Assembly: GCA_963774265.1 (NCBI GenBank) | Contig: CAVZDU010000001.1 | Location: 352,001 to 416,000 of the forward strand | Direction: 5' to 3' | DNA length: 64,000 nt | DNA from: an uncultured Chloroflexia bacterium | Lineage (GTDB): Bacteria; Chloroflexota; Anaerolineae; CG2-30-64-16 | Shown here: piece after piece, positions 1 through 64,000 of the stretch | Layout: each line of letters begins with the position of its first letter | How positions within the stretch are numbered: the stretch's first letter is position 1 | Translations under genes and position numbers: made by a program | Notes under the pieces: generated by a model | What the model saw: only the letters and a program-made list of their open reading frames with translations | Database searches by the model: none | What the model was told of the DNA's origin: nothing

Positions 1-424
1 ACAGCGTGTTCGACACCACCCCCAGTTGCCGCCCCTGCTCGGACAAGCAACGCAGCATTGCGACCGCATCCCCCGCGACCGGCGTGACGACAGCCGAGAC
101 GGCCTGGTAGTACGCCTGCATTGCTTCGACGAAGACCTTGTCCGGCAGGCGCACGCCGATAGCCTCAAGACCTTCGCGCGCCATGATCTCTGCGGTATTG
201 CTGTAGCGCGTGCGCTTTGACTTGGCCTCCAACGCCGCGGCCATGCGGGCCACAGCGCGAAGCGCCAGGTCGGGGTCAGACACCTTCGTGCCGCGCAGCG
301 TCGCAACGCTCAGAAACGCGCGCATCGCCCGGGCATTGATGGCATCAAAACCATTCTCAGGTGGCTGATCGTAGTGCAACAAGGTGCCGCCGAGATCAAA
401 CAGGACTGCTTGGATGATCGGCAT
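1..424 (-). CDS. HAD-family hydrolase (N-terminal part; runs off window start)
   Basis: Read manually from ATG at 424: MPIIQAVLFDLGGTLLHYD, HAD motif I (DxGxT). ATGA overlap with the stop of the upstream kinase. Absent from the ORF track because it is truncated. Confidence 0.8.
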   Translation of the reverse strand, partial: MPIIQAVLFDLGGTLLHYDQPPENGFDAINARAMRAFLSVATLRGTKVSDPDLALRAVARMAAALEAKSKRTRYSNTAEIMAREGLEAIGVRLPDKVFVEAMQAYYQAVSAVVTPVAGDAVAMLRCLSEQGRQLGVVSNTL

Positions 425-990
425 CAGGACTTCTCCGTATCGTTACCACCGGCTGCGCCGGCGCCCAGGTAATTCAAGATCTTACGCAGATTCGTCTGAA
501 CTGTCTCTGCGGTGTCGACGACCAACCGCGGCCCGCTCATGCGCTCCAGGCGCGCGCGTGCTTGCTGATACGCATCCCATTCGCGCACCCGGTGGTCAGG
601 CACGTCAGCTGCGCGGCGCTCGATGCGCTCCCGCAGCAGCCCATCGTCGGTGGTGATACACTCGACTAACTTGAAGTCGACCTTGACGCTGCGGACAAAA
701 TTCTCGATCGCATCCTGAAACAGCCGGTAACCCGCCGGACTGTCGACTACGACGGGCAGGCCCAACGTCAGGTTGTCGCGCGCGAAGGGGATCAGCAAGG
801 TATAGGAAAGCGCCCCTGCGAAGTCGGCCACGCCTTCCATCTTCATGTCCCGTCCCAGCGTCAATGCCGTGTCCTTGATCGTGTCCTTATCCAGGTAGAC
901 TGCGCGCAGCTCGCGCGCGACTGCCCGGGCCAGCGTGCTCTTGCCCGTGCCCGGCGCACCTGCGAAGACGATCAACAACGGATCAGACAC
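424..990 (-). CDS. P-loop nucleotide-kinase-like ATP-binding protein (AAA_33-like)
   Basis: Likely GTG start at 990 (MSDPLLIVFAGAPGTGKST). Walker A, DKD, VVVDS and R-rich lid RERIERR. Confidence 0.75.
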   Translation of the reverse strand: MSDPLLIVFAGAPGTGKSTLARAVARELRAVYLDKDTIKDTALTLGRDMKMEGVADFAGALSYTLLIPFARDNLTLGLPVVVDSPAGYRLFQDAIENFVRSVKVDFKLVECITTDDGLLRERIERRAADVPDHRVREWDAYQQARARLERMSGPRLVVDTAETVQTNLRKILNYLGAGAAGGNDTEKS

Positions 991-992
991 GC

Positions 993-1724
993 TCAGAAAG
1001 CCACCCCCAACAGGCCAAGAATCAAGACGATCAACGGCGCGATGAACACCGCGGGCAGCAAATTGGCCGCACGAATTCGTTTGATGTCGAGCAGCAGGAA
1101 CGCGATGCTCAGAATCACGACCCCGCCGGTCGCGGTCATTTCGACGACCCACGGCGTCGTCGCGCGTAACGCCACCCAGTGCTGCGCCGAACAACGCCGG
1201 CAGCCACGCTCAGTCCGCCCTGGTAGACCAACACCGTCGCCGCGGAGAGGATCACCCCCGCGCCCAGCGAGTCGCGGCCAGCGCCATGGCAGCGAAGCCA
1301 TCCATCAGCGATTTGATCGTCAGCAGCGTGTAGTCGCCCATCAGACCATCCTGGATCGAGCCCAGGATCGTCATAGGGCCGACACAGAACACCAGGCTGG
1401 CGGTGATGAACCCCTGCGCGAATGTGCTCTGGTCACCACCGAGTAAGTGGCCCAGCCGAGCCTCGCTCCACTTGCCCAAATCGCTCCAACGCATCCTCGA
1501 TGCGCAAGAGCTCGCCGAGCATACCGCCGATCAGGACGCTGAACAGCGGGATGAGCATGTTCTTCGTGCCGATCGCCATCGTGACGCCGATCATCAGGGT
1601 GATCAGGCCCAAGCCCATGCAGGACCGTGTTGCGCATTTTCTCGGGCAGCCGGTTGCCCAACAGCGTGCCAAGCAGCCCGCCAACAACCACCGAGCCGAC
1701 ATTAATTAAGGTGCCAGTAATCAT
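993..1724 (-). CDS. DUF554 (YdfK-like) membrane protein, split by several frameshifts
   Basis: MITGTLINVGSVVVGGLLG, LGLITLMIGV, GFITASLVFCVGPMTILGSIQDGL..KSLMDGF, EMTATGGVVIL and NLLPA are spread over four frames. Confidence 0.8.
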
Positions 1725-1901
1725 GAAGAGCTCTCTAATAAGGATAAATGGGAAAGGATATGCCTGTATGATGCCAATTTGGGAAGCATAGCATGCTTCT
1801 GCGGCGGGGGCAAGCGCGTATTTCTGTACACGCATGACACGAGGTTGACGCGCTCAAGGTTTTGGTGTACAACAAGTTAGCTGCTGCGAAATAGGGATGT
1901 T

Positions 1902-2503
1902 ATGCGGAATGCTGTTCTGAAGCTTGCCCAACGGTTCGATTTTGAGGAAGCCCATTCGTTACAGGACGAGCGCCTCGCGCTGCGCCTGTTCGATGAGACC
2001 GCCCGTCTCGGCCTGCATCACATGGACGAACGGCCATTGGATGGTGAGAAGTCACTGACTCCGCGCGAGATCCTCTCGTACGCCGCTCTGCTCCACGACA
2101 TCGGCTATGTAGAGGGCTACGACGACCACCACAAGACATCCTTCAAGCTGATTACGACGGAAACGGTCCCTGGCCTGTCGAAGCACGATCGGTTGCTCGT
2201 TGCGCTGGTCGCACGCTACCATCGCGGCGCGACCCCGAACCCTGAGAAACATGAGCCGTACGCCACCCTGCCCTCCACAGAACAGCGCATCGGTGGCGCG
2301 GCTCGGCGCAATCCTTCGCTTCGCCGATGGCCTGGATCGCAGCCACACCGACGCGGTGCAAGACCTCACCTGCACGCTCGAAGGCAACCGGCTCACCGTC
2401 TGCCTTGCGCCCGGCATCAGACGATGAGGAAGAGCGTCTGGCCGGGCAGAAGAAGGCGCACTGGTTCGAAAGCCAGTTCAGGGTGCGCGTCGAGCTCAGG
2501 TAG
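1902..2503 (+). CDS. Stand-alone HD-domain protein resembling the Ppx/GppA C-terminal region (frameshifted)
   Basis: EEAHS..LALRLFD, AALLHDIG, HHKTS, LVARYHR, then ILRFADGLDRSH and ..KKAHWFESQF in shifted frames. Stop TAG at 2501-2503. Confidence 0.7.
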
Positions 2504-2541
2504 GTCCGCCCTGGGTCCCGGTAATTGCGTCGCCAGCAGCG

Positions 2542-4289
2542 CTACCGCTCCATGTAGTCCGAGTAGCCTCCTACAATCTCCCGTGCCGCTCCGTCTTCCA
2601 GCGCCACGACCCGGTCCACGATGCGGTCCAGGAAGTAGCGGTCGTGCGAGATCACCAGCACGGTCCCGTTGAACTCCTCCAGCGCGCCCTCCAGCACCTC
2701 GGCCGACGGGATGTCCAGGTTGTTCGTCGGCTCGTCCAGCATGCAGGAAGTTCACGTCGGAAAGCATCAGCTTGGCCAGCTGCAGCCGGCTGCGCTCGCC
2801 GCCGCTGAGATGGCGCACCTGCTTCTGCGCGGCGTAGTAGTCGAACAGAAACCGCTGCAGGAACGCGACCGCATCGGTCTCGTACATCGGCTTGGCGTCG
2901 CGGATCTCCTGCACCAGCGTCCAGTCGGGGTGCAGCGTCTCGTGCTGCTGCGCGTAGTAGCCGATCTTGACGCTCGGGCCGAGCTTGATCACCCCACCGT
3001 CGGGCTGCTCCACCAAGGGACGAGAACTGGCCCCGAATTCGTCGAATTCGAGGTGCGCCGCGCCCAGGATGCAGCGGAAGAGGACCGATTTGCCCGCGCC
3101 GTTCGGCCCGACCAGGCCCACCCGCTCGCCGTGCCAGACCTGGAAGCTGACACCCGTCCAAGCACCACGCGCAGATCGCCTGTCACGTCGTCCTCGAACC
3201 ACTTCTCGACGCGCTGCACGTCGAGCACCTTGTTGCTGCCGCGCCAGCCGCCCAGCTCCAGCCGCATGCGACTCGCCTTCCTGGGGCCGCTCGATCTTGT
3301 CCATCCGCTCGAGCATCTTGTGCCGGTGTCGCGCCTGGCGCGCGTGTCGCTCGTCCTGCGTGAACGCCGCAGCCTCCTCGAAGCGCTTGATCGCAGCCTC
3401 GATCTGGATGATACGCTTCTGCTGCGCGCGGTAGAGCTGCTCCTGCCGCAGCATCGCCAGTTGCTTGTTGACTGCGTAGTTGGAGTACGTGCCCGGCCAC
3501 ACCGTGATCTGCCCGCGCTCCAGCTCTGCGATGCGATCGACCGTCTGGTCCAGCAGGTAGCGGTCGTGCGACACGATCACCACCGCACCCGCGTAGCCGC
3601 GCACCAGCTTCTCGACGCGCTCCTTGCCCTCCAGGTCGAGGTGGTTGTCCGGCTCGTCCAGAAGCAGCAGATCGGGCGACCACACCATGCAGCCGCGCCA
3701 GGCCCACCAGCTTGGCCTGCCCGCCGCTCAGCACGCTCACCGGCTGATCGAAAGGTTCATCGCCCAACCCCAGATCGCGCAGGGTGGAGCGCACGCGGTT
3801 TTCGTAGGTCAGCCCGCCCGCCGCCTCGTAGGTCTGCAGCAGCCGCGCATGCTCGTCCAGCACGCGGGCCAGCCGGCGTTCGTCCGCGTAGACGGCGGGG
3901 TCGCCCATCTGCGCTTCCTTTAGCGCGAGCGCGTGGCGCAGCCGCGCAATTTCGGGCGAGCCGGACAGCGCGGCCTCCAGCACGGTGATGGACTCCACAC
4001 CGTTTCCCTCGGTCGGGGCCGCGGGTGCGGACGCCTCACCCGCCAGCGCATCGGGCGTGATCTCCTGGGGCAGATACCCGATCGTCAGACCCTTTTGCCG
4101 GAAGATCGTGCCGGCATCGGGTTGGAGCAGGCCGAGAATCAACTTGAGCAGCGTGGATTTGCCGCCGCCGTTCGGACCCACCAGGCCGATCTTCTGTCCG
4201 GCCTGGATCTCCCAGCTCAGGGCCGTGAGCACGGGTTTGTCGAAGTAGGTATGGTTGACGTCACTCAGGTTGACGATGATGGCTGCCAT
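2542..4289 (-). CDS. ABC-F family ATPase (two NBDs, no TM domain), frameshifted
   Basis: GPNGGGKST, LSGGQ, LLLLDEPDNHLD, VSHDRYLLD; second NBD GPNGAGKS, LSGGERSRL, LDEPTNNLD, ISHDRYFLD. Coiled-coil linker between the NBDs. Confidence 0.9.
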
Positions 4290-4321
4290 TGTTGTCGCCT
4301 CGCTAGGCCCCCCGGAGGGGC

Positions 4322-4354
4322 AAACAAAAGACCGTGAGCAAAGCGCCCACGGTC
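4322..4354 (-). terminator. Intrinsic terminator in the 5' leader of the ABC-F gene (attenuator)
   Basis: Minus strand GACCGTGGGC-GCTTT-GCTCACGGTC followed by TTTTGTTT, about 35 nt upstream of the ABC-F start. Confidence 0.75.
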
Positions 4355-4393
4355 GGTAGTTGACGTAACATTTCAGTCATTGGGCGCGCTGAA

Positions 4394-4465
4394 CTAGGGC
4401 AGCCCATCCCAAGACGCAAGGCGAGGCAAATACAGGATCGATCGGCCAATACGCACAAACAGCAT
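4394..4465 (-). CDS. Putative leaderless leader peptide MLFVRIGRSILYLPRLASWDGLP
   Basis: The ATG lies 7 nt downstream of the -10 box, at the predicted +1. The ORF sits upstream of the leader terminator. Confidence 0.55.
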   Translation of the reverse strand: MLFVRIGRSILYLPRLASWDGLP

Positions 4466-4471
4466 GTTTGA

Positions 4472-4500
4472 AGTATACTTGCGGTCGAACTTACTGTCAA
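4472..4500 (-). promoter_or_regulatory. Sigma70-type promoter for the ABC-F leader
   Basis: TTGACA (4495-4500), 17-bp spacer, TATACT (4472-4477) on the minus strand. Confidence 0.8.
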
Positions 4501-4519
4501 ACGGGAAGAATTTAGTTCG

Positions 4520-5158
4520 ATGCCAACTACTGGTTACCCGCCTCTGGTCGAAACGCTTCGTGACGCGCTGACACACCCGCTGCCCGGTTTATCGGCCCAA
4601 ATGAACATGGCGCCGCAGCCACGCCCAGGAACCACGCGCATCCTTGACCCACTCTTGGATTGCCGCCGCGCGGGCGTGCTGGTGTTGTTATACCCGGAGG
4701 ACAACGGCAGCGACCTTACCCTCGTGCTCACCCGCCGGACGGACTCCCTCGACCACCACCGCGGGCAGATTTCCTTCCCCGGCGGCAGCATGGACCCCGG
4801 CGAGGATGCGATTGCAGCTGCAAAACGTGAGACGTTGGAGGAACTGGGAGTCGAGCCTGAATCCCTGGAGATCCTGGGACAACTCTCACCGCTGTACATC
4901 CCGCCCAGCGACTTTTGCATCTATCCGGTGGTGGCGTACACGCCGAAGCCGCCGTCGTTCACCCCAAACAGGCACGAGGTCGCGGAAGTGCTGCAGGTGC
5001 CTGTGCGCCACCTGCGCCAGCCAGCCACGCGCTCCGAGGAAACCTGGGAGCAGCGCGGTGCACCGGTGCGCATACCATACTATGCAGTGGGCAGCCACAA
5101 GGTATGGGGCGCGACCGCGATGGTGCTCTGTGAGCTGCTGTCGCTGCTCGCCGATTGA
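4520..5158 (+). CDS. Nudix hydrolase, CoA pyrophosphatase (NudL/PCD1-like)
   Basis: LTRR..L..HRGQISFPGG, Nudix box AKRETLEELG, NxxEV, VWGATA. Confidence 0.9.
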   Translation: MPTTGYPPLVETLRDALTHPLPGLSAQMNMAPQPRPGTTRILDPLLDCRRAGVLVLLYPEDNGSDLTLVLTRRTDSLDHHRGQISFPGGSMDPGEDAIAAAKRETLEELGVEPESLEILGQLSPLYIPPSDFCIYPVVAYTPKPPSFTPNRHEVAEVLQVPVRHLRQPATRSEETWEQRGAPVRIPYYAVGSHKVWGATAMVLCELLSLLAD

Positions 5159-5174
5159 AAACTGGAGACCGATC

Positions 5175-6347
5175 ATGAGATACCGCACCTTTGGCAGACT
5201 GGACTGGCGCCCCTCGGCCCTGGGCTTTGGTGCCATGCGCCTGCCCGTCGTCGCCGCCGACCCGGGTCAGATCAGCGAAGCGCGAGCCACCAGGGCGCTC
5301 CGCTACGCGATCGATCACGGCGTCAACTACGTAGACACCGCCTACACCTATCACAAGAGTGCCAGCGAGCCATTCATTGGCCGGGCACTCAAGGATGGCT
5401 ACCGCGAGCGAGTGAAGCTGGCGACCAAGCTGCCCTGTTGGCTAGTGAAGGAGCCGGCCGATTTCGACCGCTACCTCGACGAGCAACGCAGCCGTCTCGA
5501 TACCGCGACCATCGACTTCTACCTCCTGCATGCGTTGGATGCTGATCGCTGGCACGCGATGCGCGACCTGGGCGTGCTGAATTGGGCCGAGCGCGCCCTG
5601 GCCGATGGTCGCATCGGTCATCTCGGCTTCTCGTTCCACGACTCTTACGAGGCATTCCAGGAGATCGTCGACGCCTATGATGGCTGGACCTTCTGCCAGA
5701 TCCAATACAACTACTTGGACGAAGAGCATCAAGCCGGCACGCGCGGGTTGAAGTATGCGGCAGATAAAGGATTGGGCGTCATCGTGATGGAGCCGCTGCG
5801 CGGTGGGTTACTGGCCGGGAACGCCGGACAGCGCAAGGGCAGAGGGCTTCCACCGACGATTCAGGCCCTATGGGATTCGGCAGAACGACGACGGAAGCCG
5901 GCCGAGTGGGCGTTGCGGTGGCTCTGGAATCATCCCCAGGTGTCGCTGGTATTAAGCGGCATGAGCACGCTCGCCCAAGTGCAAGAGAATATCACAAGCG
6001 CCAACCGCTCCGGGGCTGGCCTGCTCACAGATGATGAACTGGCCTTAATCGGCCGGGTGCGGGACGAGTATCGGCGGCTGATCCCGATCCCCTGTACGGA
6101 CTGCAAGTATTGCCAGCCGTGCCCGAATGACGTTAACATCCCACGCATTTTCAGCATCTACAATGAGGCGATCATGTTCAACGCGCCGGGCAACGGGCGA
6201 TACGCCTACACCAACTGGCTGCCGGAGGCGGAGCGCGCGGACAAGTGCCTGGCGTGCGGGGAGTGCGAGACGAAGTGCCCGCAGCATATCGCGATTATCG
6301 AGTGGCTGGAGAAGGCGGATCAGTATTTGACGGCAAACAAAGCCTGA
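5175..6347 (+). CDS. Aldo/keto reductase with C-terminal 4Fe-4S dicluster
   Basis: LGFGAMRLP, DTAYTYH, ATKLP, GFSFH, VMEPLRGG, CTDCKYCQPCP and CLACGECETKCPQ. RBS GGAG before ATG 5175. Confidence 0.9.
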   Translation: MRYRTFGRLDWRPSALGFGAMRLPVVAADPGQISEARATRALRYAIDHGVNYVDTAYTYHKSASEPFIGRALKDGYRERVKLATKLPCWLVKEPADFDRYLDEQRSRLDTATIDFYLLHALDADRWHAMRDLGVLNWAERALADGRIGHLGFSFHDSYEAFQEIVDAYDGWTFCQIQYNYLDEEHQAGTRGLKYAADKGLGVIVMEPLRGGLLAGNAGQRKGRGLPPTIQALWDSAERRRKPAEWALRWLWNHPQVSLVLSGMSTLAQVQENITSANRSGAGLLTDDELALIGRVRDEYRRLIPIPCTDCKYCQPCPNDVNIPRIFSIYNEAIMFNAPGNGRYAYTNWLPEAERADKCLACGECETKCPQHIAIIEWLEKADQYLTANKA

Positions 6348-6369
6348 TCGAGTGGGGTTGGCCAGTGAA

Positions 6370-6398
6370 GCGCCGGATGGCAGGCTGCCACCCGGCGC
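6370..6398. terminator. Hairpin between convergent akr and rnk
   Basis: GCGCCGGATGGCAG..CTGCCACCCGGCGC inverted repeat. Confidence 0.5.
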
Positions 6399-6404
6399 AG
6401 CAAG

Positions 6405-6791
6405 TTAAGAGAGGACTGACTTGATCCTCAACCTGCGCCGTCCTGACGGCACCTCCCACTCAAAACGGTCGCCGGCCCGGTAGCCCAGGATAGCCGTCCC
6501 AACGGGCGCCAGCACCGAGACGCGCATGTGTGTGATGTCGGCTTCGCCCGGAAATACGAGCTTGCAGATCATTTCCTCACCGGTGTCCTCATCGACGAGA
6601 TGCGCCTCGGAACCCATCCGCACAACATCCCCCGGAATCTCCTGATCATCCACCAAAATCGCCCGGTCGAGTTCTGACTCCAGCCCTTTGAGTTCAAGCG
6701 CCTTACGTGGGTCACCCCGCTTGGCGTCGTCGATCATTTCGCGCAACCGCTCCATATCTTTAGCGGTGATGCGTATTTCACGCGCGGTCAT
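6405..6791 (-). CDS. rnk: Regulator of nucleoside diphosphate kinase (GreA/GreB family)
   Basis: ITAKDMERL, ELDRA, IPGDVVRMGS, LVFPGEAD, SVLAPVGTAILGYRAGD..W. RBS AAGGAGG. Confidence 0.85.
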   Translation of the reverse strand: MTAREIRITAKDMERLREMIDDAKRGDPRKALELKGLESELDRAILVDDQEIPGDVVRMGSEAHLVDEDTGEEMICKLVFPGEADITHMRVSVLAPVGTAILGYRAGDRFEWEVPSGRRRLRIKSVLS

Positions 6792-6834
6792 AGTTTTCGT
6801 TCCTCCTTATTTGAAACACAACAAGAGCAGATGA

Positions 6835-6888
6835 AGTCTACAGAGTCTAAATGACGGGAGAATGAGGCCTGAATGACAATTTGATGAT
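6835..6888 (-). promoter_or_regulatory. OmpR/PhoB-type direct-repeat array plus -10 box upstream of rnk
   Basis: ATGA at 6851, 6862, 6873 and 6884, an exact 11-bp period (minus strand GTCAT/CTCAT). Then a 10-bp spacer and TAGACT (6835-6840). Confidence 0.6.
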
Positions 6889-6914
6889 CAATCGAGCGTG
6901 ACGACCGAGAGAGA

Positions 6915-7712
6915 TTACGGCTGCGCTATGGGTAACACCGCAGTGAAGGTGCTGCCCACGCCCAACTCGCTCTGCACATACACCTGCCCGCCGTGCGCCT
7001 CGACCACCTGCTTCACGATGGGCAGGCCAAGCCCGGTACTGCTCTCGTTGCGTAAGCGAGCTCGATCGACCCGGTAGAAACGCTCAAAGAGGAGCTTGAT
7101 GTGCTCGGCAGGGATGCCAATGCCAGTGTCGGAAACCGTGAGTTGCACGTGCGGTCCCGTATTACGTGAGCAAAGCGTGACACGTCCGCCGGCATCGGTA
7201 TAGCGCAGCGCATTCTCAACCAGGTTCCACAACATCTGCGTCAGCCGGTAACGATCGCCCAGGATGGCGGCCGCATCATTGCATTCAAGCACCAGTTCGT
7301 GCCCGTCGGCGTCGAGATTAGCCGCGCGCTGCCAGACCTCGGCAACGACCTCGTGTAACGGCGTCGGCTCGAACCGTATCCGATCATGGGCATCCTCTTC
7401 GGCCAGGAAGAGCAGATCGCCGATCAAACGCGCCATGCGCTCCGCTTCCTCGGAAGCTTCTCGCGCGGCTGCCTTGCGCTCCTCCGGCGGCAGATCCATC
7501 TGCAAGAGATCAAGGTTGCCGCGAATGACCATCAGCGGCCCGCGTAATTCGTGCGAGGCGTCGGCCAGGAACTGGCGTTGGCGCCGGACATTGCGCTCCA
7601 GCCGCGCCAGCTGCTCGTTGAGCGTGGTTGCCAGCTCGCGCAGCTCGTCGTCATCGGATGGTGAGAACACCCGCACTGGCGAGTGCGCCGTCGGGGCTTC
7701 TTGGTCAGACAC
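6915..7712 (-). CDS. Histidine kinase (HisKA + HATPase) lacking a TM/sensor input
   Basis: H box FLADASHELRGPL, N box NLVENALRYT, G1 DTGIGI, F box FERFYR, G2 GLGL. The N-terminus holds only a HAMP-like half helix. Confidence 0.85.
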   Translation of the reverse strand: MSDQEAPTAHSPVRVFSPSDDDELRELATTLNEQLARLERNVRRQRQFLADASHELRGPLMVIRGNLDLLQMDLPPEERKAAAREASEEAERMARLIGDLLFLAEEDAHDRIRFEPTPLHEVVAEVWQRAANLDADGHELVLECNDAAAILGDRYRLTQMLWNLVENALRYTDAGGRVTLCSRNTGPHVQLTVSDTGIGIPAEHIKLLFERFYRVDRARLRNESSTGLGLPIVKQVVEAHGGQVYVQSELGVGSTFTAVLPIAQP

Positions 7713-7745
7713 GTTGAATCCCTTTCCCCGGTCGCTGAGACGCCC

Positions 7746-8432
7746 TCATTCCTCACGCAGGCAATAGCCCACCCTGCGCACCGACTGGATAAGGCGTGGC
7801 TCACCGCCGGCCTCCAGCTTCTCGCGCAGCCGCATCACGCGGACGTCGATAACGTTGGAGCCGCCGAGGAAGTCTGAGCCCCAGACGCCGCTGAAGATTT
7901 GATCGCGCGACAGCACCTGCCGGGGATGCCGGAGGAAGTACTCCAACAGATCGAATTCCTTGGTCGTCAGATCGATCGAGCGCGCACCCCGCATGATCTC
8001 GCGCGTGCGGGGATCCATCGTCAAATCGGCGAAGCCAAGATTGTCACTTTCCGACGGGCGCACACGGCGTAGCAGGGCCCGGATGCGCGCCAACAATTCG
8101 TCAAAGGCAAAGGGTTTGATCAGGTAGTCATCTGCCCCAGCGTCCAGGCCCGCTACACGATCTGGCACGCGATCCTTGGCGGTCAGCATCAGGACCGGAA
8201 GGCCGGGCTCGCCGGCCCGTAACCGGCGGCACACCTCCAACCCGTCCAGCCCAGGCAGCATGACGTCCAATACCACCAGGTCCGGCTGTCGCTCGCGCGC
8301 GATCGCCAGTGCCTGCTCACCGTCGGCCGCCAGGTCTACGTTGTAGCCAGCGAAGGCCAACCCGCGGCGCATAAGGCTGAGAATTTTGGGATCGTCATCG
8401 ACAGCAAGAATCCGTGCTGGAGCCATTGTCAC
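7746..8432 (-). CDS. OmpR/MprA-family response regulator
   Basis: [28 protein letters not shown]; winged helix [22 protein letters not shown]. Confidence 0.95.
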
Positions 8433-8536
8433 CTTGTCCTGAATTCATCTGCGAGACCATTATAACATGTGCAATTGGCCCTACTATCCCTTGCAAGATG
8501 TCGTTCCGTGCGTTACATTACTGCCGGAGGGTGCGG

Positions 8537-9289
8537 ATGGATGCTACTGTCAAGGACGCGGTTCGTTGGCTCGCCGGAGTCAGACGCCTGGTGGTCCTCA
8601 CCGGTGCGGGCGTCTCCAAAGAGTCAGGCATTCCAACCTTTCGCGAGGCGCAGGATGGTCTGTGGGCCCAGTATGATCCGATGGAGATGGCCTCGAAGGA
8701 GGGCTTCCTCCGCAATCCCAAGCTGGTGTGGTCGTGGTATGAGCACCGGTTCGGGATGGTCTTGTCCGCGCAACCCAATGCCGGACACCGTGCGATCGTC
8801 GATCTGGAGCAGCTGTTCCCTTCGGTGACCGTGGTCACGCAAAACATCGACGGACTGCATAAGGCGGCCGGTTCCGCCCATGTTCTGGAGTTGCACGGCA
8901 GCATCCGACGCTATAAATGCCTGAGCGGTCGGCACACCGATTTCGCGATCGCTGACTTCGCGGATCAAAACGAAAAACCGCCGCTCTGTCCAAAGTGTGG
9001 GGATATCATACGCCCCGACGTGGTTTGGTTCGGCGAGTACCTCTCCGAGGGCGTATTGCAGGAGGCCTACGAAACCAGCCTGCGTTGCGAAGCGATGCTG
9101 GTGGTGGGGACGTCGGGTGTAGTGCAGCCAGCGGCGTCCTTGCCGCGCCTGGCCGCGCGGTCGGGCGCCATGGTTATCGATGTCAACCCGGAACAGGATG
9201 AAATCTCGGCGACGGCTGATCTTTTCTTGCGAGGCAAGGGCGGCAAGGTATTGCCGCAGTTGGTCTCTGCTCTGAAGGCACGGCGATAG
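8537..9289 (+). CDS. cobB: NAD-dependent protein deacylase (sirtuin)
   Basis: TGAGVSKESGIPTFR, TQNIDGLH, ELHGS, RPDVVWFGE, VGTSGVVQPAA. Confidence 0.95.
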   Translation: MDATVKDAVRWLAGVRRLVVLTGAGVSKESGIPTFREAQDGLWAQYDPMEMASKEGFLRNPKLVWSWYEHRFGMVLSAQPNAGHRAIVDLEQLFPSVTVVTQNIDGLHKAAGSAHVLELHGSIRRYKCLSGRHTDFAIADFADQNEKPPLCPKCGDIIRPDVVWFGEYLSEGVLQEAYETSLRCEAMLVVGTSGVVQPAASLPRLAARSGAMVIDVNPEQDEISATADLFLRGKGGKVLPQLVSALKARR

Positions 9290-9340
9290 TACAATATCCC
9301 ATAGGAACCTTCCACAATAGTCCGGCAGCAAGGAGCACAG

Positions 9341-10720
9341 ATGCATAGTACAACCCTGATCCAAAAAGGCGTCCTGATCACTCCCGAAGGCGAAAGGCAG
9401 GGGGACCTGCTCCTGGCGGGCGAGGAGATCGCGGCCATCGGATCATCTCTGAAAGTGGAGGGTGTCGACAAGGTCATTGACGCGTCCGGTTGTGTCGTGC
9501 TGCCCGGCCTGGTGGATCCTCACACGCACATCCTGCTCGACACTGGAACTTACAAAACGCCCGACGACTGGGCGGTGGGAACCAGGACGGCTGCTTGTGG
9601 CGGTGTGACCACGGTCATCGACTTCGCAACGCAATTCCCAAGCCAGGACATGCACCAGGCTTTTGCCGCGCGACAGGCGGAGGTCGGGGACCTCACCCAG
9701 ATCGACTACAGCCTGCACATGCAACTGACCCGTCTGCCCGAAGATGACGCGGTGCTGGATCGCTGGATGACGGATCTACTGGCCTTCGGCATCAGTGCAA
9801 TCAAGGTGTACACCACCTATCGGCCGAATTACTATCAAACCGATGATGCGCTGCTGCGCGCTTTCCGCGCGGCAGCCCGCCACGACCTTGTCGTGATGGT
9901 CCACTGCGAAAACGACATGCTGGTGTCCGCCGCGCGCGAGGCGCTGGAAAGGTCCGGCAAGACGGCTCTCGCATATCACGGCCAGGCACGACCTGCGCTT
10001 GCCGAGGTGGAGGCTGCCAACAGGGTGCTGTTCCTGGGGCGGGCGGGCGGCGACCCACAGATCTACGTGGTGCACTGTTCGGTCAGCGGCACCGTTGCCG
10101 AGGTGGCTCAGGCGCGGCAGCGCGGGCAGCGCGCCATCGCCGAAACTACGGTGCAGTACCTCACAATCGATGAGACGATGTACTCAGGGTCGCACCCGGA
10201 ACACGGCATCATGCAGCCGCCGCTGCGCGCGCCAGAGGAGAAAGAGAAGCTGTGGGCGCAGATTGTGTCCGGTGAGATCGCAACCATCGGCACCGACCAT
10301 TGCGACTACACAATCGGCCAGAAGTGCGAGCACACGGACTTTCGCAAGACGCCCGGCGGCATTCCCGGCCTTGAGACCATGCTCCCCCTGCTGGCGACTC
10401 ACGGCGTGGCAGCCGGCCGCATCGGATGGTCGCGCCTGGCGGAGTTGACCAGCGCCAACCCGGCCCGTATTTTCGGCTTGGCCAGGAAGGGAGCGCTGCG
10501 GGTGGGGATGGATGCCGATGTGGTGATCTACGATCCGCGCGTTGAGACTACCATCCGCGCAGACCGCCTTCACAACCTGGCCGGCTATACGCCCTACGAG
10601 GGAATGCCGGTGCAAGGCGCGGTGCGAGACGTGTTCGTGCGCGGACGCCAGCTCGTCCAAGCGGGAGACTTCCGCCCTGCGCCAGGGTGGGGCAGATTCA
10701 CAGCGGCACGTCCGAGATAG
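9341..10720 (+). CDS. hydA: Dihydropyrimidinase/hydantoinase (amidohydrolase)
   Basis: PGLVDPHTH, GGVTTVIDF, KVYTTY, VHCEN, YVVH, MQPPLR, GTDHC, PGGIPGLE. Confidence 0.8.
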   Translation: MHSTTLIQKGVLITPEGERQGDLLLAGEEIAAIGSSLKVEGVDKVIDASGCVVLPGLVDPHTHILLDTGTYKTPDDWAVGTRTAACGGVTTVIDFATQFPSQDMHQAFAARQAEVGDLTQIDYSLHMQLTRLPEDDAVLDRWMTDLLAFGISAIKVYTTYRPNYYQTDDALLRAFRAAARHDLVVMVHCENDMLVSAAREALERSGKTALAYHGQARPALAEVEAANRVLFLGRAGGDPQIYVVHCSVSGTVAEVAQARQRGQRAIAETTVQYLTIDETMYSGSHPEHGIMQPPLRAPEEKEKLWAQIVSGEIATIGTDHCDYTIGQKCEHTDFRKTPGGIPGLETMLPLLATHGVAAGRIGWSRLAELTSANPARIFGLARKGALRVGMDADVVIYDPRVETTIRADRLHNLAGYTPYEGMPVQGAVRDVFVRGRQLVQAGDFRPAPGWGRFTAARPR

Positions 10721-10743
10721 CTGACCAAGATCTGGAGCGCGAA

Positions 10744-12159
10744 ATGTTGCATCGTTCTGTTACGGACGCCCTTGTCGCCGCGATCGGGACCGATCGCGTC
10801 CTTACATCGCGGCTCGAACTCATGACCTACTCCTACGACGCGACCTGGCTGGAGGCGCTGCCTGACGTCGTGGTGTTGCCCCGGACGACGGCGGAGGTCG
10901 CCGCCGTCATGCAGATTGCCTCGCGCGCACTTATACCAGTCGTGCCCCGCGGCGCGGGCACCGGCTTATCCGGGGGCACGATACCACTCATGGGCGGCAT
11001 CGTCTTGTCCCTGACTCAAATGAAGAAGATCATCGAGATCGATCCCGAGGATTCCATCGCGGTGGTCCAGCCGGGCGTGGTCAACATGGACCTTCAACGC
11101 GCAGCACAACGCCTGGGCCTTTTCTTTCCGCCCGATCCCGCATCCTGGGAAACCGCAACCATCGGCGGCAACCTGGCCGAGAATGCCGGCGGACCCCGGT
11201 GCCTCAAGTATGGTGTGACGAAAGACTATGTTCTCGGCCTAGAAGTCGTGCTTCCAGACGGCCGCACGATGCGCACAGGCGGTCGAACCATCAAGAACGT
11301 CGCCGGTTATGACCTGACCGGACTCTTTGTCGGCTCCGAAGGCACGCTGGGCGTCATTACGGAGGCGACTCTCAAGCTCTTGCCCCAGCCAGCGCGCCGC
11401 GGAACGGTGCTCGCCGTCTTTGAGAGCGTGGAGGGGGCCTGCGCGGCCGTCAATCGTGTGCTTGGGTCTGGCGTGCTGCCTCTGACCACCGAGTTGATGG
11501 ACAGCCACACCATTCAGGCGGTTCAACGAGAGCGTAACTATGGGCTGCCCGTCGATGCTGGCGCGGTGCTCCTCATCGACGTCGAAGGCAGCGAAGAAGC
11601 CATCCATTACGAGAGCCGTGTCGTAGCGGAGGCGTGTCGCTCGGCGGGGGCTCTCGATGTGCGCTCTGCCACCGATCCAGCAGAGAGTGCTCTGCTTTGG
11701 GCAGGAAGGCGGGCCGTGTCTGCATCGCTGGCGAACCTGGGCGATAAGCTCGGTGAAGACATAGCCGTCCCGCGCAGCCAAATCCCCGAAATGGTCCGGC
11801 GGGTGCACGAAGCCAGCCAGCGGCTCGGTCTTCGCACCGTTGTGTTCGGTCATATCGGCGATGGGAATCTGCACCCTAACATCATTTGCGATCGCACAAA
11901 CCCTGAGGAGATGAAGCGCGTCGAAGAACTTGTGGCAGAAATCTTCAACGCGGCACTCAGTCTCGGGGGCACGATCACCGGCGAGCACGGTGTTGGAATC
12001 TCCAAACGACCCTATATCAGACAAGCCCTCGATCCGGTCGCATATCAAGAAATGCTCGCTGTCAAGCGTCTGCTCGACCCACAAGGCATTCTCAACCCGG
12101 GGAAGATCTTCGAAGAGACCATGACCGCGCCCGTGAGGTCCTCAGATGCAACGTTATGA
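10744..12159 (+). CDS. FAD-linked 2-hydroxyacid oxidase/dehydrogenase, GlcD family
   Basis: PRGAGTGLSGG, PPDPAS, TIGGNLAENAGGPRCLKYG, GSEGTLG, GHIGDGNLH, GEHGVG, DPQGILNPGK. Confidence 0.9.
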   Translation: MLHRSVTDALVAAIGTDRVLTSRLELMTYSYDATWLEALPDVVVLPRTTAEVAAVMQIASRALIPVVPRGAGTGLSGGTIPLMGGIVLSLTQMKKIIEIDPEDSIAVVQPGVVNMDLQRAAQRLGLFFPPDPASWETATIGGNLAENAGGPRCLKYGVTKDYVLGLEVVLPDGRTMRTGGRTIKNVAGYDLTGLFVGSEGTLGVITEATLKLLPQPARRGTVLAVFESVEGACAAVNRVLGSGVLPLTTELMDSHTIQAVQRERNYGLPVDAGAVLLIDVEGSEEAIHYESRVVAEACRSAGALDVRSATDPAESALLWAGRRAVSASLANLGDKLGEDIAVPRSQIPEMVRRVHEASQRLGLRTVVFGHIGDGNLHPNIICDRTNPEEMKRVEELVAEIFNAALSLGGTITGEHGVGISKRPYIRQALDPVAYQEMLAVKRLLDPQGILNPGKIFEETMTAPVRSSDATL

Positions 12160-12256
12160 CATGGACCGCGTCGAAAGCCATTCCAGAATGACGGCATTCC
12201 ACGTCCGCTCTCCGGTGAGCTTCACGCAAGAACGCGACCATGCGTTGTCAGTGCCT

Positions 12257-13249
12257 TCATAGCCACCTCCTCAGCACAGCCGACAGCGCGGCAGCCAGAA
12301 TCGCCGTGACTGGAATCGTCGTCAGCCAAGCCGTGACAATCTGCCTGGCGGTACCCCAACGAACCTTGGAGACGCGCTCGGCCGAACCGACGCCCATAAT
12401 CGCCGAGCTGACGACCTGTGTCGTACTCACAGGGCCACCTATTAGCGCGGCCATGATGATGACCGAAGCCGAGGCAAACTGCGTGGTGAACCCATGGATG
12501 GGCCGAATTTTGTAGAACTTGCCGCCCAACGTCCGGATAAGCCGCCAGCCCCCGGTGGCGGTGCCGGCCGCGATGGCCCCCGCGCAGATTGCGATGACCC
12601 ACAGCGGCACGCGGAAGCTCGGTATCGATCCGGCCGAGACCAGCCCCAACGTAATGATCCCCATCGTCTTCTGCGCGTCGTTTGTGCCGTGGGAAAGCGC
12701 TAACGCCAACGCCGTCACGATCTGCCCCCGCTTGAAAAAAATATTGATGCCCGGAGTCGCTTCACGCGCCAGAAACAGCACCGTCTTCATCACCAGGTAG
12801 CCCGCGAGCAGGCCAAGGGGGGGTGAAATGGCGAGCGCCAACAATACTTTGCCTAGCCCGGCCAACCTCACGACGCCGAATCCACTGTCAACGATCGCCG
12901 CGCCGATCAGTCCGCCCACCAGCGCGTGAGATGAACTGGATGGAATGCCCAGCCACCAAGTGAACACGTTCCAGGTGATCGCGGCGATAAGCGCAGCCAC
13001 CACGACCACAAGCCGTATCTCGCCCTCATTCAGCACTTCGTGGCCGATGGTCGTGGCAACGGCGACCCCGAATAGGAATGGACCGACAAACTCTGCGATG
13101 GCCGTGATCGTCAACGCCTGCCGGCCCGTGAGAGCACGCGAGGCGATCATCGTCGCGACAATGTTTGAGCTGTCGTGAAACCCGTTCAAGAAGTCGAAGA
13201 CCAGCGCCAACACGATCAGCAACAGCAACTGCAAGGGGACTCCAAACAC
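12257..13249 (-). CDS. pit: Inorganic phosphate transporter, PiT family
   Basis: FLNGFHDSSN, GIPSSSSHALVGG, SHGTNDAQKTMG, GGWRLIRTLG, PVSTTQ. Confidence 0.95.
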   Translation of the reverse strand: MFGVPLQLLLLIVLALVFDFLNGFHDSSNIVATMIASRALTGRQALTITAIAEFVGPFLFGVAVATTIGHEVLNEGEIRLVVVVAALIAAITWNVFTWWLGIPSSSSHALVGGLIGAAIVDSGFGVVRLAGLGKVLLALAISPPLGLLAGYLVMKTVLFLAREATPGINIFFKRGQIVTALALALSHGTNDAQKTMGIITLGLVSAGSIPSFRVPLWVIAICAGAIAAGTATGGWRLIRTLGGKFYKIRPIHGFTTQFASASVIIMAALIGGPVSTTQVVSSAIMGVGSAERVSKVRWGTARQIVTAWLTTIPVTAILAAALSAVLRRWL

Positions 13250-13252
13250 ACC

Positions 13253-14221
13253 CTACTCCTTGTTGTCGCGTTCCACGGTGACCAGGCCTCTTTCGGCCAA
13301 CCAACTCAAGCCGTCAGCGATCTGTTCCGCCGAGCTGGCATTCCGGAACTCGCAAGTCCGTAAGATGTCGGTCGGGAGATGACGCGCAACCATGTTCCAC
13401 CTCATCTCCCCGTATCCCACGGGCAGGTGGTCATCCATGCCGATGATGTCGTGCAGATGCACGCCGATCATCCTGTCCGCGAAGCGTGTGAGCCAGTCCT
13501 CGTGCAGGCTGTAGCCCTTGTACTCCGATTTTTCCGCATGGCCGATGTCATGCCAGTAGCCGACCGTTTCGCCAAACCCCGACGCGAGTAGCTCATCCAG
13601 TTCGTGAATCAACGGGATATCGAAGTAATGATCGCGGTTTTCCACTCCCAGCCGGACGCCGCGCGGCGCGGCGTATCTGGCCAGCTCACCCAGGCTACGC
13701 CGCACAGACGCCAGGTGCGCAGCGGCTCGCTCGCTGCGCGCGGCCATCATTATCGATTTGGCCTCCTCGTATGCGGGGGTGTCGCGTTTGCCTTCCTTGT
13801 AAAGACGCGTCAACACGGCTTCAAGCGACTCGTCCATGTTCACCCGGCCGGAGTGGACGATCACAACCCGCGCCCCCAGATCGTGGGCCAGGTCTATGCT
13901 GCGTCGAACGGCCTCAACGCCGCGCCGCCGGTCTGCTTCGTCGATCGCAGAAATCAGCCAATCTCGCTCCTTGAGCTCTGCCACCGACACATCCGATGGG
14001 CAAGGCTCATGGACGCTGGTGATGCGCCGGCCGTTGAGGTGCACGCTCTCGAGCATGGCCGAGTCGACGCCATGATTCAGCTCGAAGCACGTGAAACCGG
14101 CCGTTTGCCCGGCCTCAAAGAACTCACCAAAACGCGCAAACCGCTGGATGCCCCACATGGTAGACAGGGCCACATGACACGTTTTCACTGGCCGCACTTC
14201 GGTTGCTTCCCTATTTGGCAC
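13253..14221 (-). CDS. Sugar-phosphate isomerase/epimerase-like TIM barrel (AP_endonuc_2 family)
   Basis: SVHEPCP, VIVHSG, LGVENR, WHDIGH, GVHLHD, DHLPVGYG, TCEF metal-site pattern. Confidence 0.75.
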   Translation of the reverse strand: MPNREATEVRPVKTCHVALSTMWGIQRFARFGEFFEAGQTAGFTCFELNHGVDSAMLESVHLNGRRITSVHEPCPSDVSVAELKERDWLISAIDEADRRRGVEAVRRSIDLAHDLGARVVIVHSGRVNMDESLEAVLTRLYKEGKRDTPAYEEAKSIMMAARSERAAAHLASVRRSLGELARYAAPRGVRLGVENRDHYFDIPLIHELDELLASGFGETVGYWHDIGHAEKSEYKGYSLHEDWLTRFADRMIGVHLHDIIGMDDHLPVGYGEMRWNMVARHLPTDILRTCEFRNASSAEQIADGLSWLAERGLVTVERDNKE

Positions 14222-15437
14222 TTAGAATCTCACTGATCTCACGCGTGGCCCAAAGTGCAGCGCCGGTGGTGTCGACAACCATGTCGCATGCCTCCAGCTG
14301 CGGCAGGTAGCACTTCTGAGCCATCAGAAACTGCTCTCTGAAAAACCTGTTGCGGAAGTAGTTAGGTTCGTATTTCTTCCGATAATCGACGTCTCGTTTC
14401 CATTTCCGCTTCATCCTGACCGCATCATCAGTCAGATATACCACCTTGATCCCGATCAGGTGCGCAACATCACTCAGCAGAAACGGGAAATTGCCCTCGA
14501 CCAAGACGATATCGGCCGGTTCGATCTCGATCGGAGCGCATCCCGGCTTCAGATTGCCGGCCAGGTTATGGCTGGAGGTGGCGCAAACGAAATCGTATCG
14601 AGGAGTGGCGATTTTGTGTCCCTGGCAGATGGCTTCCAGACTCTGTTTGAGAAGCTCAAAATGGAGTGCCTCTTTGCCGAGCGTGTCGATTCCTGTCTCC
14701 TCCCGATAGTCCCGGTCTGTCAGGAAGTTGTCCATCTCAATGGACGCTACTCTTGCGCCCGCCTCTTCAAGCAAGCCGCGCAGGCGCTCGACGATCTCGG
14801 TCTTGCCAGCCGCGGTTGGCCCAGCGACGGCGAAGAGGACAGGCGTTCCTTTAGCCGCGATGAGTCTCCTGGCACTTTCAACAAAGAGCTGATCAACCTC
14901 CGCATTCGCGGCCCTAAAATCCCTGTAGCCAACACCCTGGTAGCGCTCGAAGCGCTTCTGTCGCTGCTCGAAGCTCCTGAAGGGCATGCCCCCAAGGTGC
15001 GCCAACACTCCGTCGGTGAAATAGACCGTGCGGTGCAGAAAGTAGAATCCTCGGATGTCGAAGTAAAAGTGTTCGCCGACCCACTCTAGTGAGTACTCGC
15101 CCGTGACCAAACCAACAAAGAGCACGCGCGTCAGCCTGGCAATGTTCTCATCCAGCACAATCCGGCCGTCGACGCGTGGCTTGAGCTGGATCCGCGCATA
15201 GAAATCACTGCTGTTGACCCGCTTCTCGATCTCCTCCGCCCTGTCGATCTGTACCGAGCCCCAGCCCCCCTCGTCGGGGTAAAGATTCTGCAACGCATAA
15301 CGAAACTCATAAAGTTCCAGGTCCTCGACGCCTGGATTGATCCGCCTCAACTTGTCATACAACGCTTCGGCGAACAAATCCTGATCGGCGAATAGGTTTG
15401 ACACCGGCAACTCGTCCTCCGCTACACTATGCACCAT
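14211..15437 (-). CDS. PRK/uridine-kinase-fold P-loop kinase with unrecognised N-terminal domain (paralog B; start may be GTG 15404)
   Basis: VAGPTAAGKT, IEMDNF, PRYDF, LVEGNF, RMKRKWKRDVDYR. The first ~200 aa are shared with paralog A. Confidence 0.75.
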   Translation of the reverse strand: MVHSVAEDELPVSNLFADQDLFAEALYDKLRRINPGVEDLELYEFRYALQNLYPDEGGWGSVQIDRAEEIEKRVNSSDFYARIQLKPRVDGRIVLDENIARLTRVLFVGLVTGEYSLEWVGEHFYFDIRGFYFLHRTVYFTDGVLAHLGGMPFRSFEQRQKRFERYQGVGYRDFRAANAEVDQLFVESARRLIAAKGTPVLFAVAGPTAAGKTEIVERLRGLLEEAGARVASIEMDNFLTDRDYREETGIDTLGKEALHFELLKQSLEAICQGHKIATPRYDFVCATSSHNLAGNLKPGCAPIEIEPADIVLVEGNFPFLLSDVAHLIGIKVVYLTDDAVRMKRKWKRDVDYRKKYEPNYFRNRFFREQFLMAQKCYLPQLEACDMVVDTTGAALWATREISEILSAK

Positions 15438-16632
15438 ACTTGCCTACGCGACCCGCGTTGGCAAGCGCAATCGGCATGATGTCCTTGGCCGGCAGCACTC
15501 CCAGGCTGCCTCGCGCACAAGCGCGCTCGCCGAACTCGCCGATGCCGTCTGGGCGCACGTGCGGGGCGTACAGCAGCGTCGGCACCGGATGCCAACTGTG
15601 CGATTTAAGCACGGCCGGCGATGAATGGTCGCCACTGACGATTACCACGTCTGGCCCGAGCGACAGCAGGCGCGGCATCAGCGCATCTACCTCCTCAATG
15701 ACGCGCACCTTGCCCGCGAAGTCGCCGCTCTCGCCTGCTGTGTCGGTCTGCTTGACATGCAGATAGAAGAAATCGAAATCTCTCCAATTCTTCTCCAGCG
15801 CGGCAAACTCGTCTGCAATTGTCACGCCCTGGACGGCCAGGGTCGTCATCCCCACGAGTTTGGCAACCCCGCGATACATGCCGTTCACCGCGATGGCGGC
15901 GGCACGGAGGCCGAAAAGCTCCGCATATTGAGGCACCGCGGGAAATCGGGCGAAACCGCGCAGCAGGATCATATTGGCGGGCTGCCTGTCCCGCAACAGC
16001 CGGCCCGCTTGTGTGATGAATTGATTTGCCAGCGCTGCGGCTCGTTCGGAGTCTGGCCTGAGCGCGTTCACCGACAGGGGCTTCACGCCGATCGCTTGTG
16101 GATCCGTCTCGGTCAGGGCATCGCTCAGGCCAGCCCCTCGCATCACAAAGGCGAAACGGTGCTCCTTGACCAGCTCGACAAAGCAGTCGGCGCCGTCGAG
16201 CCGGATCGTCCGCAATAACTCCGCCAGCTCCCGGCTCGCCTCGGTCGGCAGCCGCGCGGCGCGACGATCCGTCAATACCCCCGCCGCGTCAACCGTGCAG
16301 AAATTGCCGCGCGCGGCCACGTCGTCAGGTCCCAGTTCAAAGTCGACCCCGAGCGCCTCCAGCGCCCCGCGGCCGATCTCGTACTCGAGTGGATCGTAGC
16401 CGAATATGGCAAGATGTCCCGGACCGCTGCCCGGTGTAATGCCCGGCCCCACGGGAACGGTCAGCCCCAGCGCCGATTGCGCGGCCAGCGCGTCGAGATT
16501 GGGCGTGGCCGCAGTTTCCAACTCAGTCTTGCCGCCCGGCTCCAACGGCAATCCACCGAGCCCGTCCATGATAATCATCGCAATCTTCGTGCGGGCCGGC
16601 ACAATCAAGTCTTGCAGAAACCTGAGATTCAT
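15427..16632 (-). CDS. apgM: Cofactor-independent phosphoglycerate mutase, archaeal-type (ApgM)
   Basis: MDGLGG, GKTELETAATPNLD, GITPGSGPGHLAIFGYDP, GRGALEALG, RGNF, KQTDTAGE, GDHSSP, HSWHPVP. Confidence 0.85.
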   Translation of the reverse strand: MNLRFLQDLIVPARTKIAMIIMDGLGGLPLEPGGKTELETAATPNLDALAAQSALGLTVPVGPGITPGSGPGHLAIFGYDPLEYEIGRGALEALGVDFELGPDDVAARGNFCTVDAAGVLTDRRAARLPTEASRELAELLRTIRLDGADCFVELVKEHRFAFVMRGAGLSDALTETDPQAIGVKPLSVNALRPDSERAAALANQFITQAGRLLRDRQPANMILLRGFARFPAVPQYAELFGLRAAAIAVNGMYRGVAKLVGMTTLAVQGVTIADEFAALEKNWRDFDFFYLHVKQTDTAGESGDFAGKVRVIEEVDALMPRLLSLGPDVVIVSGDHSSPAVLKSHSWHPVPTLLYAPHVRPDGIGEFGERACARGSLGVLPAKDIMPIALANAGRVGKYGA

Positions 16633-16690
16633 CAGAATGCCCCCATCCCGAAGGTGACGCGATTCCGCAGCAGAAACGGGATGTGTCGTT

Positions 16691-17875
16691 CTAGAGGATT
16701 TCGGCCATTTCCGGCGTTACCCATATGGCTGCGTCGGTCGTATCAACAACAATGTCGCACACCTGCATTTGGGGCTGATAACAGTCCATGGCCCTCAGAA
16801 ACTGAGTCCTGAAGAAACGGTTGCGAAAGTAGTTGGGATCATACTTCTGCCGATAGTCAATATCGCGTTTCCATTTCCGTTTGAGCCTGATCGGATCATC
16901 TGTCAGGTACACCACTTTAACTCCGATGTAGTCAGCCAGCTCCTTGCTCTGAAATGGAAAATTGCCCTCAAGGAAAATGACATCAGCCGGCTCAATCTCC
17001 AGTGGAGCGCAGCCCGGCTTCAGGTTGCCGTCCAAATCGTGGCTGGAGACAGACGAAGTGTAGCGAGGAATAGCGATCCTTTGCCTTTGGATGATCGCCT
17101 GAAGGCTCTCCATAAAGAGTCCAAAATGGTAGGCTTCTCTCCCTAGCGAATTGATGCCCATCTCATCCCGATAGTCGTTGTCGAGAAGGAAGTTATCCAT
17201 CTCGATGGAGGTAACCTTTCTTCCTAGTTGCTCAAGCGCACATCGCAAGCGCGCGACGATCTCGGTCTTTCCAGCGGCCGTGGGCCCGGCAAGCGTGACA
17301 AGAATGGGCGTGCCCTTCGCTGCGACGAGCCTCTTGACACTCTCGATAAAGCACTGATCCACCTGGGCATTAGCCTCTTTGAAGGCTTTGTAGCCCACAC
17401 TCTGGCACCGTTCAAATCGCTTTTGCCCCTGATCGAAGCGCCTCCATGGCTCGCCGTCAAAATGCGCCAACACCTGATCCGTGAAATAGGTGGTGCGACT
17501 CAGGAAGAGAAAACCTCTGATGTCGAAATAGAAATGCGTTCGAACCCACTCTTCTGAGTAGTCTCCCGTGACCAGGCCCACGAAAAGCATGTCGGTCAAC
17601 TGCACGATGTTTTCGTCCAGCACAATCTTGCCGTCGACCAGCGGCTTAAGTTGGATGCCAACATAGAAGTCGCGCGTGCCCATCCGCAGTTCGATATCTG
17701 CCTGGGCATCCAGCTTTACAGACGCCCAGCCTCCGGGCTTAGGGCACAGGTTGTCCAGTGCGTAACGGAATTCGTAGAGTTCCATTTCCTCCACCGCTGG
17801 GGCAATCGACTTCATCTTCTCGTACAGGAGAGAGGAAAAAACATCGGGATTGGACAACATGTGCGATGCCGACAT
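16691..17875 (-). CDS. PRK/uridine-kinase-fold P-loop kinase with unrecognised N-terminal domain (paralog A)
   Basis: LAGPTAAGKT, IEMDNF, FLEGNF, RLKRKWKRDIDYR. Colinear with 14211-15437 along its whole length. Confidence 0.75.
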   Translation of the reverse strand: MSASHMLSNPDVFSSLLYEKMKSIAPAVEEMELYEFRYALDNLCPKPGGWASVKLDAQADIELRMGTRDFYVGIQLKPLVDGKIVLDENIVQLTDMLFVGLVTGDYSEEWVRTHFYFDIRGFLFLSRTTYFTDQVLAHFDGEPWRRFDQGQKRFERCQSVGYKAFKEANAQVDQCFIESVKRLVAAKGTPILVTLAGPTAAGKTEIVARLRCALEQLGRKVTSIEMDNFLLDNDYRDEMGINSLGREAYHFGLFMESLQAIIQRQRIAIPRYTSSVSSHDLDGNLKPGCAPLEIEPADVIFLEGNFPFQSKELADYIGVKVVYLTDDPIRLKRKWKRDIDYRQKYDPNYFRNRFFRTQFLRAMDCYQPQMQVCDIVVDTTDAAIWVTPEMAEIL

Positions 17876-17886
17876 ACAGGTGCCTC

Positions 17887-20184
17887 CTAGCTCGCGACAA
17901 CCTGCCGCCCGATGCCGAACACAAACGCATCGTACGCTCGTTTGGTCTTGGCATAGTTGCCATTGCGATCGAGCGCGATGCCTCTCCCAACGCCCGAAAC
18001 GATTTGCCCGATGCCGATCTCGGCCACCCGGCGTCCCAGTTTCTCCAACAGCGCGGGCGCACTCCCCGGCTCAGTGCTGCGGCCGTCAAAGATCACATGC
18101 ACGTAGACGTCGTTCAAGCCATACGCCTTGGCCATGCGCAGTAGCGCCAGCGGATAGTCAATCGAGCCATGTGAGCTTCTTTCCGAGAGCAGGCCGATCA
18201 GGTGCAGGCTGGCCCCGCGCTGCCGGACGTCCGCTATGGTGCGCAACAAAACCTCGTTGGTGTAGAACGAGCCATCCTGCATCGCCAGGCCTAGCCGCAC
18301 GTCGTCCTGCAGCACCACGCGGCCCGCGCCGATGTTCATGTGACCGGCCTCTGAATTGCCTGGCTTGTCCGCCTGCAGTCCCGCCGCCTCGCCAGCAGCC
18401 TGCAACTGGGCAAGTCCATAGCGCTGCGTCAGTGCGTCCCAGGTCGGCGTCGCTGCGAGCCAGATCGGATTATTCTCGTCCTCCTTGCCGATACCCCAGC
18501 CGTCGAGGATGATGAGCAGCACGCGGCGCGCCCCTCCCCAGTCATGCTCGAGCGCCAGACTTGCGCCATCCATCGTTTGCGGCTGCGGGATGCCGAGCGC
18601 ATGCAGTACGGTCGGCGCGATGTCGGCCAGCTTGCCATTGCGCAGGCGCACGAGCGACGGCCCAGCCGGATCCAGCAGGAGGAACGGCACGGGGTTGGCC
18701 GTGTGCGCGACGTGGGGCGTGCCGTCAGGGGTGGTCAGCTCTTCCAGGTTGCCGTGGTCGGCGGTCACGAGGACGACATAGCCAGCGGCGAGCGCGGCGT
18801 CCACCACCTGCCCCAGCCGCGTATCTACGGCCTCGGCGCACGCGAGCTTGGCGGCGCGGTTAGCCGTGTGGCCGATAACGTCGCCGTTGGCGAAGTTAGT
18901 TACGATCAGATCGTAGTGATCGGCGATGCCGAGCGCCACCCCGGCGGAGACCTCCGCCAGGCTCAGCTCCGGCGCCTGTTCAAAGGGAATCCTGGTGGGC
19001 GAAGGGATGCAGACATCGTGCTCGCCGAAGAATGGCTGGCTATTCCCGCCGTTGAAGAAAAACGTGACGTGTGCGAATTTCTCCGATTCGGCGATACGCA
19101 GTTGGCGCAGACCGGCGCGGGCCACAGCCTCTCCCAGGGTGTCCCTGATCTTCGTCGGTGCGAAGGCCACCGGCAGGTCCTTGAATTTCTCGTGGTAGAG
19201 CGTCAGGATGACGAAGGGGAGGTTGCTGAAATCGCGGCGCGGAAAGCGATCGAACCCCCGCTCGGTGAATGCCTCGGTCAACTGGATCTGGCGTTCGCCT
19301 CGCCTGCAGCAAAAGATCACAGCGTCGCCATCCTCAATCCGGCCAATCGGGGCGCCCTGCGCGTCCACCAGAACCAACGGTTCGAGGGCGTAATCGGTTT
19401 CGCCCTCGCGATACAACTCCCTCACTCCCTCGGCCAGAGCAACAGCGTCGGACGGCACAGGACGTGACGGGAAGATCTCCAGCAGGTCGCTGAGCTTGTG
19501 GATGATGAGATCGGGCCGGTCTTCGTCCGGGACAGGTGCGTCGCGGTCGTCGGGACTCGCCAGGATGATCACACTCCCGAAGCCGGCCTTGCGTGTCCCG
19601 AGGACATCCCGGGCGGTGTTATCGCCTACGTAGGCGCATCGCGCCGGATCAACGCCAGCCAACCGCGCGGCTTCCTGGTAAATGGCCGGGTCCGGTTTGC
19701 GCTTCCCGAAGACGGACGAGAGGATGACCGACTTGAAATAGGGGGCAAGTCCGTCGGCCTCAAGCCAGTCGGGGATCTCCCGGCTGGTGATGACGTTGCT
19801 GATGATCCCCAGAATGTAGCCGCGGCGGTGCAGCTCGAGGATGACTTGCCGGGCATCTTCCTGCACCACCCGCCGCCCCATGGTCTGGCGGTACTGGTAG
19901 GTCAGCTCAACCGCCAGCCCCGCGATCTCGTCGTCCGGATAATCGGGCAGCAGCCAGCGCGTCCACAGCTCGGCTTCAGGGGCTTCGATCAAGTGCTCGG
20001 TCGCCCACTTTCGGTAGACCTGGTAGTGCCGGTCAATCTCCTGGCAGAAGGTCTCGGGGTCTACGTGAGTCCCGACCAGCGTGGCGATCTGCTGCCGCGC
20101 CCGCGCCTGATGCGCCTCGTCTTTCAAGAGGATGCGCAAGGTATTGCCGAGGTCCAGGAAAACGGCATCAATCTCAGGAGTCAT
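17887..20184 (-). CDS. Fusion of a HAD-IA hydrolase and a circularly permuted GpmI-type (iPGM) phosphomutase
   Basis: HAD motifs (FLDLGNTL, ISN, KPDP, YVGD..D), then the GpmI C-half (GETD..DGDAVIF, AESEKFAHVTFFFNGG, NFANGDVIGH, TADHGN, AHTANPVP, LADIAPT), then the GpmI N-half (LIILDGWG, GNSEAGHMNIGAGR, LHLIGLLS, FDGR, GR..DR). Confidence 0.9.
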   Translation of the reverse strand: MTPEIDAVFLDLGNTLRILLKDEAHQARARQQIATLVGTHVDPETFCQEIDRHYQVYRKWATEHLIEAPEAELWTRWLLPDYPDDEIAGLAVELTYQYRQTMGRRVVQEDARQVILELHRRGYILGIISNVITSREIPDWLEADGLAPYFKSVILSSVFGKRKPDPAIYQEAARLAGVDPARCAYVGDNTARDVLGTRKAGFGSVIILASPDDRDAPVPDEDRPDLIIHKLSDLLEIFPSRPVPSDAVALAEGVRELYREGETDYALEPLVLVDAQGAPIGRIEDGDAVIFCCRRGERQIQLTEAFTERGFDRFPRRDFSNLPFVILTLYHEKFKDLPVAFAPTKIRDTLGEAVARAGLRQLRIAESEKFAHVTFFFNGGNSQPFFGEHDVCIPSPTRIPFEQAPELSLAEVSAGVALGIADHYDLIVTNFANGDVIGHTANRAAKLACAEAVDTRLGQVVDAALAAGYVVLVTADHGNLEELTTPDGTPHVAHTANPVPFLLLDPAGPSLVRLRNGKLADIAPTVLHALGIPQPQTMDGASLALEHDWGGARRVLLIILDGWGIGKEDENNPIWLAATPTWDALTQRYGLAQLQAAGEAAGLQADKPGNSEAGHMNIGAGRVVLQDDVRLGLAMQDGSFYTNEVLLRTIADVRQRGASLHLIGLLSERSSHGSIDYPLALLRMAKAYGLNDVYVHVIFDGRSTEPGSAPALLEKLGRRVAEIGIGQIVSGVGRGIALDRNGNYAKTKRAYDAFVFGIGRQVVAS

Positions 20185-21604
20185 TGACCCTCAGTGGGAA
20201 GATATCCAGCAGCTCGCGGCACGAGCGAATGATCACGTCGGGCATGTTGTCGCCGGTGGGAGGCTCCCTCTTCTTCTTGGCCTCATCCATCAGGATGATG
20301 ATCATCCCGAAGCCGGCCCGCCGGGTGCCCTCGACATCACGAAGTGGATTGTCACCGACATAGACGCATCGCGCCGGCTCGACGCCGATCCGCCGCGCGG
20401 CCTCCCAGTAGATCTCGGGCCCAGGTTTCCGGTTTCTGACCTTGGACGATAGCACCACCGCCTGGAAGTAGCCGGTGAGGCCGTCGGATTCGATCCAATC
20501 CGGGATCTCGGTCTCGGTGATGGTATTGGCGATGATCCCCAGGCGGTAGCCGCGCCGGTTCAACTCCAATACGGTTTCTTTTACGTCAGGCCGCGGGACG
20601 CGCCGCCCATCGTGATCGCGCCACAGTCTCGTGAGCTTTCCTGCCAGAGGGCCGATCTTCGCGGCCGGGAAATCGGGCAGCATGAAACGGGTCCACAATT
20701 CTTTCTCGGATGCTTCGGTCAGGGTCTCAAAAGACCACTTTCGGTAGGCTTTCCATCGTTCATCCAACTGTGCGAAGAACGTCGTCTCGGGGGTTTCTTG
20801 CGCTCCCACCAAAGACCTGAGCTGCTGCCTGGCCTCAGCCTGAAACGTCGCGTCTTCCACCACGATGCGCAGGGTGTTGCCGACGTCTAAAAAGATGGCT
20901 TCGATGTCCGGAATTCTCGCCGCAGCCTGTGGCGCTGCTGGTCGCTCGAATATGGGAACGTCAAGCAGGTCCGGCAGCGTCTCGGCGTAATAGTCAGCCC
21001 TGGCTTGCGGGTCGTATCGCACCGCCACGGTGGCCAGCCCTACTTGTTTGGCCCCCTCAAGCTCCCTGGCATCATGACCTACGAAGGCCGATTCAACCAC
21101 CGAGAGCCGCGCTTGCTGGACTGCGTTCAGGAAGATGGCAGGATCTGGTTTGCGCACGCCCAATGTTGAGGAGCACGCCACGACATCGATATATTCGGCA
21201 ACCCCTACTTGCTCAAGCCAATCCATTTTCTGTTCGAGCGGATAGATTGTGTCTGTGACAATGCCCAATAGAAAGCCGCGCCGCTTCAGCACCGCCAAGG
21301 TCTCTGGGCCACCCGGGACCGCGCGCACTGCGTTCGCGTGCGCCAGGATCTTCGCGACCAGCGCTGCGCGCTCTTCCGATCTGTCCACGCGATGGGTCCG
21401 GAGTACCTGGTCCCAATAGGCGACGGGATCGACGAAGCCCACGTTCGCACCTTGGTACATACTCTCGAGGAGCGCCTTATCCTCGGCAGAGAGGGGACCT
21501 GCGTAGCCCGCTTCCATGAGGATGCGGGCAGCGGCGTCATCCGTCCGTTCATCCCGCTCATAAAACACATCGGCTGCATCGAAGAAAATGCCTTTGATCG
21601 CCAT
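20174..21604 (-). CDS. Tandem two-domain HAD-IA hydrolase
   Basis: Domain 1 FFDAADVF..KPDP..FVGHD; domain 2 FLDVGNTL..KPGP..YVGDNPLRD. Start ATG 21604 after GAGG. Confidence 0.85.
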   Translation of the reverse strand: MAIKGIFFDAADVFYERDERTDDAAARILMEAGYAGPLSAEDKALLESMYQGANVGFVDPVAYWDQVLRTHRVDRSEERAALVAKILAHANAVRAVPGGPETLAVLKRRGFLLGIVTDTIYPLEQKMDWLEQVGVAEYIDVVACSSTLGVRKPDPAIFLNAVQQARLSVVESAFVGHDARELEGAKQVGLATVAVRYDPQARADYYAETLPDLLDVPIFERPAAPQAAARIPDIEAIFLDVGNTLRIVVEDATFQAEARQQLRSLVGAQETPETTFFAQLDERWKAYRKWSFETLTEASEKELWTRFMLPDFPAAKIGPLAGKLTRLWRDHDGRRVPRPDVKETVLELNRRGYRLGIIANTITETEIPDWIESDGLTGYFQAVVLSSKVRNRKPGPEIYWEAARRIGVEPARCVYVGDNPLRDVEGTRRAGFGMIIILMDEAKKKREPPTGDNMPDVIIRSCRELLDIFPLRVNDS

Positions 21605-21667
21605 CTCAATCGCCTCTTGCCATCCACCCCGGATGATGGATCGCCGTGCGGGCACTAGCACCCGTCG

Positions 21668-22432
21668 TTAGTGGTCTGTGGTCGACAGGGTTAGGGCCGC
21701 CACGACTTCCATAAGATCGTGAATTACGTGGTCCGGCGGTTCGGTGTCCGTTTCCCGGTCCAGTTTGTCGGTGAGAAACGACTTGATCAGAATCACAAGC
21801 CCATAACCGGCGCGACGCGCGCCGCTCACGTCCCGCGACACAGTGTCGCCCACGTAGGCGCATTCGATCGGCAGCAGTCCCAGCAGCCGGGCCGTTTCGA
21901 GGAAGATGTGCGGGTTGGGCTTGCGCCAGCCGAAGTTCGAGCTTGTCACGACGGGATCGAAGAAATGAGCGATGCCGTACTCGGCCAGTTTCACCTGTAC
22001 CATCCGGCGGCTGATGATGTTGGAAATCACCGATAGTCGCAAGCCGCGTTCGCGCAACGCCTCCAGAGCGACAGGCGCTTCCGGCCGCAGGGTGCGAATA
22101 TAGAAATGTGTCTCGTAGAAGAACGTGAGGTCTTCGGCGGCTTCCAGGAGACGATCTCTGGGCAGGCCGTGATCGGGAAAGATGTATTCCGTCCAGACCT
22201 GCCCCGGTGAGAGTTCGACCTCGCTAATCTCGCGCCAGCTTGTGTATGCCTTCATACCGGAAAGGACCGTCGCCTGCAATTCGGGCAGCGACAGATCCGG
22301 AGCGAGGCCCATCGCCGCCAGCAGTCGCTTCAACCCGCACGTGGCTTCGGTGCGCGTCGCATCATCGTAATACAGGTTTTCGAGCGTGCCGCCCAGGTCA
22401 AAGACGACGGCCTGGATGGGGTGGATCGCCAT
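21668..22432 (-). CDS. HAD-IA hydrolase
   Basis: VFDLGGTL, VISN, RKPNP, YVGDTVSRD. Confidence 0.85.
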   Translation of the reverse strand: MAIHPIQAVVFDLGGTLENLYYDDATRTEATCGLKRLLAAMGLAPDLSLPELQATVLSGMKAYTSWREISEVELSPGQVWTEYIFPDHGLPRDRLLEAAEDLTFFYETHFYIRTLRPEAPVALEALRERGLRLSVISNIISRRMVQVKLAEYGIAHFFDPVVTSSNFGWRKPNPHIFLETARLLGLLPIECAYVGDTVSRDVSGARRAGYGLVILIKSFLTDKLDRETDTEPPDHVIHDLMEVVAALTLSTTDH

Positions 22433-22536
22433 GTTCAGATAGTCCTCTTTCAGAGGTGAGTTCTAAGCAGGGTCTCTGGACACAGAACATGGTGCGTCCG
22501 TGTCCAGAGAAGCTCATTTTCGGGGCCGTCCCACTC

Positions 22537-23868
22537 CTACGGAGCGGTAAGCAGACTCACTGCCCAGAAGTCGCGTATTTGGCTGTTGTTCTTATACGCG
22601 AATAGATCATCGCTCGGCCAGAGCGAGACTTCAGATAGCGGAGGCATGCCTTCGGCAACGGTAAGGCCTTCGGCCGGTGGGTAGACACCGATCTTGTTCC
22701 AGGGATCGAAACCATCCTCCGAGAGAGCGAATTTGATGAACAGTTTGGCAGCATTGGGGTGCGCAGACTTGTTGGCAATGGCCAGATAGTTGGCTTTCAA
22801 CACACCGCTCACTGGTTTGAGAGTGAGACAGGGCGCCATGGCCAATTCTCCATCCATCGTAGTCTCATAGCTGTCCCAACCGGTCCAGCCATACCCGGGT
22901 TCCACTGCTTTGTCCATGCCCAGCGTGGCATAGGCCGCGTCGACCTCATCGCCGCCGGGCTGGATGCCGGGTTTGTTCTGGGCCAGCTTCTTCAGGAACA
23001 GGTAACCTGCATTGGAGACGTCCTTGCTATACGCGGGGTCGGTGGTCCAGTCTTTGCCGTAGAATTCCTGGTAGTTCGCGGCCATTTGATCGGCGTGTTC
23101 TACGATCAGGGCGATCTTGGCTGTGGTGCTGGAATCAGCGATGGGATCCTCCATGTAGAACTTGCCCTTTAGTTTCGGTTCGGTCAGCTCCCACCAGCTC
23201 TTGAGCGGGCAGCCGTCCGGGTTGATCTCCTGGTTGTAGCCTATGACATCCGCTGCGCGGCGCGAAAGCGCATACGGCCGTTCTGGGGTCACCTCCTTTT
23301 CCACCACACCCGGGGGGAGGTACCACCAGATCCATTGATTGGGCATAAACTCGCCGTACAGCAGATGCCCGTCGCTGTTGAACCAGACATCCCCGACGAC
23401 GTTCCCGGCTTCCTGCTCTGCCTGCATCTTGACGGCGATGTCATCGGTGTCACCACCCTCCAGTGCGATGTCGGGGTACAGCTCATGCCATTTGTCGAGT
23501 AGCTTCTCAAACTTGGAAGAGTTGGCGTAGACAACCACTTTCCCTTCCTTCTTTGCTGCCGCTTCGACGGCCGCCCAGTCCTCCTCGGCGGGCTGATACG
23601 GTCCCAGGCCATTTGCTTTCGCCCATTCCTCCGCAGCAGTGAGAGTGGGTCCTGGTACGGCGGTCGGCGGGGCTGCGGTCGGCGGGGCTACGGTTGGCGG
23701 TACGGCGGTCGGCGCCGGGGCCGCGGGAGCAGCGGTCGGCGGCACGGCGGTGGGCGGCACGACGGTCGGCGCCGGGGCCGCGGGAGCAGCGGTCGGCGCC
23801 GGGGAGGCGCAGGCCGCCAACAAGGTGATAAGCAAGAATGCGAGAGTAATCCTACTGAACCCTTTCAT
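22537..23868 (-). CDS. ABC substrate-binding lipoprotein (Fe3+/AfuA/thiamine-type class) with Pro-Ala-Thr linker
   Basis: Lipobox LLAAC, repeated PPTAV/APTAA linker, AAAKKEGKVVVY, SWWELTEPKLKGK, HPNAAKLFIKF. Confidence 0.85.
   Translation of the reverse strand: MKGFSRITLAFLLITLLAACASPAPTAAPAAPAPTVVPPTAVPPTAAPAAPAPTAVPPTVAPPTAAPPTAVPGPTLTAAEEWAKANGLGPYQPAEEDWAAVEAAAKKEGKVVVYANSSKFEKLLDKWHELYPDIALEGGDTDDIAVKMQAEQEAGNVVGDVWFNSDGHLLYGEFMPNQWIWWYLPPGVVEKEVTPERPYALSRRAADVIGYNQEINPDGCPLKSWWELTEPKLKGKFYMEDPIADSSTTAKIALIVEHADQMAANYQEFYGKDWTTDPAYSKDVSNAGYLFLKKLAQNKPGIQPGGDEVDAAYATLGMDKAVEPGYGWTGWDSYETTMDGELAMAPCLTLKPVSGVLKANYLAIANKSAHPNAAKLFIKFALSEDGFDPWNKIGVYPPAEGLTVAEGMPPLSEVSLWPSDDLFAYKNNSQIRDFWAVSLLTAP
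23650..23805 (-). repeat. 15-bp-period and ~60-bp duplicated repeats encoding the PAT-rich linker
   Basis: GCGGTCGGCGG units. CGGTCGGCGCCGGGGCCGCGGGAGCAGCGGTCGGCG occurs twice. Confidence 0.7.
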
Positions 23869-23971
23869 GTCTCCTCCTGGTTACCAGAGAATAGGTTGTC
23901 CACAGGACGCGTGATCGATCGAGGGCCGACGCTTCATCTGAGATTGGGTTGTTCAATAACTCCTCCTTTGG

Positions 23972-25055
23972 TCATGGCGAAATCAGATCGCCGCTCGCTT
24001 TGTCGTACAGGTTCAGAGTCGCGGGGTCGAAGCTCAGCCAGATCCGCTCATCCATCTTGGTCTTGCTGATGCCCATTACTTTGACTGTGACCTCAGTGTT
24101 TTCCAGGCGCGCTGATGATGGTTGAGTCGGCTCCCGACGGCAGAACCGAATATGCGGTAAACTCCGCAGCGCCCGGGATGGGTGTTGTCGAGATGGCGAT
24201 ATCTTCCGGCCGGGCGGCCACCACCACTTCTCCGGTCGCGTGGTGCGTGTTGAGGGTGACCTTGAATCTGCCCAAGTCGACCGAATTATGCCCATCCACG
24301 ACACCATTCAGCAGGTTCACTTTGGGGTTGCCGATAAAATCGGCCACAAACAGGTTGGCCGGATAGTGATACACGCGGTCGGGGGTGTCTAATTGCTGCA
24401 GGACGCCCTCCTTCATCACTGCAATCTGGGAAGACATGGTCAACGCTTCCACCTGGTCGTGTGTGACATAGACCGTAGTCGCCCCGGAAACATGGTGCAG
24501 GTGTTTGATTTCCGCCCGCATATCCATGCGCAAGCGTGCGTCCAGGTTGGACAGTGGCTCATCCATCAAGAAGACCTTGGGGCGGTAGGCCAGCATGCGG
24601 GCGAGAGCGATGCGCTGTTGTTGCCCGCCGCTCATCTCGCGCGGATAGCGGTCCGCGTACCCCTCCATTTGCACTTCGGCCAGGGCTTCTCTTGTCCGCT
24701 TTTCAATTTCGGCCCTGGGCTGTTTCTGGATCTCCAGCGCGAAGGTCATGTTTTTTTGGACCGTCATGTGTGGCCAGAGGGCATAGTTCTGAAAGACAAG
24801 ACCCAGGTCGCGCTTGCCGGGAGGTAGCGAGATGCCCCGCTCGCGAGAAAAGACCAGCTTGTCCCCGATAAGGATCTCTCCTCCATCTGGGTCTTCCAGG
24901 CCAGCCAGGCAGCGCAGCAAGGTCGTCTTGCCGCATCCGGAAGGGCCCAGAAGGGTCAGGAAGCTTCCGGATTCGACAGTCAGGCTGACACCATTGACAG
25001 CGACGACGCTGCCGAAACGCTTGGTGAGGTTGCGAATCATGATGGTTGTTGACAC
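23972..25055 (-). CDS. ABC ATPase (FbpC/MalK-like with TOBE domain), one frameshift near 24105
   Basis: GPSGCGKTT, MSGGQQQR, MDEPLSNLDARLR, YVTHDQ, FVADFIG. The C-terminus continues in the 23972 frame. Confidence 0.9.
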
Positions 25056-25068
25056 GGTTGCCTCTCCC

Positions 25069-26904
25069 TTACATTCCAAGACCCTTCTTAAGACTGCCGC
25101 CCCGGATTCGACTGATGAAAAAGTAACCAATTGCAACGAGCACGATCAGGATCAAGATGACAGCGTTCGCCATCTGGGCATCGCCGTTTTCGGTATAGAA
25201 CATGGTCTGGCTGGCGAGCACTTGGGTTTGTGGCGTGACCAGCAGGATGATCAAAGACAGTTCGCGCATGGTGGTGATAAACGTCAGCAGGAATCCGGCG
25301 ACAAAGCCGCTGCTGGTGAGCGGAAAGATAATGCGCCTGAAACGCTGCCAGATGTTGGCGCCGGCGACCATGCCCGCCTCCTCCAGTTCCCGGCCGACCT
25401 GCATCATGGCCGAAACCCCCGAACGGGAGGAATAGGGGATATGTTTGGCCACCGAGACTACCACCAACAGGGTGAAAGTCCCGTACAACGCTGGGATCGG
25501 CCCCAGTGGCTTAATGAACATCGCAATGTAGACTGCGCCAAAGGCAATGCCGGGGATCACGTACGGAATGAAGGCCAATTGCTCGACCAGTTTACTTAGC
25601 CGGGTACCCCGGCCTTTGACAATAGCATAGCCGAGAATAATACCCAGGAGGGCCGTGAATAAGGCCGTCCATATCGAAAGCCGGATGGAGTTCCAGGCGG
25701 TCATGTAGATTTTCGGGTTGCGCAGGACTCCAGGCTCTCCATGGTTATAAATCGTGTTGCGCGCTCCAATCCAGTGCTGTAAGGAGAGATTGCTCAGGCT
25801 GTAATTCCCATCCTGCAACATCAATGTGGAATAGACCAGAAGGCCCAACGGAACGACGATGACAAAGATCTGAAACACGATCGCGGCGATCAGCGCAACA
25901 CGTTTCATCTTTCCCAGCTTGTTCACCTGCGCAACGAAGCCTCGTCCGCCAATCGTCTCGTAGCTCTTGCGCGTCCCGACCAATCTCTGGTTGAGTCGAA
26001 TAATAGTCATAGACATTAGAACCAATACGATTGCCAGCACAAAGGCATCCGCTTTATCTCCAACGCCTATACTGCCGCGGATCATGGTGGCCACTACATA
26101 GTACCTGACCGGTGTTCCGAGGATATTTGGCCCACCGAAGGTGCCCAGCACCTTGGAAAAAGTCATGATGAAACCCGAGAGGATCGCCGGCAGGACGAGC
26201 GGGAAGGTGATCTTGCGCAGAATGCGCCAACGGCTGGCGCCCGCCAATTCTCCAGCTTCTTCCAGGTTGGAATCAATTGACATCAACGCCGCCGACACGA
26301 ACAGGAAAAAGAACGTGTAGTAGTGCAGCGCGCTGCAGATGATGATGGGCACCGGCCCGTACGATAGCCAGCTTGGGGGGCTTTGTCCCACCAGGTACTC
26401 AAAAACTCCCGACGTTCCGCCAGAAAGCCTGTTCTTGAAAAACACGAGCCAAGCCTGGGCCAGGGTCCAGGATGGCATAATGTAGGGGATCACCGCCAGT
26501 TGATTGACGAGCTTTCTGCCCGGCATATCGGTGCGGACGACCAACCAGGCCAAGGAACCGCCGATCAAAAGCGCAAGCAGGGTGGCTCCAATTGCTATGG
26601 TCATCGAATGCTGAAGCGGGGTATACATGTAGATTTTCCCGAAAACGCCCGTAAGCATCCTGACATAGTGAAAAATCGTGAGTCCGCCGACCTCAGCGTC
26701 CGGGACGCGGGTGAGATCATGAGGCTGCCAGGTCACCGTAGTCGCAACCATGCGAAACAAAGGTATGATGACCATGTAGAACATCAAGACCAGCATGATC
26801 AAGGACAGAACGACTCGGGCGCTCGTCAGCCAGCGGATGAACCTTCTGGAGGAGGCAAGGAGTCGCAACGAAAACAGTTGCCGAGACGCCGGAGTGACAG
26901 CCAT
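25069..26904 (-). CDS. ABC permease, FbpB/AfuB type (duplicated BPD_transp_1)
   Basis: Two EAA loops (LEEAGELAGAS, LEEAGMVAGAN), RTDMPGR, about 12 hydrophobic segments. Confidence 0.9.
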   Translation of the reverse strand: MAVTPASRQLFSLRLLASSRRFIRWLTSARVVLSLIMLVLMFYMVIIPLFRMVATTVTWQPHDLTRVPDAEVGGLTIFHYVRMLTGVFGKIYMYTPLQHSMTIAIGATLLALLIGGSLAWLVVRTDMPGRKLVNQLAVIPYIMPSWTLAQAWLVFFKNRLSGGTSGVFEYLVGQSPPSWLSYGPVPIIICSALHYYTFFFLFVSAALMSIDSNLEEAGELAGASRWRILRKITFPLVLPAILSGFIMTFSKVLGTFGGPNILGTPVRYYVVATMIRGSIGVGDKADAFVLAIVLVLMSMTIIRLNQRLVGTRKSYETIGGRGFVAQVNKLGKMKRVALIAAIVFQIFVIVVPLGLLVYSTLMLQDGNYSLSNLSLQHWIGARNTIYNHGEPGVLRNPKIYMTAWNSIRLSIWTALFTALLGIILGYAIVKGRGTRLSKLVEQLAFIPYVIPGIAFGAVYIAMFIKPLGPIPALYGTFTLLVVVSVAKHIPYSSRSGVSAMMQVGRELEEAGMVAGANIWQRFRRIIFPLTSSGFVAGFLLTFITTMRELSLIILLVTPQTQVLASQTMFYTENGDAQMANAVILILIVLVAIGYFFISRIRGGSLKKGLGM

Positions 26905-26923
26905 GCTTATACTCCTACGCTTG

Positions 26924-27800
26924 TCAAGTCATGCTGGGGAGTTCGAAATGATAAGCCACGCGCATTCTCTCCATCCGTTCAAGCGCGCCAAGGCTTTCCT
27001 GCGGCCGCGCCATTGCAACAGCCAGGATCAAGGCATTCACGATCGCCATCGGCACGGTCAACGAATGAAAAGTCGATACAGGTCCTCGGCGTGCGGCAAG
27101 CACTACATCCACCTTGTCTCGGAATGCCGCACCCAGGGTATCGGTGAGCAAAATACTGTGACAACCGACAGTGTGCGCGTGTTCCACCGTAGCGGCCAAC
27201 TCGGTGCTCTTGTGATGAAATCCTGTGATCACGACCGCATCTTGCGGCTGAAGCAGTTGAAGCTTTTCGACCATGTCGCGGCCCGATTCGGTGATAGCGA
27301 TGGCATCGATGCCGAAGCGCCGCAATCGAAGCTCAAGCAAATCGGCCAGGATGGCCGAGGGTCCACCGCCGCGCACAAACACCCGGCGGCCATTCAGGAC
27401 GATCTCGACCGCCCGATCGAAATCAGCCGTGGAGACGCTGCGCTCGGCCTCAGCCAGGTATTGTATTTCCATATCGAGGACTTTAGGGAGGATGTGGCCC
27501 TGGCTGCCTGAAAGCTCGGCGAGTTTATGTTGGAGCCGGGCGGCCGGGGTAACCTGACCCCGGTAAAGATCCTGGATGGCGCGCTTAAGCTTCAGGAAAG
27601 CCATCGTAGCCAATAACCTTGGCGAAGCGCACTACCGTGGCTTCGCTCATTTGGAGGCGGCGCGCGAGGTCGGCCGCGGAGAGAAACGCGGCCTCATCAT
27701 AGCTCGTTAGCAGGTAAGTAGCGATGCGCTGTTGGCTCTTGGAAAGGTCCAACATGCGCGCTTCGAGTTGACGGCGAAAACCGGCAAGTTCCTCGTCCAT
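26924..27800 (-). CDS. MurR/RpiR-family transcriptional regulator (HTH + SIS), frameshift near 27590
   Basis: LSKSQQRIATYL..SEATVVRFAKVIGYDGF, then the SIS domain in the next frame. Confidence 0.9.
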
Positions 27801-27870
27801 GAGTACTCCCGAGTCCTCAAAAGAGCTCTTGCGTGGATAATCAGGAAGCACGACCGCCAAATGATGCAAG

Positions 27871-27899
27871 ATTATACCACATATTAATTCAGAATGCAA
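27871..27899 (-). promoter_or_regulatory. Promoter of the rpiR/phospho-ester operon
   Basis: Minus strand TTGCAT, 17-bp spacer, TATAAT with an extended-10 TG. The imperfect palindrome ATGCAA-N6-TTTCAT (27894-27911) overlaps the -35. Confidence 0.7.
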
Positions 27900-27925
27900 G
27901 AGAGATTTCATGTCAGAATCTTCTC

Positions 27926-27955
27926 TTGACAACCGCGATGCCCTGGTAGTATACT
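27926..27955 (+). promoter_or_regulatory. Promoter of the lacI/iol operon
   Basis: TTGACA (27926-27931), 18-bp spacer, TATACT (27950-27955). Confidence 0.7.
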
Positions 27956-27994
27956 CTGACCGTCTTGCACACGTGTGCAAGACGGTCAGAGTAT
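27951..27994. promoter_or_regulatory. Perfect 44-bp palindrome with LacI-type operator core TTGCACACGTGTGCAA
   Basis: ATACTCTGACCGTCTTGCACAC|GTGTGCAAGACGGTCAGAGTAT, with no spacer and no mismatch. Confidence 0.85.
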
Positions 27995-28055
27995 GGAGTA
28001 ACAAGGCCCGCATTTCCATCAGCCAGCCCGCTCGTTCGGAGGAGTCAGGAGTGTC

Positions 28056-29063
28056 GTGAAGACCTCCATCAAGGATATTGCCCGGGCTGCCGGCATCTCC
28101 CATTCAACGGTCTCCAGGGCGCTGAACGACAGCCCCCTGGTCAACACCGAAACGAAGGCGCGCGTCCGGCGCCTGGCGCAGGAGTTGGGCTACTCGCCCG
28201 ACGCGGCCGCGCGCAGCCTCGTCAGCGGCCGGACACGCACGGTCGGGGTGGTGGTCACAACCATCGCGGACCCGTTTGTCGCGGTTGTCATGGAGGGCAT
28301 CGAGCGCACGGCCTACGCATGCGGCTATTCCCTGATCCTCGCCGCGTCGCACAACGAACCGCAACGCGAGATCGCAGCAGTCGAGATGCTGCGATCCAAG
28401 CGTGTTGACTCAGTGATCGTGACATCGTCGCGCGTCGGCACGCTGCACCAGGAGCGGCTCGGTTCCGCGGGCGTGCCGGTGATCCTGCTCAACAGCCACA
28501 GCCAGCAAAAGATGCCCAATGCATACTCCGTGCGGGTCGATGACATACACGGCGGCCGACTGGCCACCGAGTATCTGCTCGGGCTTGGTCACCGGCGCAT
28601 CGCCCACGTGGCCGGCCTTGAAGGGCACAGCGATAGCAACGACCGACTCGACGGGTACCGGAGCGCTCTGGACGGGGCCGGCATCGCCTTTGATCCGGCG
28701 TATGTCGTAAGCGGGACCGGCCGGCTCGATGGCGGCCGCGAGGCGCTGCCGGCACTCCTGGAGCTGCGCGAACGGCCCAGTGCCGTCTTCTGCTACAACG
28801 ATATGACCGCAATCGGGCTGCTCTCTGCCGCGCGGGCTGCGGGGGTGGCTGTGCCGCGTGACCTGGCGGTGGTCGGATTTGATGACATCCCATGGGCCGC
28901 GCACGTCACGCCGGCCCTCACCACGGTCGCACAGCCGATGTTCGAGCTCGGCGAGCGCGCAATGAACATGGCTCTCGTGCTCATGAGTCACAAGGGAATC
29001 GCCCCCTGCGATGTGACGGATGTGATCCTGCAGGGACAGTTGATCGTGAGAGAATCCACTTAA
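28056..29063 (+). CDS. LacI-family transcriptional regulator
   Basis: TSIKDIARAAGISHSTVSRALN, GHRRIA, FCYND, VVGFDD, PALTTV. Confidence 0.95.
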   Translation: MKTSIKDIARAAGISHSTVSRALNDSPLVNTETKARVRRLAQELGYSPDAAARSLVSGRTRTVGVVVTTIADPFVAVVMEGIERTAYACGYSLILAASHNEPQREIAAVEMLRSKRVDSVIVTSSRVGTLHQERLGSAGVPVILLNSHSQQKMPNAYSVRVDDIHGGRLATEYLLGLGHRRIAHVAGLEGHSDSNDRLDGYRSALDGAGIAFDPAYVVSGTGRLDGGREALPALLELRERPSAVFCYNDMTAIGLLSAARAAGVAVPRDLAVVGFDDIPWAAHVTPALTTVAQPMFELGERAMNMALVLMSHKGIAPCDVTDVILQGQLIVREST

Positions 29064-29079
29064 TCATCAGGAGGCATGC

Positions 29080-30125
29080 ATGAACAAAATGAAAGCACTC
29101 GTTTTCCGGGGTGGCGGCAAGCTCGAGCTCACCGAAATCCCGATCCCGAAGGTCACGCAGCCCGACGATGTGTTGCTCAAGGTGAAGGCGGTCGGCATCT
29201 GCGGCACTGACGTCAAGATCCTCGAAGGCAAGCACCACTTCAAGCAGAACACGGTGCTGGGCCACGAGTTCTGCGGCGAGGTCGTCGAGGTCGGCTCGCA
29301 CGTGAAGTACATCAAGGTCGGGCGATCGCGTGGCGATTGACAACAACATCCGCTGCGGCTTCTGCTCCTTCTGCCGCATGGGCCTGAGCAGCCAGTGCGT
29401 CGAGATCAAGTTCAATGCGCTCGGCGTGATGCGCGATGGCGGCTACGCCGAGTACTGCGTCGTGCCGGAGAAGCAGTGCTTCGTGCTGCCGGACGAGATT
29501 GACGACGTGCTGGGCACGCAGGTCGAGACGCTGGCGACGGTGGTCAACGGCATGAACACGCTGCAAATGCTGCCCTACGATTACGTGATGATCCTCGGCT
29601 TCGGCCCGATCGGCTATCTCTTCGCCCAGTTCGCCAAGAACATCGCGGCCAAGGTCGCGGTGACCGAGATTGACCCGTTCCGCATCGGCGTGGCGAAGGA
29701 ATGCGGGCTGACGGTCTGGAATCCGAACGAGGTGGACGTAGTCGAGAAGATCACCGAGTTCACCTACGGCCGCAAAGCCGACATCGTGATCGAGGCGACC
29801 GGCAACGCGCTCGACCAGGCGCTCCAGTGCGTGACGCCGGGCGGCAAGGTGCTGCCCTTCGGCATGGATTCGAGCGTCCACATCGACGTGACGCCGAACG
29901 AGATCACCCGCTGGGCGACGAAAGTCCTGGGGCTGTACCTGGGCCAGAACACCATGGTGCCCTCGATCCGCGTCTTCCAGGAGAACCGGCTGAACATGAA
30001 GCCGTTCTTCACCAAGGTGATCCCGCTTGGAGGATGGCCCGGAAGCGTTTTGCGACCTGGGCCTGGACGCCGCGACCATGACCCATGGTCCCAAGAAGGC
30101 TATGAAGATCGTGATGAAAGCATAG
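29080..30125 (+). CDS. Zn-dependent (MDR) sugar/polyol dehydrogenase, frameshifted
   Basis: GICGTD, LGHEFCG, CGFCSFCRMG..C, GFGPIG. Frameshifts near 29325 and 30030; stop TAG at 30123-30125. Confidence 0.85.
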
Positions 30126-30233
30126 CTCCTCCTCACTCCCTCCCTCATCAGGGATGGATGGGGGAGGATGTGAGACGGCATGAAAAAATCAAGCGAGTGC
30201 GCAACGGAGCCGGACACAGACCTTCTGACTTTA

Positions 30234-30262
30234 TTGCAGGCGCTGCGGCGTTCTAATATAAT
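30234..30262 (+). promoter_or_regulatory. Internal promoter upstream of the second dehydrogenase
   Basis: TTGCAG, 17-bp spacer, TATAAT, followed by the operator-like GTGTGATCGTTTCAC. Confidence 0.5.
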
Positions 30263-30297
30263 GAGGGTGTGATCGTTTCACGTTGGCGAGGTGATCT

Positions 30298-31251
30298 TTG
30301 ACTGCATCACGCTACGCTGAACTGGTTGAACCAGGCAAGTTCGCCATCCGGGAAGAAAACCTGGTTCCCTCCGATGACCAACTCCTGATCCGCATCACCC
30401 ATTGCGGTATCTGCCAATACGATGGCGTCTATTACAAGGGCATCGTTGGCAAGACACCCATGAGCATCGGCCACGAACCGGTGGGGATCGTCGAAGAGGC
30501 GGGGCGGAACGTACGAGGATTCGTCCCTGGTGACCGGGTGACTGGCCTGTATGCTTACCTGCGCGCGTTTGCCACCTATGGCTTGGCCGAACCTCATCAG
30601 TTGATCAAAGTGCCCGACCACGTTCCCTCGGAACAGGCCATCGGCGAGCCGCTCAAGTGCATCGGCACGATTCTCCGTGCAGCCCCGCCCGAATTTGGCG
30701 ATCACGTCCTGGTGATGGGCAGCGGTTTTATGGGCTTGCTGGTGCTGGCGGGCCTGGTGGGTCGCGGGGTGGCCTCACTGATTGCGGCGGATGTTCGCGA
30801 AGATCGTCTGTCTTTGGCCAGAGAATTCGGCGCAACCCATACGATCAACGCGCGCGACCCTGATTTCCTGGCCAAGGTGCAGGAAATCACCCACGGACAC
30901 GGAACCGATGTCGTCGTTGAGGTGACCAGCAGCGCCGAAGCGGTGGAAATGGCGGCCAAAACCCTGCGTCGAACCCGCGGCCGGTACGTGCTGGCAGGCT
31001 GGCACGGCCAGCCCGGCACCTATACCCTGCGCAACTGGACTACCCGTGGCGCGATCATTCTGAGCGCCCATCCTTCGTTTTCAATGGATGAGTTTGAGGA
31101 TATGCGCCGGGCGATGGATGGGTTGGCCCGAGGCGTCTTCCCGATGAGCCGTCTCGTCACCCATCGCTTCCCCCTGGACGAGATTCAAACGGCCTTTGAG
31201 ATTGCGATGGCCGGGGCAGATGGCTACATCAAGGGCGTGATTATGCCCTAG
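30298..31251 (+). CDS. Zn-binding MDR dehydrogenase lacking the structural-Zn loop
   Basis: CGICQYD, IGHEPVG, GEPLKC, GSGFMG, THRFPLDEI. No four-Cys cluster. Confidence 0.8.
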   Translation: MTASRYAELVEPGKFAIREENLVPSDDQLLIRITHCGICQYDGVYYKGIVGKTPMSIGHEPVGIVEEAGRNVRGFVPGDRVTGLYAYLRAFATYGLAEPHQLIKVPDHVPSEQAIGEPLKCIGTILRAAPPEFGDHVLVMGSGFMGLLVLAGLVGRGVASLIAADVREDRLSLAREFGATHTINARDPDFLAKVQEITHGHGTDVVVEVTSSAEAVEMAAKTLRRTRGRYVLAGWHGQPGTYTLRNWTTRGAIILSAHPSFSMDEFEDMRRAMDGLARGVFPMSRLVTHRFPLDEIQTAFEIAMAGADGYIKGVIMP

Positions 31252-31279
31252 TCGATGTCACCAGAACAGGCAAAACTTC

Positions 31280-32245
31280 ATGTCAAACCTGGCCGTCGGC
31301 ATAGATATTGGTGGTACCAAAATAGCCGCTGGCGTGATTGACTCGTCGGCTCGGGTCGTGGCCCGGTATATCTCCAAAACCCATGCCGGGCAGCCTCCTG
31401 ACGATGTTATCGCGGCCACTGTGGAAGCTTTTCACGCCGTTCTTGCTCAGGCTGGCTTACAGCGAGGCCAGGTAGCCGGCTTGGGTGTAGGTTTCGGGGG
31501 GCACGTTCACGGGGCAGCCGGCCTTATCTTGACCAGCAGCAATTTGCCGGCCTGGGACAATTACCCTCTGCGCGACCACTTGCAGACCCGTCTCGGCGTG
31601 CCGGTTATCCTGGAGAATGACTCGAACTGCGCTGCCTGGGGTGAGTACCTCTTCGGAGCCGGGCAGGGATCACGCTACTTGTGCTATGTGACCTTTAGCA
31701 CCGGATACGGCCTGGGAGTGGTCATTGATGGTAAGTTGTATGTCGGCGCCACGGGCACTACCGGCGAGTTGGCTCACATCGTCGTCCACCCTGACGGCCC
31801 GTTGTGCACTTGCGGCAAGCGTGGATGCCTGATCTGCTATACGGCGGGGTTAGGTATTTCCCGGCTCGTGCGTGAGCGGCTCGACCGGGGTGAACAGACG
31901 CTGCTGCGCGAGTTGTGTGGTCCGACACCTGCTCGGGTGGCCGGGGAAATCGTCGTTCAAGCTGCCGAACGAGGCGACCAGATGGCCCAGGATGTCCTGG
32001 CCATCGCCGCGCGCTACTTTGGTATCGGCCTGTCCAGCGTGGTCCAAATGTTCAACCCTGACCGGATTGTTATCGGTGGAGGGTTGGCGCATGTCAAGCA
32101 CTGGTTAGTTGAACCGGGCTTGGTTGCGCTGCGGGAAAATGTTCATCCCGTGTTGCACAACTCAGCCGAGATCGTCTTCTCCCAACTATGGGAGGACGCG
32201 GGCATAATCGGCGCGGCGTCCCTGGTGTGGGAAGTTAAGGTATGA
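31280..32245 (+). CDS. ROK-family sugar kinase
   Basis: GIDIGGTK, ENDSNCAA..E, STGYG, GELAH, CTCGKRGC, IGGG. No N-terminal HTH. Confidence 0.9.
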   Translation: MSNLAVGIDIGGTKIAAGVIDSSARVVARYISKTHAGQPPDDVIAATVEAFHAVLAQAGLQRGQVAGLGVGFGGHVHGAAGLILTSSNLPAWDNYPLRDHLQTRLGVPVILENDSNCAAWGEYLFGAGQGSRYLCYVTFSTGYGLGVVIDGKLYVGATGTTGELAHIVVHPDGPLCTCGKRGCLICYTAGLGISRLVRERLDRGEQTLLRELCGPTPARVAGEIVVQAAERGDQMAQDVLAIAARYFGIGLSSVVQMFNPDRIVIGGGLAHVKHWLVEPGLVALRENVHPVLHNSAEIVFSQLWEDAGIIGAASLVWEVKV

Positions 32246-32321
32246 GGCGCACGCCTTTACAGGCGTACGCACCTTTGCAGGGGAGAGTCAACCGTCACGT
32301 CAGCGGAGCAAAGGAGCTGTC

Positions 32322-33107
32322 ATGAGTGAGGCAACACCCGTTATCGAGGCGCGCGGCATCTGTAAGTATTTCGGGGCCATCACCGCGTTGGAGGATGTCA
32401 ACCTCCGGCTCATGAAGGGCGAAGTGCTGGGGGTCGTCGGCGATAACGGCGCCGGCAAAAGCACGTTGATGAAAGTGCTGGCGGGCATGTATCCACCCAA
32501 CAAAGGCGAACTGCTGGTTCAGGGAGAGTCGCTGCACTTCCGCAGTCCCCGCGATGCGCGCGACCGCGGCATTGAGATGGTATATCAGGATCTCGCACTG
32601 GCAGGCAACATGCGGATTCACGAGAACATCTTCCTGGGCCGCGAACACACCCGCAATGTACTCGGGTTCATTCCCCTGGTCAATCACAAATTGAATGCGG
32701 TGGCCGCGCAAGAACACCTGGATCGGCTCAAAATTCAGGTCAAGAGCGTGAACCAGCGAGTGGAGGAGCTATCGGGCGGACAGCGCCAGGCCGTCGCCAT
32801 CGCGCGCGCCACCGCGTTCGACGCACATGTAGTCATCATGGACGAGCCGACGGCGGCGTTGGCCATCAAAGAGGTCAGCAAAGTGCTCGACCTGATCAAG
32901 GACCTAAGGGATAACGGCATCGGCGTTATCCTGATCAGCCATCGTTTGGACGACATTTTCTATGTCTGCGACCGGATCATGGTGCTGTTCCATGGGCACA
33001 ACTTCGCCGAAGCACCTCTGAGTAAGACCGACCGCAATGAAGTTATCGGCTGGATCATGGGCAACAAGCGCAAGGATAACGGACCCGCAAGCACCGACCT
33101 GCATTGA
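32322..33107 (+). CDS. Sugar ABC ATPase (single NBD)
   Basis: GDNGAGKST, VYQDLAL, LSGGQRQ, MDEPTAAL, ISH. Confidence 0.9.
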   Translation: MSEATPVIEARGICKYFGAITALEDVNLRLMKGEVLGVVGDNGAGKSTLMKVLAGMYPPNKGELLVQGESLHFRSPRDARDRGIEMVYQDLALAGNMRIHENIFLGREHTRNVLGFIPLVNHKLNAVAAQEHLDRLKIQVKSVNQRVEELSGGQRQAVAIARATAFDAHVVIMDEPTAALAIKEVSKVLDLIKDLRDNGIGVILISHRLDDIFYVCDRIMVLFHGHNFAEAPLSKTDRNEVIGWIMGNKRKDNGPASTDLH

Positions 33108-33141
33108 TGCACGCGCATTCCAAAGGATAGAGGGCAATCCC

Positions 33142-34158
33142 ATGACAGACTCACCTATCTCGCAATCGGAAACCGCCCGCCAAGAAAGCTTGCGCATCAA
33201 ATTAATACCCTTCATTGATCGCTACGGCGTGCTGCTGCTCGTAATGGCGATGGGAGCGGTGTCCTACCTGCTTGAACCCGAAGTGTTCCTGACGTGGGGC
33301 AATATCAGCAACATTTTCCGCCAGATTGCATTCAACGCCATGCTTGCGCTTGGCGAGTTTCTTGTGATCCTGACGGCAGGCATTGACCTGTCCGTCGGCT
33401 CAGTGCTGGCGCTAGCGATGATGTCCACCGCCGTATTGGGGCGAGATGGTTATCCGACACCGGTCCTGCTCGTGACACCCCTTCTCGTCGGCATGGCCTG
33501 CGGAATCGTCAACGGGCTGGGCCTGACCAAGCTCAGGCTGCCCCACCCGTTCATCATGACGCTGGGCATGCTCAACATTGCCCGCGGCGTGACGAATCTG
33601 ATTTCGGGCGGCGTGCCGATCAGCGGCCTGTCTGAGCCGGTGCGCTGGATGGGCGCGAGCAATATCACCATCGCGAACGTGGAAATTCCAGTGAGTCTGC
33701 TGGTGATCGTGGTGGCTTATGCGCTGGTTGGAGTCTTTTTGCATTACACGCGCACAGGCCGGCATATCTATGCTATCGGCGGCAATCCGCAGGCCGCGCG
33801 CGTGAGCGGCATTAACGTGGATCGCACGTTGGTGCTGGTGTACGGCCTGTGCGGTATGCTGGCCGGTTTCTCCGGTCTGTTGTTGGCCGGGCGCACCGGC
33901 TCGGGTTTTCCCAACGCGGGCCTGGGCCAGGAACTGGACGCGATCTCGGCCGTCATCATCGGCGGCGCGAGCTTTTTTGGGGGGCGCGGCTCAGTGTTGG
34001 GCGTGTTTGCAGGCGCGCTGATCATCGGCCTGCTACGTAACATCTTGAACTTGCAGAATGTGCAGGTCTTCTGGCAGCAGGTGTTCATCGGCGTGGTGAT
34101 CATCGGCGTGGTGTATTTTGACGTGCTGCGCCGCCGCGCCGGTTCGACGAACGCCTAG
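33142..34158 (+). CDS. Sugar ABC permease (RbsC type)
   Basis: ILTAGIDLSVGS, PFIMTLG, GRHIYAIGGNPQAARVSGI, ELDAISAVIIGG. Confidence 0.92.
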   Translation: MTDSPISQSETARQESLRIKLIPFIDRYGVLLLVMAMGAVSYLLEPEVFLTWGNISNIFRQIAFNAMLALGEFLVILTAGIDLSVGSVLALAMMSTAVLGRDGYPTPVLLVTPLLVGMACGIVNGLGLTKLRLPHPFIMTLGMLNIARGVTNLISGGVPISGLSEPVRWMGASNITIANVEIPVSLLVIVVAYALVGVFLHYTRTGRHIYAIGGNPQAARVSGINVDRTLVLVYGLCGMLAGFSGLLLAGRTGSGFPNAGLGQELDAISAVIIGGASFFGGRGSVLGVFAGALIIGLLRNILNLQNVQVFWQQVFIGVVIIGVVYFDVLRRRAGSTNA

Positions 34159-34338
34159 AGCACCGGTCAAGGTGTCCCGGAACGATTGTGACCCGGCCCG
34201 TTCAATCGGTGACGCAATGACAGGAGGTGATGTATGTAGGAGGAGATGCGGTGCCCGCATCCAGCAAGTTGCTCGACTCTCGGAGCTGCACTGGCAGCCC
34301 ATATCTGAATCAGGTCACTCACCTAACAAGGAGGAACT

Positions 34339-37114
34339 ATGAAGGTCTTTAGGCTCGTAAGCCTGTTGATCGTCGCGGCCATCGTCCTGACGTCGTGCGC
34401 CACCCCCACAGCTGCACCGCAACCCACCTCCGCCTCTGCGCCGGCGGCAGCTCAACCGACTACGGCACCGGCTGCGCCAGCAGCAAAGCAGCCCCAGGAC
34501 ATCAAGATCCTGGTGAACATGAAGGGACCTGGCGGCGGCAACCCGTTCTGGGCCGCCGTGGAACAGGGCGCGATCGACGCCGGCAAGGCGCTCGGCGTGC
34601 AGGTGACTGTGATGGCGCCGCCGGCCGAGTCCGACGTGCCCGCGCAGATTGCCCAGATCGAAGACGCACTGACCAAGGGTGTGGACGGCATCGCGCTCGC
34701 ACCGACCGATCCGGCCGCGCTCGCACCGGTCGTGCAGAAGGCACTGGACAAAGGTGTCAAGGTGGTGTTCATTGACACCAAGGGCCAGAACGAAGGCGTC
34801 ACCTTCATCGGCACCAACAACGAAGCCGGCGCCAAGCTGGCCGGCGATTACATGTGCAAGAACCTCAAGTCGGGCGACAAGGTCGCCATCTTGCAGGGCC
34901 TCATCACGCAAAGCACCGGCAAAGCACGCGCCGATGGCTCCAAAGCCGGCCTCTCGGCCTGCGGTCTCAACATCGTCGCTGAAACCCCAGCTGAATGGGA
35001 CACGGCCAAGGCCCAGGCTGCCATGGAAGACATCCTGACCAAGAACCCCGACCTCAAGGGGGTCTTCGGCAGCAACGACAACATGGCGCTCGGTGCCGTC
35101 GAAGCCATCAAGAACGCTAAGCTCACCGGCAAAGTCATGGTGGTCGGCTTCGACGCCAACCCGAACGCGGCGGCGGCGGTGTTGGCGGGCCAGATGAACG
35201 CGACGGTGGCCCAAGCGCCGTCAAACATGGGCAAGTTCGGCGTCGAGAATCTGCTCAAGCTGATCCAGGGTGAGACGATCCCCGGCAACATCGATACCGG
35301 CACGGAACTCGTCACCATCGACAACGCGGCCAAGTATGCACCCGCCGGAGCAGCGCCGGCAGCGGCAACGAAGGATCTCAAGGACATCAAGATCCTGGTG
35401 AACATGAAGGGACCTGGCGGCGGCAACCCATTCTGGGCCGCCGTGGAGCAGGGTGCGAAGGACGCCGGCAAGGCGCTCGGCGTGCAGGTGACTGTGATGG
35501 CGCCGCCGGCCGAGTCCGACGTGCCCGCGCAGATTGCCCAGATCGAAGACGCACTGACCAAGGGTGTGGACGGCATCGCGCTCGCACCGACCGATCCGGC
35601 CGCGCTCGCACCGGTCGTGCAAAAGGCGCTGGACGAGGGTGTCAAGGTGGTGTTTGTTGACACCAAGGGCCAGAACGAAGGCGTCACCTTCATCGGCACC
35701 AACAACGAAGCCGGCGCCAAGCTGGCCGGCGATTACATGTGCAAGAACCTCAAGTCGGGCGATAAGGTCGCCATCTTGCAGGGCCTCATCACGCAAAGCA
35801 CCGGCAAAGCGCGCGCCGATGGCTCCAAAGCCGGCCTCTCGGCCTGCGGTCTCAACATCGTCGCTGAAACCCCAGCTGAATGGGACACGGCCAAGGCCCA
35901 GGCTGCCATGGAAGACATCCTGACCAAGAACCCCGACCTCAAGGGGGTCTTCGGCAGCAACGACAACATGGCGCTCGGTGCCGTCGAAGCCATCAAAAAC
36001 GCCAAGCTCACCGGCAAGATCATGGTGGTCGGCTTCGACGCCAACCCGAATGCGGCGACGGCGGTGCTGGCGGGCCAGATGAACGCGACGGTGGCCCAAG
36101 CGCCGTCAAACATGGGCAAGTTCGGCGTCGAGAATCTGCTCAAGCTGATCCAGGGTGAGACGATCCCCGGCAACATCGATACCGGCACGGAACTCGTCAC
36201 CATCGACAACGCGGCCAAGTATGCACCCGCCGGAGCAGCGCCGGCAGCGGCAACGAAGGCAGCTCAAGGACATCAAGATCCTGGTGAACATGAAGGGACC
36301 TGGCGGCGGCAACCCGTTCTGGGCCGCCGTGGAGCAGGGTGCGAAGGACGCCGGCAAGGCGCTCGGCGTGCAGGTGACTGTGATGGCGCCGCCGGCCGAG
36401 TCCGACGTGCCCGCGCAGATCGCCCAGATCGAAGACGCACTGACCAAGGGTGTGGACGGCATCGCGCTCGCACCGACCGATCCGGCCGCGCTCGCACCGG
36501 TCGTGCAAAAGGCGCTGGACAAGGGTGTCAAGGTGGTGTTTGTTGACACCAAGGGCCAGAACGAAGGCGTCACCTTCATCGGCACCAACAACGAAGCCGG
36601 CGCCAAGCTGGCCGGCGATTACATGTGCAAGAACCTCAAGTCGGGCGACAAGGTCGCCATCTTGCAGGGCCTCATCACGCAAAGCACCGGCAAAGCGCGC
36701 GCCGATGGCTCCAAAGCCGGCCTCTCGGCCTGCGGCCTCAACATCGTCGCTGAAACCCCAGCTGAATGGGACACGGCCAAGGCCCAGGCTGCCATGGAAG
36801 ACATCCTGACCAAGAACCCCGACCTCAAGGGGGTCTTCGCCAGCAACGACAACATGGCGCTCGGTGCAGTCGAAGCCATCAAGAACGCCAAGCTCACCGG
36901 CAAGATCATGGTGGTCGGCTTCGACGCCAACCCGAACGCGGCGGCGGCGGTGCTGGCGGGCCAGATGAACGCGACGGTGGCCCAAGCGCCGTCAAACATG
37001 GGCAAGTTCGGCGTCGAGAATCTGCTCAAGCTGATCCAGGGCGAGACCATCCCCGGCAACATCGACACCGGCACAGAACTCGTCACCATCGACAACGCGG
37101 CCAAGTACAAGTAA
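34339..37114 (+). CDS. RbsB-type sugar-binding lipoprotein with three tandem near-identical binding domains (1-bp indel near 36260)
   Basis: Lipobox LTSC. The domain KILVNMKGPGGGNPFW..DTGTELVTIDNAAKY occurs three times, joined by APAGAAPAAATK. Single stop at 37112-37114. Confidence 0.85.
34498..37110 (+). repeat. Three tandem ~885-bp direct repeats
   Basis: GACATCAAGATCCTGGTGAAC starts at 34498, 35383 and 36269. Copies differ by scattered substitutions. Confidence 0.95.
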
Positions 37115-37124
37115 TCGGCATCCG

Positions 37125-37171
37125 GGTTCCCAGGTCGCAAAGTGCGTGCCAGCCTTTGCGGCCTGGGAACC
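37125..37171 (+). terminator. Stem-loop 3' of the binding-protein gene (terminator or mRNA stabiliser)
   Basis: GGTTCCCAGGTCGCAAAG..CTTTGCGGCCTGGGAACC. No U-tract. Confidence 0.6.
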
Positions 37172-37186
37172 GCAATCGAGGCAAAC

Positions 37187-38201
37187 ATGACAGACAGAGT
37201 CAACATCGCCGTCATCGGGACGGGGCGTATGGGCAGCGTCCACACGCGCAACCTGGTGCGCAAAATCCCCGAAGCTAACGTCGCCGCGGTGTGCGACATC
37301 CGACTGGATGTCGCACAGACCCTCGCCGACGAGCTCGGCATCCAACGGGTCGTGGCAGACTATCACGAGTTGCTGGCCGATCCAGATATACCGGCCGTTC
37401 TCATCGCGACGCCGACAGATACCCATACCATGATCATCGAAGACGCGGCTCGAGCGGGCAAGCACATTTTTTCCGAGAAAGCCGCTCTCGCTCGATCTGG
37501 CCAGCATTGACGCGGCGCTGGACGTGGTGGAGCAGGCCGGGGTCAAGTTGCAGGTAGGCTTTAACCGGCGTTTCGATCAGAGCTTCAGGCGCCTCCGAGA
37601 AGTCGTGGCCTCGGGCCAGATTGGCCGGCCCTGCATCTTGCGCATCACCGACCGCGACCCGGAGCCGCCTCCGATTTCCTACATCAAGAACGCCGGCTGT
37701 ATCTTTCTCGACCTGACCATCCACGATTTTGACATGGTGCGTTACCAGATGGGGGATGTGGAAGAAGTCTATGCAACCGGCAATGTCCTGATCAACCCGG
37801 AGATCGGTGAAGTGGACGATATCGATACCGCCGTGGTCACGTTGCGCTTCGCCAACGGCGCGCTCGGTTTGATTGATAACAGCCGCCAGGCCGTGTATGG
37901 CTACGATCAGCGCCTCGAAGTGCTGGGGACAACCGGCGCGGTTATGGCGAATAATCAGACGATAGACACAGTTTCGCAAGCCGACGTTAATGGTTTTCAC
38001 TCATCCGTGCTGCCCCACTTCTTCATGAACCGGTATGCGGAAGCGTATGTGACCGAAGTGCGGGAGTTTATCGAATGTGTTCGGGACGACAAGACGCCAT
38101 CGGTCACCGGGCGTGACGGACGACTCGCGGTGGTGCTTGCCCATGCCGCTATCAGGGCATGGAAAGAAAATCGTCCGGTCAGGTTGAGTGAGATCGGATA
38201 G
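37187..38201 (+). CDS. iolG: myo-Inositol 2-dehydrogenase (Gfo/Idh/MocA), frameshift near 37480
   Basis: IGTGRMG, ATPTDTH, SEK(P), QVGFNRRFD, RDPEPPP, FLDLTIHDFD, NSRQAVYGYDQRLEV. Confidence 0.88.
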
Positions 38202-38260
38202 GACGGCTCTCCTTTGGACGCCCAGCCCGTCCCTAATCTGCAACCATCAGGAGCTACTTC

Positions 38261-39386
38261 ATGTCAAGCCAAGTGATTCCGCAAGGTCTTCTACCCACCA
38301 ACCTCCCCGACCTCTTCTTCGAGGACAACGCGGTCGGACGGATGAAGAAGGAAGTCTGGGATGCCAGCGACGCCCAGATCGACGCCATCCTGGCCGAGTA
38401 CGGCGTGCCTTCCCCGGTGGAGTGGGGCAAGCCCGGCTCCTATATCCAGACGACAACGCGCTGGCAGGTGGAGGAAAACCGGAAGAAGAACGACATCGTC
38501 TTCATTCCGGTCGGCTGCACTGAGCTGCACGGCCAGCACCTGCCCAGCGCATCCGACACCCTCTACGTCAGCCAGATCTGCGAGGGCGTGCGGCGCTACA
38601 CCGCCAAGCGCGGCGCTGCCGTCAACCTGGCGCTGCCCCCGCTGAACTACGGCGCGCATCCGTACCACCACGTCGGCATGCCCGGCACCGTCATCGTGCG
38701 CGAGCACGTCGTGCGCGAGATGATGATCGACGTGATGCTCGGCCTGTGGAACGACGGCTTCCGCAAGCAGCTCATCGTCAACAACCACGGCCAGTTGTGG
38801 GTGCTGGAGTCGGCGGTGCAGGAGTTCCAGAAGCGCTACCAGCTTCCCGGCATCTTCCGGGTGATCGACTGGCACCGCGGCGTGCGCGAGTTCTTCCGCG
38901 CCACCGACCGGGGCGGCCGGCTGGACACCAACTTCGTCCACGCCGACGAATCGGAGACCTCGCTGGGCCTGCTGCTGCACCCCGACATGGTGGACATGAA
39001 GTACGCCGTCGACACCGAGGGCAAGAGCTATCTGCCCGACGGCCACTTCGACAAGTCGGTGGATCCCTTCGGCCGGCCGTCCCGCTGGTCGGAAGGCGAA
39101 GGCCACTTCGCCATCGAGATCGCGGCCACGCCGGAGGGTGTGGTGGGCAAGTCCACGCACGGCGCGGCCGAGAAGGCCAAGCGTCCCGATGGCGGCCATC
39201 CTGAAGTACCTGACGCTGTGGAACGACCACGTGCTCGAGGCCTTCCCGCCGGGCAAGGTGCCGCCGGTGGAGGAAGTCACGTTGCGCACCGAGCGGGACA
39301 TGGAGCCCTACCTGCGCGAGCCGCTGAGCGAGGGCTGGAAGCCGGTCTACGCGCTGCCGCGGATCGGGCAGGGGACAGAGGTCTGA
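38261..39386 (+). CDS. iolN: 3-dehydro-scyllo-inosose hydrolase (creatininase family), frameshift near 39185
   Basis: IPVGCTELHG, YGAHPYHHVGMPGT, WNDGFRKQ..NNHGQ, FVHADESETS, LPDGHFDK, PEGVVGK and EPLSEGW match Thermotoga IolN as recalled. Confidence 0.85.
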
Positions 39387-39415
39387 ACTCAGTCCAAGGT
39401 GGAACTTGCAGGCAT

Positions 39416-39444
39416 ACCTCCAAGGTCTCGGAGACCTCGAAGGT
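39416..39444. repeat. Short palindromic REP-like element
   Basis: ACCTCCAAGGTCTCGGAGACCTCGAAGGT, an imperfect palindrome in the iolN-iolM spacer. Confidence 0.55.
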
Positions 39445-39505
39445 TTGTGTAGGCAGGTTCCATCTTGGAATCAATATAGGGCCGACTAGGCGAGGAGACA
39501 ACAGC

Positions 39506-40704
39506 ATGAAGGGCAAGATGCAGGGCGTGACCCTGGTTGCGGATTGGGCGCCCAAGCCGGGTTTCACACTCGGCGCGAAGGACATCGAAGGTCGCCAGAC
39601 CTATCTGGGCAGCCAGGTATGGAAGAACCCACGGATCGAGATGCGAGAGTACGACATCCCCATCACCGGGTCCGGAAGAAGTGCTGCTGGAGGTCAAGGC
39701 GTGCGGCATCTGCGGCTCGGATGTCCACATGGCCCAGGCGGAGCAGGACGGCTACATCTTCTACCCCGGGCTGACGGGCTTTCCCTGCATTCTCGGGCAC
39801 GAGTTCTCGGGCGTGGTCGTCGAAGCGGGCAAGAATGCGTTCGACAAGCGAACGAACAAGCCCTTCAAGGGCGGCGAGCCGGTCACGTCGGAGGAGATGC
39901 TGTGGTGTGCGCAATGCCGTCCGTGCGCCGACGGGCAGCCCAACCACTGCGAGCGGCTGGACGAAGTGGGCTTCAACGTCAACGGCGCGTATGCCAAGTA
40001 CATGGTGCTGCCGTCGCGCACGCTCTGGAGCCTGGAGCCGCTGAAGAAGGTCTACAAGGGCGACGACCTCTTCATCGCCGGCAGCCTGGTGGAACCCACC
40101 AGCGTGGCCTACAACGCCGTGATCGAGCGCGGCGGCGGCATCCGCCCGGGCGACCGCGTCGTCATCCTGGGCGGCGGGCCGATCGGCCTGGCGGCCTGCG
40201 CCATCCTCAAGCGAGCCGGAGCATCCCAGGTCATCATCTCCGAGCCGCAGGAAGAGCGCACCCGGCTGGCGCTGCAGATCGGCGCGGACTACGCCATCAA
40301 CCCGCTCAAGGAGGACTTCGCCGAGCGCGTGCTGGAGATCACCGAGGGCATGGGCGCCGATCTGTTCATGGAGGCCACCGGCCTGCCGACGGTGGTCTAT
40401 CCCGGCATCGAGCGCGTCATCTGGGAGGGCCGGACGCTGAACAGCCGCGTGGTGGTGACGGCCCGCGCCGAGGCCAAGATGCCGGTGACCGGCGAGGTGC
40501 TGCAGGTGCGCCGCGCCAGCATCATCGGCGCGCAGGGCCATTCGGGGCACGGCAACTTCCCGCGCGTGATCGAGTGCATGGCCACCGGCATGGACATGAC
40601 GCGCATCAGCACCAAGAAGATCACGCCTGGAGGAGGTGCCGGAGAACATCATCAAGCTGCAGACCGATCGCAGCGAGTGCAAGATCACGTACGTGGCAAG
40701 CTGA
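39506..40704 (+). CDS. iolM: scyllo-Inosose 3-dehydrogenase (Zn MDR), two frameshifts
   Basis: ADWAPKPGF..KDIEG..TYLGSQVWKNP, CGICGSDVHM, YPGLTGFP..GHEFSG, EEMLWC..C..C, GAQGHSGHG. Stop TGA at 40702-40704. Confidence 0.88.
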
Positions 40705-40901
40705 AAACCAGCAGTCTTGAGATGGCCCTGCGTCGCAGGTGTTCGCAGGGCCAGGTCGGGAGAGCGATGAAGATCCAGTTTCTCGGCACCGGCACCGGCC
40801 TGCCCAGCCGTGGTGGCTGGGCTGATGAACGAGGACGGGGAATGAATAGAGAGAGGCAAGAGATCGGAAACAGGATCGCCCAGGGCGGTCGCCCAGGGCG
40901 A

Positions 40902-41717
40902 ATGAGTGTCGTACTGTCCACGCAGCCGGCCCGTTTTGAGGCGGTGGCGTTCAAAGGGGATTTCGAGGCCAACCTGGCGCGCATCGCAGGATATGGTTAC
41001 GAGGGCGTCGAGCTGGCCGTACGCGAGCCGGCACTCCTGGACGCCGACGACGTGTGGGCGAAAGTGACCGCCGTCGGGCTGACGGTGCCGGCCATCGGCA
41101 CCGGACAGGCCTGGGGCGAGGAGGGGCTGTCCTTCACCGATCCCTCGGCCGAGGTGCGCGCCGCTGCGATCGCACGGGCCAAGAGCCACATTCCGTTGGC
41201 CGAGCACCTGGGCGCCACAATCATCATCGGCCTGCTCCGCGGCATCTTGCGGCCGGGAGTTGGTCGCGACCAGGCCATGGCCTGGCTGGTGGCCGCACTC
41301 GAGGAGTGCTGCGACGCGGCAAAGGGCGCAGGCGTACGCCTGGCCCTGGAGCCGATCAACCGCTACGAGACGACGCTCATCAACACGGTTGCCCAAGGCA
41401 TGGCGCTGCTCGAGGCCGTGGGCGCGACCAACCTGGGCCTGCTGCTGGACACCTTCCACATGAACATCGAAGAGCCGATCATCGAAAACAGCATCCAGCA
41501 AGCGGGCGACCACATCTTCCACTTTCATGTGGCAGACTCAAACCGCTGGCATCCGGGCGCGGGGCATCTGGACTTCGCAACGATGCTCACGTCGTTGTTC
41601 GGCACGGGCTACACCGGCTTCGTCAGCGGGGAGTTCTTGCCGATGCCGGATGCAGAAACGGCAGCGCTACGAGGGATTAAACATCTGCGCGGCCTGACAG
41701 AATCAGGCCATCCTTAG
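40902..41717 (+). CDS. iolO: 5-keto-L-gluconate epimerase
   Basis: [63 protein letters not shown]. Confidence 0.85.
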
Positions 41718-41740
41718 ACGTCACACCTTCAGGAGGGGCA

Positions 41741-42577
41741 GTGCTGCTTGGCTTTCACGGCGCTACCACGATGACCAGCGACCTGGAGACAGATGTCGCC
41801 GCGACCCGGCGGGCAGGGTTCACGGCATTGGAACTCTGGGCATCCAAGATCGACCGGTATCTGGCCACGCATTCTATCGCGGAACTGCGGGGCTTACTTG
41901 AGAGCAACGGCATCGCGCCGATGAGCATCAACTCGATCGAGTTCATCGCGTTTCGCAGCGATGACGAATATCGCGGGATCAAGGAGCGCTGCAAGCAGCT
42001 ATCCGAAATCTGCGAGCAGATCGGCTGTCCGGTCGTGGTGGTCGTTCCCAGCCCCACCCCCGATCGCAACGTGCCGTGGGATGATGTGGTGGCGGAGTAC
42101 GTGAAGGTGCTTCGGGAGTTGGCGGATATCGCTGCGCCGCATGGTGTGGGGCTTTCCTTCGAGTTCCTGGGCTTCGGTTGGTGCACGGTTCGGACGCCGC
42201 GCGCCGCGTGGGAAATAGTCAAGAAGACCGGCCGCGCCAACGTCGGCATCACGGTCGACTGCGCTCATTTTTATGGAGGCGGCGGCCTGATGACAGAGCT
42301 CGACGATCTCGACCCCTCCCGCATCTTCGTGTTCCATCTCGACGACCTCGAAGACACACCGAAAGAGGCGATCAGCGATGCCACCCGCCTGCTGCCAGGC
42401 CTGGGCGTCATCCCGCTCGACGAAATTTGCCGGCACATGAAGGCCAATGGCTACGATGGGGCCTGCTCCATCGAACTGTTCCGCCCCGAGTATTGGGAGT
42501 GGAATGCAACCGACCTCGCCGTGAAGGCGCGAGAGGCGGCCCTGCAGGTGCTATCACCGCACTTCGCCGTGGAGTAA
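41741..42577 (+). CDS. iolI: Inosose isomerase (IolI-like TIM barrel)
   Basis: [52 protein letters not shown]. Confidence 0.78.
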
Positions 42578-42637
42578 CCGGGGTCTGGCCATGAAGCAAG
42601 CCCCACCTCGCGGTGGGGCCCGGCGTGAGATCTCCTT

Positions 42638-44350
42638 CTAGTCCACCCAAAGCGGCACGAACTTAAACTCGTCCACATCCACCAACCCCTGATCGGTCAG
42701 CTTCAAGTGGGGAATGACCTCCAGCGCGAGAAAACTGAGCGCCATAAACGGATCGTGCAGGCCGGAGCCCAGGCCGTGCGCCGCAGCGATGACCTCATCG
42801 AGTTGCCGGCGCACATCGGCGATCGGCTTGTTCGACATCAGACCCGCGACCGGCAGCGGCAGGCGGGCGAGGATGCGCACCCCATCGGCCACCGCTAACC
42901 CACCGCCCATATCGGCCAGCGCGCCTGCGGCCGTTGTCAGGGAGACATTGTCGACGCCCGCAACAATCAGGTTGTGATGATCGTGGGCGATCGTGGATGC
43001 GATCGCACCCCGGCGGATCCCCAGGCCCTGCACAAATCCTTTGCCCATCTGTCCGCTCGCCATGTGCCGCTCGATGACTGCCATCTTGGCGATATCTTGC
43101 TCATAATCAGGGGTGGCGACCCCGGATTGCGAGGGAATTTCGAGCACGCGCTTGTCGGTGATCAGCTCGTCTGGGCGCACACCGATCACATTCGCCCGCC
43201 GGCCCTCCGCGGGGATCGTGAAGTTGACTGTGTGCCAATTGATGTTCATGGAGCCGCGCAGGTAGGAAGGCCGCTCCGGCACATCGAGCGGCACGATCCT
43301 GCCTTCTTCAGCGGCGATCTGCCCGCCGCGAATCACCAGCCGGACGTTGAACTCCTGCGGATCATCAAACACGATCATGTCCGCGCGGTTGCCCGGGCGA
43401 ATCCCGCCCCGATCGTACATCCGGAACCACTCGGCTGTGTTCAATGTAGCCATGCGGATGGCTGTGACCAGATCGACGCCGGACCGGATTGCGGTGCGGA
43501 CGAGGTAATCGACGCTGCCCTGATCGAGCAAATCTCCAGGATGCCGATCGTCGGTACAGAAACAAATGCGGCGCACATTATCGGGGGTGAGCATGGGCAG
43601 GAGTGGGCCCAGGTTGTGGGCATTGGTGGCTTCACGAACGAGAATGTACATGCCGAGGCGCAGCTTCTCCAGTGCCTCTTCCACGGAAGTGCATTCGTGG
43701 TCCGACCCGATCCCGGCGGCCACGTAGGCATTGAGCGCCTTGCCGGTCAGCCCGGGCGCATGCCCGTCCAGTACACGCGTCCTGAAGGCGTCCAACTTCT
43801 CCAGAGTGTCGTGGTCTTCGTTGACCACGCCGTGGTAGTTCATCATCTCGGCCAGGCCTAACACCCACGGATCGCTCTGCAGGGATGCGATATCTTTTGC
43901 CTCGAGGTATGCGCCGGCCGTCGCCATATGGGTGGAAGGAACGCAGGATGGCACCATCACATACATGCTCAACCGGCCGTACTTGGCCTGGTCGAACATG
44001 TAGCGGATACCGTCCAGGCCGAGGACATTAGTGATCTCATGCGGATCAGCCACCACAGCCGTGACTCCGCGCGGTACAACAGCCGCCGCAAACTGTCGCA
44101 CCCCAACCATCGCGCTTTCGATATGGACGTGTGCATCGATGAGACCAGGGGCCAGGTAGGCGCCCTTCAGATCGATCTCGCTCGCCCCCGTGTAACCGCT
44201 GCCGATCCCCGCAATGCGAGCATTATGAATCGCGACATCTGCCGGGTAGATTTCACTGGAATAAACGTTAACGAGCTTCGCGTTGCGCAGGACGAGGTCC
44301 GCCGGCGCATCACCGCGGGCCACGCGTATCAAGTTGTTGAGTTCCGCCAT
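42638..44350 (-). CDS. ade: Adenine deaminase
   Basis: PGLIDAHVHIES, ADPHEI, PSCVP, LAEMMNY, DGHAP, DHEC, TDDRHP, STIAHDHHN, FLALEVIP. Confidence 0.95.
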   Translation of the reverse strand: MAELNNLIRVARGDAPADLVLRNAKLVNVYSSEIYPADVAIHNARIAGIGSGYTGASEIDLKGAYLAPGLIDAHVHIESAMVGVRQFAAAVVPRGVTAVVADPHEITNVLGLDGIRYMFDQAKYGRLSMYVMVPSCVPSTHMATAGAYLEAKDIASLQSDPWVLGLAEMMNYHGVVNEDHDTLEKLDAFRTRVLDGHAPGLTGKALNAYVAAGIGSDHECTSVEEALEKLRLGMYILVREATNAHNLGPLLPMLTPDNVRRICFCTDDRHPGDLLDQGSVDYLVRTAIRSGVDLVTAIRMATLNTAEWFRMYDRGGIRPGNRADMIVFDDPQEFNVRLVIRGGQIAAEEGRIVPLDVPERPSYLRGSMNINWHTVNFTIPAEGRRANVIGVRPDELITDKRVLEIPSQSGVATPDYEQDIAKMAVIERHMASGQMGKGFVQGLGIRRGAIASTIAHDHHNLIVAGVDNVSLTTAAGALADMGGGLAVADGVRILARLPLPVAGLMSNKPIADVRRQLDEVIAAAHGLGSGLHDPFMALSFLALEVIPHLKLTDQGLVDVDEFKFVPLWVD

Positions 44351-44433
44351 TGGAGCCCTCCTTAGATGACATGCCACTTGCCTGCGGGCAGGTGAATAGA
44401 GGTTGCGCGATTATACCACAACCAAAACCCGCA

Positions 44434-44455
44434 CGTGCGACATGACGCGAGTCAT
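44434..44455. promoter_or_regulatory. 22-bp motif CGTGCGACATGACGCGAGTCAT (copy 1)
   Basis: 20/22 identical to 54663-54684. Core ATGAC-N4-GTCAT. Confidence 0.55.
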
Positions 44456-44575
44456 TTGCGCGACGGGCGGGGTCACGTTACAATCATTTCGCGCGACAGG
44501 GGCGTCGCGTACCTCGTGCACGTGATCCGCCCTTTTGCCGCAGTCAATTACCTACACTCTGAAGGAGGAGTCTCA

Positions 44576-45865
44576 ATGCGCAAGCAGCTCTGGGGCGTTC
44601 TCGCCCTGCTCATGGTGATCTCGATGATCGCCACATCCTGCGCCACTCCGGCCGCCCCGCCAGCCCCGGCGGCGGCCCCCACCACTGCTCCCGCTGCGGA
44701 GCAACCCAAGCCCGCCGAACCGACCGCTGCGCCTGCACAGGCGGCCGAACAACCCGCCCTGCAGATCCCTGAAGTCGTCGCAGGCAAATTCAACATCGGG
44801 ATGGTCTTGATCGGCCCCCACGATGATGGCGGCTGGAGCCAGGCGCACTATGAGGGCCTGGAATACATCGCCAAGAACATGCCCGACGCGCACATCGCCT
44901 ACGTGGAGAACGTGCCCGAGGGCACCGACTCAGAACAGGCCTTCCGCAGCCTGGCCCGCAAGGGCTTCAAACTCATCTTCGGCACGTCGTTCGGCTTCGG
45001 CGACCCGATGGAGATCGTAGCCGGCGAATTCCCCGATGCCATGTTCATCCATCTGACCGGGTACAAGTCCAATCAGACCAACTTCGGCAACCTGATGGGC
45101 GCTATGGAAAACATGAAGTACCTGGCGGGTATGCTGGCCGGCGCGCGCGCCAAGATGGACGGCAATCCGAAACTGGGCTACATGGCCACTTTCCCCATCC
45201 CGGAGGAGCTCCGCCTGGGCAATGCGTTCATGTTGGGCGCCAAGAAGACTTGCCCCGAGTGCACCATGGACGTGCGCTGGCTGAACACGTGGCATGACCC
45301 CATCATCGAGAAAGAATCCGCAGCCTCGCTGTTCGATGCGGGTGCACAGGTCGTCCTGACTGGCGCGGACACGCCGGCGGTCGCAGATGTCGCGACAGCC
45401 AAGGGCAAGTGGGGCATCACCTATGACTGGTACGGCTCCTGCAAAGCTGAGCGCTGCCTCACTGCGCCGTACTGGAACTGGGGTCCCATCTATCTGAACA
45501 TCGCCAAGCAGGTGCAAGCCGGCACGTACAAGGCGGGTTGGGAGTACTTCGACTCGGACTCCGGCGCCTTGGGTATCTACGGCTTCATGGAGGGCGAGCA
45601 GCCCACGAAGGGCGCGGCCGAGCTGCCGGCCGAGGTGCTGCAGATGGTGAAGGACACCCTGGCCAAGATGCAGAAGGGCGAATTCACCCGCTTCGACGTC
45701 TTCACCGGCCCGATCAAGGATAACCAGGGCAACACCGTGGTGCCGGCCGGCGAGAAGATGGTGCAGGCGGACCTGGACCAGTTCCCGCCCGGCGCGGAAG
45801 GCCTGGCGTGCAAGTACTGCATGAAGTGGTGGGCCGAGGGCGTCACCGCTGAACCGCCCAAGTAA
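44576..45865 (+). CDS. BMP-family ABC substrate-binding lipoprotein (nucleoside/purine)
   Basis: Lipobox ATSC, PAT linker, GPHDDGGWSQAH, ENVPEG, IFGTSFGF, YLAGMLAG, WNWGPIY. Confidence 0.9.
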   Translation: MRKQLWGVLALLMVISMIATSCATPAAPPAPAAAPTTAPAAEQPKPAEPTAAPAQAAEQPALQIPEVVAGKFNIGMVLIGPHDDGGWSQAHYEGLEYIAKNMPDAHIAYVENVPEGTDSEQAFRSLARKGFKLIFGTSFGFGDPMEIVAGEFPDAMFIHLTGYKSNQTNFGNLMGAMENMKYLAGMLAGARAKMDGNPKLGYMATFPIPEELRLGNAFMLGAKKTCPECTMDVRWLNTWHDPIIEKESAASLFDAGAQVVLTGADTPAVADVATAKGKWGITYDWYGSCKAERCLTAPYWNWGPIYLNIAKQVQAGTYKAGWEYFDSDSGALGIYGFMEGEQPTKGAAELPAEVLQMVKDTLAKMQKGEFTRFDVFTGPIKDNQGNTVVPAGEKMVQADLDQFPPGAEGLACKYCMKWWAEGVTAEPPK

Positions 45866-45882
45866 ACGGCGGGATAGGGATC

Positions 45883-45916
45883 AACGGGTGACAGGTGCGT
45901 TCCTGTCACCCGTTTT
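45883..45916 (+). terminator. Hairpin with U-tract after the BMP gene
   Basis: AACGGGTGACAGG-TGCGTT-CCTGTCACCCGTTTT. Confidence 0.75.
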
Positions 45917-45954
45917 GGTTATCAGCCAGGCATCGTGCCAACAGGAGAAGCTGC

Positions 45955-47505
45955 ATGCCCGAACTCGTCAATGCTGTCGACATGCGCGGGATTGTCAAGC
46001 GCTTCCCAGGGGTGCTTGCCAACGATCATGTCGACTTTGATCTGCGCCAAGGCGAAGTGCATGCGTTGCTCGGTGAAAACGGCGCCGGCAAAAGCACTTT
46101 GATGAATGTCCTGGCCGGACTATACAAGCCTGAAGAAGGCACGATATCCGTTGAAGGCAAACGGGTCAGTTTCGGCTCCCCGCGTGACGCCATCGCCGCC
46201 GGCCTGGGGATGGTACACCAACACTTCATGTTGGTTCCCTCCCAGACCGTCACCGAGAACATCATTTTGGGCTTAGATACGCCTCGCTTTGTTCTCAACC
46301 TCGCGGAACTGGATAAGCGCATCGTGGCCTTGCAGGAGCAATACGGCCTGAAGGTGGATCCCAAGGCTAAGATATGGCAACTCAGCGTCGGTGAACAACA
46401 ACGGGTTGAAATCCTAAAAATGCTGTACCGCGGTGCACGCGTCCTCATTTTGGACGAACCGACCGCAGTGCTGACGCCGCAGGAAATCAAGGAACTTATC
46501 GCCACCCTTAAGGGTATGGTCGCCAACGGACACTCCATCGTCTTTATCAGCCACAAGCTGGATGAGGTGCTGGCGATCGCCAACCGCGTGACGGTGCTCC
46601 GCCAGGGTCGCGTGACGGCCGCGGGTGTCAGCGCCGTTGGGGTCAGCAAGCGTCAATTGGCCGAACTGATGGTGGGACGCGAAGTTGTCTTCACCGTCCA
46701 AAAACCGGCGGCCGTCCCCGGCTCCGTCATGCTGGACCTGCAAGATATCTGCGCCGAGAACGACCGCGGCTTGCAGGCGCTCAAAGGCCTCTCGCTGCAG
46801 GTGCGCGCGGGCGAAATCGTGGGCATGGCAGGAGTGGCAGGCAACGGTCAAAGCGAACTTGCCCAGGCGATCACCGGCCTGCGCAAGTGCACCGGAGGCC
46901 ACGTGTTGATCAATGGCGAAGACATCGTCAACCGCTCGCCGCGCGAGGCCATCAACCGCCAGGTCGCATACGTGCCGGGAGACCGCACCGGTGTGGGCAG
47001 CGCGCCCAGCCTGAGCCTGGCTGAAAACCTGATCATGAAGAACTATCGGGACGCGCCGGTGAGCACGGGTTGGGTCTTGAACCGGCTGGTGATCCGCGAG
47101 CAAGCGACTGAATTGAAAGCGACCTACGACATCGCTGCGCCCAACATCGACGTGCAGGTCCGCCTGCTTTCCGGTGGAAATCTGCAAAAAGCGATCCTGG
47201 CACGCGAGATGTCGGCGCACCCGAAGATCATCGTGGCGGTCCAGCCGACGCGCGGCCTGGATGTGGGCGCCATCGAGGCGGTGCAGCGGGTCCTGCTTGC
47301 GGAACGCGCTCGCGGCACGGCTATCTTGCTCTTCTCAGAGGAGCTCGAAGAGGTCATGTCCCTGTCCGATCGCATCGCTGTGATCTACGAAGGGCAGATC
47401 ATGGGCGAGGTAAAGCCGGAAGAGACAACCCTGGAGCAGATCGGTCTGATGATGGCAGGACAACGTCTGGAGACAATCAGGGGGGAAGCCGATGACCACC
47501 CATAA
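45955..47505 (+). CDS. Nucleoside ABC ATPase (NupA/YufO type, two NBDs)
   Basis: KRFPGVLAND, GENGAGKST, LSVGEQQRVEI, DEPTAVL, GVAGNGQ, LSGGNLQK, QPTRGLD. Confidence 0.92.
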   Translation: MPELVNAVDMRGIVKRFPGVLANDHVDFDLRQGEVHALLGENGAGKSTLMNVLAGLYKPEEGTISVEGKRVSFGSPRDAIAAGLGMVHQHFMLVPSQTVTENIILGLDTPRFVLNLAELDKRIVALQEQYGLKVDPKAKIWQLSVGEQQRVEILKMLYRGARVLILDEPTAVLTPQEIKELIATLKGMVANGHSIVFISHKLDEVLAIANRVTVLRQGRVTAAGVSAVGVSKRQLAELMVGREVVFTVQKPAAVPGSVMLDLQDICAENDRGLQALKGLSLQVRAGEIVGMAGVAGNGQSELAQAITGLRKCTGGHVLINGEDIVNRSPREAINRQVAYVPGDRTGVGSAPSLSLAENLIMKNYRDAPVSTGWVLNRLVIREQATELKATYDIAAPNIDVQVRLLSGGNLQKAILAREMSAHPKIIVAVQPTRGLDVGAIEAVQRVLLAERARGTAILLFSEELEEVMSLSDRIAVIYEGQIMGEVKPEETTLEQIGLMMAGQRLETIRGEADDHP

Positions 47506-48607
47506 TGCAGCCGCCAAGGGTTTCCAGTTCCCCTTCTCGTTGCGCATGGAGCGGCGCCTCGGGATGCCGAAATGGTTGCCTGCCGCTACATCTATCGGCG
47601 CCGTCATTGTGGCTCTGATTATCGGCGGGGTCGTGATCCAGTTGGGCGGCGGACATCCGCTCAAAGCGTACCAACACATCCTCAAGGCTGCGTTCGGCAG
47701 TGTGGGCGTTTTCAATGACACGCTGGTAAAGGCCACGCCACTGATCCTGGTGGGGCTGGCGTGTGCGCTCACTTTCCGCATGCGGCTGTGGAACATCGGC
47801 GCGGAAGGCCAGTTCTACATGGGCGCCTGGGGCGCGAGCGCGGTCGTGCTGTTCCCCCTTCTCCCGGCCACTACATCGAGGCCGCTCATGCTGTTGGCAA
47901 TGGCGGTGGCGGGCTTTCTTTGCGGCGCGCTGTGGGGCTTCATCCCCGGCTATCTGAAGGCCAAGCTCAATGTCAATGAAGTCGTCACCACACTGATGAT
48001 GAACTACATTGCCACCTCCTGGGTGCTCTTCTGGGTGTTTGGAGCATGGAGCGAGGGCGGCTTTCAGATGTCCCGCATGTTCCCCAAGACTGCCTGGCTG
48101 CCCCGGCTGGCAGACTACGCCAAACAAGTGCCGTTCTTCAGCGGCCTGACGTTGCACGGCGGCATCTTGATCGGCCTCGTGGCGACAGGGGTGGTCTGGT
48201 TTATCGTCTATCGCAGCAAATGGGGCTACGAGATCCGGTTGATCGGCGACAATCCCCGCGCGGCAAACTATGCCGGCATCGACATCGTGCGCAACACCGT
48301 GCTGGTGATGATGCTCTCCGGCGGCCTGGCGGGCCTGGCGGGCATGTCGGAGATTTCGGGCGTGGTGCACCGCTTACAGAGCGCGATTTCGCCTGGCTAC
48401 GGGTTCACGGGCATCATCGTGGCCTGGTTGGCGAAGCTGAACCCAATTGTAGTGGTCCTGGTCTCCATCTTGTTTGGCGGCCTGATCCTGGCCGGCCGGG
48501 AAATCCAACCGTCCGGCGTCCCGCGCATGTTGCAAGGAATCATCCTGTTCTGCGTGATTGCCAGCGACGTGCTGCTCAGGTATCGAGTCCGGCTCGTGCG
48601 CCGCTAA
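47492..48607 (+). CDS. Nucleoside ABC permease 1
   Basis: KATPLIL, WNIGAEGQ, NEVVTTLM, GYGFTGIIVAWL. Confidence 0.9.
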   Translation: MTTHNAAAKGFQFPFSLRMERRLGMPKWLPAATSIGAVIVALIIGGVVIQLGGGHPLKAYQHILKAAFGSVGVFNDTLVKATPLILVGLACALTFRMRLWNIGAEGQFYMGAWGASAVVLFPLLPATTSRPLMLLAMAVAGFLCGALWGFIPGYLKAKLNVNEVVTTLMMNYIATSWVLFWVFGAWSEGGFQMSRMFPKTAWLPRLADYAKQVPFFSGLTLHGGILIGLVATGVVWFIVYRSKWGYEIRLIGDNPRAANYAGIDIVRNTVLVMMLSGGLAGLAGMSEISGVVHRLQSAISPGYGFTGIIVAWLAKLNPIVVVLVSILFGGLILAGREIQPSGVPRMLQGIILFCVIASDVLLRYRVRLVRR

Positions 48608-48618
48608 GGAGGTTAGCC

Positions 48619-49587
48619 ATGATCGACTGGATCGTCATCCTCCAGGCCGGCGTCGCAACCGGCACGGTGTTGCTCTTCGCCAGCATCGGTGAGATTCTGG
48701 CCGAGCGATCTGGCGTGATGAACCTGGGCGTCGAAGGTATGATGCTCATTGGGGCCATGTTCGCGTTCAAAGTTGCGGTCGGCACCGGCAACCCCTGGCT
48801 GGGCTTGCTTGCGGCTATGTTGGCTGCCGGCGCGCTCAGCTTGCTGCATGCAGTCGTCACCATCAGCTTCCAGGCTGACCAGGTGGTCAGCGGTCTGGCC
48901 ACCAACTTTGTTGGCGTTGGTCTCAGCCTGGTTCTCGGCGAAGGCTTGAGTAAGGCGGGCACGACCGCGCTGCTGCCCAACTGGACGGTGCCCGGACTGT
49001 CGGCCATCCCGGTCCTCGGCCCCATCCTCTTCACCAACCACAGCGTACTGGTCTACTTCGGCTATCTGCTAACCCCCGCGGTCTGGTACTACATCAACCG
49101 GACGCGGCCCGGTCTGCACCTCCGCGCGGTGGGCGAGTATCCCTCGGCGGCTGATGCGTTGGGCATCAGCGTCTACGGTCTTCGTTACGCCTACGTATTC
49201 GTTGGGGGTCTGCTGGCCGGATTGGCCGGCGCCACGATCAGCCTGGCCATTTCCCCGGGCTGGTTCAGTGAGCTGACCACGGCCGGCCAGGGCTGGATCG
49301 CGATCGGCCTGGTGATCTTCGCGCAGTGGAATCCGTGGCGGGCGATGGCCGGCGGCTATGTGTTCGGCGCGCTGCGGCGGCTCATCCTGGATTTGCAGGG
49401 GCCGACAACGCTCTTCTGGTTCGCTAATCCGTTCCGCGCACAAAGCCCAGGCTTCTTCCTGCAGATGGTGCCGTACGCGCTGACCATCCTGATCCTGGTG
49501 ATCGGATCGCGCGCCGCGATGAAAAAACGCATGGGCGCACCGGCGGCGTTGGGGCTGCCGTATGTGCGCGGCGAACGCGGAAGGTAG
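48619..49587 (+). CDS. Nucleoside ABC permease 2
   Basis: GEILAERSGVMNLGVEG, ADQVVSG, LRAVGE, GQGWIAIGLVIF, MVPYALT, PAALG. Confidence 0.9.
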   Translation: MIDWIVILQAGVATGTVLLFASIGEILAERSGVMNLGVEGMMLIGAMFAFKVAVGTGNPWLGLLAAMLAAGALSLLHAVVTISFQADQVVSGLATNFVGVGLSLVLGEGLSKAGTTALLPNWTVPGLSAIPVLGPILFTNHSVLVYFGYLLTPAVWYYINRTRPGLHLRAVGEYPSAADALGISVYGLRYAYVFVGGLLAGLAGATISLAISPGWFSELTTAGQGWIAIGLVIFAQWNPWRAMAGGYVFGALRRLILDLQGPTTLFWFANPFRAQSPGFFLQMVPYALTILILVIGSRAAMKKRMGAPAALGLPYVRGERGR

Positions 49588-49590
49588 CGC

Positions 49591-49639
49591 GCGACACCCC
49601 GTGCCGGGTGGTTGCAAAGCGCCCGGCACGGGGTGTCGC
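49591..49639. terminator. 18-bp-stem hairpin between convergent genes
   Basis: GCGACACCCCGTGCCGGG..CCCGGCACGGGGTGTCGC. Confidence 0.75.
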
Positions 49640-49647
49640 AGTAGCGG

Positions 49648-52600
49648 CTATGCACTCTTCCAATAGTCCATCCCCGTCGGACTCCGGCTCGCGCCCAGCT
49701 CGCGCAGCAATGCCTCACCCCGGCTGCCGATGACTGGCCCATCGTTCCACGTGTTCAACACCGCACGCCGCGGCGCGGTCGGCCGGTTCAGATAGGCCTT
49801 CAGGGCTTGGCGCAACACGTCATCACTTACCTCCGCCACGCTCAGGCGGCTGCCATTATCCTCCGCCACCAGCACTGACCGCCCCTGCCAGATAACGACA
49901 TGCGTCGACGCCACCCGCGCAAATCGGAACTCCGCGATTGGGGAGACAACCTGCTCTCCACCCCCGGCTATAGACTCTGCGTTCTCTGTGCTCTCTGTGG
50001 CTAGTGTTCGCAGTTCTCCGCCATACAGGTTCGCCGGGTCCAAAGCGGAAAGCACGACGAGTTCATCGCTCCTTGCGAGCCCGTCCCGCACGGCGCGCAG
50101 TGCCTCCACTGCGTGGGGCAGCGCGTACTGCACGCCCGACAGACCGTTGATGAAGTATCCCCGGCGCACCTCGCCGCGCATCTCCATGCGCCGCAACTGC
50201 TCGGACAGTTCGCCCCAACTCCACGGCGCCTCGCGCGGTGCGCGGAGCTCACGGAACCCATCGGGCGGCTTGTGACCTTCCCACAAGGCCCTTACGGACG
50301 TGGCACCCACTTCCTCGTCGGCCCATGTCCAACGGCTCTCGAACCGCGCGATGATCTCCGGCGTGATGACGCCGTACCGATTCAGTGCGATCTGGGCCAG
50401 GCCCAGGCCCCGCTCATCGCCCCGCAGCGCGGGCCCCATGACTGCAGCCCTGCTCACCAGCGACCAACGGCCGGCCCAGTCCTGTTCCCATTCCGCCTCG
50501 GCATCCAGCCGCTGCCCGACGCTGCGCTTGAGGTCACGGAGGCGCTGTTGCGACAGGCGCGCACCGCCCCGGCCGCGCCCAACGGGTCGGGGCGGGAGGC
50601 GAGACGCCAGGTCCTCCTCGAGTGCGCTCATCGGCCGGGGCGCGCCCGGCTCGCTGCGAACCTGCAAGACGGCCGCCAGCGCGCCGAGGTCCTCGCCGTT
50701 CACGATGCCGGCCAGGGCAAGCTGGCGCAGCGCGTCGCGCAAGACTTCTGTCCCCAGTCTCATACCGCCCTGGATGTCAGCGAAGAAGGAGGGGCCTTCC
50801 GATTTGAGGTAGGCGAACACGTCGCCCGCTGGCCCTGCAGGCAAGGCAGCCGGCAGGTCGGACAGGAAGAGACCGCCCTCGCGGCGTGCGATGAAGCGCA
50901 CATCCGCCCGGCCGCCTTCACTTCCGGCAGCAACCCAGGTGATCTCCCCGCTCTGCACCAGCTGGTCCAGGTCACGCCAACTATTGCGTGCGATGCGGCC
51001 CGGCAGCACCTCACGCTCCCATGCCGTTGCAGGCAGCGCCAGGCCGCGCAGTTGCCGCATACTCTGACCGAGGCCGCGTGCCTCACCCGGCCGCGCGGGG
51101 CCCACTCCTTGCCAGCTCAGGAGAAAAGCCTGGTACGCCGCCAGGGGGACAGGTTGCACTTGGTGGCGGAGCTGGTTGAGCGTGCGGCGGTAGAGTTGTT
51201 CGAATACCTGCCGGTCACAATACTCGAGCGCGGCGCCTTCCACCGTGAAATGGCCCTCAACGATCGTATGGTCGGCGAGGAGTTGGCCTAACGCGGCGTC
51301 TAGCCAGGCTGGATCAAAGGCGTAACGGTTGAGGATGGCTGGCCGCGTGACCGGGCCGGACCAGCGCAGCCAGCGACACAGGATGGACGCCAAGCTAGAG
51401 CTATGCGCGTCCTTCGACTGCGCCACCCCGTGACTCCGCTCAGGAAGCAAGACCGTGTACTCGCCGGCCAACTCAGCCGAAACCCACCGCGGCTCCGCGC
51501 CTCGCGTCGTGGGGATATCCAGGAGGACGATCGTGCCGCGTCCGGCTAACTCGGCCAGCCAGGGTCGCGGGTCGGACGCGCTGCGTGCGGTTACCTCCGC
51601 TTCGGTCAGGTCGCCCAACTCAAGGAGGAGCACAGCCAGTTCCTCCGCAGTGCGTGCCCGGCGTTGATCGGCCGTGTGGCCCGCATTGGCGATAACGGCC
51701 TCTACCGCCTCCGGTCTGAGCGGCAGCCGGCCGGAATCCGAACCTTCAAGCAAATCCTCCACCAACTCTCGCCGCATGGCCAGGGACTGCAGCTGCTGCT
51801 CGGCCTTGGGCGTATCCCACTCGTACATGTAGGTGCTGATGAACTGGTACAGGAGCCCGGCGGCCAGGGGTGAGGGGACGCGCGTCTGTACGGGGATCAC
51901 CTTGACGCGACCTTCTTCAATACCGCCCAGGAGTTCATCAAGGTGGCCCAGGTCCATCACGTCGCGTAGACAATCGCGATAGGTCTCGGCCATCAGGGGG
52001 AATTCGGGCAGGTTACGGACCGTAGCAAGCAGATCACGCGCCTTGAGCCGTTGCAGCCAGAAAGGCGTGCGCTTGTGACCGCGCGAGCGGGGCAGGAGCA
52101 GGGCGCGGGCTGCATTGACGCGGAACCGCGCACCAAACACGGCCGAGTTGGGGAGCTCGCGGAAGATACGCTGGCGGGCCTCGCGTGGCAACATGTCCGC
52201 GACGATCTGGCCGGGAATGGAAAGATCAATACCTGCGAACGCACCTTCTTGTGGCACGCCTGCGGCCAGCGCACCTGCGTCGTCCGCACCCAGCACCGCA
52301 CCGGGAAACCTCAGGAGGATGCCATCATCGCTCACCAGGCTTTCAATCTCGATGCCTGTGCGCTCCTTAAGCGCATCAACCAGGGCCAGTGACCACGCAC
52401 CGTTGATCCGCCCGCCGAAAGGAGAATGGACCACGACGCGCGCTTCGCCGACCGCGTCGAAGAATATCTCGACGATAATCGTATCATCCGAAGAGATCGC
52501 GCCGAGCGCTTCGATCTGGCGGCTGACGTAGTCGAGAAGGGCGCGCGCCGAGTTGAGGTCCAGGCTGAACTCAGAGCGCAGCCACCTGATGATCCCTTCC

Positions 52601-54537
52601 CGGTCATCTCCTCGCAGCCGGATCTCCTCCGCGACTGCGCGGCGCAACCGGCCGATGCGCACCCCTAGATCATACGACCGCCAGGGATAGTCGCCCTTCC
52701 AGAAAGGCATCCGCGGCAAGTGGCCGGCTGCGTCATCCACGATCACCCGGTCGTCCTCCAACGCCTGCACCCGCCATACGCTGGAGCCCAGCATGAACAC
52801 GTCGCCGGGGCGCGTCTCGAAGATGAACTCCTCGTCCAACGTGCCAACCTTCGTCTTGCCGTCCGCCAGGTACACATCGTATGCCCCGGTGTCGGGAATC
52901 GTGCCGGCGTTCGAGAGAGCCAGGAGCCGCGTGCCGGGCAAAGGGGCCAGGCGGTCGTTCATCCGATCCCAGGCGATGCGCGCCCGCAACGAGGCGTGCC
53001 CTGGCCCGCCGAAGGCCTGGAACCGGCCGGACACCATGAACAGCACCGACTCCCACGCGCCACGTGAAAGATCACGGTAGGGATAGGCGCGACGGACCAG
53101 GTTGTAGAGCGCATCGCCGTCCCACTCGTCTACGCCGACTGCAGCGATAACCTGCTGCGCAAGCACATCGAGCGCGTTCGCGGGGGCTGTCGTTGGCTCT
53201 ACCGCACCGTCGAGCATCCCACGCACCACGGCCGCGGCCTCCACCAGATCCTCCCGGTGCGTCGCGTAGATGCGGCCTTTGCTCGTCTGGCCGACCAGGT
53301 GACCTGAGCGCCCCACGCGCTGCAAACCTTGGGCGACACTGCGTGGAGCCTGAAGCTGCACCACCAGGTCGACGGAGCCGATGTCGATTCCCAACTCCAG
53401 CGTGCCAGTAGAGACCAGCGCAGGGAGCTTGCCCGCCTTCAGCGCCTCTTCCATCGCGCGGCGTGACTCTTTGGATGTGCTGCCGTGGTGCGCCTTGATT
53501 GGTCCTTCCGCGCCGATGGCGAAAATGCCTTTGTCGCGCATGACGCCGCCAGGCGCAAGGGCCTCGGTTGAGCCGGGTGCGATCTCCTCAGATCGCTCGG
53601 CTTCGATCTGCGCGTTGAGGCGGTCCGCGGTGCGTTCTGCCAGGCGGCGGTTGTTAACAAAGATCAGGGTGGTGCGATGGCGCATCACATCGCCGAGCAC
53701 TTGCGGGATGACCGACGGCCAAATGGATCCGCCGGGAAGGTCGCGGAAGTCCTCGACGGGCATCACCACTTCGAGGTCGAGGGCTTTCTTATAGCCCGTA
53801 TCCACGATGGCGACCGGACGCGCGGTGAATCGAGCGTGTGGAGCGTCCTCAACTTGTCCTCCCAGGAAGCGTGCGGCCTCTTCAAGCGGCCGAATCGTGG
53901 CCGAGAGGCCGATCCGCTGCAGCGGGCGACCTACGAGGTGCTCCAGCCGTTCGAGGCTGAGGGTCAAATGGACGCCGCGCTTCTCACCGACGAGGGTATG
54001 GATTTCGTCGACAATGACGCTGCGGACCGTGCGCAACATGTCCCGGCCTCGCGGGCTGGTAAGGATGAGGTAGAGCGACTCGGGCGTAGTGATGAGGATG
54101 TGGGGCGGCTGCTTGACCATCGCCGCGCGCACGTGGCTTGGGGTATCGCCCGTCCGCACCGCGACGCGCAGTGGAGGAAGAGGCTGATCGAGCCGGCCGG
54201 CTTCCGCGCGGATGCCAGCCAAAGGCCCACGAAGGTTGCGCTCAATGTCGTTGTTCAGCGCCTTGAGGGGCGAAATGTAGAGCAGGCGCACGCCGTGCGC
54301 GGCACTCGATGCCAGCTCGCGGTAGATATCGTCAATACCCCAGAGGAAGGCCGCCAGGGTCTTGCCAGAGCCAGTGGGTGCGAGGATGAGGGTGTTGTCG
54401 CCGCGCGCGATGGCCGGCCAACCCTCGGCCTGTGGCGGTGTAGGCTCGCCGAGGTTGGCCTCGAACCAGCGCCGTACCGGTAAGGAAAAACGCGCGATGG
54501 CGCTATATGCATTGCCAGGAGTAGATATGCCGCTCAT
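49648..54537 (-). CDS. lhr: Lhr DEAD/DEAH-box helicase, full length with C-terminal winged-helix/glycosylase-like region
   Basis: APTGSGKT, SPLKAL, TTPESL, VDEIH, GLSAT, HHGS, LELGID, QRVGRSGH, GTIPD, PFWKG, DPANLYG. Confidence 0.92.
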   Translation of the reverse strand: MSGISTPGNAYSAIARFSLPVRRWFEANLGEPTPPQAEGWPAIARGDNTLILAPTGSGKTLAAFLWGIDDIYRELASSAAHGVRLLYISPLKALNNDIERNLRGPLAGIRAEAGRLDQPLPPLRVAVRTGDTPSHVRAAMVKQPPHILITTPESLYLILTSPRGRDMLRTVRSVIVDEIHTLVGEKRGVHLTLSLERLEHLVGRPLQRIGLSATIRPLEEAARFLGGQVEDAPHARFTARPVAIVDTGYKKALDLEVVMPVEDFRDLPGGSIWPSVIPQVLGDVMRHRTTLIFVNNRRLAERTADRLNAQIEAERSEEIAPGSTEALAPGGVMRDKGIFAIGAEGPIKAHHGSTSKESRRAMEEALKAGKLPALVSTGTLELGIDIGSVDLVVQLQAPRSVAQGLQRVGRSGHLVGQTSKGRIYATHREDLVEAAAVVRGMLDGAVEPTTAPANALDVLAQQVIAAVGVDEWDGDALYNLVRRAYPYRDLSRGAWESVLFMVSGRFQAFGGPGHASLRARIAWDRMNDRLAPLPGTRLLALSNAGTIPDTGAYDVYLADGKTKVGTLDEEFIFETRPGDVFMLGSSVWRVQALEDDRVIVDDAAGHLPRMPFWKGDYPWRSYDLGVRIGRLRRAVAEEIRLRGDDREGIIRWLRSEFSLDLNSARALLDYVSRQIEALGAISSDDTIIVEIFFDAVGEARVVVHSPFGGRINGAWSLALVDALKERTGIEIESLVSDDGILLRFPGAVLGADDAGALAAGVPQEGAFAGIDLSIPGQIVADMLPREARQRIFRELPNSAVFGARFRVNAARALLLPRSRGHKRTPFWLQRLKARDLLATVRNLPEFPLMAETYRDCLRDVMDLGHLDELLGGIEEGRVKVIPVQTRVPSPLAAGLLYQFISTYMYEWDTPKAEQQLQSLAMRRELVEDLLEGSDSGRLPLRPEAVEAVIANAGHTADQRRARTAEELAVLLLELGDLTEAEVTARSASDPRPWLAELAGRGTIVLLDIPTTRGAEPRWVSAELAGEYTVLLPERSHGVAQSKDAHSSSLASILCRWLRWSGPVTRPAILNRYAFDPAWLDAALGQLLADHTIVEGHFTVEGAALEYCDRQVFEQLYRRTLNQLRHQVQPVPLAAYQAFLLSWQGVGPARPGEARGLGQSMRQLRGLALPATAWEREVLPGRIARNSWRDLDQLVQSGEITWVAAGSEGGRADVRFIARREGGLFLSDLPAALPAGPAGDVFAYLKSEGPSFFADIQGGMRLGTEVLRDALRQLALAGIVNGEDLGALAAVLQVRSEPGAPRPMSALEEDLASRLPPRPVGRGRGGARLSQQRLRDLKRSVGQRLDAEAEWEQDWAGRWSLVSRAAVMGPALRGDERGLGLAQIALNRYGVITPEIIARFESRWTWADEEVGATSVRALWEGHKPPDGFRELRAPREAPWSWGELSEQLRRMEMRGEVRRGYFINGLSGVQYALPHAVEALRAVRDGLARSDELVVLSALDPANLYGGELRTLATESTENAESIAGGGEQVVSPIAEFRFARVASTHVVIWQGRSVLVAEDNGSRLSVAEVSDDVLRQALKAYLNRPTAPRRAVLNTWNDGPVIGSRGEALLRELGASRSPTGMDYWKSA

Positions 54538-54662
54538 GTTTCCCCCCAAAGGAGATTGAATCATCAGGAGAGAGGTTTGTCAACGACACAGGCGCTGTAA
54601 TGTGCTTACAACCCGCCGCTTCATGCGCAGACCGCACGGCGCTGTGACACTCCTCCAAAAAC

Positions 54663-54684
54663 CGTGTGACATGACGCGTGTCAT
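54663..54684. promoter_or_regulatory. 22-bp motif CGTGTGACATGACGCGTGTCAT (copy 2)
   Basis: Near-identical to 44434-44455. Lies in the lhr/PFOR divergent spacer. Confidence 0.55.
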
Positions 54685-54790
54685 ACCCTCGCCCCGCACT
54701 AAGTGCTATCTTTATTCTGTTGAAAAACAACTCTCATGTCAGCACATGACTCCACCAGATGGGGTCTGTTTTGTCGCGCAGTTTGGATAA

Positions 54791-58437
<3,647 letters not shown>

Positions 58438-58510
58438 GCAGCGATGAGCTTCGGACGAGGAGACGATCGTCCAGTACCAGTCCCGATCACCGTCACACGC
58501 AAGGAATACC

Positions 58511-59512
58511 ATGACAGATCTCACCACGACCTACATGGGCCTGACCCTGAAGAATCCCATCGTGCCGTCGGCGTCGCCGCTGTCGAAGCGCCTCGACGGC
58601 ATCAACGCCAGATGGAAGATGCCGGCGCGGCGGCCATCACGATGTACTCGCTGTTCGAGGAGCAGATCGACATCGAGGCGCTGGCTCAGCATCACTTCAT
58701 CGAGCAAGACGACCTTCATGTCGGCCGAGGCGACGGCCTACTTCCCGAAGGCCAGCCGACTACAACCGCGGCCCGGACGGCTACCTCGAGCTGATCCGCC
58801 AGGCCAAGGCGGCCGTGAATGTCCCGGTCATCGGCAGCCTGAACGGCGTCACCCCCGGCGGCTGGACGCGCTATGCCAAGCTGATCGAGGAAGCCGGCGC
58901 CGATGCGCTGGAGCTGAACGTCTACCTGATCCCCACGCGCACTCGATCTGTCAAGCGACGGCGTGGAGAACACCTACCTCGAGATCCTGCGCGAGGTCAA
59001 GGCCCAGGTGAAGATCCCGGTGGCGATGAAGCTCAGCCCGTTCTTCAGCGCGATGCCCAACATGGCCCACCGGCTGGATCGCGCCGGCGCCGACGGCGCT
59101 GGTGCTGTTCAACCGCTTCTACCAGCCCGACTTCGACCTGGAGGAGCTGACCGTCACGCCGCACCTGGTGCTGAGCACACCGTGGGAGATGCGGCTGCCG
59201 TTGCGCTGGATCGCCATCCTCTACGGCCACGTCAATGCATCGCTGGCGCTCACCACCGGCATCCACACGCGCGGAAGACGTGGTGAAAGCCATCATGGCC
59301 GGCGCCGACATCGCCAACGTCGCCTCGGTGCTGCTGGAGCAAGGCGCCGGGCCAGATCAGCGACCTGATCGGCGGCGTGCAGCCAATGGATGGAGGAGCA
59401 CGAGTACGAGTCCGTGAGCCAGATGAAGGGCGCGCTGAGCCAGCGCAACGTGGCCGAGCCGGCCGCCTTCGAGCGGGCGAACTACATGAAGGTGTTGGGT
59501 AGCTGGCACTAA
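58511..59512 (+). CDS. Dihydroorotate dehydrogenase-like FMN protein (PFOR-associated), frameshifted
   Basis: [74 protein letters not shown]. Confidence 0.85.
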
Positions 59513-59571
59513 GCCAGGCTATCTGCCCCATAAAACCAGGTCTTCGCCTGCGCGGGGATCTGGGTCCCTTC

Positions 59572-59618
59572 GCACGGCCTCCCGAAGCCTCATGCCAGCA
59601 GGTTTGGGGAGGCCGTGC
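59572..59618 (+). terminator. Hairpin after the DHOD-like gene
   Basis: GCACGGCCTCCC..GGGGAGGCCGTGC. Confidence 0.55.
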
Positions 59619-59666
59619 AACCGCATCACTTCCTTAAATTTTGCAGCTCGGTGATATTTTGGGTTC

Positions 59667-59721
59667 TTGACAGCTTGTGAATTTTCTGATAATCTAGTCC
59701 TCAGACCTCAGACGTCTGAGG
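59667..59721 (+). promoter_or_regulatory. Promoter and palindromic operator of the second nucleoside ABC operon
   Basis: TTGACA (59667), 17-bp spacer, TAATCT. Perfect palindrome CCTCAGACGTCTGAGG (59706-59721) preceded by an extra CCTCAGA half-site. Confidence 0.6.
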
Positions 59722-59821
59722 ATGCTGGTTCCCCGTCCAATGCGCAATGATTGCAGCTTGGAGCGAATCATTCATGCCGACTCACAATCCAGATCACGCC
59801 TTCCCCCAGTTCGCTGGCCGC

Positions 59822-59857
59822 GCGCACGGTGCGCACGGTGCGTACGGTGCGTACGGG
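59822..59857 (+). repeat. Four tandem 9-bp repeats (GCGYACGGT)
   Basis: GCGCACGGT GCGCACGGT GCGTACGGT GCGTACGGG. Confidence 0.8.
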
Positions 59858-59957
59858 CGGACCTGCATGTCCGCCCTCGTGTCCGCCTTCTCGTCCGCCT
59901 GTTTCGCCGCCAGCTACGTGTCCACTCGACCATCGCACCGATCCTCGGAGGTAGTCC

Positions 59958-61127
59958 ATGCCGCCAGATACGGCCACTAAGTCTCTGCCTTCGGCCCGCA
60001 AGCCGCCTGTTGACTGGGTGGGGCTGCTGCTCAGAGCAGCAGCGCCTGTCTTGGCCATCCTCGTCGCCCTCCTCGTGGGAGCAATCGTGCTTCTCCTCTT
60101 GGGCGCCAATCCGCTCACTGCATACGCCGCCATGGTCAAAGGCGTCTTCGGCAGCACGTACGGTTTCACGCAATCGCTGGTTAAGGCGACGCCCCTGCTG
60201 TTGGTCGGTCTGGGCATCTGCATCGCCTTCCGCGCCAGCGTGCATCAACATCGGCGGCGAAGGCCAGATCATCGCGGGCGCGTTGATGACCACCTGGTTC
60301 TCGCTGCAGTTTCGCACCTGGCCCGGCTGGCTGCTGATCCCAGCCACCATGATCATGGGGTTCCTGGCCGGGGCGTTTTGGGGGTTCATCCCCGGCATCC
60401 TGAAGGCCCGGCTCAACGTCAACGAAATCCTGAGCACGGTCATGATGAACGCCATCGGCTTACAGCTCATGAACCTCCTGCTCCGCGGTCCCCTGATTGA
60501 CCCCGCGGGCGTCACCGCGGGGACGTTTCTGCATCAGTCCGAACGCCTGCCCGAACAGGTATGGCTGGGCCGGCTGTGCCGCAGACCCAATTGCACACCG
60601 GGGCCGCCATTGCGGTGGTGCTGGCGGTGCTGGTCTACATCTTCCTGTGGCGCACTACCATCGGCTATCGGATCCGCGCCGTGGGCCTGAGCCCGGAGGC
60701 CTCCAGATACGCGGGCATCCGCGTGCCGTTCTACCAGGCCTTGTCGCTGACGCTGGCCGGTGGGTTCGCCGGGCTGGCCGGAGTGGTCGAGGTCATCGGC
60801 GTGCAGCACCGCCTGCTGGAAGGCATCACCAGCGGCTATGGCTTCTCAGGCATCGTGGCCGCGCTGTTCGGCGGCCTGCACCCGCTCGGCCTGATTCCAG
60901 CGTCGTGGCTGTTCGGCAGCCTGTTGGTGGGCGCTGACATGATGCAGCGGGCCGTCCAGGTGCCTTCGGCGCTAATCGATGCGTTGCTGGGCCTGATCGT
61001 GCTGTTGGTAATCGGCTCGCAGATGTGGTCGCACCGCATGGCTACGCGCCGAACGATCGCTTTGGCGAAGAAAGCAGAGCTTGTAGGGCGACCGCAGGTC
61101 GCCCCCGGAACGGAGGCCAAGGCATGA
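59958..61127 (+). CDS. Nucleoside ABC permease 1 (second system), frameshifted
   Basis: KATPLLL, NIGGEGQ, NEILSTVM, SGYGFSGIVAALFG across three frames. Confidence 0.85.
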
Positions 61128-62059
61128 ACGAGATCACGACAACCGCGATCGTTATCGGTATCCTCACCTCGGCCGTCCGCCTGGCGACACCGTATCTGTA
61201 TGCGAGCCATCGGCGAGGCGATCTCGGAGCTCTCCGGCGTGGTCAACCTGGGCGTGGACGGCATCATGCTGATGGGCGCGTACGGGGCCTTCTTCGTGGC
61301 CTTGAACACGGGCAATCTGTGGCTGGGCCTGCTGGCCGGCGCTGCTCGTCGGCGTGTTGATGGGCCTGCTCATGGCATTCATCAGCGTCACCCTGAAGGC
61401 CGAACAAGGCATCAGCGGCATCGGCCTGTACATGTTCGGGTTGGGCCTCTCCAGCCTGCTGTTCAAGACCACCATCGGCACGGTCAAGACCATCGTAGGA
61501 TTCCAGCCGGTCAAGATTCCGCTGCTCGGCGACATCCCATTCATCGGCGAGATCCTTTTCAACCAGAGCCTGCCGGTCTACGGCGCGTTCCTGCTGGTAC
61601 CGCTGGCCTGGTTCATCCTGGACAAGACGACCTGGGGATTGCAGCTAAAGGCCGTCGGGCAGACCCCGGCCGCGGCTGACTCGCTGGGTGTGAACGTCGA
61701 TCGGGTGCGCTACATCGCGACCTGCGTGGGCTCGATGCTGGCCGGGCTGGCCGGCGCGTCGCTGTCGCTGGCGTTGGTCAACCTGTTCCAGGAGAACCTG
61801 ACCGCAGGCCTGGGCTTCATCGCGGTGGCGCTGGTCTATTTTGGCGGCTGGCGGCCGCTGGGCATCATGCTCGGTGCGCTGCTCTTCAGCACGGTCAACG
61901 CGTTCCAGTTGTGGATGCAGGTGCTGGGGGTCCCCATTCCGTCCGATGTGGCGGTGATGTTGCCCTACCTGCTTGACGATCGTGGCGCTGGCCTTCACAG
62001 TGAACCGCGTGCGAGGGCCGGCAGCACTCAACAAGCCCTTCGAACGCGGGGCGCACTAG
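61124..62059 (+). CDS. Nucleoside ABC permease 2 (second system), frameshifted
   Basis: RLATPYL, SELSGVVNLGVDG, LKAVGQ, GLGFIAVALVYFG, MLPY, PAALNKPF. Confidence 0.85.
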
Positions 62060-62168
62060 GGAATCGAAGATGAAAGATTGAAGATTGAGGGTTGAAGTTC
62101 TGCGTTCCTCAACCTGTGATCTTCAATCTGCAATCGAAAATCGGAAATCGGAAAAAGGAGAAGGTAGT

Positions 62169-63191
62169 ATGAAAACCCGCACGTTGTTCGTTCTTGTCAT
62201 GGTGATCGCTCTCGGCATGGTTGCCGCTGCTGGCCGGATGTGGCGGCGGCGCGGCCACCACCGGCGGCAGCACTGCCGCCAAACCGCTGCGCGTCGCCGT
62301 GGTGATGCCCAGCGCCACCACCGATATGGCGTTCAGCCAGTCCATGTTCGCACGCACTCAAGACCGTCCAGGCTGAGATGGGCGGCGAGGCGAAGATGGA
62401 GATCAAGTACTCGGAGAACATGTTCAAGGTGCCGGATGCCGCGGCCGCGCTCCGTGACTACGCCAGCCAGGGCTTCGACATCGTCATCGCCCACGGCTCG
62501 CAGTACGGCACTTCGGTCCAGGAAGTCGCCAAGGACTTCCCCAAGATGACCTTCGCCTGGGGCACCGACGTCAACACCTTCGGGATGCCGAACGTCTATG
62601 CCTACACGCCGCCGCCGAAGCAGGGTGGCTACGTCAACGGCGTGATGGCAGCGATGCTCTCCAAGAGCAAGGTGATCGGCGTGACCGGCCCGGTGGAAGT
62701 CGGGCGATGCCAAGACCTACATCGACGGCTTTGTCCAGGGCGTGGCGTCGGTCGATCCGACCATCAAGGTCTCCAAGACCTGGACCGGCTCCTTCTCGGA
62801 CGTGGCGCTGATGACCGAGGCGGCCAAGACGCACATCGCCGCCGGCGCGGACGTGTTGACCGGCTCCTCGCAGTCCGTGGTCGGCTCCATCAATGCGGCC
62901 AAGGAGAAGGGCACCGTGCTGTGGTTCGGCACGCAGCAGGACCAGGCCATCCCTGGCCCCGCAGAACGTCGTCGCCAGCCAGCAGTACGACTGGACCGGC
63001 ATCCTGAAGCAGATGATCGAGAACCGCAAGAACGGCAAACTGGGCGGTGAGACCTTCACCCTGGAGCTCAAGAATGACGGCTTGAAGATCGTCTACAACT
63101 CTGGCTATCAGCTGCCCGGACAATGTCAAGAAAGCCGCCGATGCGGCGATCGACGGCATCAAGGGCGGCACGCATCAAGGTCAACCCGTAA
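62169..63191 (+). CDS. BMP-family substrate-binding lipoprotein (second system), frameshifted
   Basis: Signal peptide, VAVVMPS..DMAFSQSM, YASQGFDIVIAHGSQYG, GYVNGVMA, WTGSFSD, YDW. Confidence 0.8.
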
Positions 63192-63198
63192 CAATGAA

Positions 63199-63252
63199 TG
63201 AAAGGAAGAAGGAAGAAGGAAGCAGGATCTTCCTATCTTCCTTCTTCCTTCA
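63199..63252. repeat. Palindrome built from 7-bp repeats (AAGGAAG)n..(CTTCCTT)n
   Basis: AAGGAAG x3, short loop, then CTTCCT(A)T CTTCCTT CTTCCTT. Confidence 0.7.
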
Positions 63253-63281
63253 AGCACTGATGCAAGGGCCAGGAGTGGAAG

Positions 63282-64000
63282 ATGGCGAATCAAGCGAGTC
63301 ATGATCTCAAACGGCATGTATACCGCCGCATCCAACGCATCGAGATGTGCAATATCATCAAGCGGTTCCCGGGCGTCCTTGCGAATGAAAAGGTTTGTTT
63401 CGATGTCAACGCCGGCGAAGTGCATGCCCTGCTGGGCGAAAACGGCGCGGGCAAAAGCACTCTGATGCGCCAGCTCTTTGGCCTCTACAAGCCCGACGAG
63501 GGCGAAATTCTCATCGACGGCAAGCCCGTTATCTTCAGTTCCCCGGCCGACGCGATTCACGCCGGCATCGGCATGATCCACCAGCATTTCATGCTCGTGC
63601 CCACGCTGACCGTGACGGAGAATGTTGCGCTGGGGTTAGCTTCATCACGCGAACCGCTGTTGGATCTCGACCGGGTGGAGAAGCGCGTGCGCGAGCTCTC
63701 GGAAGAGTACGGGTTGAAAGTCGATCCGGATGCCTGCATCTGGCAGCTCTCGGTCGGCGAGCAGCAGCGCGTGGAGATCCTCAAGGCGCTCTATCGGGGC
63801 GCGGGTATGATTATTTTGGACGAGCCCACCGCCGTCTTGACCCCCCAGGAGGTCAAAGACCTGTTTGTGACATTCAAGCGCATGGTTGCTGAGGGCCACG
63901 GGCTGGTCTTTATTTCGCACAAGCTCTACGAGGTGCTGGCCATCAGCAACCGCATTACGGTGTTGCGCAATGGACGATTCAGCGGCGAGGTTGCCACCAA
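63282..64000 (+). CDS. Nucleoside ABC ATPase (truncated by window end)
   Basis: Read manually: MANQASH..IIKRFPGVLANE..GENGAGKST..LSVGEQQRVEI..DEPTAVL..ISHKL. Confidence 0.9.
   Translation, partial: MANQASHDLKRHVYRRIQRIEMCNIIKRFPGVLANEKVCFDVNAGEVHALLGENGAGKSTLMRQLFGLYKPDEGEILIDGKPVIFSSPADAIHAGIGMIHQHFMLVPTLTVTENVALGLASSREPLLDLDRVEKRVRELSEEYGLKVDPDACIWQLSVGEQQRVEILKALYRGAGMIILDEPTAVLTPQEVKDLFVTFKRMVAEGHGLVFISHKLYEVLAISNRITVLRNGRFSGEVAT

Follow-up and report, generated by a model that had tools for sequence, protein, structure and literature searches.

The operon TM0411-TM0416 of Thermotoga maritima encodes IolG, IolM, IolN and IolO together with the PPi-dependent kinase TM0415; we know of no HAD, cp-iPGM (circularly permuted iPGM), ApgM or P-loop-kinase module alongside it. 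Removal of phosphate from inositol phosphates is the task of the phytases (histidine acid, beta-propeller, PTP-like and purple acid) and of MINPP, and the known enzymes are mostly secreted, periplasmic or vesicle-borne. Importers of the Fbp/Afu/Thi/Phn group typically combine a fused permease with a single ATPase, and Afu operons come without processing enzymes.

We describe a locus of a Chloroflexota bacterium, contained in a window of 64,000 nucleotides (the whole stretch of DNA analysed), where the four Thermotoga enzymes are encoded divergently from an operon with the same importer layout but, unlike Afu operons, with a set of processing enzymes. With a probability of roughly 55%, we read this left operon as an uptake and processing module: inositol phosphates would enter through the importer, be processed in the cytoplasm and be handed on as inositol. 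The net result would equal that of phytases and MINPP; in contrast to them, import would come first, and the catalysts would be HAD proteins, alkaline-phosphatase-superfamily proteins and kinases. The bacterium probably takes up and uses inositol phosphates via a route without prior description: our literature search found no published description of such a cluster.

Two divergent operons

The left operon covers about 16 kb of the minus strand. Its 12 genes are present in the content, order and strand of the original prediction, and the spacing of adjacent genes ranges from -11 to +224 nt (Table 1). The divergent junction of ~255 bp, between the starts of rpiR (~27800) and lacI (28056), is also as predicted. 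It holds a perfect palindrome of 44 nt (27951-27994; 22+22 nt, 100% complementary), which overlaps the consensus-like lacI-facing promoter and is a candidate operator; its 16-nt core occurs only once in the genome. A lacI ortholog stands divergent to the cluster in six related loci.

Table 1 Features of the left (-) and right-hand (+) operons, in window coordinates
Feature	Position	Strand	Basis
Pit-type inorganic phosphate transporter, last left-operon gene	12257-13249	-	PF01384 PHO4, 292.7 bits
AP_endonuc_2 (xylose-isomerase-like) TIM barrel	13253-14221	-	PF01261, 70.7 bits
Kinase B, P-loop PRK/uridine-kinase-like domain after ~190-aa N-terminal domain	14211-15437	-	PF00485, 66.3 bits
ApgM-type (archaeal-type) cofactor-independent phosphoglycerate-mutase homolog	15427-16632	-	NF003160, 555.8 bits (cut-off 468)
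Kinase A, same family as kinase B	16691-17875	-	PF00485, 58.6 bits
HAD (residues 1-240) fused to circularly permuted iPGM (252-759)	17887-20184	-	family models, alignment
HAD-HAD protein, two HAD domains	20174-21661	-	HAD_2 + Hydrolase, two stretches each; TIGR02253-like
Single HAD-domain protein	21668-22432	-	PF00702, 69.6 bits
ABC importer lipoprotein SBP, predicted Fbp/Afu/MctA-type fold	22537-23868	-	model + weak sequence matches
ABC transporter ATPase	24093-25136	-	PF00005, 119.4 bits
Fused two-domain ABC permease	25069-26904	-	BPD_transp_1, two stretches
RpiR-family regulator (HTH_6 + SIS), frameshift near 27600	26924-~27800	-	SIS ORF 26924-27613; HTH_6 ORF 27585-28103
Consensus-like promoter facing lacI, TTGACA-18-TATACT, 11/12 matches	within 27926-27994	+	promoter scan
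LacI-family regulator	28056-29063	+	LacI + Peripla_BP_3 + Peripla_BP_1
MDR zinc dehydrogenase 1, frameshifted ~29320 and ~30046	29080-30256	+	domain matches, G076 alignment
MDR dehydrogenase 2	30298-31251	+	domain match
ROK-family sugar kinase without HTH	31280-32245	+	ROK_glcA_fam 222.5 bits, below cut-off 260
Ribose/inositol-type ABC system: ATPase, permease, SBP	32322-37114	+	domain matches
iolG (inositol 2-dehydrogenase), frameshifted ~37475	37187-38201	+	59-62% identity to G076 ortholog
iolN (3-dehydro-scyllo-inosose hydrolase), frameshifted ~39170	38249-39383	+	87.5%/75% identity to G076 ortholog, two frames
iolM (scyllo-inosose 3-dehydrogenase), frameshifted ~39665 and ~40625	39506-40700	+	83% identity to G076 ortholog
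iolO (5-keto-L-gluconate epimerase)	40893-41717	+	58% identity to G076 ortholog
Further AP_endonuc_2 TIM barrel (predicted as iolI)	41741-42577	+	PF01261, 127.7 bits

Of the predicted series iolG-iolN-iolM-iolO-iolI, the first four genes stand as a Thermotoga-type route, some of them frameshifted. Their orthologs in genome G076 all exceed the equivalog cut-offs: IolG with 430.7 bits on TIGR04380 (cut-off 355), IolN with 310.4 on NF041098 (245), IolM with 525 on NF041097 (450) and IolO with 340.1 on NF041099 (300), the last also matching TM0416 (2zvr) at 5.8e-67. Against these orthologs, the copies in the window show 59-88% identity (iolO, 58%). The fifth name does not hold: no IolI model matched this protein, only AP_endonuc_2 and a weak QuiC-like NCBIfam match. 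The first MDR dehydrogenase is 72-75% identical to the G076 gene adjoining iolN, and the right-hand SBP gene consists of three tandem Peripla_BP_4 copies (spacing 885 and 886 nt, 91-99% identity).

As read in the window, the three genes iolG, iolN and iolM require one or more changes of frame apiece, and the first MDR gene is likewise broken by single-base frameshifts. In rpiR, one frame encodes HTH_6 and another SIS; related loci have intact orthologs, which align across both frames, and relatives' contigs show one gap at the break site (3 contigs). Contigs of relatives from four runs carry 1-base indels at frameshift sites, including 1-base deletions at 29319 in the MDR gene and at 40624 in iolM (7 contigs from 3 runs). 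Because of these indels, and because gpmA and uxaE of the same genome are also split over frames, assembly error is the likelier cause of these single-base frameshifts, which affect rpiR and no fewer than four genes of the right-hand operon.

Recurrence and linkage to inositol genes

Anaerolineae-like genomes and metagenomes contain the cluster repeatedly. Its core (RpiR, ABC importer, HADs, cp-iPGM, ApgM, kinase and TIM barrel) is preserved in 29 places that span 9 kb or more and in 10 further genome loci. Within the class, the cluster kinase is found in 22 of 401 genomes and 14 of 215 genera. Wherever the divergent side is visible (13/13 loci), it carries classical iolBDEG or UxaE/IolNMO genes: one gene set comprises IolD (929 bits, cut-off 715), IolB (329, cut-off 205), IolE-like and IolG-like proteins, the other UxaE, a mannonate oxidoreductase, lacI and IolN/M/O. 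Physical linkage to inositol or hexuronate genes is seen in 16 of the 29 places and, among the 10 genome loci viewed over ±20 kb, in 5; no inositol gene is visible in the other 13 and 5, respectively. Strong IolN orthologs are present in 17/22 kinase-bearing genomes versus 97/379 others (Fisher p = 1.4e-6, related genomes not being independent) and in 12 of the 14 cluster genera. Neither IolD nor a strong IolN is found in five of the 22 genomes, four of one genus and G436. These counts differ from what would speak against the predicted coupling, namely operons mostly unlinked to iol genes and in genomes lacking inositol catabolism, and the idea survives the comparison.

In many related loci the cluster ends in a PfkB gene (12 places: 7 of those of at least 9 kb and 5 of the 10 genome loci), whose product matches TM0415 at 6.5e-39; UxaE is also found with it. 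In our genome the TM0415 homolog is on another contig, outside the window, and the UxaE gene lies elsewhere, outside the divergent operon. TM0415 is described in PMC5931981 as a myo-inositol kinase that depends on PPi and is encoded in the Thermotoga inositol operon.

Could the inositol neighbours be no more than shared carbon-source islands, without a common pathway, the cluster itself being devoted to broad scavenging of organophosphates and sugar phosphates for phosphorus? RpiR regulators commonly sense sugar phosphates, SBPs of the AfuA and P5PA types bind sugar phosphates and PLP, half of the wide-context loci have no inositol gene nearby, and one genus, with four cluster genomes, has no IolD or strong IolN. 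We nevertheless hold this to be improbable. The cluster is linked repeatedly to non-homologous inositol routes, in varying gene orders, which argues for selection; IolN is much more frequent in cluster genomes than in others; and the promoter scan and repeat search of the divergent region, neither of them Pho-box-specific, gave no Pho-box-like repeat.

The importer

The left SBP stays below the cut-off of Pfam SBP_bac_11 (17.7 bits, cut-off 25), and phmmer aligns it to MctA at 4.9e-7 over only ~70 residues. Its structural model (pLDDT 92.8) is nearest to the metal-citrate SBP MctA (TM 0.65-0.71), P5PA, AfuA and FbpA; TM scores against Fbp/Afu-type folds are 0.6-0.76 overall (0.6-0.7 for the AfuABC, MctA and P5PA class) at a sequence identity of only 13-19%. 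The protein is thus predicted to have an Fbp/Afu-type fold, and its nearest counterparts bind metal-citrate, PLP and sugar phosphates. Since the 58 invariant columns include 5 basic and 9 acidic residues, there is no obvious pocket for a bare polyanion. For the fused permease, the best NCBIfam match is PhnU2 (156 bits, sub-cut-off).

The right-hand operon has a sugar/inositol-type ABC importer of its own, which would agree with another reading: the cluster would import no inositol phosphate and act instead on phosphorylated intermediates that arise inside the cell in an alternative inositol pathway, the left ABC system serving another anion. Inositol or keto-inositol would then be phosphorylated, rearranged and dephosphorylated, e.g. 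for interconversion of stereoisomers. Two P-loop kinases, joined in many loci by the TM0415-type PfkB, fit such a scheme, and according to PMC5931981 the true acceptor of TM0415 is suspected to be a pathway intermediate. We judge this unlikely: the importer genes (SBP, permease and ATPase) rank with the best-conserved ones of the cluster and share the direction of the enzyme genes in every case, a single intermediate would scarcely call for four to six phosphatase-type domains, and the terminal Pit/PhoU_div pair suggests bulk phosphate release.

Active sites of the processing enzymes

The GpmI homolog is circularly permuted, as the original prediction had it: residues 252-544 align to iPGM 218-509 and residues 554-759 to iPGM 5-210. 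Unlike the canonical enzyme, it is also often HAD-fused. It scores 466 bits over two stretches on the GpmI model TIGR01307 (cut-off 330.65) and 387.7 bits against Bacillus iPGM (E 9.5e-115). D12, S62, H66, D403, H407, D444, H445 and H462 are invariant in 17/17 cp-iPGMs; residue numbers, the catalytic role of Ser62 and the Mn-ligand roles follow the Bacillus enzyme. The residues that bind metal and the Ser that acts as nucleophile are conserved, as in known cofactor-independent phosphoglycerate mutases.

The substrate site is altered. D154S, F260R, G120K/R and Y186G are invariant in 17/17 cp-iPGMs (the three canonical iPGMs in the comparison have the standard residues at 120, 154 and 186; for position 260 the reference was 1ejj only), and in the transferase domain LLSDGGVHSH is rewritten to LLSE[KR]SSHGS and LDGRDV to FDGRST. 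The protein thus has neither the linear order nor the substrate-site motifs of canonical GpmI. Two added basic residues (K/R120, R260), the loss of D154 and the change of Y186 to Gly fit a bulkier, more anionic substrate. R153, R185, R191, R261, R264 and K336 are retained, the arginines being the phosphoglycerate-binding ones of iPGM, so the site could still accept phosphoglycerate-type substrates.

ApgM exceeds the curated cut-offs of both NF003160 (Table 1) and TIGR00306 (356.4 bits, cut-off 320), and is the sole apgM-family match above cut-off in the genome. The housekeeping mutase role in glycolysis is covered by gpmA, so the two homologs of this regulated catabolic operon are extra.

The two domains of the HAD-HAD protein have D-A-[AG]-D and D-V-G-N-T as motif I; the single HAD has D-L-G-G-T (D-[ML]-G-G-T in 17/17 orthologs). 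All four types of HAD domain, orthologs included, retain the nucleophile Asp and have Gly or Ala in place of Asp+2; none has the DxDx(T/V) pattern with its Asp+2 acid/base, and motifs II-IV were seen by eye. Ordinary phosphomonoesterases use Asp+2 as acid/base.

Kinases A and B are 64% identical, and kinase A has 2385 relatives (E<=1e-3); the Walker A motif AGPTAAGKTE is kept in 11/11 aligned sequences. In the model of kinase A (pLDDT 80), UCK/PRK/PanK structures match the C-terminal half alone, whose 200 residues share the fold and Walker A of uridine kinase, phosphoribulokinase and pantothenate kinase. For the conserved N-terminal domain of ~190 residues, which these enzymes do not have, the fold search of the model gave no structural match; the kinases carry what appears from this model to be a novel domain. 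Their scores fall far below the equivalog cut-offs, at 44.9-62 bits on udk models (180-220) and 64-75 on PRK07429 (236), and only the broad Pfam PRK was passed.

Alternatively, the cluster could import and degrade phosphoglycerate-type compounds (2,3-bisphosphoglycerate, cyclic 2,3-diphosphoglycerate, phosphoglycerates), with the mutases acting as annotated, the kinases as phosphoglycerate kinases in either direction and the HADs as bisphosphoglycerate or phosphoanhydride hydrolases. ApgM lies above the PGM equivalog cut-off, cp-iPGM matches Bacillus iPGM and keeps all of the phosphoglycerate-binding arginines, its added basic residues could just as well accommodate a second phosphate, and HADs without Asp+2 would go with a good leaving group, for example a phosphoanhydride. 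All the same, this would be a surprising outcome, as it leaves unexplained the linkage to two inositol routes and to a TM0415-type inositol kinase. Neither kinase has an NCBIfam match whose name refers to 2-phosphoglycerate kinase; the top ones are PRK, udk and PRK09270-type models, all sub-cut-off. Related DNA comes, in small shares only, from runs labelled wetland, soil or wastewater, and to our knowledge producers of cyclic DPG are not typical of such settings.

Proposed route

The sequences show directly which genes are present, that the cluster is conserved and recurrently linked to inositol genes, and what its active sites look like; from this we infer the substrate of the proposed module, what each enzyme does and which way the kinases work. 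The substrate might be phytate, lower inositol phosphates or another compound. No family represented in the cluster has a proven activity on inositol phosphates. The 12 left-operon proteins contain no histidine-acid, beta-propeller, PTP-like or purple-acid phytase domain, and PF02333 (beta-propeller) and PF14566 (PTP-like) phytases were not found in the genome (84% complete). The linkage to inositol genes favours the inositol-phosphate reading of the original prediction; its simple picture of stripping explains neither the kinases, left without a role by plain hydrolysis, nor the HADs without an acid/base residue.

In the route we propose, the SBP, fused permease and ATPase would import an anionic inositol phosphate, perhaps metal-complexed. 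Once in the cytoplasm, its phosphates would be removed or relocated by the four HAD domains and likewise by cp-iPGM and ApgM, two phospho-serine enzymes of the alkaline-phosphatase superfamily, while the two P-loop kinases would exchange phosphate with nucleotides. RpiR may sense a phosphorylated intermediate, and free inositol would be oxidised by the divergent IolG-IolM-IolN-IolO route. The left TIM barrel might isomerise an intermediate or cleave a phosphodiester; it is found in the majority of related clusters, has only weak NCBIfam matches (CbiR phosphodiesterase, 4.3e-6; IolE, 1.8e-4) and is closest among PDB sequences to MJ1311 (3wqo, 3.7e-7). Pit would balance the released phosphate, and its gene lies downstream of the cluster in several related loci, often with PhoU_div/DUF47.

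Two divergent operons

We class the cluster on the minus strand, to the left of the region, as a substrate-specific uptake and catabolic operon assembled from unusual enzyme forms. Its putative function, with a probability of roughly 0.55, is to take up inositol phosphates and process them in the cytoplasm; the inositol so formed would then be used by the adjoining catabolic genes. The gene map of the original prediction was confirmed by ORF listing and Pfam/NCBIfam scans: neighbouring genes of the left operon either overlap by 11 nt or leave gaps of 3 to 224 nt, and a spacer of about 255 bp separates them from the divergent plus-strand genes. On that side, the names iolG, iolN, iolM and iolO stand: their intact orthologs in another genome, G076, each score above the respective NCBIfam equivalog cut-off and share 58-88% identity with the window copies. 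IolO of G076 matches TM0416 at 5.8e-67. The gene previously named iolI was left unconfirmed as IolI by profile scans.

Genes and sites of the two divergent operons
Feature	Coordinates	Strand	Remarks
Left operon	27800 to 12257	minus	12 co-oriented genes
RpiR		minus	HTH_6 + SIS
Permease		minus	fused, two-domain; top model PhnU2, under cut-off
ABC ATPase		minus	
SBP (substrate-binding protein)		minus	lipoprotein
HAD protein, single		minus	
HAD-HAD protein		minus	
HAD + iPGM homolog fusion		minus	
PRK-like kinase, first		minus	
ApgM		minus	NF003160, 555.8 bits, cut-off 468
PRK-like kinase, second		minus	64% identity to first kinase
TIM barrel		minus	AP_endonuc_2
PHO4/Pit transporter		minus	
Promoter	27926-27955		directed at lacI
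Palindrome	27951-27994		perfect, 44 nt
Right operon		plus	lacI, 2 MDR dehydrogenases, ROK kinase, ribose-type ABC system, iolG, iolN, iolM, iolO, further TIM barrel
Right-hand ABC SBP gene	34339-37114	plus	three tandem Peripla_BP_4 copies

Within the spacer lies a near-consensus promoter of sigma-70 type (TTGACA-18-TATACT, 11 of 12 matches), whose -10 box is overlapped by the spacerless palindrome (22+22 nt), a plausible candidate operator. No consensus promoter was found on the rpiR side of the spacer. As a regulon marker, the 16-nt core of the palindrome gave no second site in a genome-wide search allowing up to 2 mismatches.

Reading frames and assembly quality

One or two frame changes each are required in rpiR, in the first MDR zinc dehydrogenase (MDR1) and in iolG, iolN and iolM. 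Four metagenome runs gave short-read contigs of relatives (about 85-95% alike) with 1-base indels exactly at the frameshift sites, for example at 29319 and 40624; single gaps occur also in pieces spanning 27401-27668, 37416-37668, 38967-39227, 29945-30118 and 40473-40705, and pieces away from the frameshift sites are free of indels. Related DNA was present in 14 sequencing runs, none listed as an RNA run, at shares of at most 0.10 each, and was used solely for indels at these sites. In the window's own genome, housekeeping gpmA (C9:119164-119896) is split over three frames and uxaE (C10:74552-75995) over two, which points to indel errors throughout the assembly of 10 contigs. Given the indels in relatives' contigs, the two split genes and a completeness of 84%, we attribute the frameshifts to assembly indels. 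That the right operon, where at least 6 breaks fall within 13 kb against 1 in 16 kb in the left operon, is decaying into pseudogenes seems less likely than assembly error.

Either the triplicated SBP gene in the right-hand ABC system encodes a binding protein with three domains, or the triplication is an artefact of assembly. Its near-identical copies (91-99% identity) are spaced by 885 and 886 nt; copies 1 and 2 share a frame, and copy 3 is off by one base. In one related contig 34451 is linked directly to 36259, as would be seen with a lower copy number. The 885-nt repeat came from the repeat search, its period being above the Tandem Repeats Finder limit of 500.

Distribution of the cluster

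As cluster marker we used the P-loop PRK-like kinase with its conserved 190-residue N-domain. It has 2385 relatives at E<=1e-3 in a large protein collection, where the only name given, if any, is 'uridine kinase'. Scanning metagenomes yielded 336 confirmed relatives, with 80 loci kept, and scanning genomes yielded three loci in Anaerolineae or Chloroflexia MAGs. The kinase was found in 3 of 400 other genomes sampled from the phylum and in 21 of 400 from the class (14 of 215 genera, counting the window's own genome).

The HADs, the circularly permuted GpmI homolog (cp-iPGM), ApgM, TIM barrel, RpiR, permease, ATPase and SBP recur around the kinase at 29 places, each 9 kb or longer, in two main arrangements, and the same families return at ten more genome loci viewed with ±20 kb of context. 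Genes that often accompany these families encode an MFS transporter (11 loci), PhoU_div/DUF47 together with Pit, and a PfkB kinase. In some relatives the cluster has its SBP gene or its TIM barrel in duplicate, or includes a complete second ABC system (locus L013 of G076 at 4821-7603 and 9962-12557; genomes G661 and G563), which hints at several related substrates. General organophosphate scavenging is an unlikely alternative role.

Association with inositol genes

All 13 'HAD-first' loci with a visible divergent side, several of them close kin, are flanked by inositol or hexuronate genes. Five are classical, with IolD (929 bits, cut-off 715), IolB (329, cut-off 205), an IolG-like dehydrogenase, a transaldolase-like gene and an IolE-like barrel (201 bits, under the cut-off of 290). 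The other eight show lacI, UxaE, mannonate oxidoreductase and a LarA-like epimerase; in G076 and a further genome, G148, neighbours of this type run on into MDR1-IolN-IolM-IolO and IolG. A PfkB gene closes the cluster at its 3' end in 7 of the 29 places and 5 of the ten loci, and matches TM0415 at 6.5e-39. PMC5931981 describes TM0415 as a PPi-dependent myo-inositol kinase whose gene belongs to the inositol operon of Thermotoga.

At genome level, a strong IolN ortholog (E<=1e-100, rows counted by hand) accompanies the kinase in 17 of 22 genomes, against 97 of 379 others (Fisher p = 1.4e-6, related genomes not being independent), and in 12 of 14 kinase-bearing genera. Only in the window's own genome, G486, G076 and G148 do IolN and the kinase share a contig, with IolN no more than about 25 kb from the cluster. 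The DNA covered holds no inositol gene in 13 of the 29 places, many of which are cut by contig ends, nor in 5 of the ten loci with ±20 kb; five cluster genomes, four of one genus plus G436, have neither IolD nor strong IolN. A pathway for endogenous phosphorylated intermediates is an unlikely alternative.

Weighing three independent lines of linkage, namely the divergent neighbours, the PfkB gene and genome-level IolN, against the unlinked loci, we find the inositol link frequent but not obligatory: homologous operons are not, as the original prediction would have counted against itself, mostly apart from iol genes and in genomes devoid of inositol catabolism.

IolD was dropped as a genome-level marker: it occurs in 79 of 401 class genomes (a tally that takes in G764 and G723, flagged unpublished) and in 0 of the 22 cluster genomes. 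Yet it directly adjoins the cluster in genome G330 and four metagenome loci, so carriers of the classical route must lie outside that class sample.

Enzymes and binding protein of the left operon

The permuted GpmI recognized earlier is a true circular permutation: residues 554-759 correspond to Bacillus iPGM 5-210 and residues 252-544 to 218-509. The GpmI-type and ApgM-type genes of the genome exist only as operon copies and gpmA is encoded elsewhere, so glycolysis is not the role of the operon mutases. Among the cp-iPGMs, 17 of 17 retain the metal ligands, the Ser nucleophile, H123, R153, R185, R191, R261, R264 and K336, and all 17 share the changes D154S, F260R, G120K/R, Y186G, Y258C and N259C. 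The three canonical iPGMs compared retain LLSDGGVHSH, LDGRDV and SGRYY.MDRDKRW. Residue numbering and assigned roles follow the literature on the Bacillus enzyme. Two additional basic residues, the loss of one acidic residue and the Tyr-to-Gly change suggest a substrate that may be larger and more anionic than phosphoglycerate. A phosphoglycerate-type substrate for the cluster is held to be unlikely.

Motif I of all four HAD domain types (window 20174-22432 and 19465-20184, and orthologs) reads D-x-G-x-T or D-A-[GA]-D: in every HAD domain of the cluster family, the Asp+2 general acid/base is replaced by Gly or Ala, which is unusual among phosphomonoesterases. The kinases keep an intact Walker A motif. 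In the kinase model, resemblance to UCK/PRK/PanK is confined to the C-terminal half; the fold search matched this part only, with no lead on the N-domain, and Atlas searches returned only the proteins' own Chloroflexota clusters. Taken together, the kinases, mutases and acid/base-less HADs suggest phosphate transfer instead of plain hydrolysis.

The left-operon SBP model (pLDDT 92.8) is closest to the metal-citrate binder MctA, followed by the PLP binder P5PA, the sugar-phosphate binder AfuA and ferric binders. Acidic residues occupy 9 and basic residues 5 of its 58 invariant columns; judged by this composition, a metal-bridged or modestly charged ligand would fit better than bare InsP6. Phytases of the beta-propeller and PTP-like families were not found in the genome. 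Phytate itself is one candidate substrate, albeit a doubtful one; lower inositol phosphates that phytases of other organisms leave behind are equally compatible, as are phosphodiesters such as glycerophosphoinositol.

Possible pathway and surroundings

The cluster could conceivably conserve energy, recovering ATP or PPi from inositol polyphosphates and giving slow-growing Chloroflexota a substrate-level phosphorylation from phytate-type compounds, a variant we regard as unlikely. The two P-loop kinases would then work in the direction of ATP formation, drawing on phosphates of high transfer potential in crowded inositol polyphosphates, and the TM0415-type PPi-dependent kinase of many relatives would similarly form pyrophosphate. 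Leftover phosphates would reach harvestable positions through the two phospho-serine mutases, and the acid/base-less HADs would be phosphotransferases or would use a neighbouring phosphate of the substrate.

Inositol phosphates are among the largest organic-phosphorus pools of soils and sediments, and Anaerolineae-type Chloroflexota are abundant and mostly uncultured. To our knowledge, microbial use of inositol phosphates relies on phytases of four families. If true, import and dismantling inside the cell would give these Chloroflexota a new path in the cycling of phosphorus and carbon, assign roles to three enzyme forms of no known function (the permuted iPGM, the Asp+2-less HAD domains and the N-domain P-loop kinases), and provide candidate intracellular phytate-degrading enzymes with a candidate phytate-binding protein: interest is high if the biochemistry holds. 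Neither such a pathway nor a permuted iPGM was found described in the literature searched, and term look-ups in PMC12406696 and PMC12482443 yielded neither ABC import nor a cytoplasmic pathway for inositol phosphates.

Adjoining the region, 42638-49587 holds an adenine-deaminase-like ORF of 579 aa, named by eye from its translation, and plus-strand ORFs of an ABC system: a PF02653 permease, with lipoprotein-like (476 aa) and double-ATPase (536 aa) ORFs also named by eye. A Lhr-type helicase follows at 49648-54564. Upstream of the region, 1902-2672 and 6915-8432 contain a fragment matching only domain III of a Ppx/GppA phosphatase and an OmpR-type two-component pair.

Follow-up and report, generated by a model that had tools for sequence, protein, structure and literature searches.

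Gene organization of the locus

Two paralogous kinases, each encoded directly downstream of a different mutase gene, raise the question of what they phosphorylate and in which direction they work. They lie in a 64,000-nucleotide stretch of DNA (here called the window) from an uncultured bacterium of the Chloroflexota class Anaerolineae. A preliminary description had proposed that they run in reverse, passing phosphate from an imported, polyphosphorylated inositol to ADP. Four consecutive minus-strand open reading frames (ORFs) encode a 765-aa HAD-iPGM protein, kinase A, a 401-aa apgM-type mutase, and kinase B; the ORF calls matched exactly the coordinates (14211..17875) and the order mutase, kinase A, apgM, kinase B first reported. 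Kinase A starts 11 nt past the end of the 765-aa gene. The kinase B gene shares 11 nt with the end of the apgM gene and another 11 nt with the start of the gene that follows (13253-14221). The features of the locus are as follows.

12257-13249, minus strand: PiT phosphate transporter (domain/family profile matches)
13253-14221, minus strand: AP_endonuc_2 TIM-barrel protein (domain/family profile matches)
14211..15437, minus strand: kinase B, 408 aa (ORF; PF00485), primary-type paralogue with Met at the Arg361 position
15427..16632, minus strand: apgM-type cofactor-independent phosphoglycerate mutase, 401 aa (NF003160, TIGR00306)
16691..17875, minus strand: kinase A, 394 aa (ORF; PF00485), second-type paralogue with Arg361, directly after the HAD-permuted iPGM gene
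16694..17314, minus strand: kinase A P-loop kinase core, residues 188-394, with GPTAAGKT, catalytic Asp227 in EMDNF, and basic lid 330-356
17315..17479, minus strand: kinase A residues ~133-187, pre-P-loop helices that superpose on the type I pantothenate kinase N-terminal extension
17480..17875, minus strand: kinase A N-terminal domain, residues 1-~132, family specific, mostly helical with two short hairpins, with no recognized relative
17887..20184, minus strand: HAD domain fused to circularly permuted iPGM, 765 aa (TIGR01307; 1EJJ alignment)
20174-21661, minus strand: double-HAD protein (motif I hDxG(G/N)T)
21668-22432, minus strand: single HAD protein (motif I hDxG(G/N)T)
22537-23868, minus strand: importer binding protein (domain/family profile matches)
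24093-25136, minus strand: importer ATPase (domain/family profile matches)
25069-26904, minus strand: importer fused double permease (domain/family profile matches)
26924-27613, minus strand: RpiR/SIS regulator (domain/family profile matches)
28056..42577, plus strand: divergent inositol-catabolism operon (LacI, two IolM-like dehydrogenases, ROK kinase, sugar ABC system, split IolG, IolN fusion, second TIM barrel)

The importer genes, identified by profile matches, recur in related loci, which agrees with the earlier placement of the kinases within an import operon. A scan for promoters and terminators over 11800-28300 returned fewer sites than shuffled sequences and none that was informative within the operon. 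A search for RNA evidence listed no RNA dataset; the entries it gave were DNA of small share, from soil and wetland metagenomes.

Family and fold of the kinases

Kinases A and B share 64% identity (252/396), and both translations contain all of the motifs quoted in the preliminary description. PF00485 (gathering threshold, 22 bits) was the sole Pfam match of either protein at E 0.01, with 66.3 bits over residues 203-390 of kinase B and 58.6 bits over residues 193-379 of kinase A. These scores, together with Foldseek structure matches, bear out the PRK/uridine-kinase fold assigned to both. An AlphaFold model of kinase A (pLDDT 93.4; pTM 0.88) matched UCK2 through its core (6n54_B; E 1.8e-11; 23-24% identity), and all fold matches returned by structure searches were P-loop kinases. 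UCK2 and UCK1 were also the best PDB sequence-profile matches (UCK2, E 5.8e-17, residues 187-345). Residues G197, G202, K203, T204, D227, R330, and R333 were invariant in a 36-sequence alignment and at least 97% conserved among 98 family kinases, across which 67 positions reached that level of conservation; at least 13 Arg or Lys residues were invariant or nearly so. Asp227 aligns with UCK2 Asp62, and Arg330/Arg333 align with UCK2 Arg166/Arg169, which we take to be the catalytic aspartate and lid arginines of that enzyme. The lid motif holds 11 Arg/Lys per 27 residues in kinase A (330-356) and 12 per 27 in kinase B (341-367).

By sequence, the closest characterized relatives are UCK2 and Thermus Udk, which have in common with kinases A and B the Walker A motif, the catalytic Asp, a Tyr..His acceptor loop, and lid Arg residues. 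Positions aligned to UCK2 Tyr112 and His117, which contact the nucleoside, and to Arg166 and Arg169 are conserved, JGI annotates relatives as "uridine kinase," and in loci L028, L034, and L038 the module has beside it a PfkB kinase and an ABC system of the Bmp (nucleoside) type, all of which would fit nucleoside (uridine/cytidine-type) kinases carrying an added regulatory domain, as in the automatic annotation. However, the udk equivalog scores fall far under their cut-offs (62.2 and 58.7 against 180 for NF004018; 51.2 and 44.9 against 220.3 for TIGR00235), and the equivalents of UCK2 Asp84 and Tyr65, presumably the ribose and base contacts, are not kept, being variable (Leu/Met/Gln) and Leu, respectively. 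Kinases A and B also differ from UCK2 in their additional ~190 N-terminal residues, their far more basic lid, and their operon without nucleoside-catabolic genes. Considering in addition that a canonical udk-like gene lies elsewhere in genome G000 and that the kinase family is accessory (8 of 151 sampled Anaerolineae genomes), a nucleoside kinase role is very unlikely.

Type I pantothenate kinase (CoaA; 4bfs and 1esm) shares only 13-16% identity and has no counterpart of residues 1-132, and TIGR00554 (type I PanK) gave no match at E 0.01 in either kinase. Scores against phosphoribulokinase model NF005655 (75 and 63.8) are below its cut-off of 236; the PRK C-terminal extension is absent and the N-domain differs. 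With D-glycerate 3-kinase (GLYK) and with FrcK (3c8u), a kinase of an ABC operon, sequence similarity is weak (E 3.4e-4 and 0.0056, respectively), and neither has a comparable N-domain. Since the curated udk, PRK, and PanK models are far below cut-off or absent and sequence and structure searches tied the N-domain to no known family, kinases A and B appear from their sequences to be an undescribed subfamily of the PRK/uridine-cytidine kinase/pantothenate-kinase P-loop fold.

The N-terminal domain

The N-terminal domain could not be assigned to a family when first described, and neither Pfam nor structure searches have given it one. The first 192 residues of kinase A and the first 200 of kinase B had no Pfam match even at E 10. 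In an exhaustive search, matches to residues 1-190 came solely from the kinases' own family, with generic kinases matching from residue ~186 onward; one distant relative has part of the domain in common with them (P0268; hhalign, 99.4%), and no cluster among the distant family members carries a name. Atlas look-alikes for residues 1-188 scored at best 0.84, under the usable range. The N-domains are richer in Phe, Trp, and Tyr (13.3% and 14.2%) than the kinase halves (10.2% and 9.0%). A CYTH/triphosphate-tunnel fold, suggested by alternating charged residues, was rejected, as the model is mostly helical and no such fold was matched. The model indicates a family-specific N-domain of ~130 residues, followed by a PanK-like helical segment and then the kinase core with its unusually basic lid.

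Distribution and conservation of gene order

The kinase family is almost confined to Anaerolineae. The AfuABC/Fbp-type binding protein occurs in 11 of the 151 class-sample genomes, including all eight that carry the kinase. In three sister genomes that are 99% complete, neither this protein nor the kinase, apgM, or an iPGM above cut-off is present, so the whole operon block is accessory. Besides its udk-like gene, G000 encodes a MOFRL glycerate kinase and a type III PanK elsewhere; PF02595 was not found in this genome (84% complete). Given these separate genes and the patchy range of the family, a housekeeping role as PanK, udk, or glycerate kinase was rejected.

The adjacency of mutase and kinase genes first noticed in the window is conserved. 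Across related loci, 63 of 98 kinases directly follow a mutase gene (apgM, 48; permuted iPGM, 15), and 12 more follow another kinase. A mutase gene is present in 72 of the 79 related loci, and both mutases occur in 45 of the 61 loci having at least 6 kb of upstream sequence. Taken with the 67 conserved kinase positions, the recurrence of this gene order in related genomes argues that the arrangement is not due to chance. Exceptions are L068 and L070, where the kinase has no mutases nearby, and L053, L059, and L061, where it stands alone amid housekeeping genes; in the L059 genome the remainder of the cluster is on another contig, leaving the kinase unlinked from the mutases.

Such tight, conserved kinase-after-mutase order, with overlapping genes and an N-domain lacking an assigned role, might mean that the kinases serve the mutases, either by making a priming bisphosphate or by docking through the N-domain and phosphorylating the catalytic Ser, as a two-part phosphotransferase. 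Phosphopentomutase, a member of the iPGM/apgM superfamily, does need priming by a bisphosphate. However, iPGM and apgM are cofactor independent by family, and the kinases of L068, L070, and the L059 genome are separated from mutases, which makes this explanation extremely unlikely.

A tree of the 98 kinases placed kinase A in a second-type clade and kinase B in the primary clade. Position 361 is Arg in 18/18 second-type sequences and Met in 79/80 primary-type sequences, and the loops aligned to UCK2 83-84 and 112-117 carry type-specific gaps. Because of position 361 and these acceptor-loop differences, the two types probably take different substrates or positions. A second-type kinase like kinase A is intact in 17 of the 79 loci, and 61 have a single kinase.

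The two mutases

The 765-aa protein combines a HAD domain (residues 5-235) with an iPGM that matches TIGR01307 in two stretches (466 bits; cut-off, 330.65). Its iPGM halves stand in the opposite order to those of PDB 1EJJ, query residues 310-515 aligning with chain residues 5-210 and query residues 8-300 with chain residues 218-509. The 401-aa apgM scored 555.8 bits against NF003160 (cut-off, 468) and 356.4 against TIGR00306 (cut-off, 320), with 128 positions at least 95% conserved over 53 orthologues. The permuted iPGM retains 1EJJ His123, Arg153, Arg185, Arg191, Arg261, Arg264, and Lys336, with Asp154 to Ser the one change; these residues are presumably the phosphoglycerate-binding set. Their retention argues against the earlier suggestion that a mutase moves phosphate around an inositol ring. 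Housekeeping phosphoglycerate mutase function was rejected for the operon mutases, which are absent from the three 99%-complete sister genomes; G000 has eight His_Phos_1 genes.

Given the residues kept in the permuted iPGM and the apgM score over an equivalog cut-off, both mutases might act simply on phosphoglycerate, which would point to glycerate-type chemistry rather than cyclitols. The kinases could then be glycerate or close hydroxy-acid kinases, with 2- or 3-phosphoglycerate interconverted by the adjacent mutases and passed to lower glycolysis. We consider this unlikely: G000 already has its MOFRL glycerate kinase; GLYK matches kinases A and B no more closely than UCK2, PRK, or FrcK do, and clearly less well than PanK does; and the organophosphate-type importer, four to five HAD domains, PiT, and inositol neighborhood would be left unexplained.

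Importer, HAD and TIM-barrel proteins, and inositol genes

The importer binding protein shows weak similarity to the Fe/AfuA/P5PA binding-protein family. Its 65 positions that are at least 95% conserved include 2 Arg, 3 Lys, and 1 His versus 11 Asp/Glu, along with 4 Trp and 4 Tyr. This make-up suits a ring with few charges and is a poor fit for InsP3-6, the polyphosphorylated inositol that had been proposed as the imported substrate. In the HAD proteins, a motif tally across loci found motif I as hDxG(G/N)T, with the second Asp (the usual acid/base) absent. Across 35 orthologues of the AP_endonuc_2 TIM-barrel protein, the positions conserved to at least 95% include 7 His, 5 Glu, and 3 Asp. The protein's best named relatives are CbiR and MJ1311; a literature search on MJ1311 found nothing relevant. 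The protein is not a close paralogue of the second TIM barrel in the window.

An inositol connection had also been suggested for the operon, and it is backed by the adjoining inositol-catabolism genes. IolG and IolN lie 20 kb from the kinases in the window (IolN by NF041098 with 254.5 bits, cut-off 245; IolG by TIGR04380, positions 111-330, with 295.5 bits). The gene for IolG is split in the window and single copy in G000. Going by NCBIfam model names, we take this to be the Thermotoga-type IolN inositol pathway. IolN, the Thermotoga-type inositol hydrolase, is 13-23 kb from the kinase in five of the eight genomes compared (G000, G106, G138, G004, and G007); the distance is 84 kb in G003 and 350 kb in G006, and no IolN turned up in G005. 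The link is not universal, and L028, L034, and L038 have the PfkB kinase and Bmp-type system beside the module instead. IolN is in any case widespread in the class, occurring in 70 of the 151 genomes overall and in 7 of the 8 with the kinase. Of the 79 loci, 14 contain an IolG homologue of at least 42% identity, and IolB, an IolG-like gene, and a TIM barrel come after the kinase in L032, L046, and L047.

Proposed role of the kinases

We tentatively favor, as a real possibility, a role for kinases A and B as forward, ATP-dependent small-molecule kinases acting on an anionic intermediate within an inositol-tied organophosphate-import operon. An AfuABC/Fbp-type ABC system under the RpiR/SIS regulator would import an organophosphate, whose phosphate would be processed by the four to five atypical HAD domains, the permuted iPGM, apgM, the TIM barrel, and PiT, the TIM-barrel step falling to a metal-dependent phosphoesterase-like protein. 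The kinases may add an ATP phosphate to a sugar, cyclitol, or sugar-acid intermediate that is anionic already. An anionic acceptor is proposed because of the many invariant or nearly invariant Arg and Lys residues, which could bind it. The neighboring mutases would afterward reposition the phosphate ester, and the two kinase types would probably divide substrates or positions between them.

ITPK1 and IPK1, invoked earlier as precedents for reversal, have ATP-grasp and IPK folds, unlike P-loop kinases; kinases A and B match PF00485 and no IPK, ITPK1, or IPK1 family (E 0.01), so the analogy is mechanistic only, with the proposed phosphate exchange chemistry as the sole common ground. A chemical precedent does exist in another fold: the title of PMC8573591 presents ITPK1 as an InsP6/ADP phosphotransferase, in keeping with the statement that it can phosphorylate ADP. 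Reversal in vivo, in which mutases shift an inositol-polyphosphate phosphate and the kinase passes it to ADP in substrate-level phosphorylation, would also fit the operon's importer, many phosphoryl-transfer enzymes, and PiT, the inositol genes nearby, and the basic lid. We nevertheless regard it as highly improbable in light of the binding protein's six basic versus 11 acidic conserved residues, the phosphoglycerate-binding set kept in the permuted iPGM, and the single kinase in most loci; moreover, ordinary phosphomonoesters lack the transfer potential for ATP formation. A broader version, a phosphate-conserving route in fermenting Anaerolineae, is a long shot. The ester phosphate of an imported inositol or sugar phosphate would be walked along the molecule by iPGM-type mutases and then passed to ADP via the kinases, or kept to bypass ATP-consuming activation, and the N-domain would represent a new fold for acceptor binding or mutase docking.

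A literature search found no paper describing this Anaerolineae cluster. The presence of its single-kinase version in a cultured organism, Levilinea saccharolytica KIBI-1 (locus L062), makes the forward kinase role and its rivals testable at the bench. In Anaerolineae of soil, sediment, and bioreactor origin, the kinases mark a conserved organophosphate operon with a permuted iPGM, HAD proteins lacking the acid/base Asp, and a kinase with a novel domain. Should its substrate be an inositol phosphate, the operon would provide a cytoplasmic route, outside the known phytase classes, for a major reservoir of organic phosphorus in soil.

Organization of the mutase-kinase operon

The two kinases lie in a run of four consecutive minus-strand genes, in the order that the preliminary description had read (cpGpmI, kinase A, apgM, kinase B):

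17887-20184, minus strand: ORF for the HAD-permuted iPGM (765 aa), first of the four genes
16691-17875, minus strand: ORF for kinase A (394 aa), PF00485 in the C-terminal half
15427-16632, minus strand: ORF for ApgM (401 aa), equivalog cut-off passed
14211-15437, minus strand: ORF for kinase B (408 aa), PF00485 in the C-terminal half

All of the kinase motifs quoted in that description were found in the translations, and its observation as written is confirmed. The genes are tightly packed: 11 nt separate the 765-aa gene from kinase A, and kinase B overlaps each of its two neighbors by 11 nt. The 765-aa protein joins a HAD domain and an iPGM in one chain (TIGR01307; 466 bits versus a cut-off of 330.65). 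Its iPGM is circularly permuted, with the halves swapped relative to PDB structure 1EJJ and new termini near residue 214 of 1EJJ, to which it aligned closely (390 bits). The alignment showed that the metal ligands and Ser62 of 1EJJ are kept, as are His123, Arg153, Arg185, Arg191, Arg261, Arg264, and Lys336; Asp154, replaced by Ser, is the sole change among these last eight residues, which we take to be phosphoglycerate binding. The 401-aa protein scored 555.8 bits as ApgM, against an equivalog cut-off of 468.

In all four HAD domains of the operon (window 17887-22432), motif I is hDxG(G/N)T or, in the leading half of the double HAD, DA(G/A)D. These motifs retain the nucleophile Asp but lack a second Asp at position +2, which normally serves HAD phosphatases as acid/base; the pattern holds in 63, 44, 98, and 96 aligned copies (window plus 79 loci). 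The closest solved relative is human HDHD3, a protein without known function. In the AP_endonuc_2 TIM barrel (window 13253-14221), 7 His, 5 Glu, and 3 Asp are kept across 35 orthologues. Among named proteins it is most similar to the phosphodiesterase CbiR and to MJ1311, and it resembles a multi-metal phosphoesterase more than it does a sugar isomerase.

Kinase fold, catalytic residues, and two types

Kinases A and B are 64% identical. PF00485 was the sole Pfam match of each and was confined to the C-terminal half; the first ~190 residues had zero Pfam matches, even at an E value of 10. AlphaFold, with an alignment of 36 sequences, modeled the kinase as a confident single body (pLDDT 93.4, pTM 0.88), of which Foldseek matched the C-terminal half alone, with UCK2 (uridine-cytidine kinase), PRK, and PanK in the lead (best E value, 1.8e-11). 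The PF00485 and Foldseek matches bear out the PRK/uridine-kinase fold proposed earlier. The N-terminal domain, then described as unassignable, stayed so in the Pfam, Foldseek, and Atlas comparisons: residues 1 to 188 modeled by themselves (pLDDT 86.1) retrieved nothing convincing with Foldseek (best E value, 2.7), and an Atlas feature comparison gave no relative (score, 0.84). Residues 1 to 132 may form a new fold; the fold search used the model of residues 1 to 188. A CYTH-type barrel was ruled out, the model being mostly helical.

In a profile alignment to UCK2, the Walker A Lys and the positions of UCK2 Asp62 (catalytic), Tyr112, His117, Arg166, and Arg169 are common to UCK2 and the kinase family, in which they are invariant, whereas UCK2 Asp84 and Tyr65, which we take to be ribose and base contacts, have no equivalents at their nonconserved positions. 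A role as nucleoside kinases appears quite improbable to us. Curated udk, PRK, and PanK models scored far under their cut-offs or did not match; the kinases are a distinct subfamily that is neither uridine kinase nor PRK nor PanK.

A tree of 98 kinases separated a primary type, found in every locus and including kinase B, from a second type of 18 sequences (kinase A plus intact copies, 17 loci); in locus L066 the second-type copy is broken into two pieces. Second-type genes occupy two positions, either between both mutases or in tandem behind the first kinase. Position 361 is Arg in 18/18 second-type sequences and Met in 79/80 primary-type sequences, and the second type has gaps in both loops aligned to the acceptor-binding loops of UCK2. 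Catalytic residues are complete in both types. This pattern suggests an ancient duplication after which the two types divided specificity between them.

Distribution of the family

Of 8000 candidates scored in a word-indexed search, 2364 were relatives; the 120 of these that were listed measured 379 to 417 aa and had 69 to 100% identity. When 1.84 billion representatives were searched exhaustively, 369 matched at E values of ≤0.001 and 38 at ≤1e-30. Matches to the N-terminal domain came from this kinase family only, and generic kinases aligned from about residue 186 on, with E values near 1e-9. One distant 351-aa protein had the N-terminal domain partly in common (hhalign, 99.4%; 27% identity). 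Species-representative genomes yielded 106 confirmed relatives, from which 79 loci were retained; 76 of these loci are labeled as Chloroflexota lineages. Levilinea saccharolytica KIBI-1 has one orthologue of the kinases (locus L062). Typical Anaerolineae gene order also occurs in loci L058, L069, and L072, whose MAGs are titled Chitinophagales, Bacteroidota, and Syntrophothermus; because their contigs are short (7.8 to 9.5 kb), these three loci probably reflect errors in binning.

Of 151 genomes sampled evenly across the class, 8 carried the kinase. It was missing from three 99%-complete genomes in the same family as the window, as were the binding protein, apgM, and iPGMs scoring above the cut-off. 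The kinase-mutase-binding protein block is therefore accessory, and the housekeeping phosphoglycerate mutases are enzymes other than those of the block.

Conservation of gene order

When the window's proteins were placed on the 79 loci, the recurring genes on the mutase side were one or two single HADs, the HAD-permuted iPGM, apgM, and one or two kinases; the rest were RpiR, a fused double permease, an ATPase, the binding protein, a HAD, a double HAD, the TIM barrel, DUF47, and PiT. An MFS_3 (EntS-like) gene, absent from the window, occurs in 28 loci between apgM and the kinase or right behind the kinase (e.g., L010:8594-9943 and L013:11945-13189), and 33 loci have a LacI gene upstream in divergent orientation. 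A mutase gene was found in 72 of the 79 loci. For 61 loci, 6 kb or more of upstream sequence was available; 54 of these had the permuted iPGM, 46 had apgM, 45 had both, and 6 had neither. Directly upstream of the 98 kinases lay apgM (48), the permuted iPGM (15), another kinase (12), the TIM barrel (5), a HAD (3), or none of these (15). The mutase-kinase adjacency is thus conserved, with 63/98 kinases directly behind apgM or the permuted iPGM. A direct role of the kinases on these mutases, by priming or docking, strikes us as the least probable of the readings considered. Three Anaerolinea loci have the kinase by itself amid housekeeping genes; in the one genome of these that was checked, the rest of the cluster is on another contig.

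Importer and candidate ligand

The importer is a member of the Fe/AfuA/P5PA group of binding-protein systems and is among the recurring genes, in agreement with the import operon originally proposed for the kinases. Pyridoxal phosphate and the phosphates of hexoses or heptoses are reported as cargo of members of this group (PMC4546632, PMC8427247). Taken with the presence of an RpiR/SIS regulator and PiT, the importer group suggests that an organophosphate is what the operon imports. Within the class sample, the binding protein accompanied the kinase in all 8 genomes that have it and occurred in 3 further genomes. Across 48 orthologues, 65 positions are at least 95% conserved, comprising 2 Arg, 3 Lys, and 1 His versus 7 Asp and 4 Glu, along with 4 Trp and 4 Tyr, among others, a pattern that fits a ligand that is ring-shaped and bears few charges. 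In the binding protein (window 22537-23868), ~55 residues of Pro/Ala/Thr repeats separate a lipoprotein-like signal from the folded domain that follows.

Loci L028, L034, and L038 (about 11800-18600) carry the HAD-permuted iPGM, apgM, and the kinase without an Afu-type importer nearby; this module is followed by a PfkB kinase, a Bmp/PnrA-type (nucleoside-type) ABC system, and an ADP-ribosylglycohydrolase.

The preliminary description speculated that the mutases move phosphate around an inositol ring and that the kinases run backwards, making ATP from ADP and inositol polyphosphate. A polyphosphorylated inositol is opposed by the conserved set of the binding protein (6 basic versus 11 acidic residues), by the close resemblance of the permuted iPGM to 1EJJ with the phosphoglycerate-binding residues kept except Asp154, and by the L028 group, where a PfkB kinase and a nucleoside-type ABC system adjoin the module. 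These three observations make a mutase that shifts phosphate around the ring less likely. We consider ATP-forming reversal of the kinases very doubtful. The few conserved basic residues, the retained iPGM residues, and the L028-group neighborhood likewise keep alive the possibility that the kinases are glycerate kinases, which we regard as unlikely.

Link to inositol catabolism

A divergent operon 20 kb off in the window encodes IolG, an IolN (3-dehydro-scyllo-inosose hydrolase) fusion (254.5 bits versus a cut-off of 245), and IolM-like dehydrogenases, names that belong to enzymes of the Thermotoga-type pathway. IolN lies 13 to 23 kb from the kinase in the window's own genome (G000) and in genomes G106, G138, G004, and G007; the distance is 84 kb in G003 and 350 kb in G006. 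IolN was not found in G005 or in the L028 genome. Five further kinase-bearing genomes of the sample were left out of the distances, four with the genes on different contigs and G050 with an IolN fragment only. An IolG homologue (at least 42% identity) occurs within 14 of the 79 loci, G000 has a single IolG copy, and the genes that come after the kinase in L032, L046, and L047 encode IolB, an IolG-like protein, and a TIM barrel. IolN is also widespread in the class, being present in 70 of 151 genomes and in 7 of the 8 kinase-bearing ones. The link to inositol catabolism suggested earlier is real, as the neighboring inositol genes indicate, but not universal.

The window IolG (37142-38201) is split over two frames (37142-37510 and 37524-38201), and coaX and udk-like genes of the same genome are split likewise (G000:C10:230799-231414 and G000:C9:508-1063); all three are probably assembly indel errors rather than pseudogenes. 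IolN makes up residues 59 to 308 of an 819-aa ORF (window 38261-40720), the remaining ~500 residues of which had zero Pfam or NCBIfam matches. The inositol-side ABC system includes a 735-aa protein (window 34339-36546) with two tandem sugar-binding-protein domains (Peripla_BP_4 twice). The region between the two divergent operons contains, upstream of the LacI gene, a near-consensus sigma-70-like promoter (window 27926-27955, plus strand; TTGACA, 18 nt, TATACT; 11/12 matches).

Proposed function

A literature search on the Anaerolineae cluster and inositol phosphate found no published description of the kinase-mutase operon; the kinases are a known kind of enzyme in a new subfamily, and the operon around them is undescribed. 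Their fold, predicted catalytic competence, membership in a new subfamily and in the operon, and accessory distribution are solid. More tentatively, and with slightly less than even confidence, we propose that an organophosphate would be imported through the operon's ABC system and that the kinases would work in the forward direction, transferring phosphate from ATP onto an anionic sugar, cyclitol, or sugar-acid intermediate of that compound. They would act together with the neighboring mutases, and the primary and second types may differ in acceptor specificity.

Follow-up and report, generated by a model that had tools for sequence, protein, structure and literature searches.

The open reading frame at 17887..20184 (-) of the window, by which we mean the whole 64,000-nucleotide stretch of DNA that was analysed, encodes a 765-aa protein in which a HAD module is fused to a complete enzyme of the iPGM type (alkaline phosphatase superfamily) whose halves stand in circularly permuted order, an architecture that we regard as virtually certain. 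The frame starts with ATG and contains no internal stop, as the earlier note had stated in calling it intact and free of frameshifts. The permuted iPGM-like family to which it belongs is widespread and apparently undescribed, and a literature search of titles and abstracts returned no relevant paper on circularly permuted phosphoglycerate mutase. The substrate of the enzyme is probably a compound other than 3-phosphoglycerate (3PG), and the operon context together with the presence of separate candidate housekeeping phosphoglycerate mutases (PGMs) favours a non-glycolytic role.

Comparison with iPGM of G. stearothermophilus (PDB 1ejj, 511 aa) gave two matches in swapped order. Residues 252-544 (18553..19431, (-); i-E 2.1e-68), which correspond to iPGM 218-509 and comprise the second part of the transferase domain and the main part of the phosphatase domain, carry Arg295 and Arg298 (equivalent to Arg261 and Arg264), Lys369, Asp435, His439, Asp476, His477 and His494. 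They precede, instead of following as in the colinear GpmI order, residues 554-759 (17908..18525, (-); i-E 7.7e-44), which correspond to iPGM 5-210, comprise the N-terminal part of the phosphatase domain and the first part of the transferase domain, and carry Asp561, Ser611, His672, Arg702, Ser703 (at the Asp154 position), Arg734 and Arg740. A nine-residue linker, LEHDWGGAR (residues 545-553; 18526..18552, (-)), joins the ancestral C and N termini, and the family consensus retains its WGG. The break that created the new termini lies inside the transferase domain, near iPGM residues 211-217, and the chain thus runs from the middle of that domain through the phosphatase domain and the bridge to the first half of the transferase domain. 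Profile searches gave the same picture: TIGR01307 scored 466 bits (cut-off 330.65) in two stretches of swapped order, the equivalog NF003897 reached 375.7 against a cut-off of 862, and Pfam placed the HAD family PF00702 on residues 5-201 and Metalloenzyme and iPGM_N on two stretches each, the best iPGM_N stretch covering residues 634-760 and profile positions 4-130 of 217. The proposal in the earlier note of a natural GpmI permutant fused to a HAD domain, to be recognized by two swapped matches in a TIGR01307/GpmI alignment, is borne out by these results, and its coordinates also hold for the codon of Ser611, the predicted phosphoserine nucleophile equivalent to Ser62 of iPGM (18352..18354, (-)), for RRVLLIILDGWG from ~18525 and for the end of the HAD module at ~19480.

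The assembly does contain broken or odd genes, including a gpmA in three pieces, an RpiR gene in two ORFs and IolN plus IolM in a single 819-aa ORF, and it might be argued that mis-assembly or a frameshift in the source genome produced the swapped order or the fusion with HAD, an explanation that we consider scarcely credible. None of the public sequencing runs held more than 0.09 of the sampled words of the source genome and no RNA run was listed, so the junctions were checked on the contigs of relatives. Contigs at 91-92% identity bridged both without gaps, one across 19239-19638 for the stretch where the HAD module passes into the permuted enzyme (residues 236-251; 19432..19479, (-)) and one across 17887-18782 for the nine-residue linker. 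The search for other permuted copies that the earlier note had called for found the same order in 120 of 120 homologues among the matches listed, with relatives encoded in 537 of 596 genome stretches, and the swapped order is therefore no mis-join. Independently assembled genomes, that of the cultured Levilinea saccharolytica KIBI-1 among them, likewise show it in 80 of 80 loci, by which an artefact is refuted for the permutation; the fusion itself recurs in G004, G005 and L046 and in nine further protein clusters.

Among the best 150 representatives at 50% identity, 21 were permuted, 17 of them at full length. One well-supported clade that spans several phyla has other residues in place of Asp154 and of several of its neighbours in all members; it unites the 21 rows with a remodelled pocket (FastTree support 1.0; SH-aLRT 99) and includes the representative P0001, carrying ERSSHGS, DGRS, RGI and CRRGER. 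The signature by which we define this clade (our label, SSHG), namely permuted order, SSHG, loss of DGRD and an R-G-E/D-R motif, is present in full in the ORF studied here. Three permuted representatives, P0135, P0141 and P0147, are broken at the same point as the clade and have their halves in the same order but keep the canonical pocket (DGRD, GVHS, RYY and NFRxDR) and were placed by FastTree among canonical proteins, apart from the clade; permutation alone is therefore compatible with a canonical pocket. The FastTree topology suggests that the two permuted groups arose independently, although a single origin of all permuted forms was not rejected by the AU test (p-AU 0.843). In a Limnochordia-type lineage, a clade member lies between RapZ and a phosphohexomutase (PGM/PMM), without the HAD/ApgM operon described below, and because of this different gene context the clade may not share one function.

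The two-metal site and the nucleophile are present in the permuted enzyme as Asp561, Ser611, Asp435, His439, Asp476, His477 and His494, the counterparts of Asp12, Ser62, Asp403, His407, Asp444, His445 and His462 of iPGM, with a conservation of at least 97% for each in the 158 rows compared. For the pocket we used what we take to be the phosphoglycerate-contact set of iPGM (structures 1EJJ and 1EQJ), including Asp154 of DGRD. The permuted enzyme keeps His123, Arg153, Arg185, Arg191, Arg261, Arg264, Lys336 and Ser62 together with all metal ligands, and departs from the complete set at Asp154, for which the earlier note gives a proposed role as base for the glycerate hydroxyl and which is replaced by Ser703. 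The core 3PG-binding residues His123, Arg185, Arg191, Arg261 and Lys336 were at least 97% conserved in canonical and permuted rows alike; DGRD was kept in 125 of 133 canonical rows but in 0 of 21 rows of the remodelled-pocket clade. A literature search returned nothing on Asp154 in iPGM and nothing relevant by residue names. Residue comparison with iPGM upheld the view of the earlier note that the metal site and phosphoserine are kept and the transferase-domain motifs changed, all of the changes it listed being present (SDGGVHSH to SERSSHGS, DGRD to DGRS, GRYYxMDRD to GRGIALDRN and NFRxDR to CRRGER). Its mention of extra Arg residues stood only in part, as a basic residue occupies the Phe260 position in 16 of 21 and the Gly120 position in 12 of 21 clade representatives but is not clade-wide. 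Further clade-specific columns adjoin catalytic or binding residues (D263E, T to S before Lys336, M404V, V64A, V122S and M189L). The enzyme may, as the earlier note proposed, have been repurposed for a larger, more anionic substrate.

The permuted part modelled alone with AF2 reached a pLDDT of 94.3 and a pTM of 0.87, and its top fold matches were the iPGM structures 1o99, 1o98 and 1ejj (E 1e-20), in alignments that cover only one half (275-324 columns, TM ~0.46) because Foldseek is sequential. The model of the full-length fusion was poorer (pLDDT 83.5, pTM 0.64, with several active-site loops below 50), and the predicted orientation of the HAD module relative to the mutase module is not fixed by it.

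The HAD module (residues 1-235; 19480..20184, (-)) was assigned to the HAD-IA type by Pfam, TIGR02253 and motif counts. PF00702 scored 64.9 bits (cut-off 26.4) and PF13419 54.7 bits (cut-off 23.8), PF13242 also matched, TIGR02253 reached 95.2 bits, below its cut-off of 169.75, and TIGR02252 was below cut-off as well. Motif I reads FLDLGNTL, which retains the nucleophile Asp11 but has Gly at Asp+2 and so departs from DxDx(T/V), while motifs II-IV are kept, with GIISN at 126, KRKPD at 161 and GDN at 187. In the listed variants of relatives (71 HADc-, 87 HADb-, 34 HAD1- and 24 HADa-type modules), the +2 residue was Gly, Ala or Asn and never Asp, and since all four types lack Asp+2, these modules may not be ordinary phosphomonoesterases. 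A separate HADc-type ORF occurs in 55 of 80 loci, and the junction in our protein stands where most relatives have a stop, a spacer and a start between two genes. Normally the HAD gene is adjacent; fusion is the rare exception, seen in 3 of 80 loci and in 10 of the 120 proteins listed.

The conserved, co-directional operon of Anaerolineae comprises an ABC importer, four HAD modules, the permuted enzyme, an ApgM and a PRK-like kinase, joined in some genomes by a TIM barrel and a PiT transporter. Upstream in the window lie a double HAD protein (495 aa; 20174..21661, (-)) that overlaps the start of our ORF by 11 nt, a single HAD protein (254 aa; 21668..22432, (-)) and the importer block (22537..26904, (-)), consisting of a binding protein (443 aa; 22537-23868, (-)), an ATPase (24093-25136, (-)) and a fused permease (611 aa; 25069-26904, (-)). 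The permease is nearest to PhnU2, and the binding protein shows weak similarity to the FbpA/AfuA class (E 4.9e-7 for an iron-binding protein and 0.029 for AfuA). Downstream, a first PRK/uridine-kinase-like kinase follows after 12 nt (394 aa; 16691..17875, (-)), then an ApgM-type phosphomutase two genes away (401 aa; 15427..16632, (-); NF003160 555.8 bits, cut-off 468), a second PRK-like kinase (14211-15437, (-)), a xylose-isomerase-like TIM barrel (13253-14221, (-)) and a PHO4/PiT transporter (12257-13249, (-)). Among the 48 loci with full 10-kb flanks, HAD genes were found in 48, ApgM in 42, PRK-like kinases in 42, the ABC permease in 45 and all four in 34. A regulator of the RpiR type (SIS-domain), a group that senses sugar phosphates, was present in 44 of the 48; its gene is split over two ORFs in the window's assembly. 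A separate housekeeping PGM candidate was encoded in all six genomes checked, as GpmA in G000 (in pieces), G002 and G004 and as a second ApgM in G116, G187 and G025.

A link to inositol catabolism comes from both the window and its relatives. At 38.2-41.7 kb of the window, tblastn found matches of 88% for IolN, 83% for IolM and 58% for IolO; an 819-aa ORF (38261..40720, (+)) contains an IolN part and an IolM-like part (NF041098 254.5 bits, cut-off 245) and is followed at ~40893 by an IolO-like match. In G116, the divergent neighbour operon reads LacI-UxaE-ADH-IolN-IolM-IolO, with IolN, IolM and IolO above their NCBIfam cut-offs. At least one of IolN, IolM, IolO and UxaE, genes of Thermotoga-type inositol catabolism, was present in 24 of the 48 full-flank loci, and in 24 of the 48 no iol gene lay within 10 kb. 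Inositol genes were the only catabolic neighbours to recur, and no sugar-acid or glycerate pathway genes were found in the loci examined. BLAST and Pfam checks of the loci likewise revealed no gene for a cyclic-2,3-diphosphoglycerate synthetase.

We tentatively propose, at somewhat less than even odds, that the permuted enzyme is an iPGM-like phosphomutase which works through a phosphoserine, with an inositol or polyol phosphate taken up by the importer as its substrate, and that its product would pass to the HAD module and then to IolM, IolN and IolO. The phosphate of the substrate would be transferred to Ser611 on the metal site, the transferase domain would hold the dephosphorylated anionic intermediate, and the phosphate would return to a neighbouring hydroxyl of that intermediate. 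The HAD module, fused here and adjacent elsewhere, would then remove the repositioned phosphate, and free inositol would enter the IolM/IolN/IolO route. Judged from the gene neighbourhood, the more likely substrate is a cyclitol or polyol that is imported in phosphorylated form, most probably as inositol phosphate. A role for the operon kinases is hard to see in a pathway of dephosphorylation alone, and half of the full-flank loci lack an iol gene within 10 kb; both points count against an inositol phosphate. An extension of this proposal, which we think improbable, is a cytoplasmic inositol-phosphate (phytate-type) route in Anaerolineae with import of the FbpA/AfuA class, one or more phosphomutases, four HAD modules and IolM/IolN/IolO, where the permuted enzyme, and perhaps ApgM too, would move phosphates via phosphoserine to positions from which HAD modules can remove them. 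If so, the HAD fusion would be Rosetta-stone evidence for a coupled mutase-phosphatase step. A literature search on Anaerolineae and phytate returned nothing relevant.

Alternatively, the enzyme could be a phosphoserine phosphotransferase or phosphatase for a non-inositol organophosphate, such as a glycerate with two phosphates (2,3-BPG type), a phosphorylated sugar acid or the phosphate of a sugar or polyol; the iol genes nearby would then reflect only a regulation common to carbohydrate genes. The operon kinases of the PRK/uridine-kinase family and ApgM speak for this reading. The retained Arg cluster would suit any substrate with a carboxylate or a second phosphate, sugar phosphates are among the known ligands of the class that the binding protein weakly matches, and the frequent RpiR regulator points the same way. 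Set against this are the recurrence of inositol genes alone as catabolic neighbours and the lack of sugar-acid and glycerate pathway genes in the loci examined, and we hold such a substrate to be rather unlikely, if a serious competitor.

It is unlikely, in our judgement, that the enzyme is a true 3PG/2PG mutase whose permutation and pocket changes are neutral or tuning, in an operon that needs a PGM, for example for routing glycerate-derived carbon. The TIGR01307 score above cut-off, the conservation of Ser62, His123, Arg185, Arg191, Arg261, Lys336 and the metal ligands, the full canonical pocket of P0135, P0141 and P0147, and the Limnochordia-type context of central sugar-phosphate metabolism (RapZ, PGM/PMM) are all compatible with that activity. 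However, DGRD is absent from every row of the clade, the NF003897 score falls far below cut-off, and an ApgM above its equivalog cut-off lies two genes away; with another PGM candidate elsewhere in all six genomes, a third would be superfluous. The distribution within the class is also patchy, most relatives having no GpmI, permuted or canonical.

A natural permutation of an enzyme of central metabolism, present in hundreds of genomes from several phyla, offers a clean case for studying permutation together with change of function. Permuted proteins are labelled "2,3-bisphosphoglycerate-independent phosphoglycerate mutase" or "hypothetical", because TIGR01307 passes its cut-off on them. A glycolytic PGM may therefore be assigned in error when metabolism is reconstructed for Anaerolineae, a group abundant in digesters, wetlands and soils. 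The operon amounts to an extensive and conserved organophosphate system that is as yet uncharacterised. Through the fusion, one of its HAD modules is functionally linked with the permuted enzyme, and a defined reaction of two steps thereby becomes accessible to testing. Should inositol phosphate prove to be the substrate, the system would constitute an undescribed route of organic-phosphorus turnover.

Among known systems, the best solved relatives of residues 5-238 are HAD-IA hydrolases of the REG-2/CTE7 type, namely HDHD3 (PDB 3K1Z) and NANP (PDB 4KNV). The HAD fold and motifs II-IV are common to 3k1z (E 3.3e-13) and our module, which differs from the REG-2/CTE7 type in its Gly at Asp+2 (DLGNTL), its fusion to a phosphomutase and its scores below the TIGR02253 and TIGR02252 cut-offs. 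ApgM (NF003160/TIGR00306) shares with the permuted enzyme the alkaline-phosphatase-superfamily metal core and the operon, but has the cap domain PF10143 and normal chain order, and the similarity is weak (E about 1e-8). Canonical GpmI/iPGM (TIGR01307; 1EJJ, 1O98 and 1O99) shares both domains with it, at 41-45% identity per half; in the permuted enzyme, however, the old termini are bridged by nine residues, the new N terminus carries a fused HAD module, and GGVHSH, RxDR, RYY and Asp154 of the canonical pocket are replaced by SSHGS, RGER, RGI and Ser. Its gene also stands in an importer/phosphatase/kinase operon and not in a glycolytic one.

The ORF at positions 17887-20184 (minus strand) is a single intact reading frame of 765 aa and encodes a real iPGM-type enzyme, fused and circularly permuted, whose catalytic machinery is intact. 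In Pfam, residues 5-235 matched a HAD hydrolase domain, and behind it Metalloenzyme and iPGM_N were each matched in two stretches. HMMER comparison with the 511-aa G. stearothermophilus iPGM (1ejj, used for iPGM numbering) gave two strong matches in swapped order: ORF residues 252-544 corresponded to iPGM 218-509 (i-E 2.1e-68), and residues 554-759 to iPGM 5-210 (i-E 7.7e-44). TIGR01307 was likewise split over two stretches (466 bits against a cut-off of 330.65), and the cut-off of the stricter equivalog NF003897 was not reached (375.7 against 862). Therefore, nine residues (545-553) bridge the ancestral termini; the new termini lie around iPGM residue 211-217, within the transferase domain. 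The AF2 model of the permuted part showed a pLDDT of 94.3 and a pTM of 0.87, and its best fold matches were iPGM structures (E about 1e-20), covering one half only because the fold search is sequential. These results bear out the earlier note, which had read a swapped-order GpmI fused to a HAD domain from the DNA alone, and its coordinates and listed motif changes all agreed with our alignment.

A search of 5.8 billion proteins showed the same permutation in each of the 120 best homologues, so that other permuted copies, for which the earlier note had suggested a search, do exist; most of these homologues are standalone, ∼528 aa long and 72-79% identical across the whole mutase part. The best 150 representatives at 50% identity, drawn from 1.84 billion proteins, comprised 21 permuted, 4 fragmentary and 125 canonical ones; 17 of the 21 permuted representatives were full length, and the 4 fragments hold one half only. 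A scan of species genomes found relatives encoded in 537 stretches, the best 80 of which all came from Anaerolineae-type genomes (62-76% identity), including cultured Levilinea saccharolytica KIBI-1. This exact DNA was absent from all public sequencing runs. A mis-join was checked at both joints, and relatives' contigs (91-92% identity) ran uninterrupted through the permutation joint (17887-18782) as well as through the HAD joint (19239-19638). Given the shared permutation and these crossing contigs, it is exceedingly improbable that the permutation or the fusion is an artefact. Among 40 relatives, full-length colinear matches to the permuted query were found in G002, G004, G005, G025 and, at 44% identity, G026, and the remaining genomes showed weak metalloenzyme matches only. 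Three further permuted carriers (G116, G187 and G055) came from 400 genomes sampled evenly across the phylum, in which most genomes of other classes displayed the two-piece pattern of canonical GpmI. The tally of 197/401 includes four genomes flagged as unpublished (G311, G184, G212 and G382, all two-piece), and no conclusion depends on these four.

For the pocket comparison, each protein was cut into two halves that were aligned separately, giving 25 permuted and 133 canonical rows; near-identical main-group proteins, fragments and the truncated P0214 were left out. The metal ligands together with Ser62, His66, His123, Arg185, Arg191, Arg261 and Lys336 were at least 97% conserved over all 25 and 133 rows. 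Permuted rows were of two kinds. Four of them (P0135, P0141, P0147 and a domain within P0227) have a canonical pocket with DGRD, GVHS, RYY and NFRxDR retained, and the first three share the identical break point with the remodelled clade. Within P0227, a protein of 5027 aa, residues ∼3859-4376 make up an entire permuted iPGM module whose pocket is of the canonical type. In the other 21 rows, including the ORF under study, GGVHSH is changed to SSHG and R-x-D-R to R-G-E/D-R. DGRD was found in 0/21 remodelled rows versus 125/133 canonical rows, its position being occupied by DGRS (15), GRRG (3) or other variants (3). Clade-specific columns were D263E, T to S two residues before Lys336, M404V, V64A, V122S, M189L and A24P, nearly all of which adjoin a catalytic or binding residue. 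Pocket remodelling is clade-wide. The extra Arg residues proposed earlier held in part: a basic residue takes the place of Phe260 in 16/21 rows and of Gly120 in 12/21, not throughout the clade.

The 21 remodelled rows formed one clade (FastTree support 1.0; SH-aLRT 99 in a 51-row set), and FastTree placed the canonical-pocket permuted group apart, among canonical GpmI. A single clade for all permuted forms was compatible with the AU test (p 0.843), and the tree constrained in this way was better by 27.6 log-likelihood units; so one permutation event with pocket remodelling afterwards is possible. Going by the names given in the sources, the clade extends to Pseudomonadota, Candidatus Desulfofervidus, Limnochordia and other Bacillota.

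The HADc-type module, fused here, was a separate ORF (<330 aa) in 55/80 loci, its gene immediately preceding that of the mutase in most loci. Elsewhere among the 80 loci, the fusion was seen only in L046, L059 and L061, the latter two being contigs of G005 and G004, both of the source organism's genus; nine further protein clusters carry it, and in G002, of the same genus, the two genes are separate. This rare fusion of usually adjacent genes thus represents a gene-fusion variant linking the HAD module with the mutase. In each of the four HAD module types of the operon the nucleophile Asp is retained, but the Asp+2 acid/base position is taken by Gly, Ala or Asn (motif I forms DxGNTL, DxGGTL and DAGDxL), as in the window modules at 19480-20184, 20174-21661 and 21668-22432; among relatives (L031-L110), 216 modules conserve this pattern. 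Loss of this Asp is unusual for HAD phosphomonoesterases. The modules may act on substrates with good leaving groups, or use another acid/base residue.

The mutase belongs to a conserved importer/HAD/mutase/kinase operon, which often adjoins inositol catabolism genes. Every gene from 26904 down to 12257 is on the minus strand: a fused ABC permease, an ATPase and a 443-aa binding protein come first, then a HAD protein, a double-HAD protein and the HAD-permuted mutase fusion, which overlaps its upstream gene by 11 nt. A PRK/uridine-kinase-like kinase (16691-17875) starts 12 nt after the mutase ORF, ApgM (NF003160, 555.8 against 468) lies between it and its paralogue (14211-15437), and a xylose-isomerase-like TIM barrel with weak family hints (13253-14221) and, last, a PHO4/PiT transporter follow. 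The gene set recurs among relatives: in 48 loci with full 10-kb flanks, HAD occurred in 48, ApgM in 42, PRK-like kinase in 42 and ABC permease in 45, all four together in 34, and the strand was nearly always shared. The binding protein bears only a weak resemblance to the FbpA/AfuA class (E 4.9e-7 for an iron-binding protein and 0.029 for AfuA 4r72), and a pyridoxal-phosphate binding protein also matched weakly (0.057). Both kinases have a ∼190-aa N-terminal extension matching no Pfam family, and most relatives have one or two operon copies of this kinase. The TIM barrel matched CbiR phosphodiesterase (26 bits), IolE (21 bits) and MJ1311 (PDB 3wqo, E 3.7e-7), all weakly, and is fused to a HAD module in some relatives (e.g., L075, L081, L093). 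Upstream of the operon, an RpiR-type regulator is split into overlapping ORFs (26924-27613 and 27585-28103, minus strand), one carrying HTH_6 and the other SIS; it is a single 295-aa gene in G116, and the split is due either to a frameshift or to an indel in the assembly.

We tentatively propose that the enzyme acts like iPGM on a cyclitol or polyol phosphate brought in by the importer, with an inositol phosphate as the likeliest candidate. Catalysis would proceed through the phosphoserine as in iPGM, the transferase domain would hold the anionic intermediate, and the product would be handed to the HAD module. Another organophosphate as the substrate is somewhat less probable, and retained PGM activity is unlikely: the operon mutases are not the sole PGM candidates, since 6/6 genomes have a further one, namely intact GpmA in G002 and G004, a second ApgM elsewhere in G116, G187 and G025, and a gpmA-like gene in three pieces in the source genome. 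The matches to the latter gene, of the cofactor-dependent type (C9:119164-119896), fall in different frames and include one TGA; taken with the divided RpiR gene, this suggests assembly indel errors or pseudogenes. In Limnochordia-type metagenome contigs (L124, L126, L128 and L131), the remodelled-pocket enzyme lies beside a RapZ-like gene, and in 3/4 loci read, a 570-574-aa ORF occupies the phosphoglucomutase/phosphomannomutase gene position on its other side (phosphohexomutase by Pfam in L124 only); no operon genes were found near these members. This context is unlike the Anaerolineae operon and argues against one function shared by all clade members. A literature search, with supplementary files and subscription journals outside its reach, found no paper on a permuted iPGM or on this operon.

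In G116, the divergent neighbour operon reads LacI-UxaE-ADH-IolN-IolM-IolO, with IolN (310 vs. 245), IolM (525 vs. 450) and IolO (340 vs. 300) all above the NCBIfam cut-offs. The window itself carries an 819-aa ORF (38261-40720, plus strand) joining an IolN part (254.5 against 245) to an IolM-like dehydrogenase part, followed by an IolO-like match; tblastn identities were 88% for IolN, 83% for IolM and 58% for IolO. This ORF is either a real fusion or the result of a lost stop codon. Between the operon and these iol genes, a 735-aa protein with two tandem Peripla_BP_4 (periplasmic sugar-binding) domains (34339-36546, plus strand) adjoins a sugar ABC permease and a ROK kinase. Of the full-flank loci, 44/48 contain an RpiR-type regulator and 24/48 at least one of IolN, IolM, IolO and UxaE. 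In the inositol pathway of T. maritima, IolO acts as the 5-keto-L-gluconate 4-epimerase (PMC12632266).
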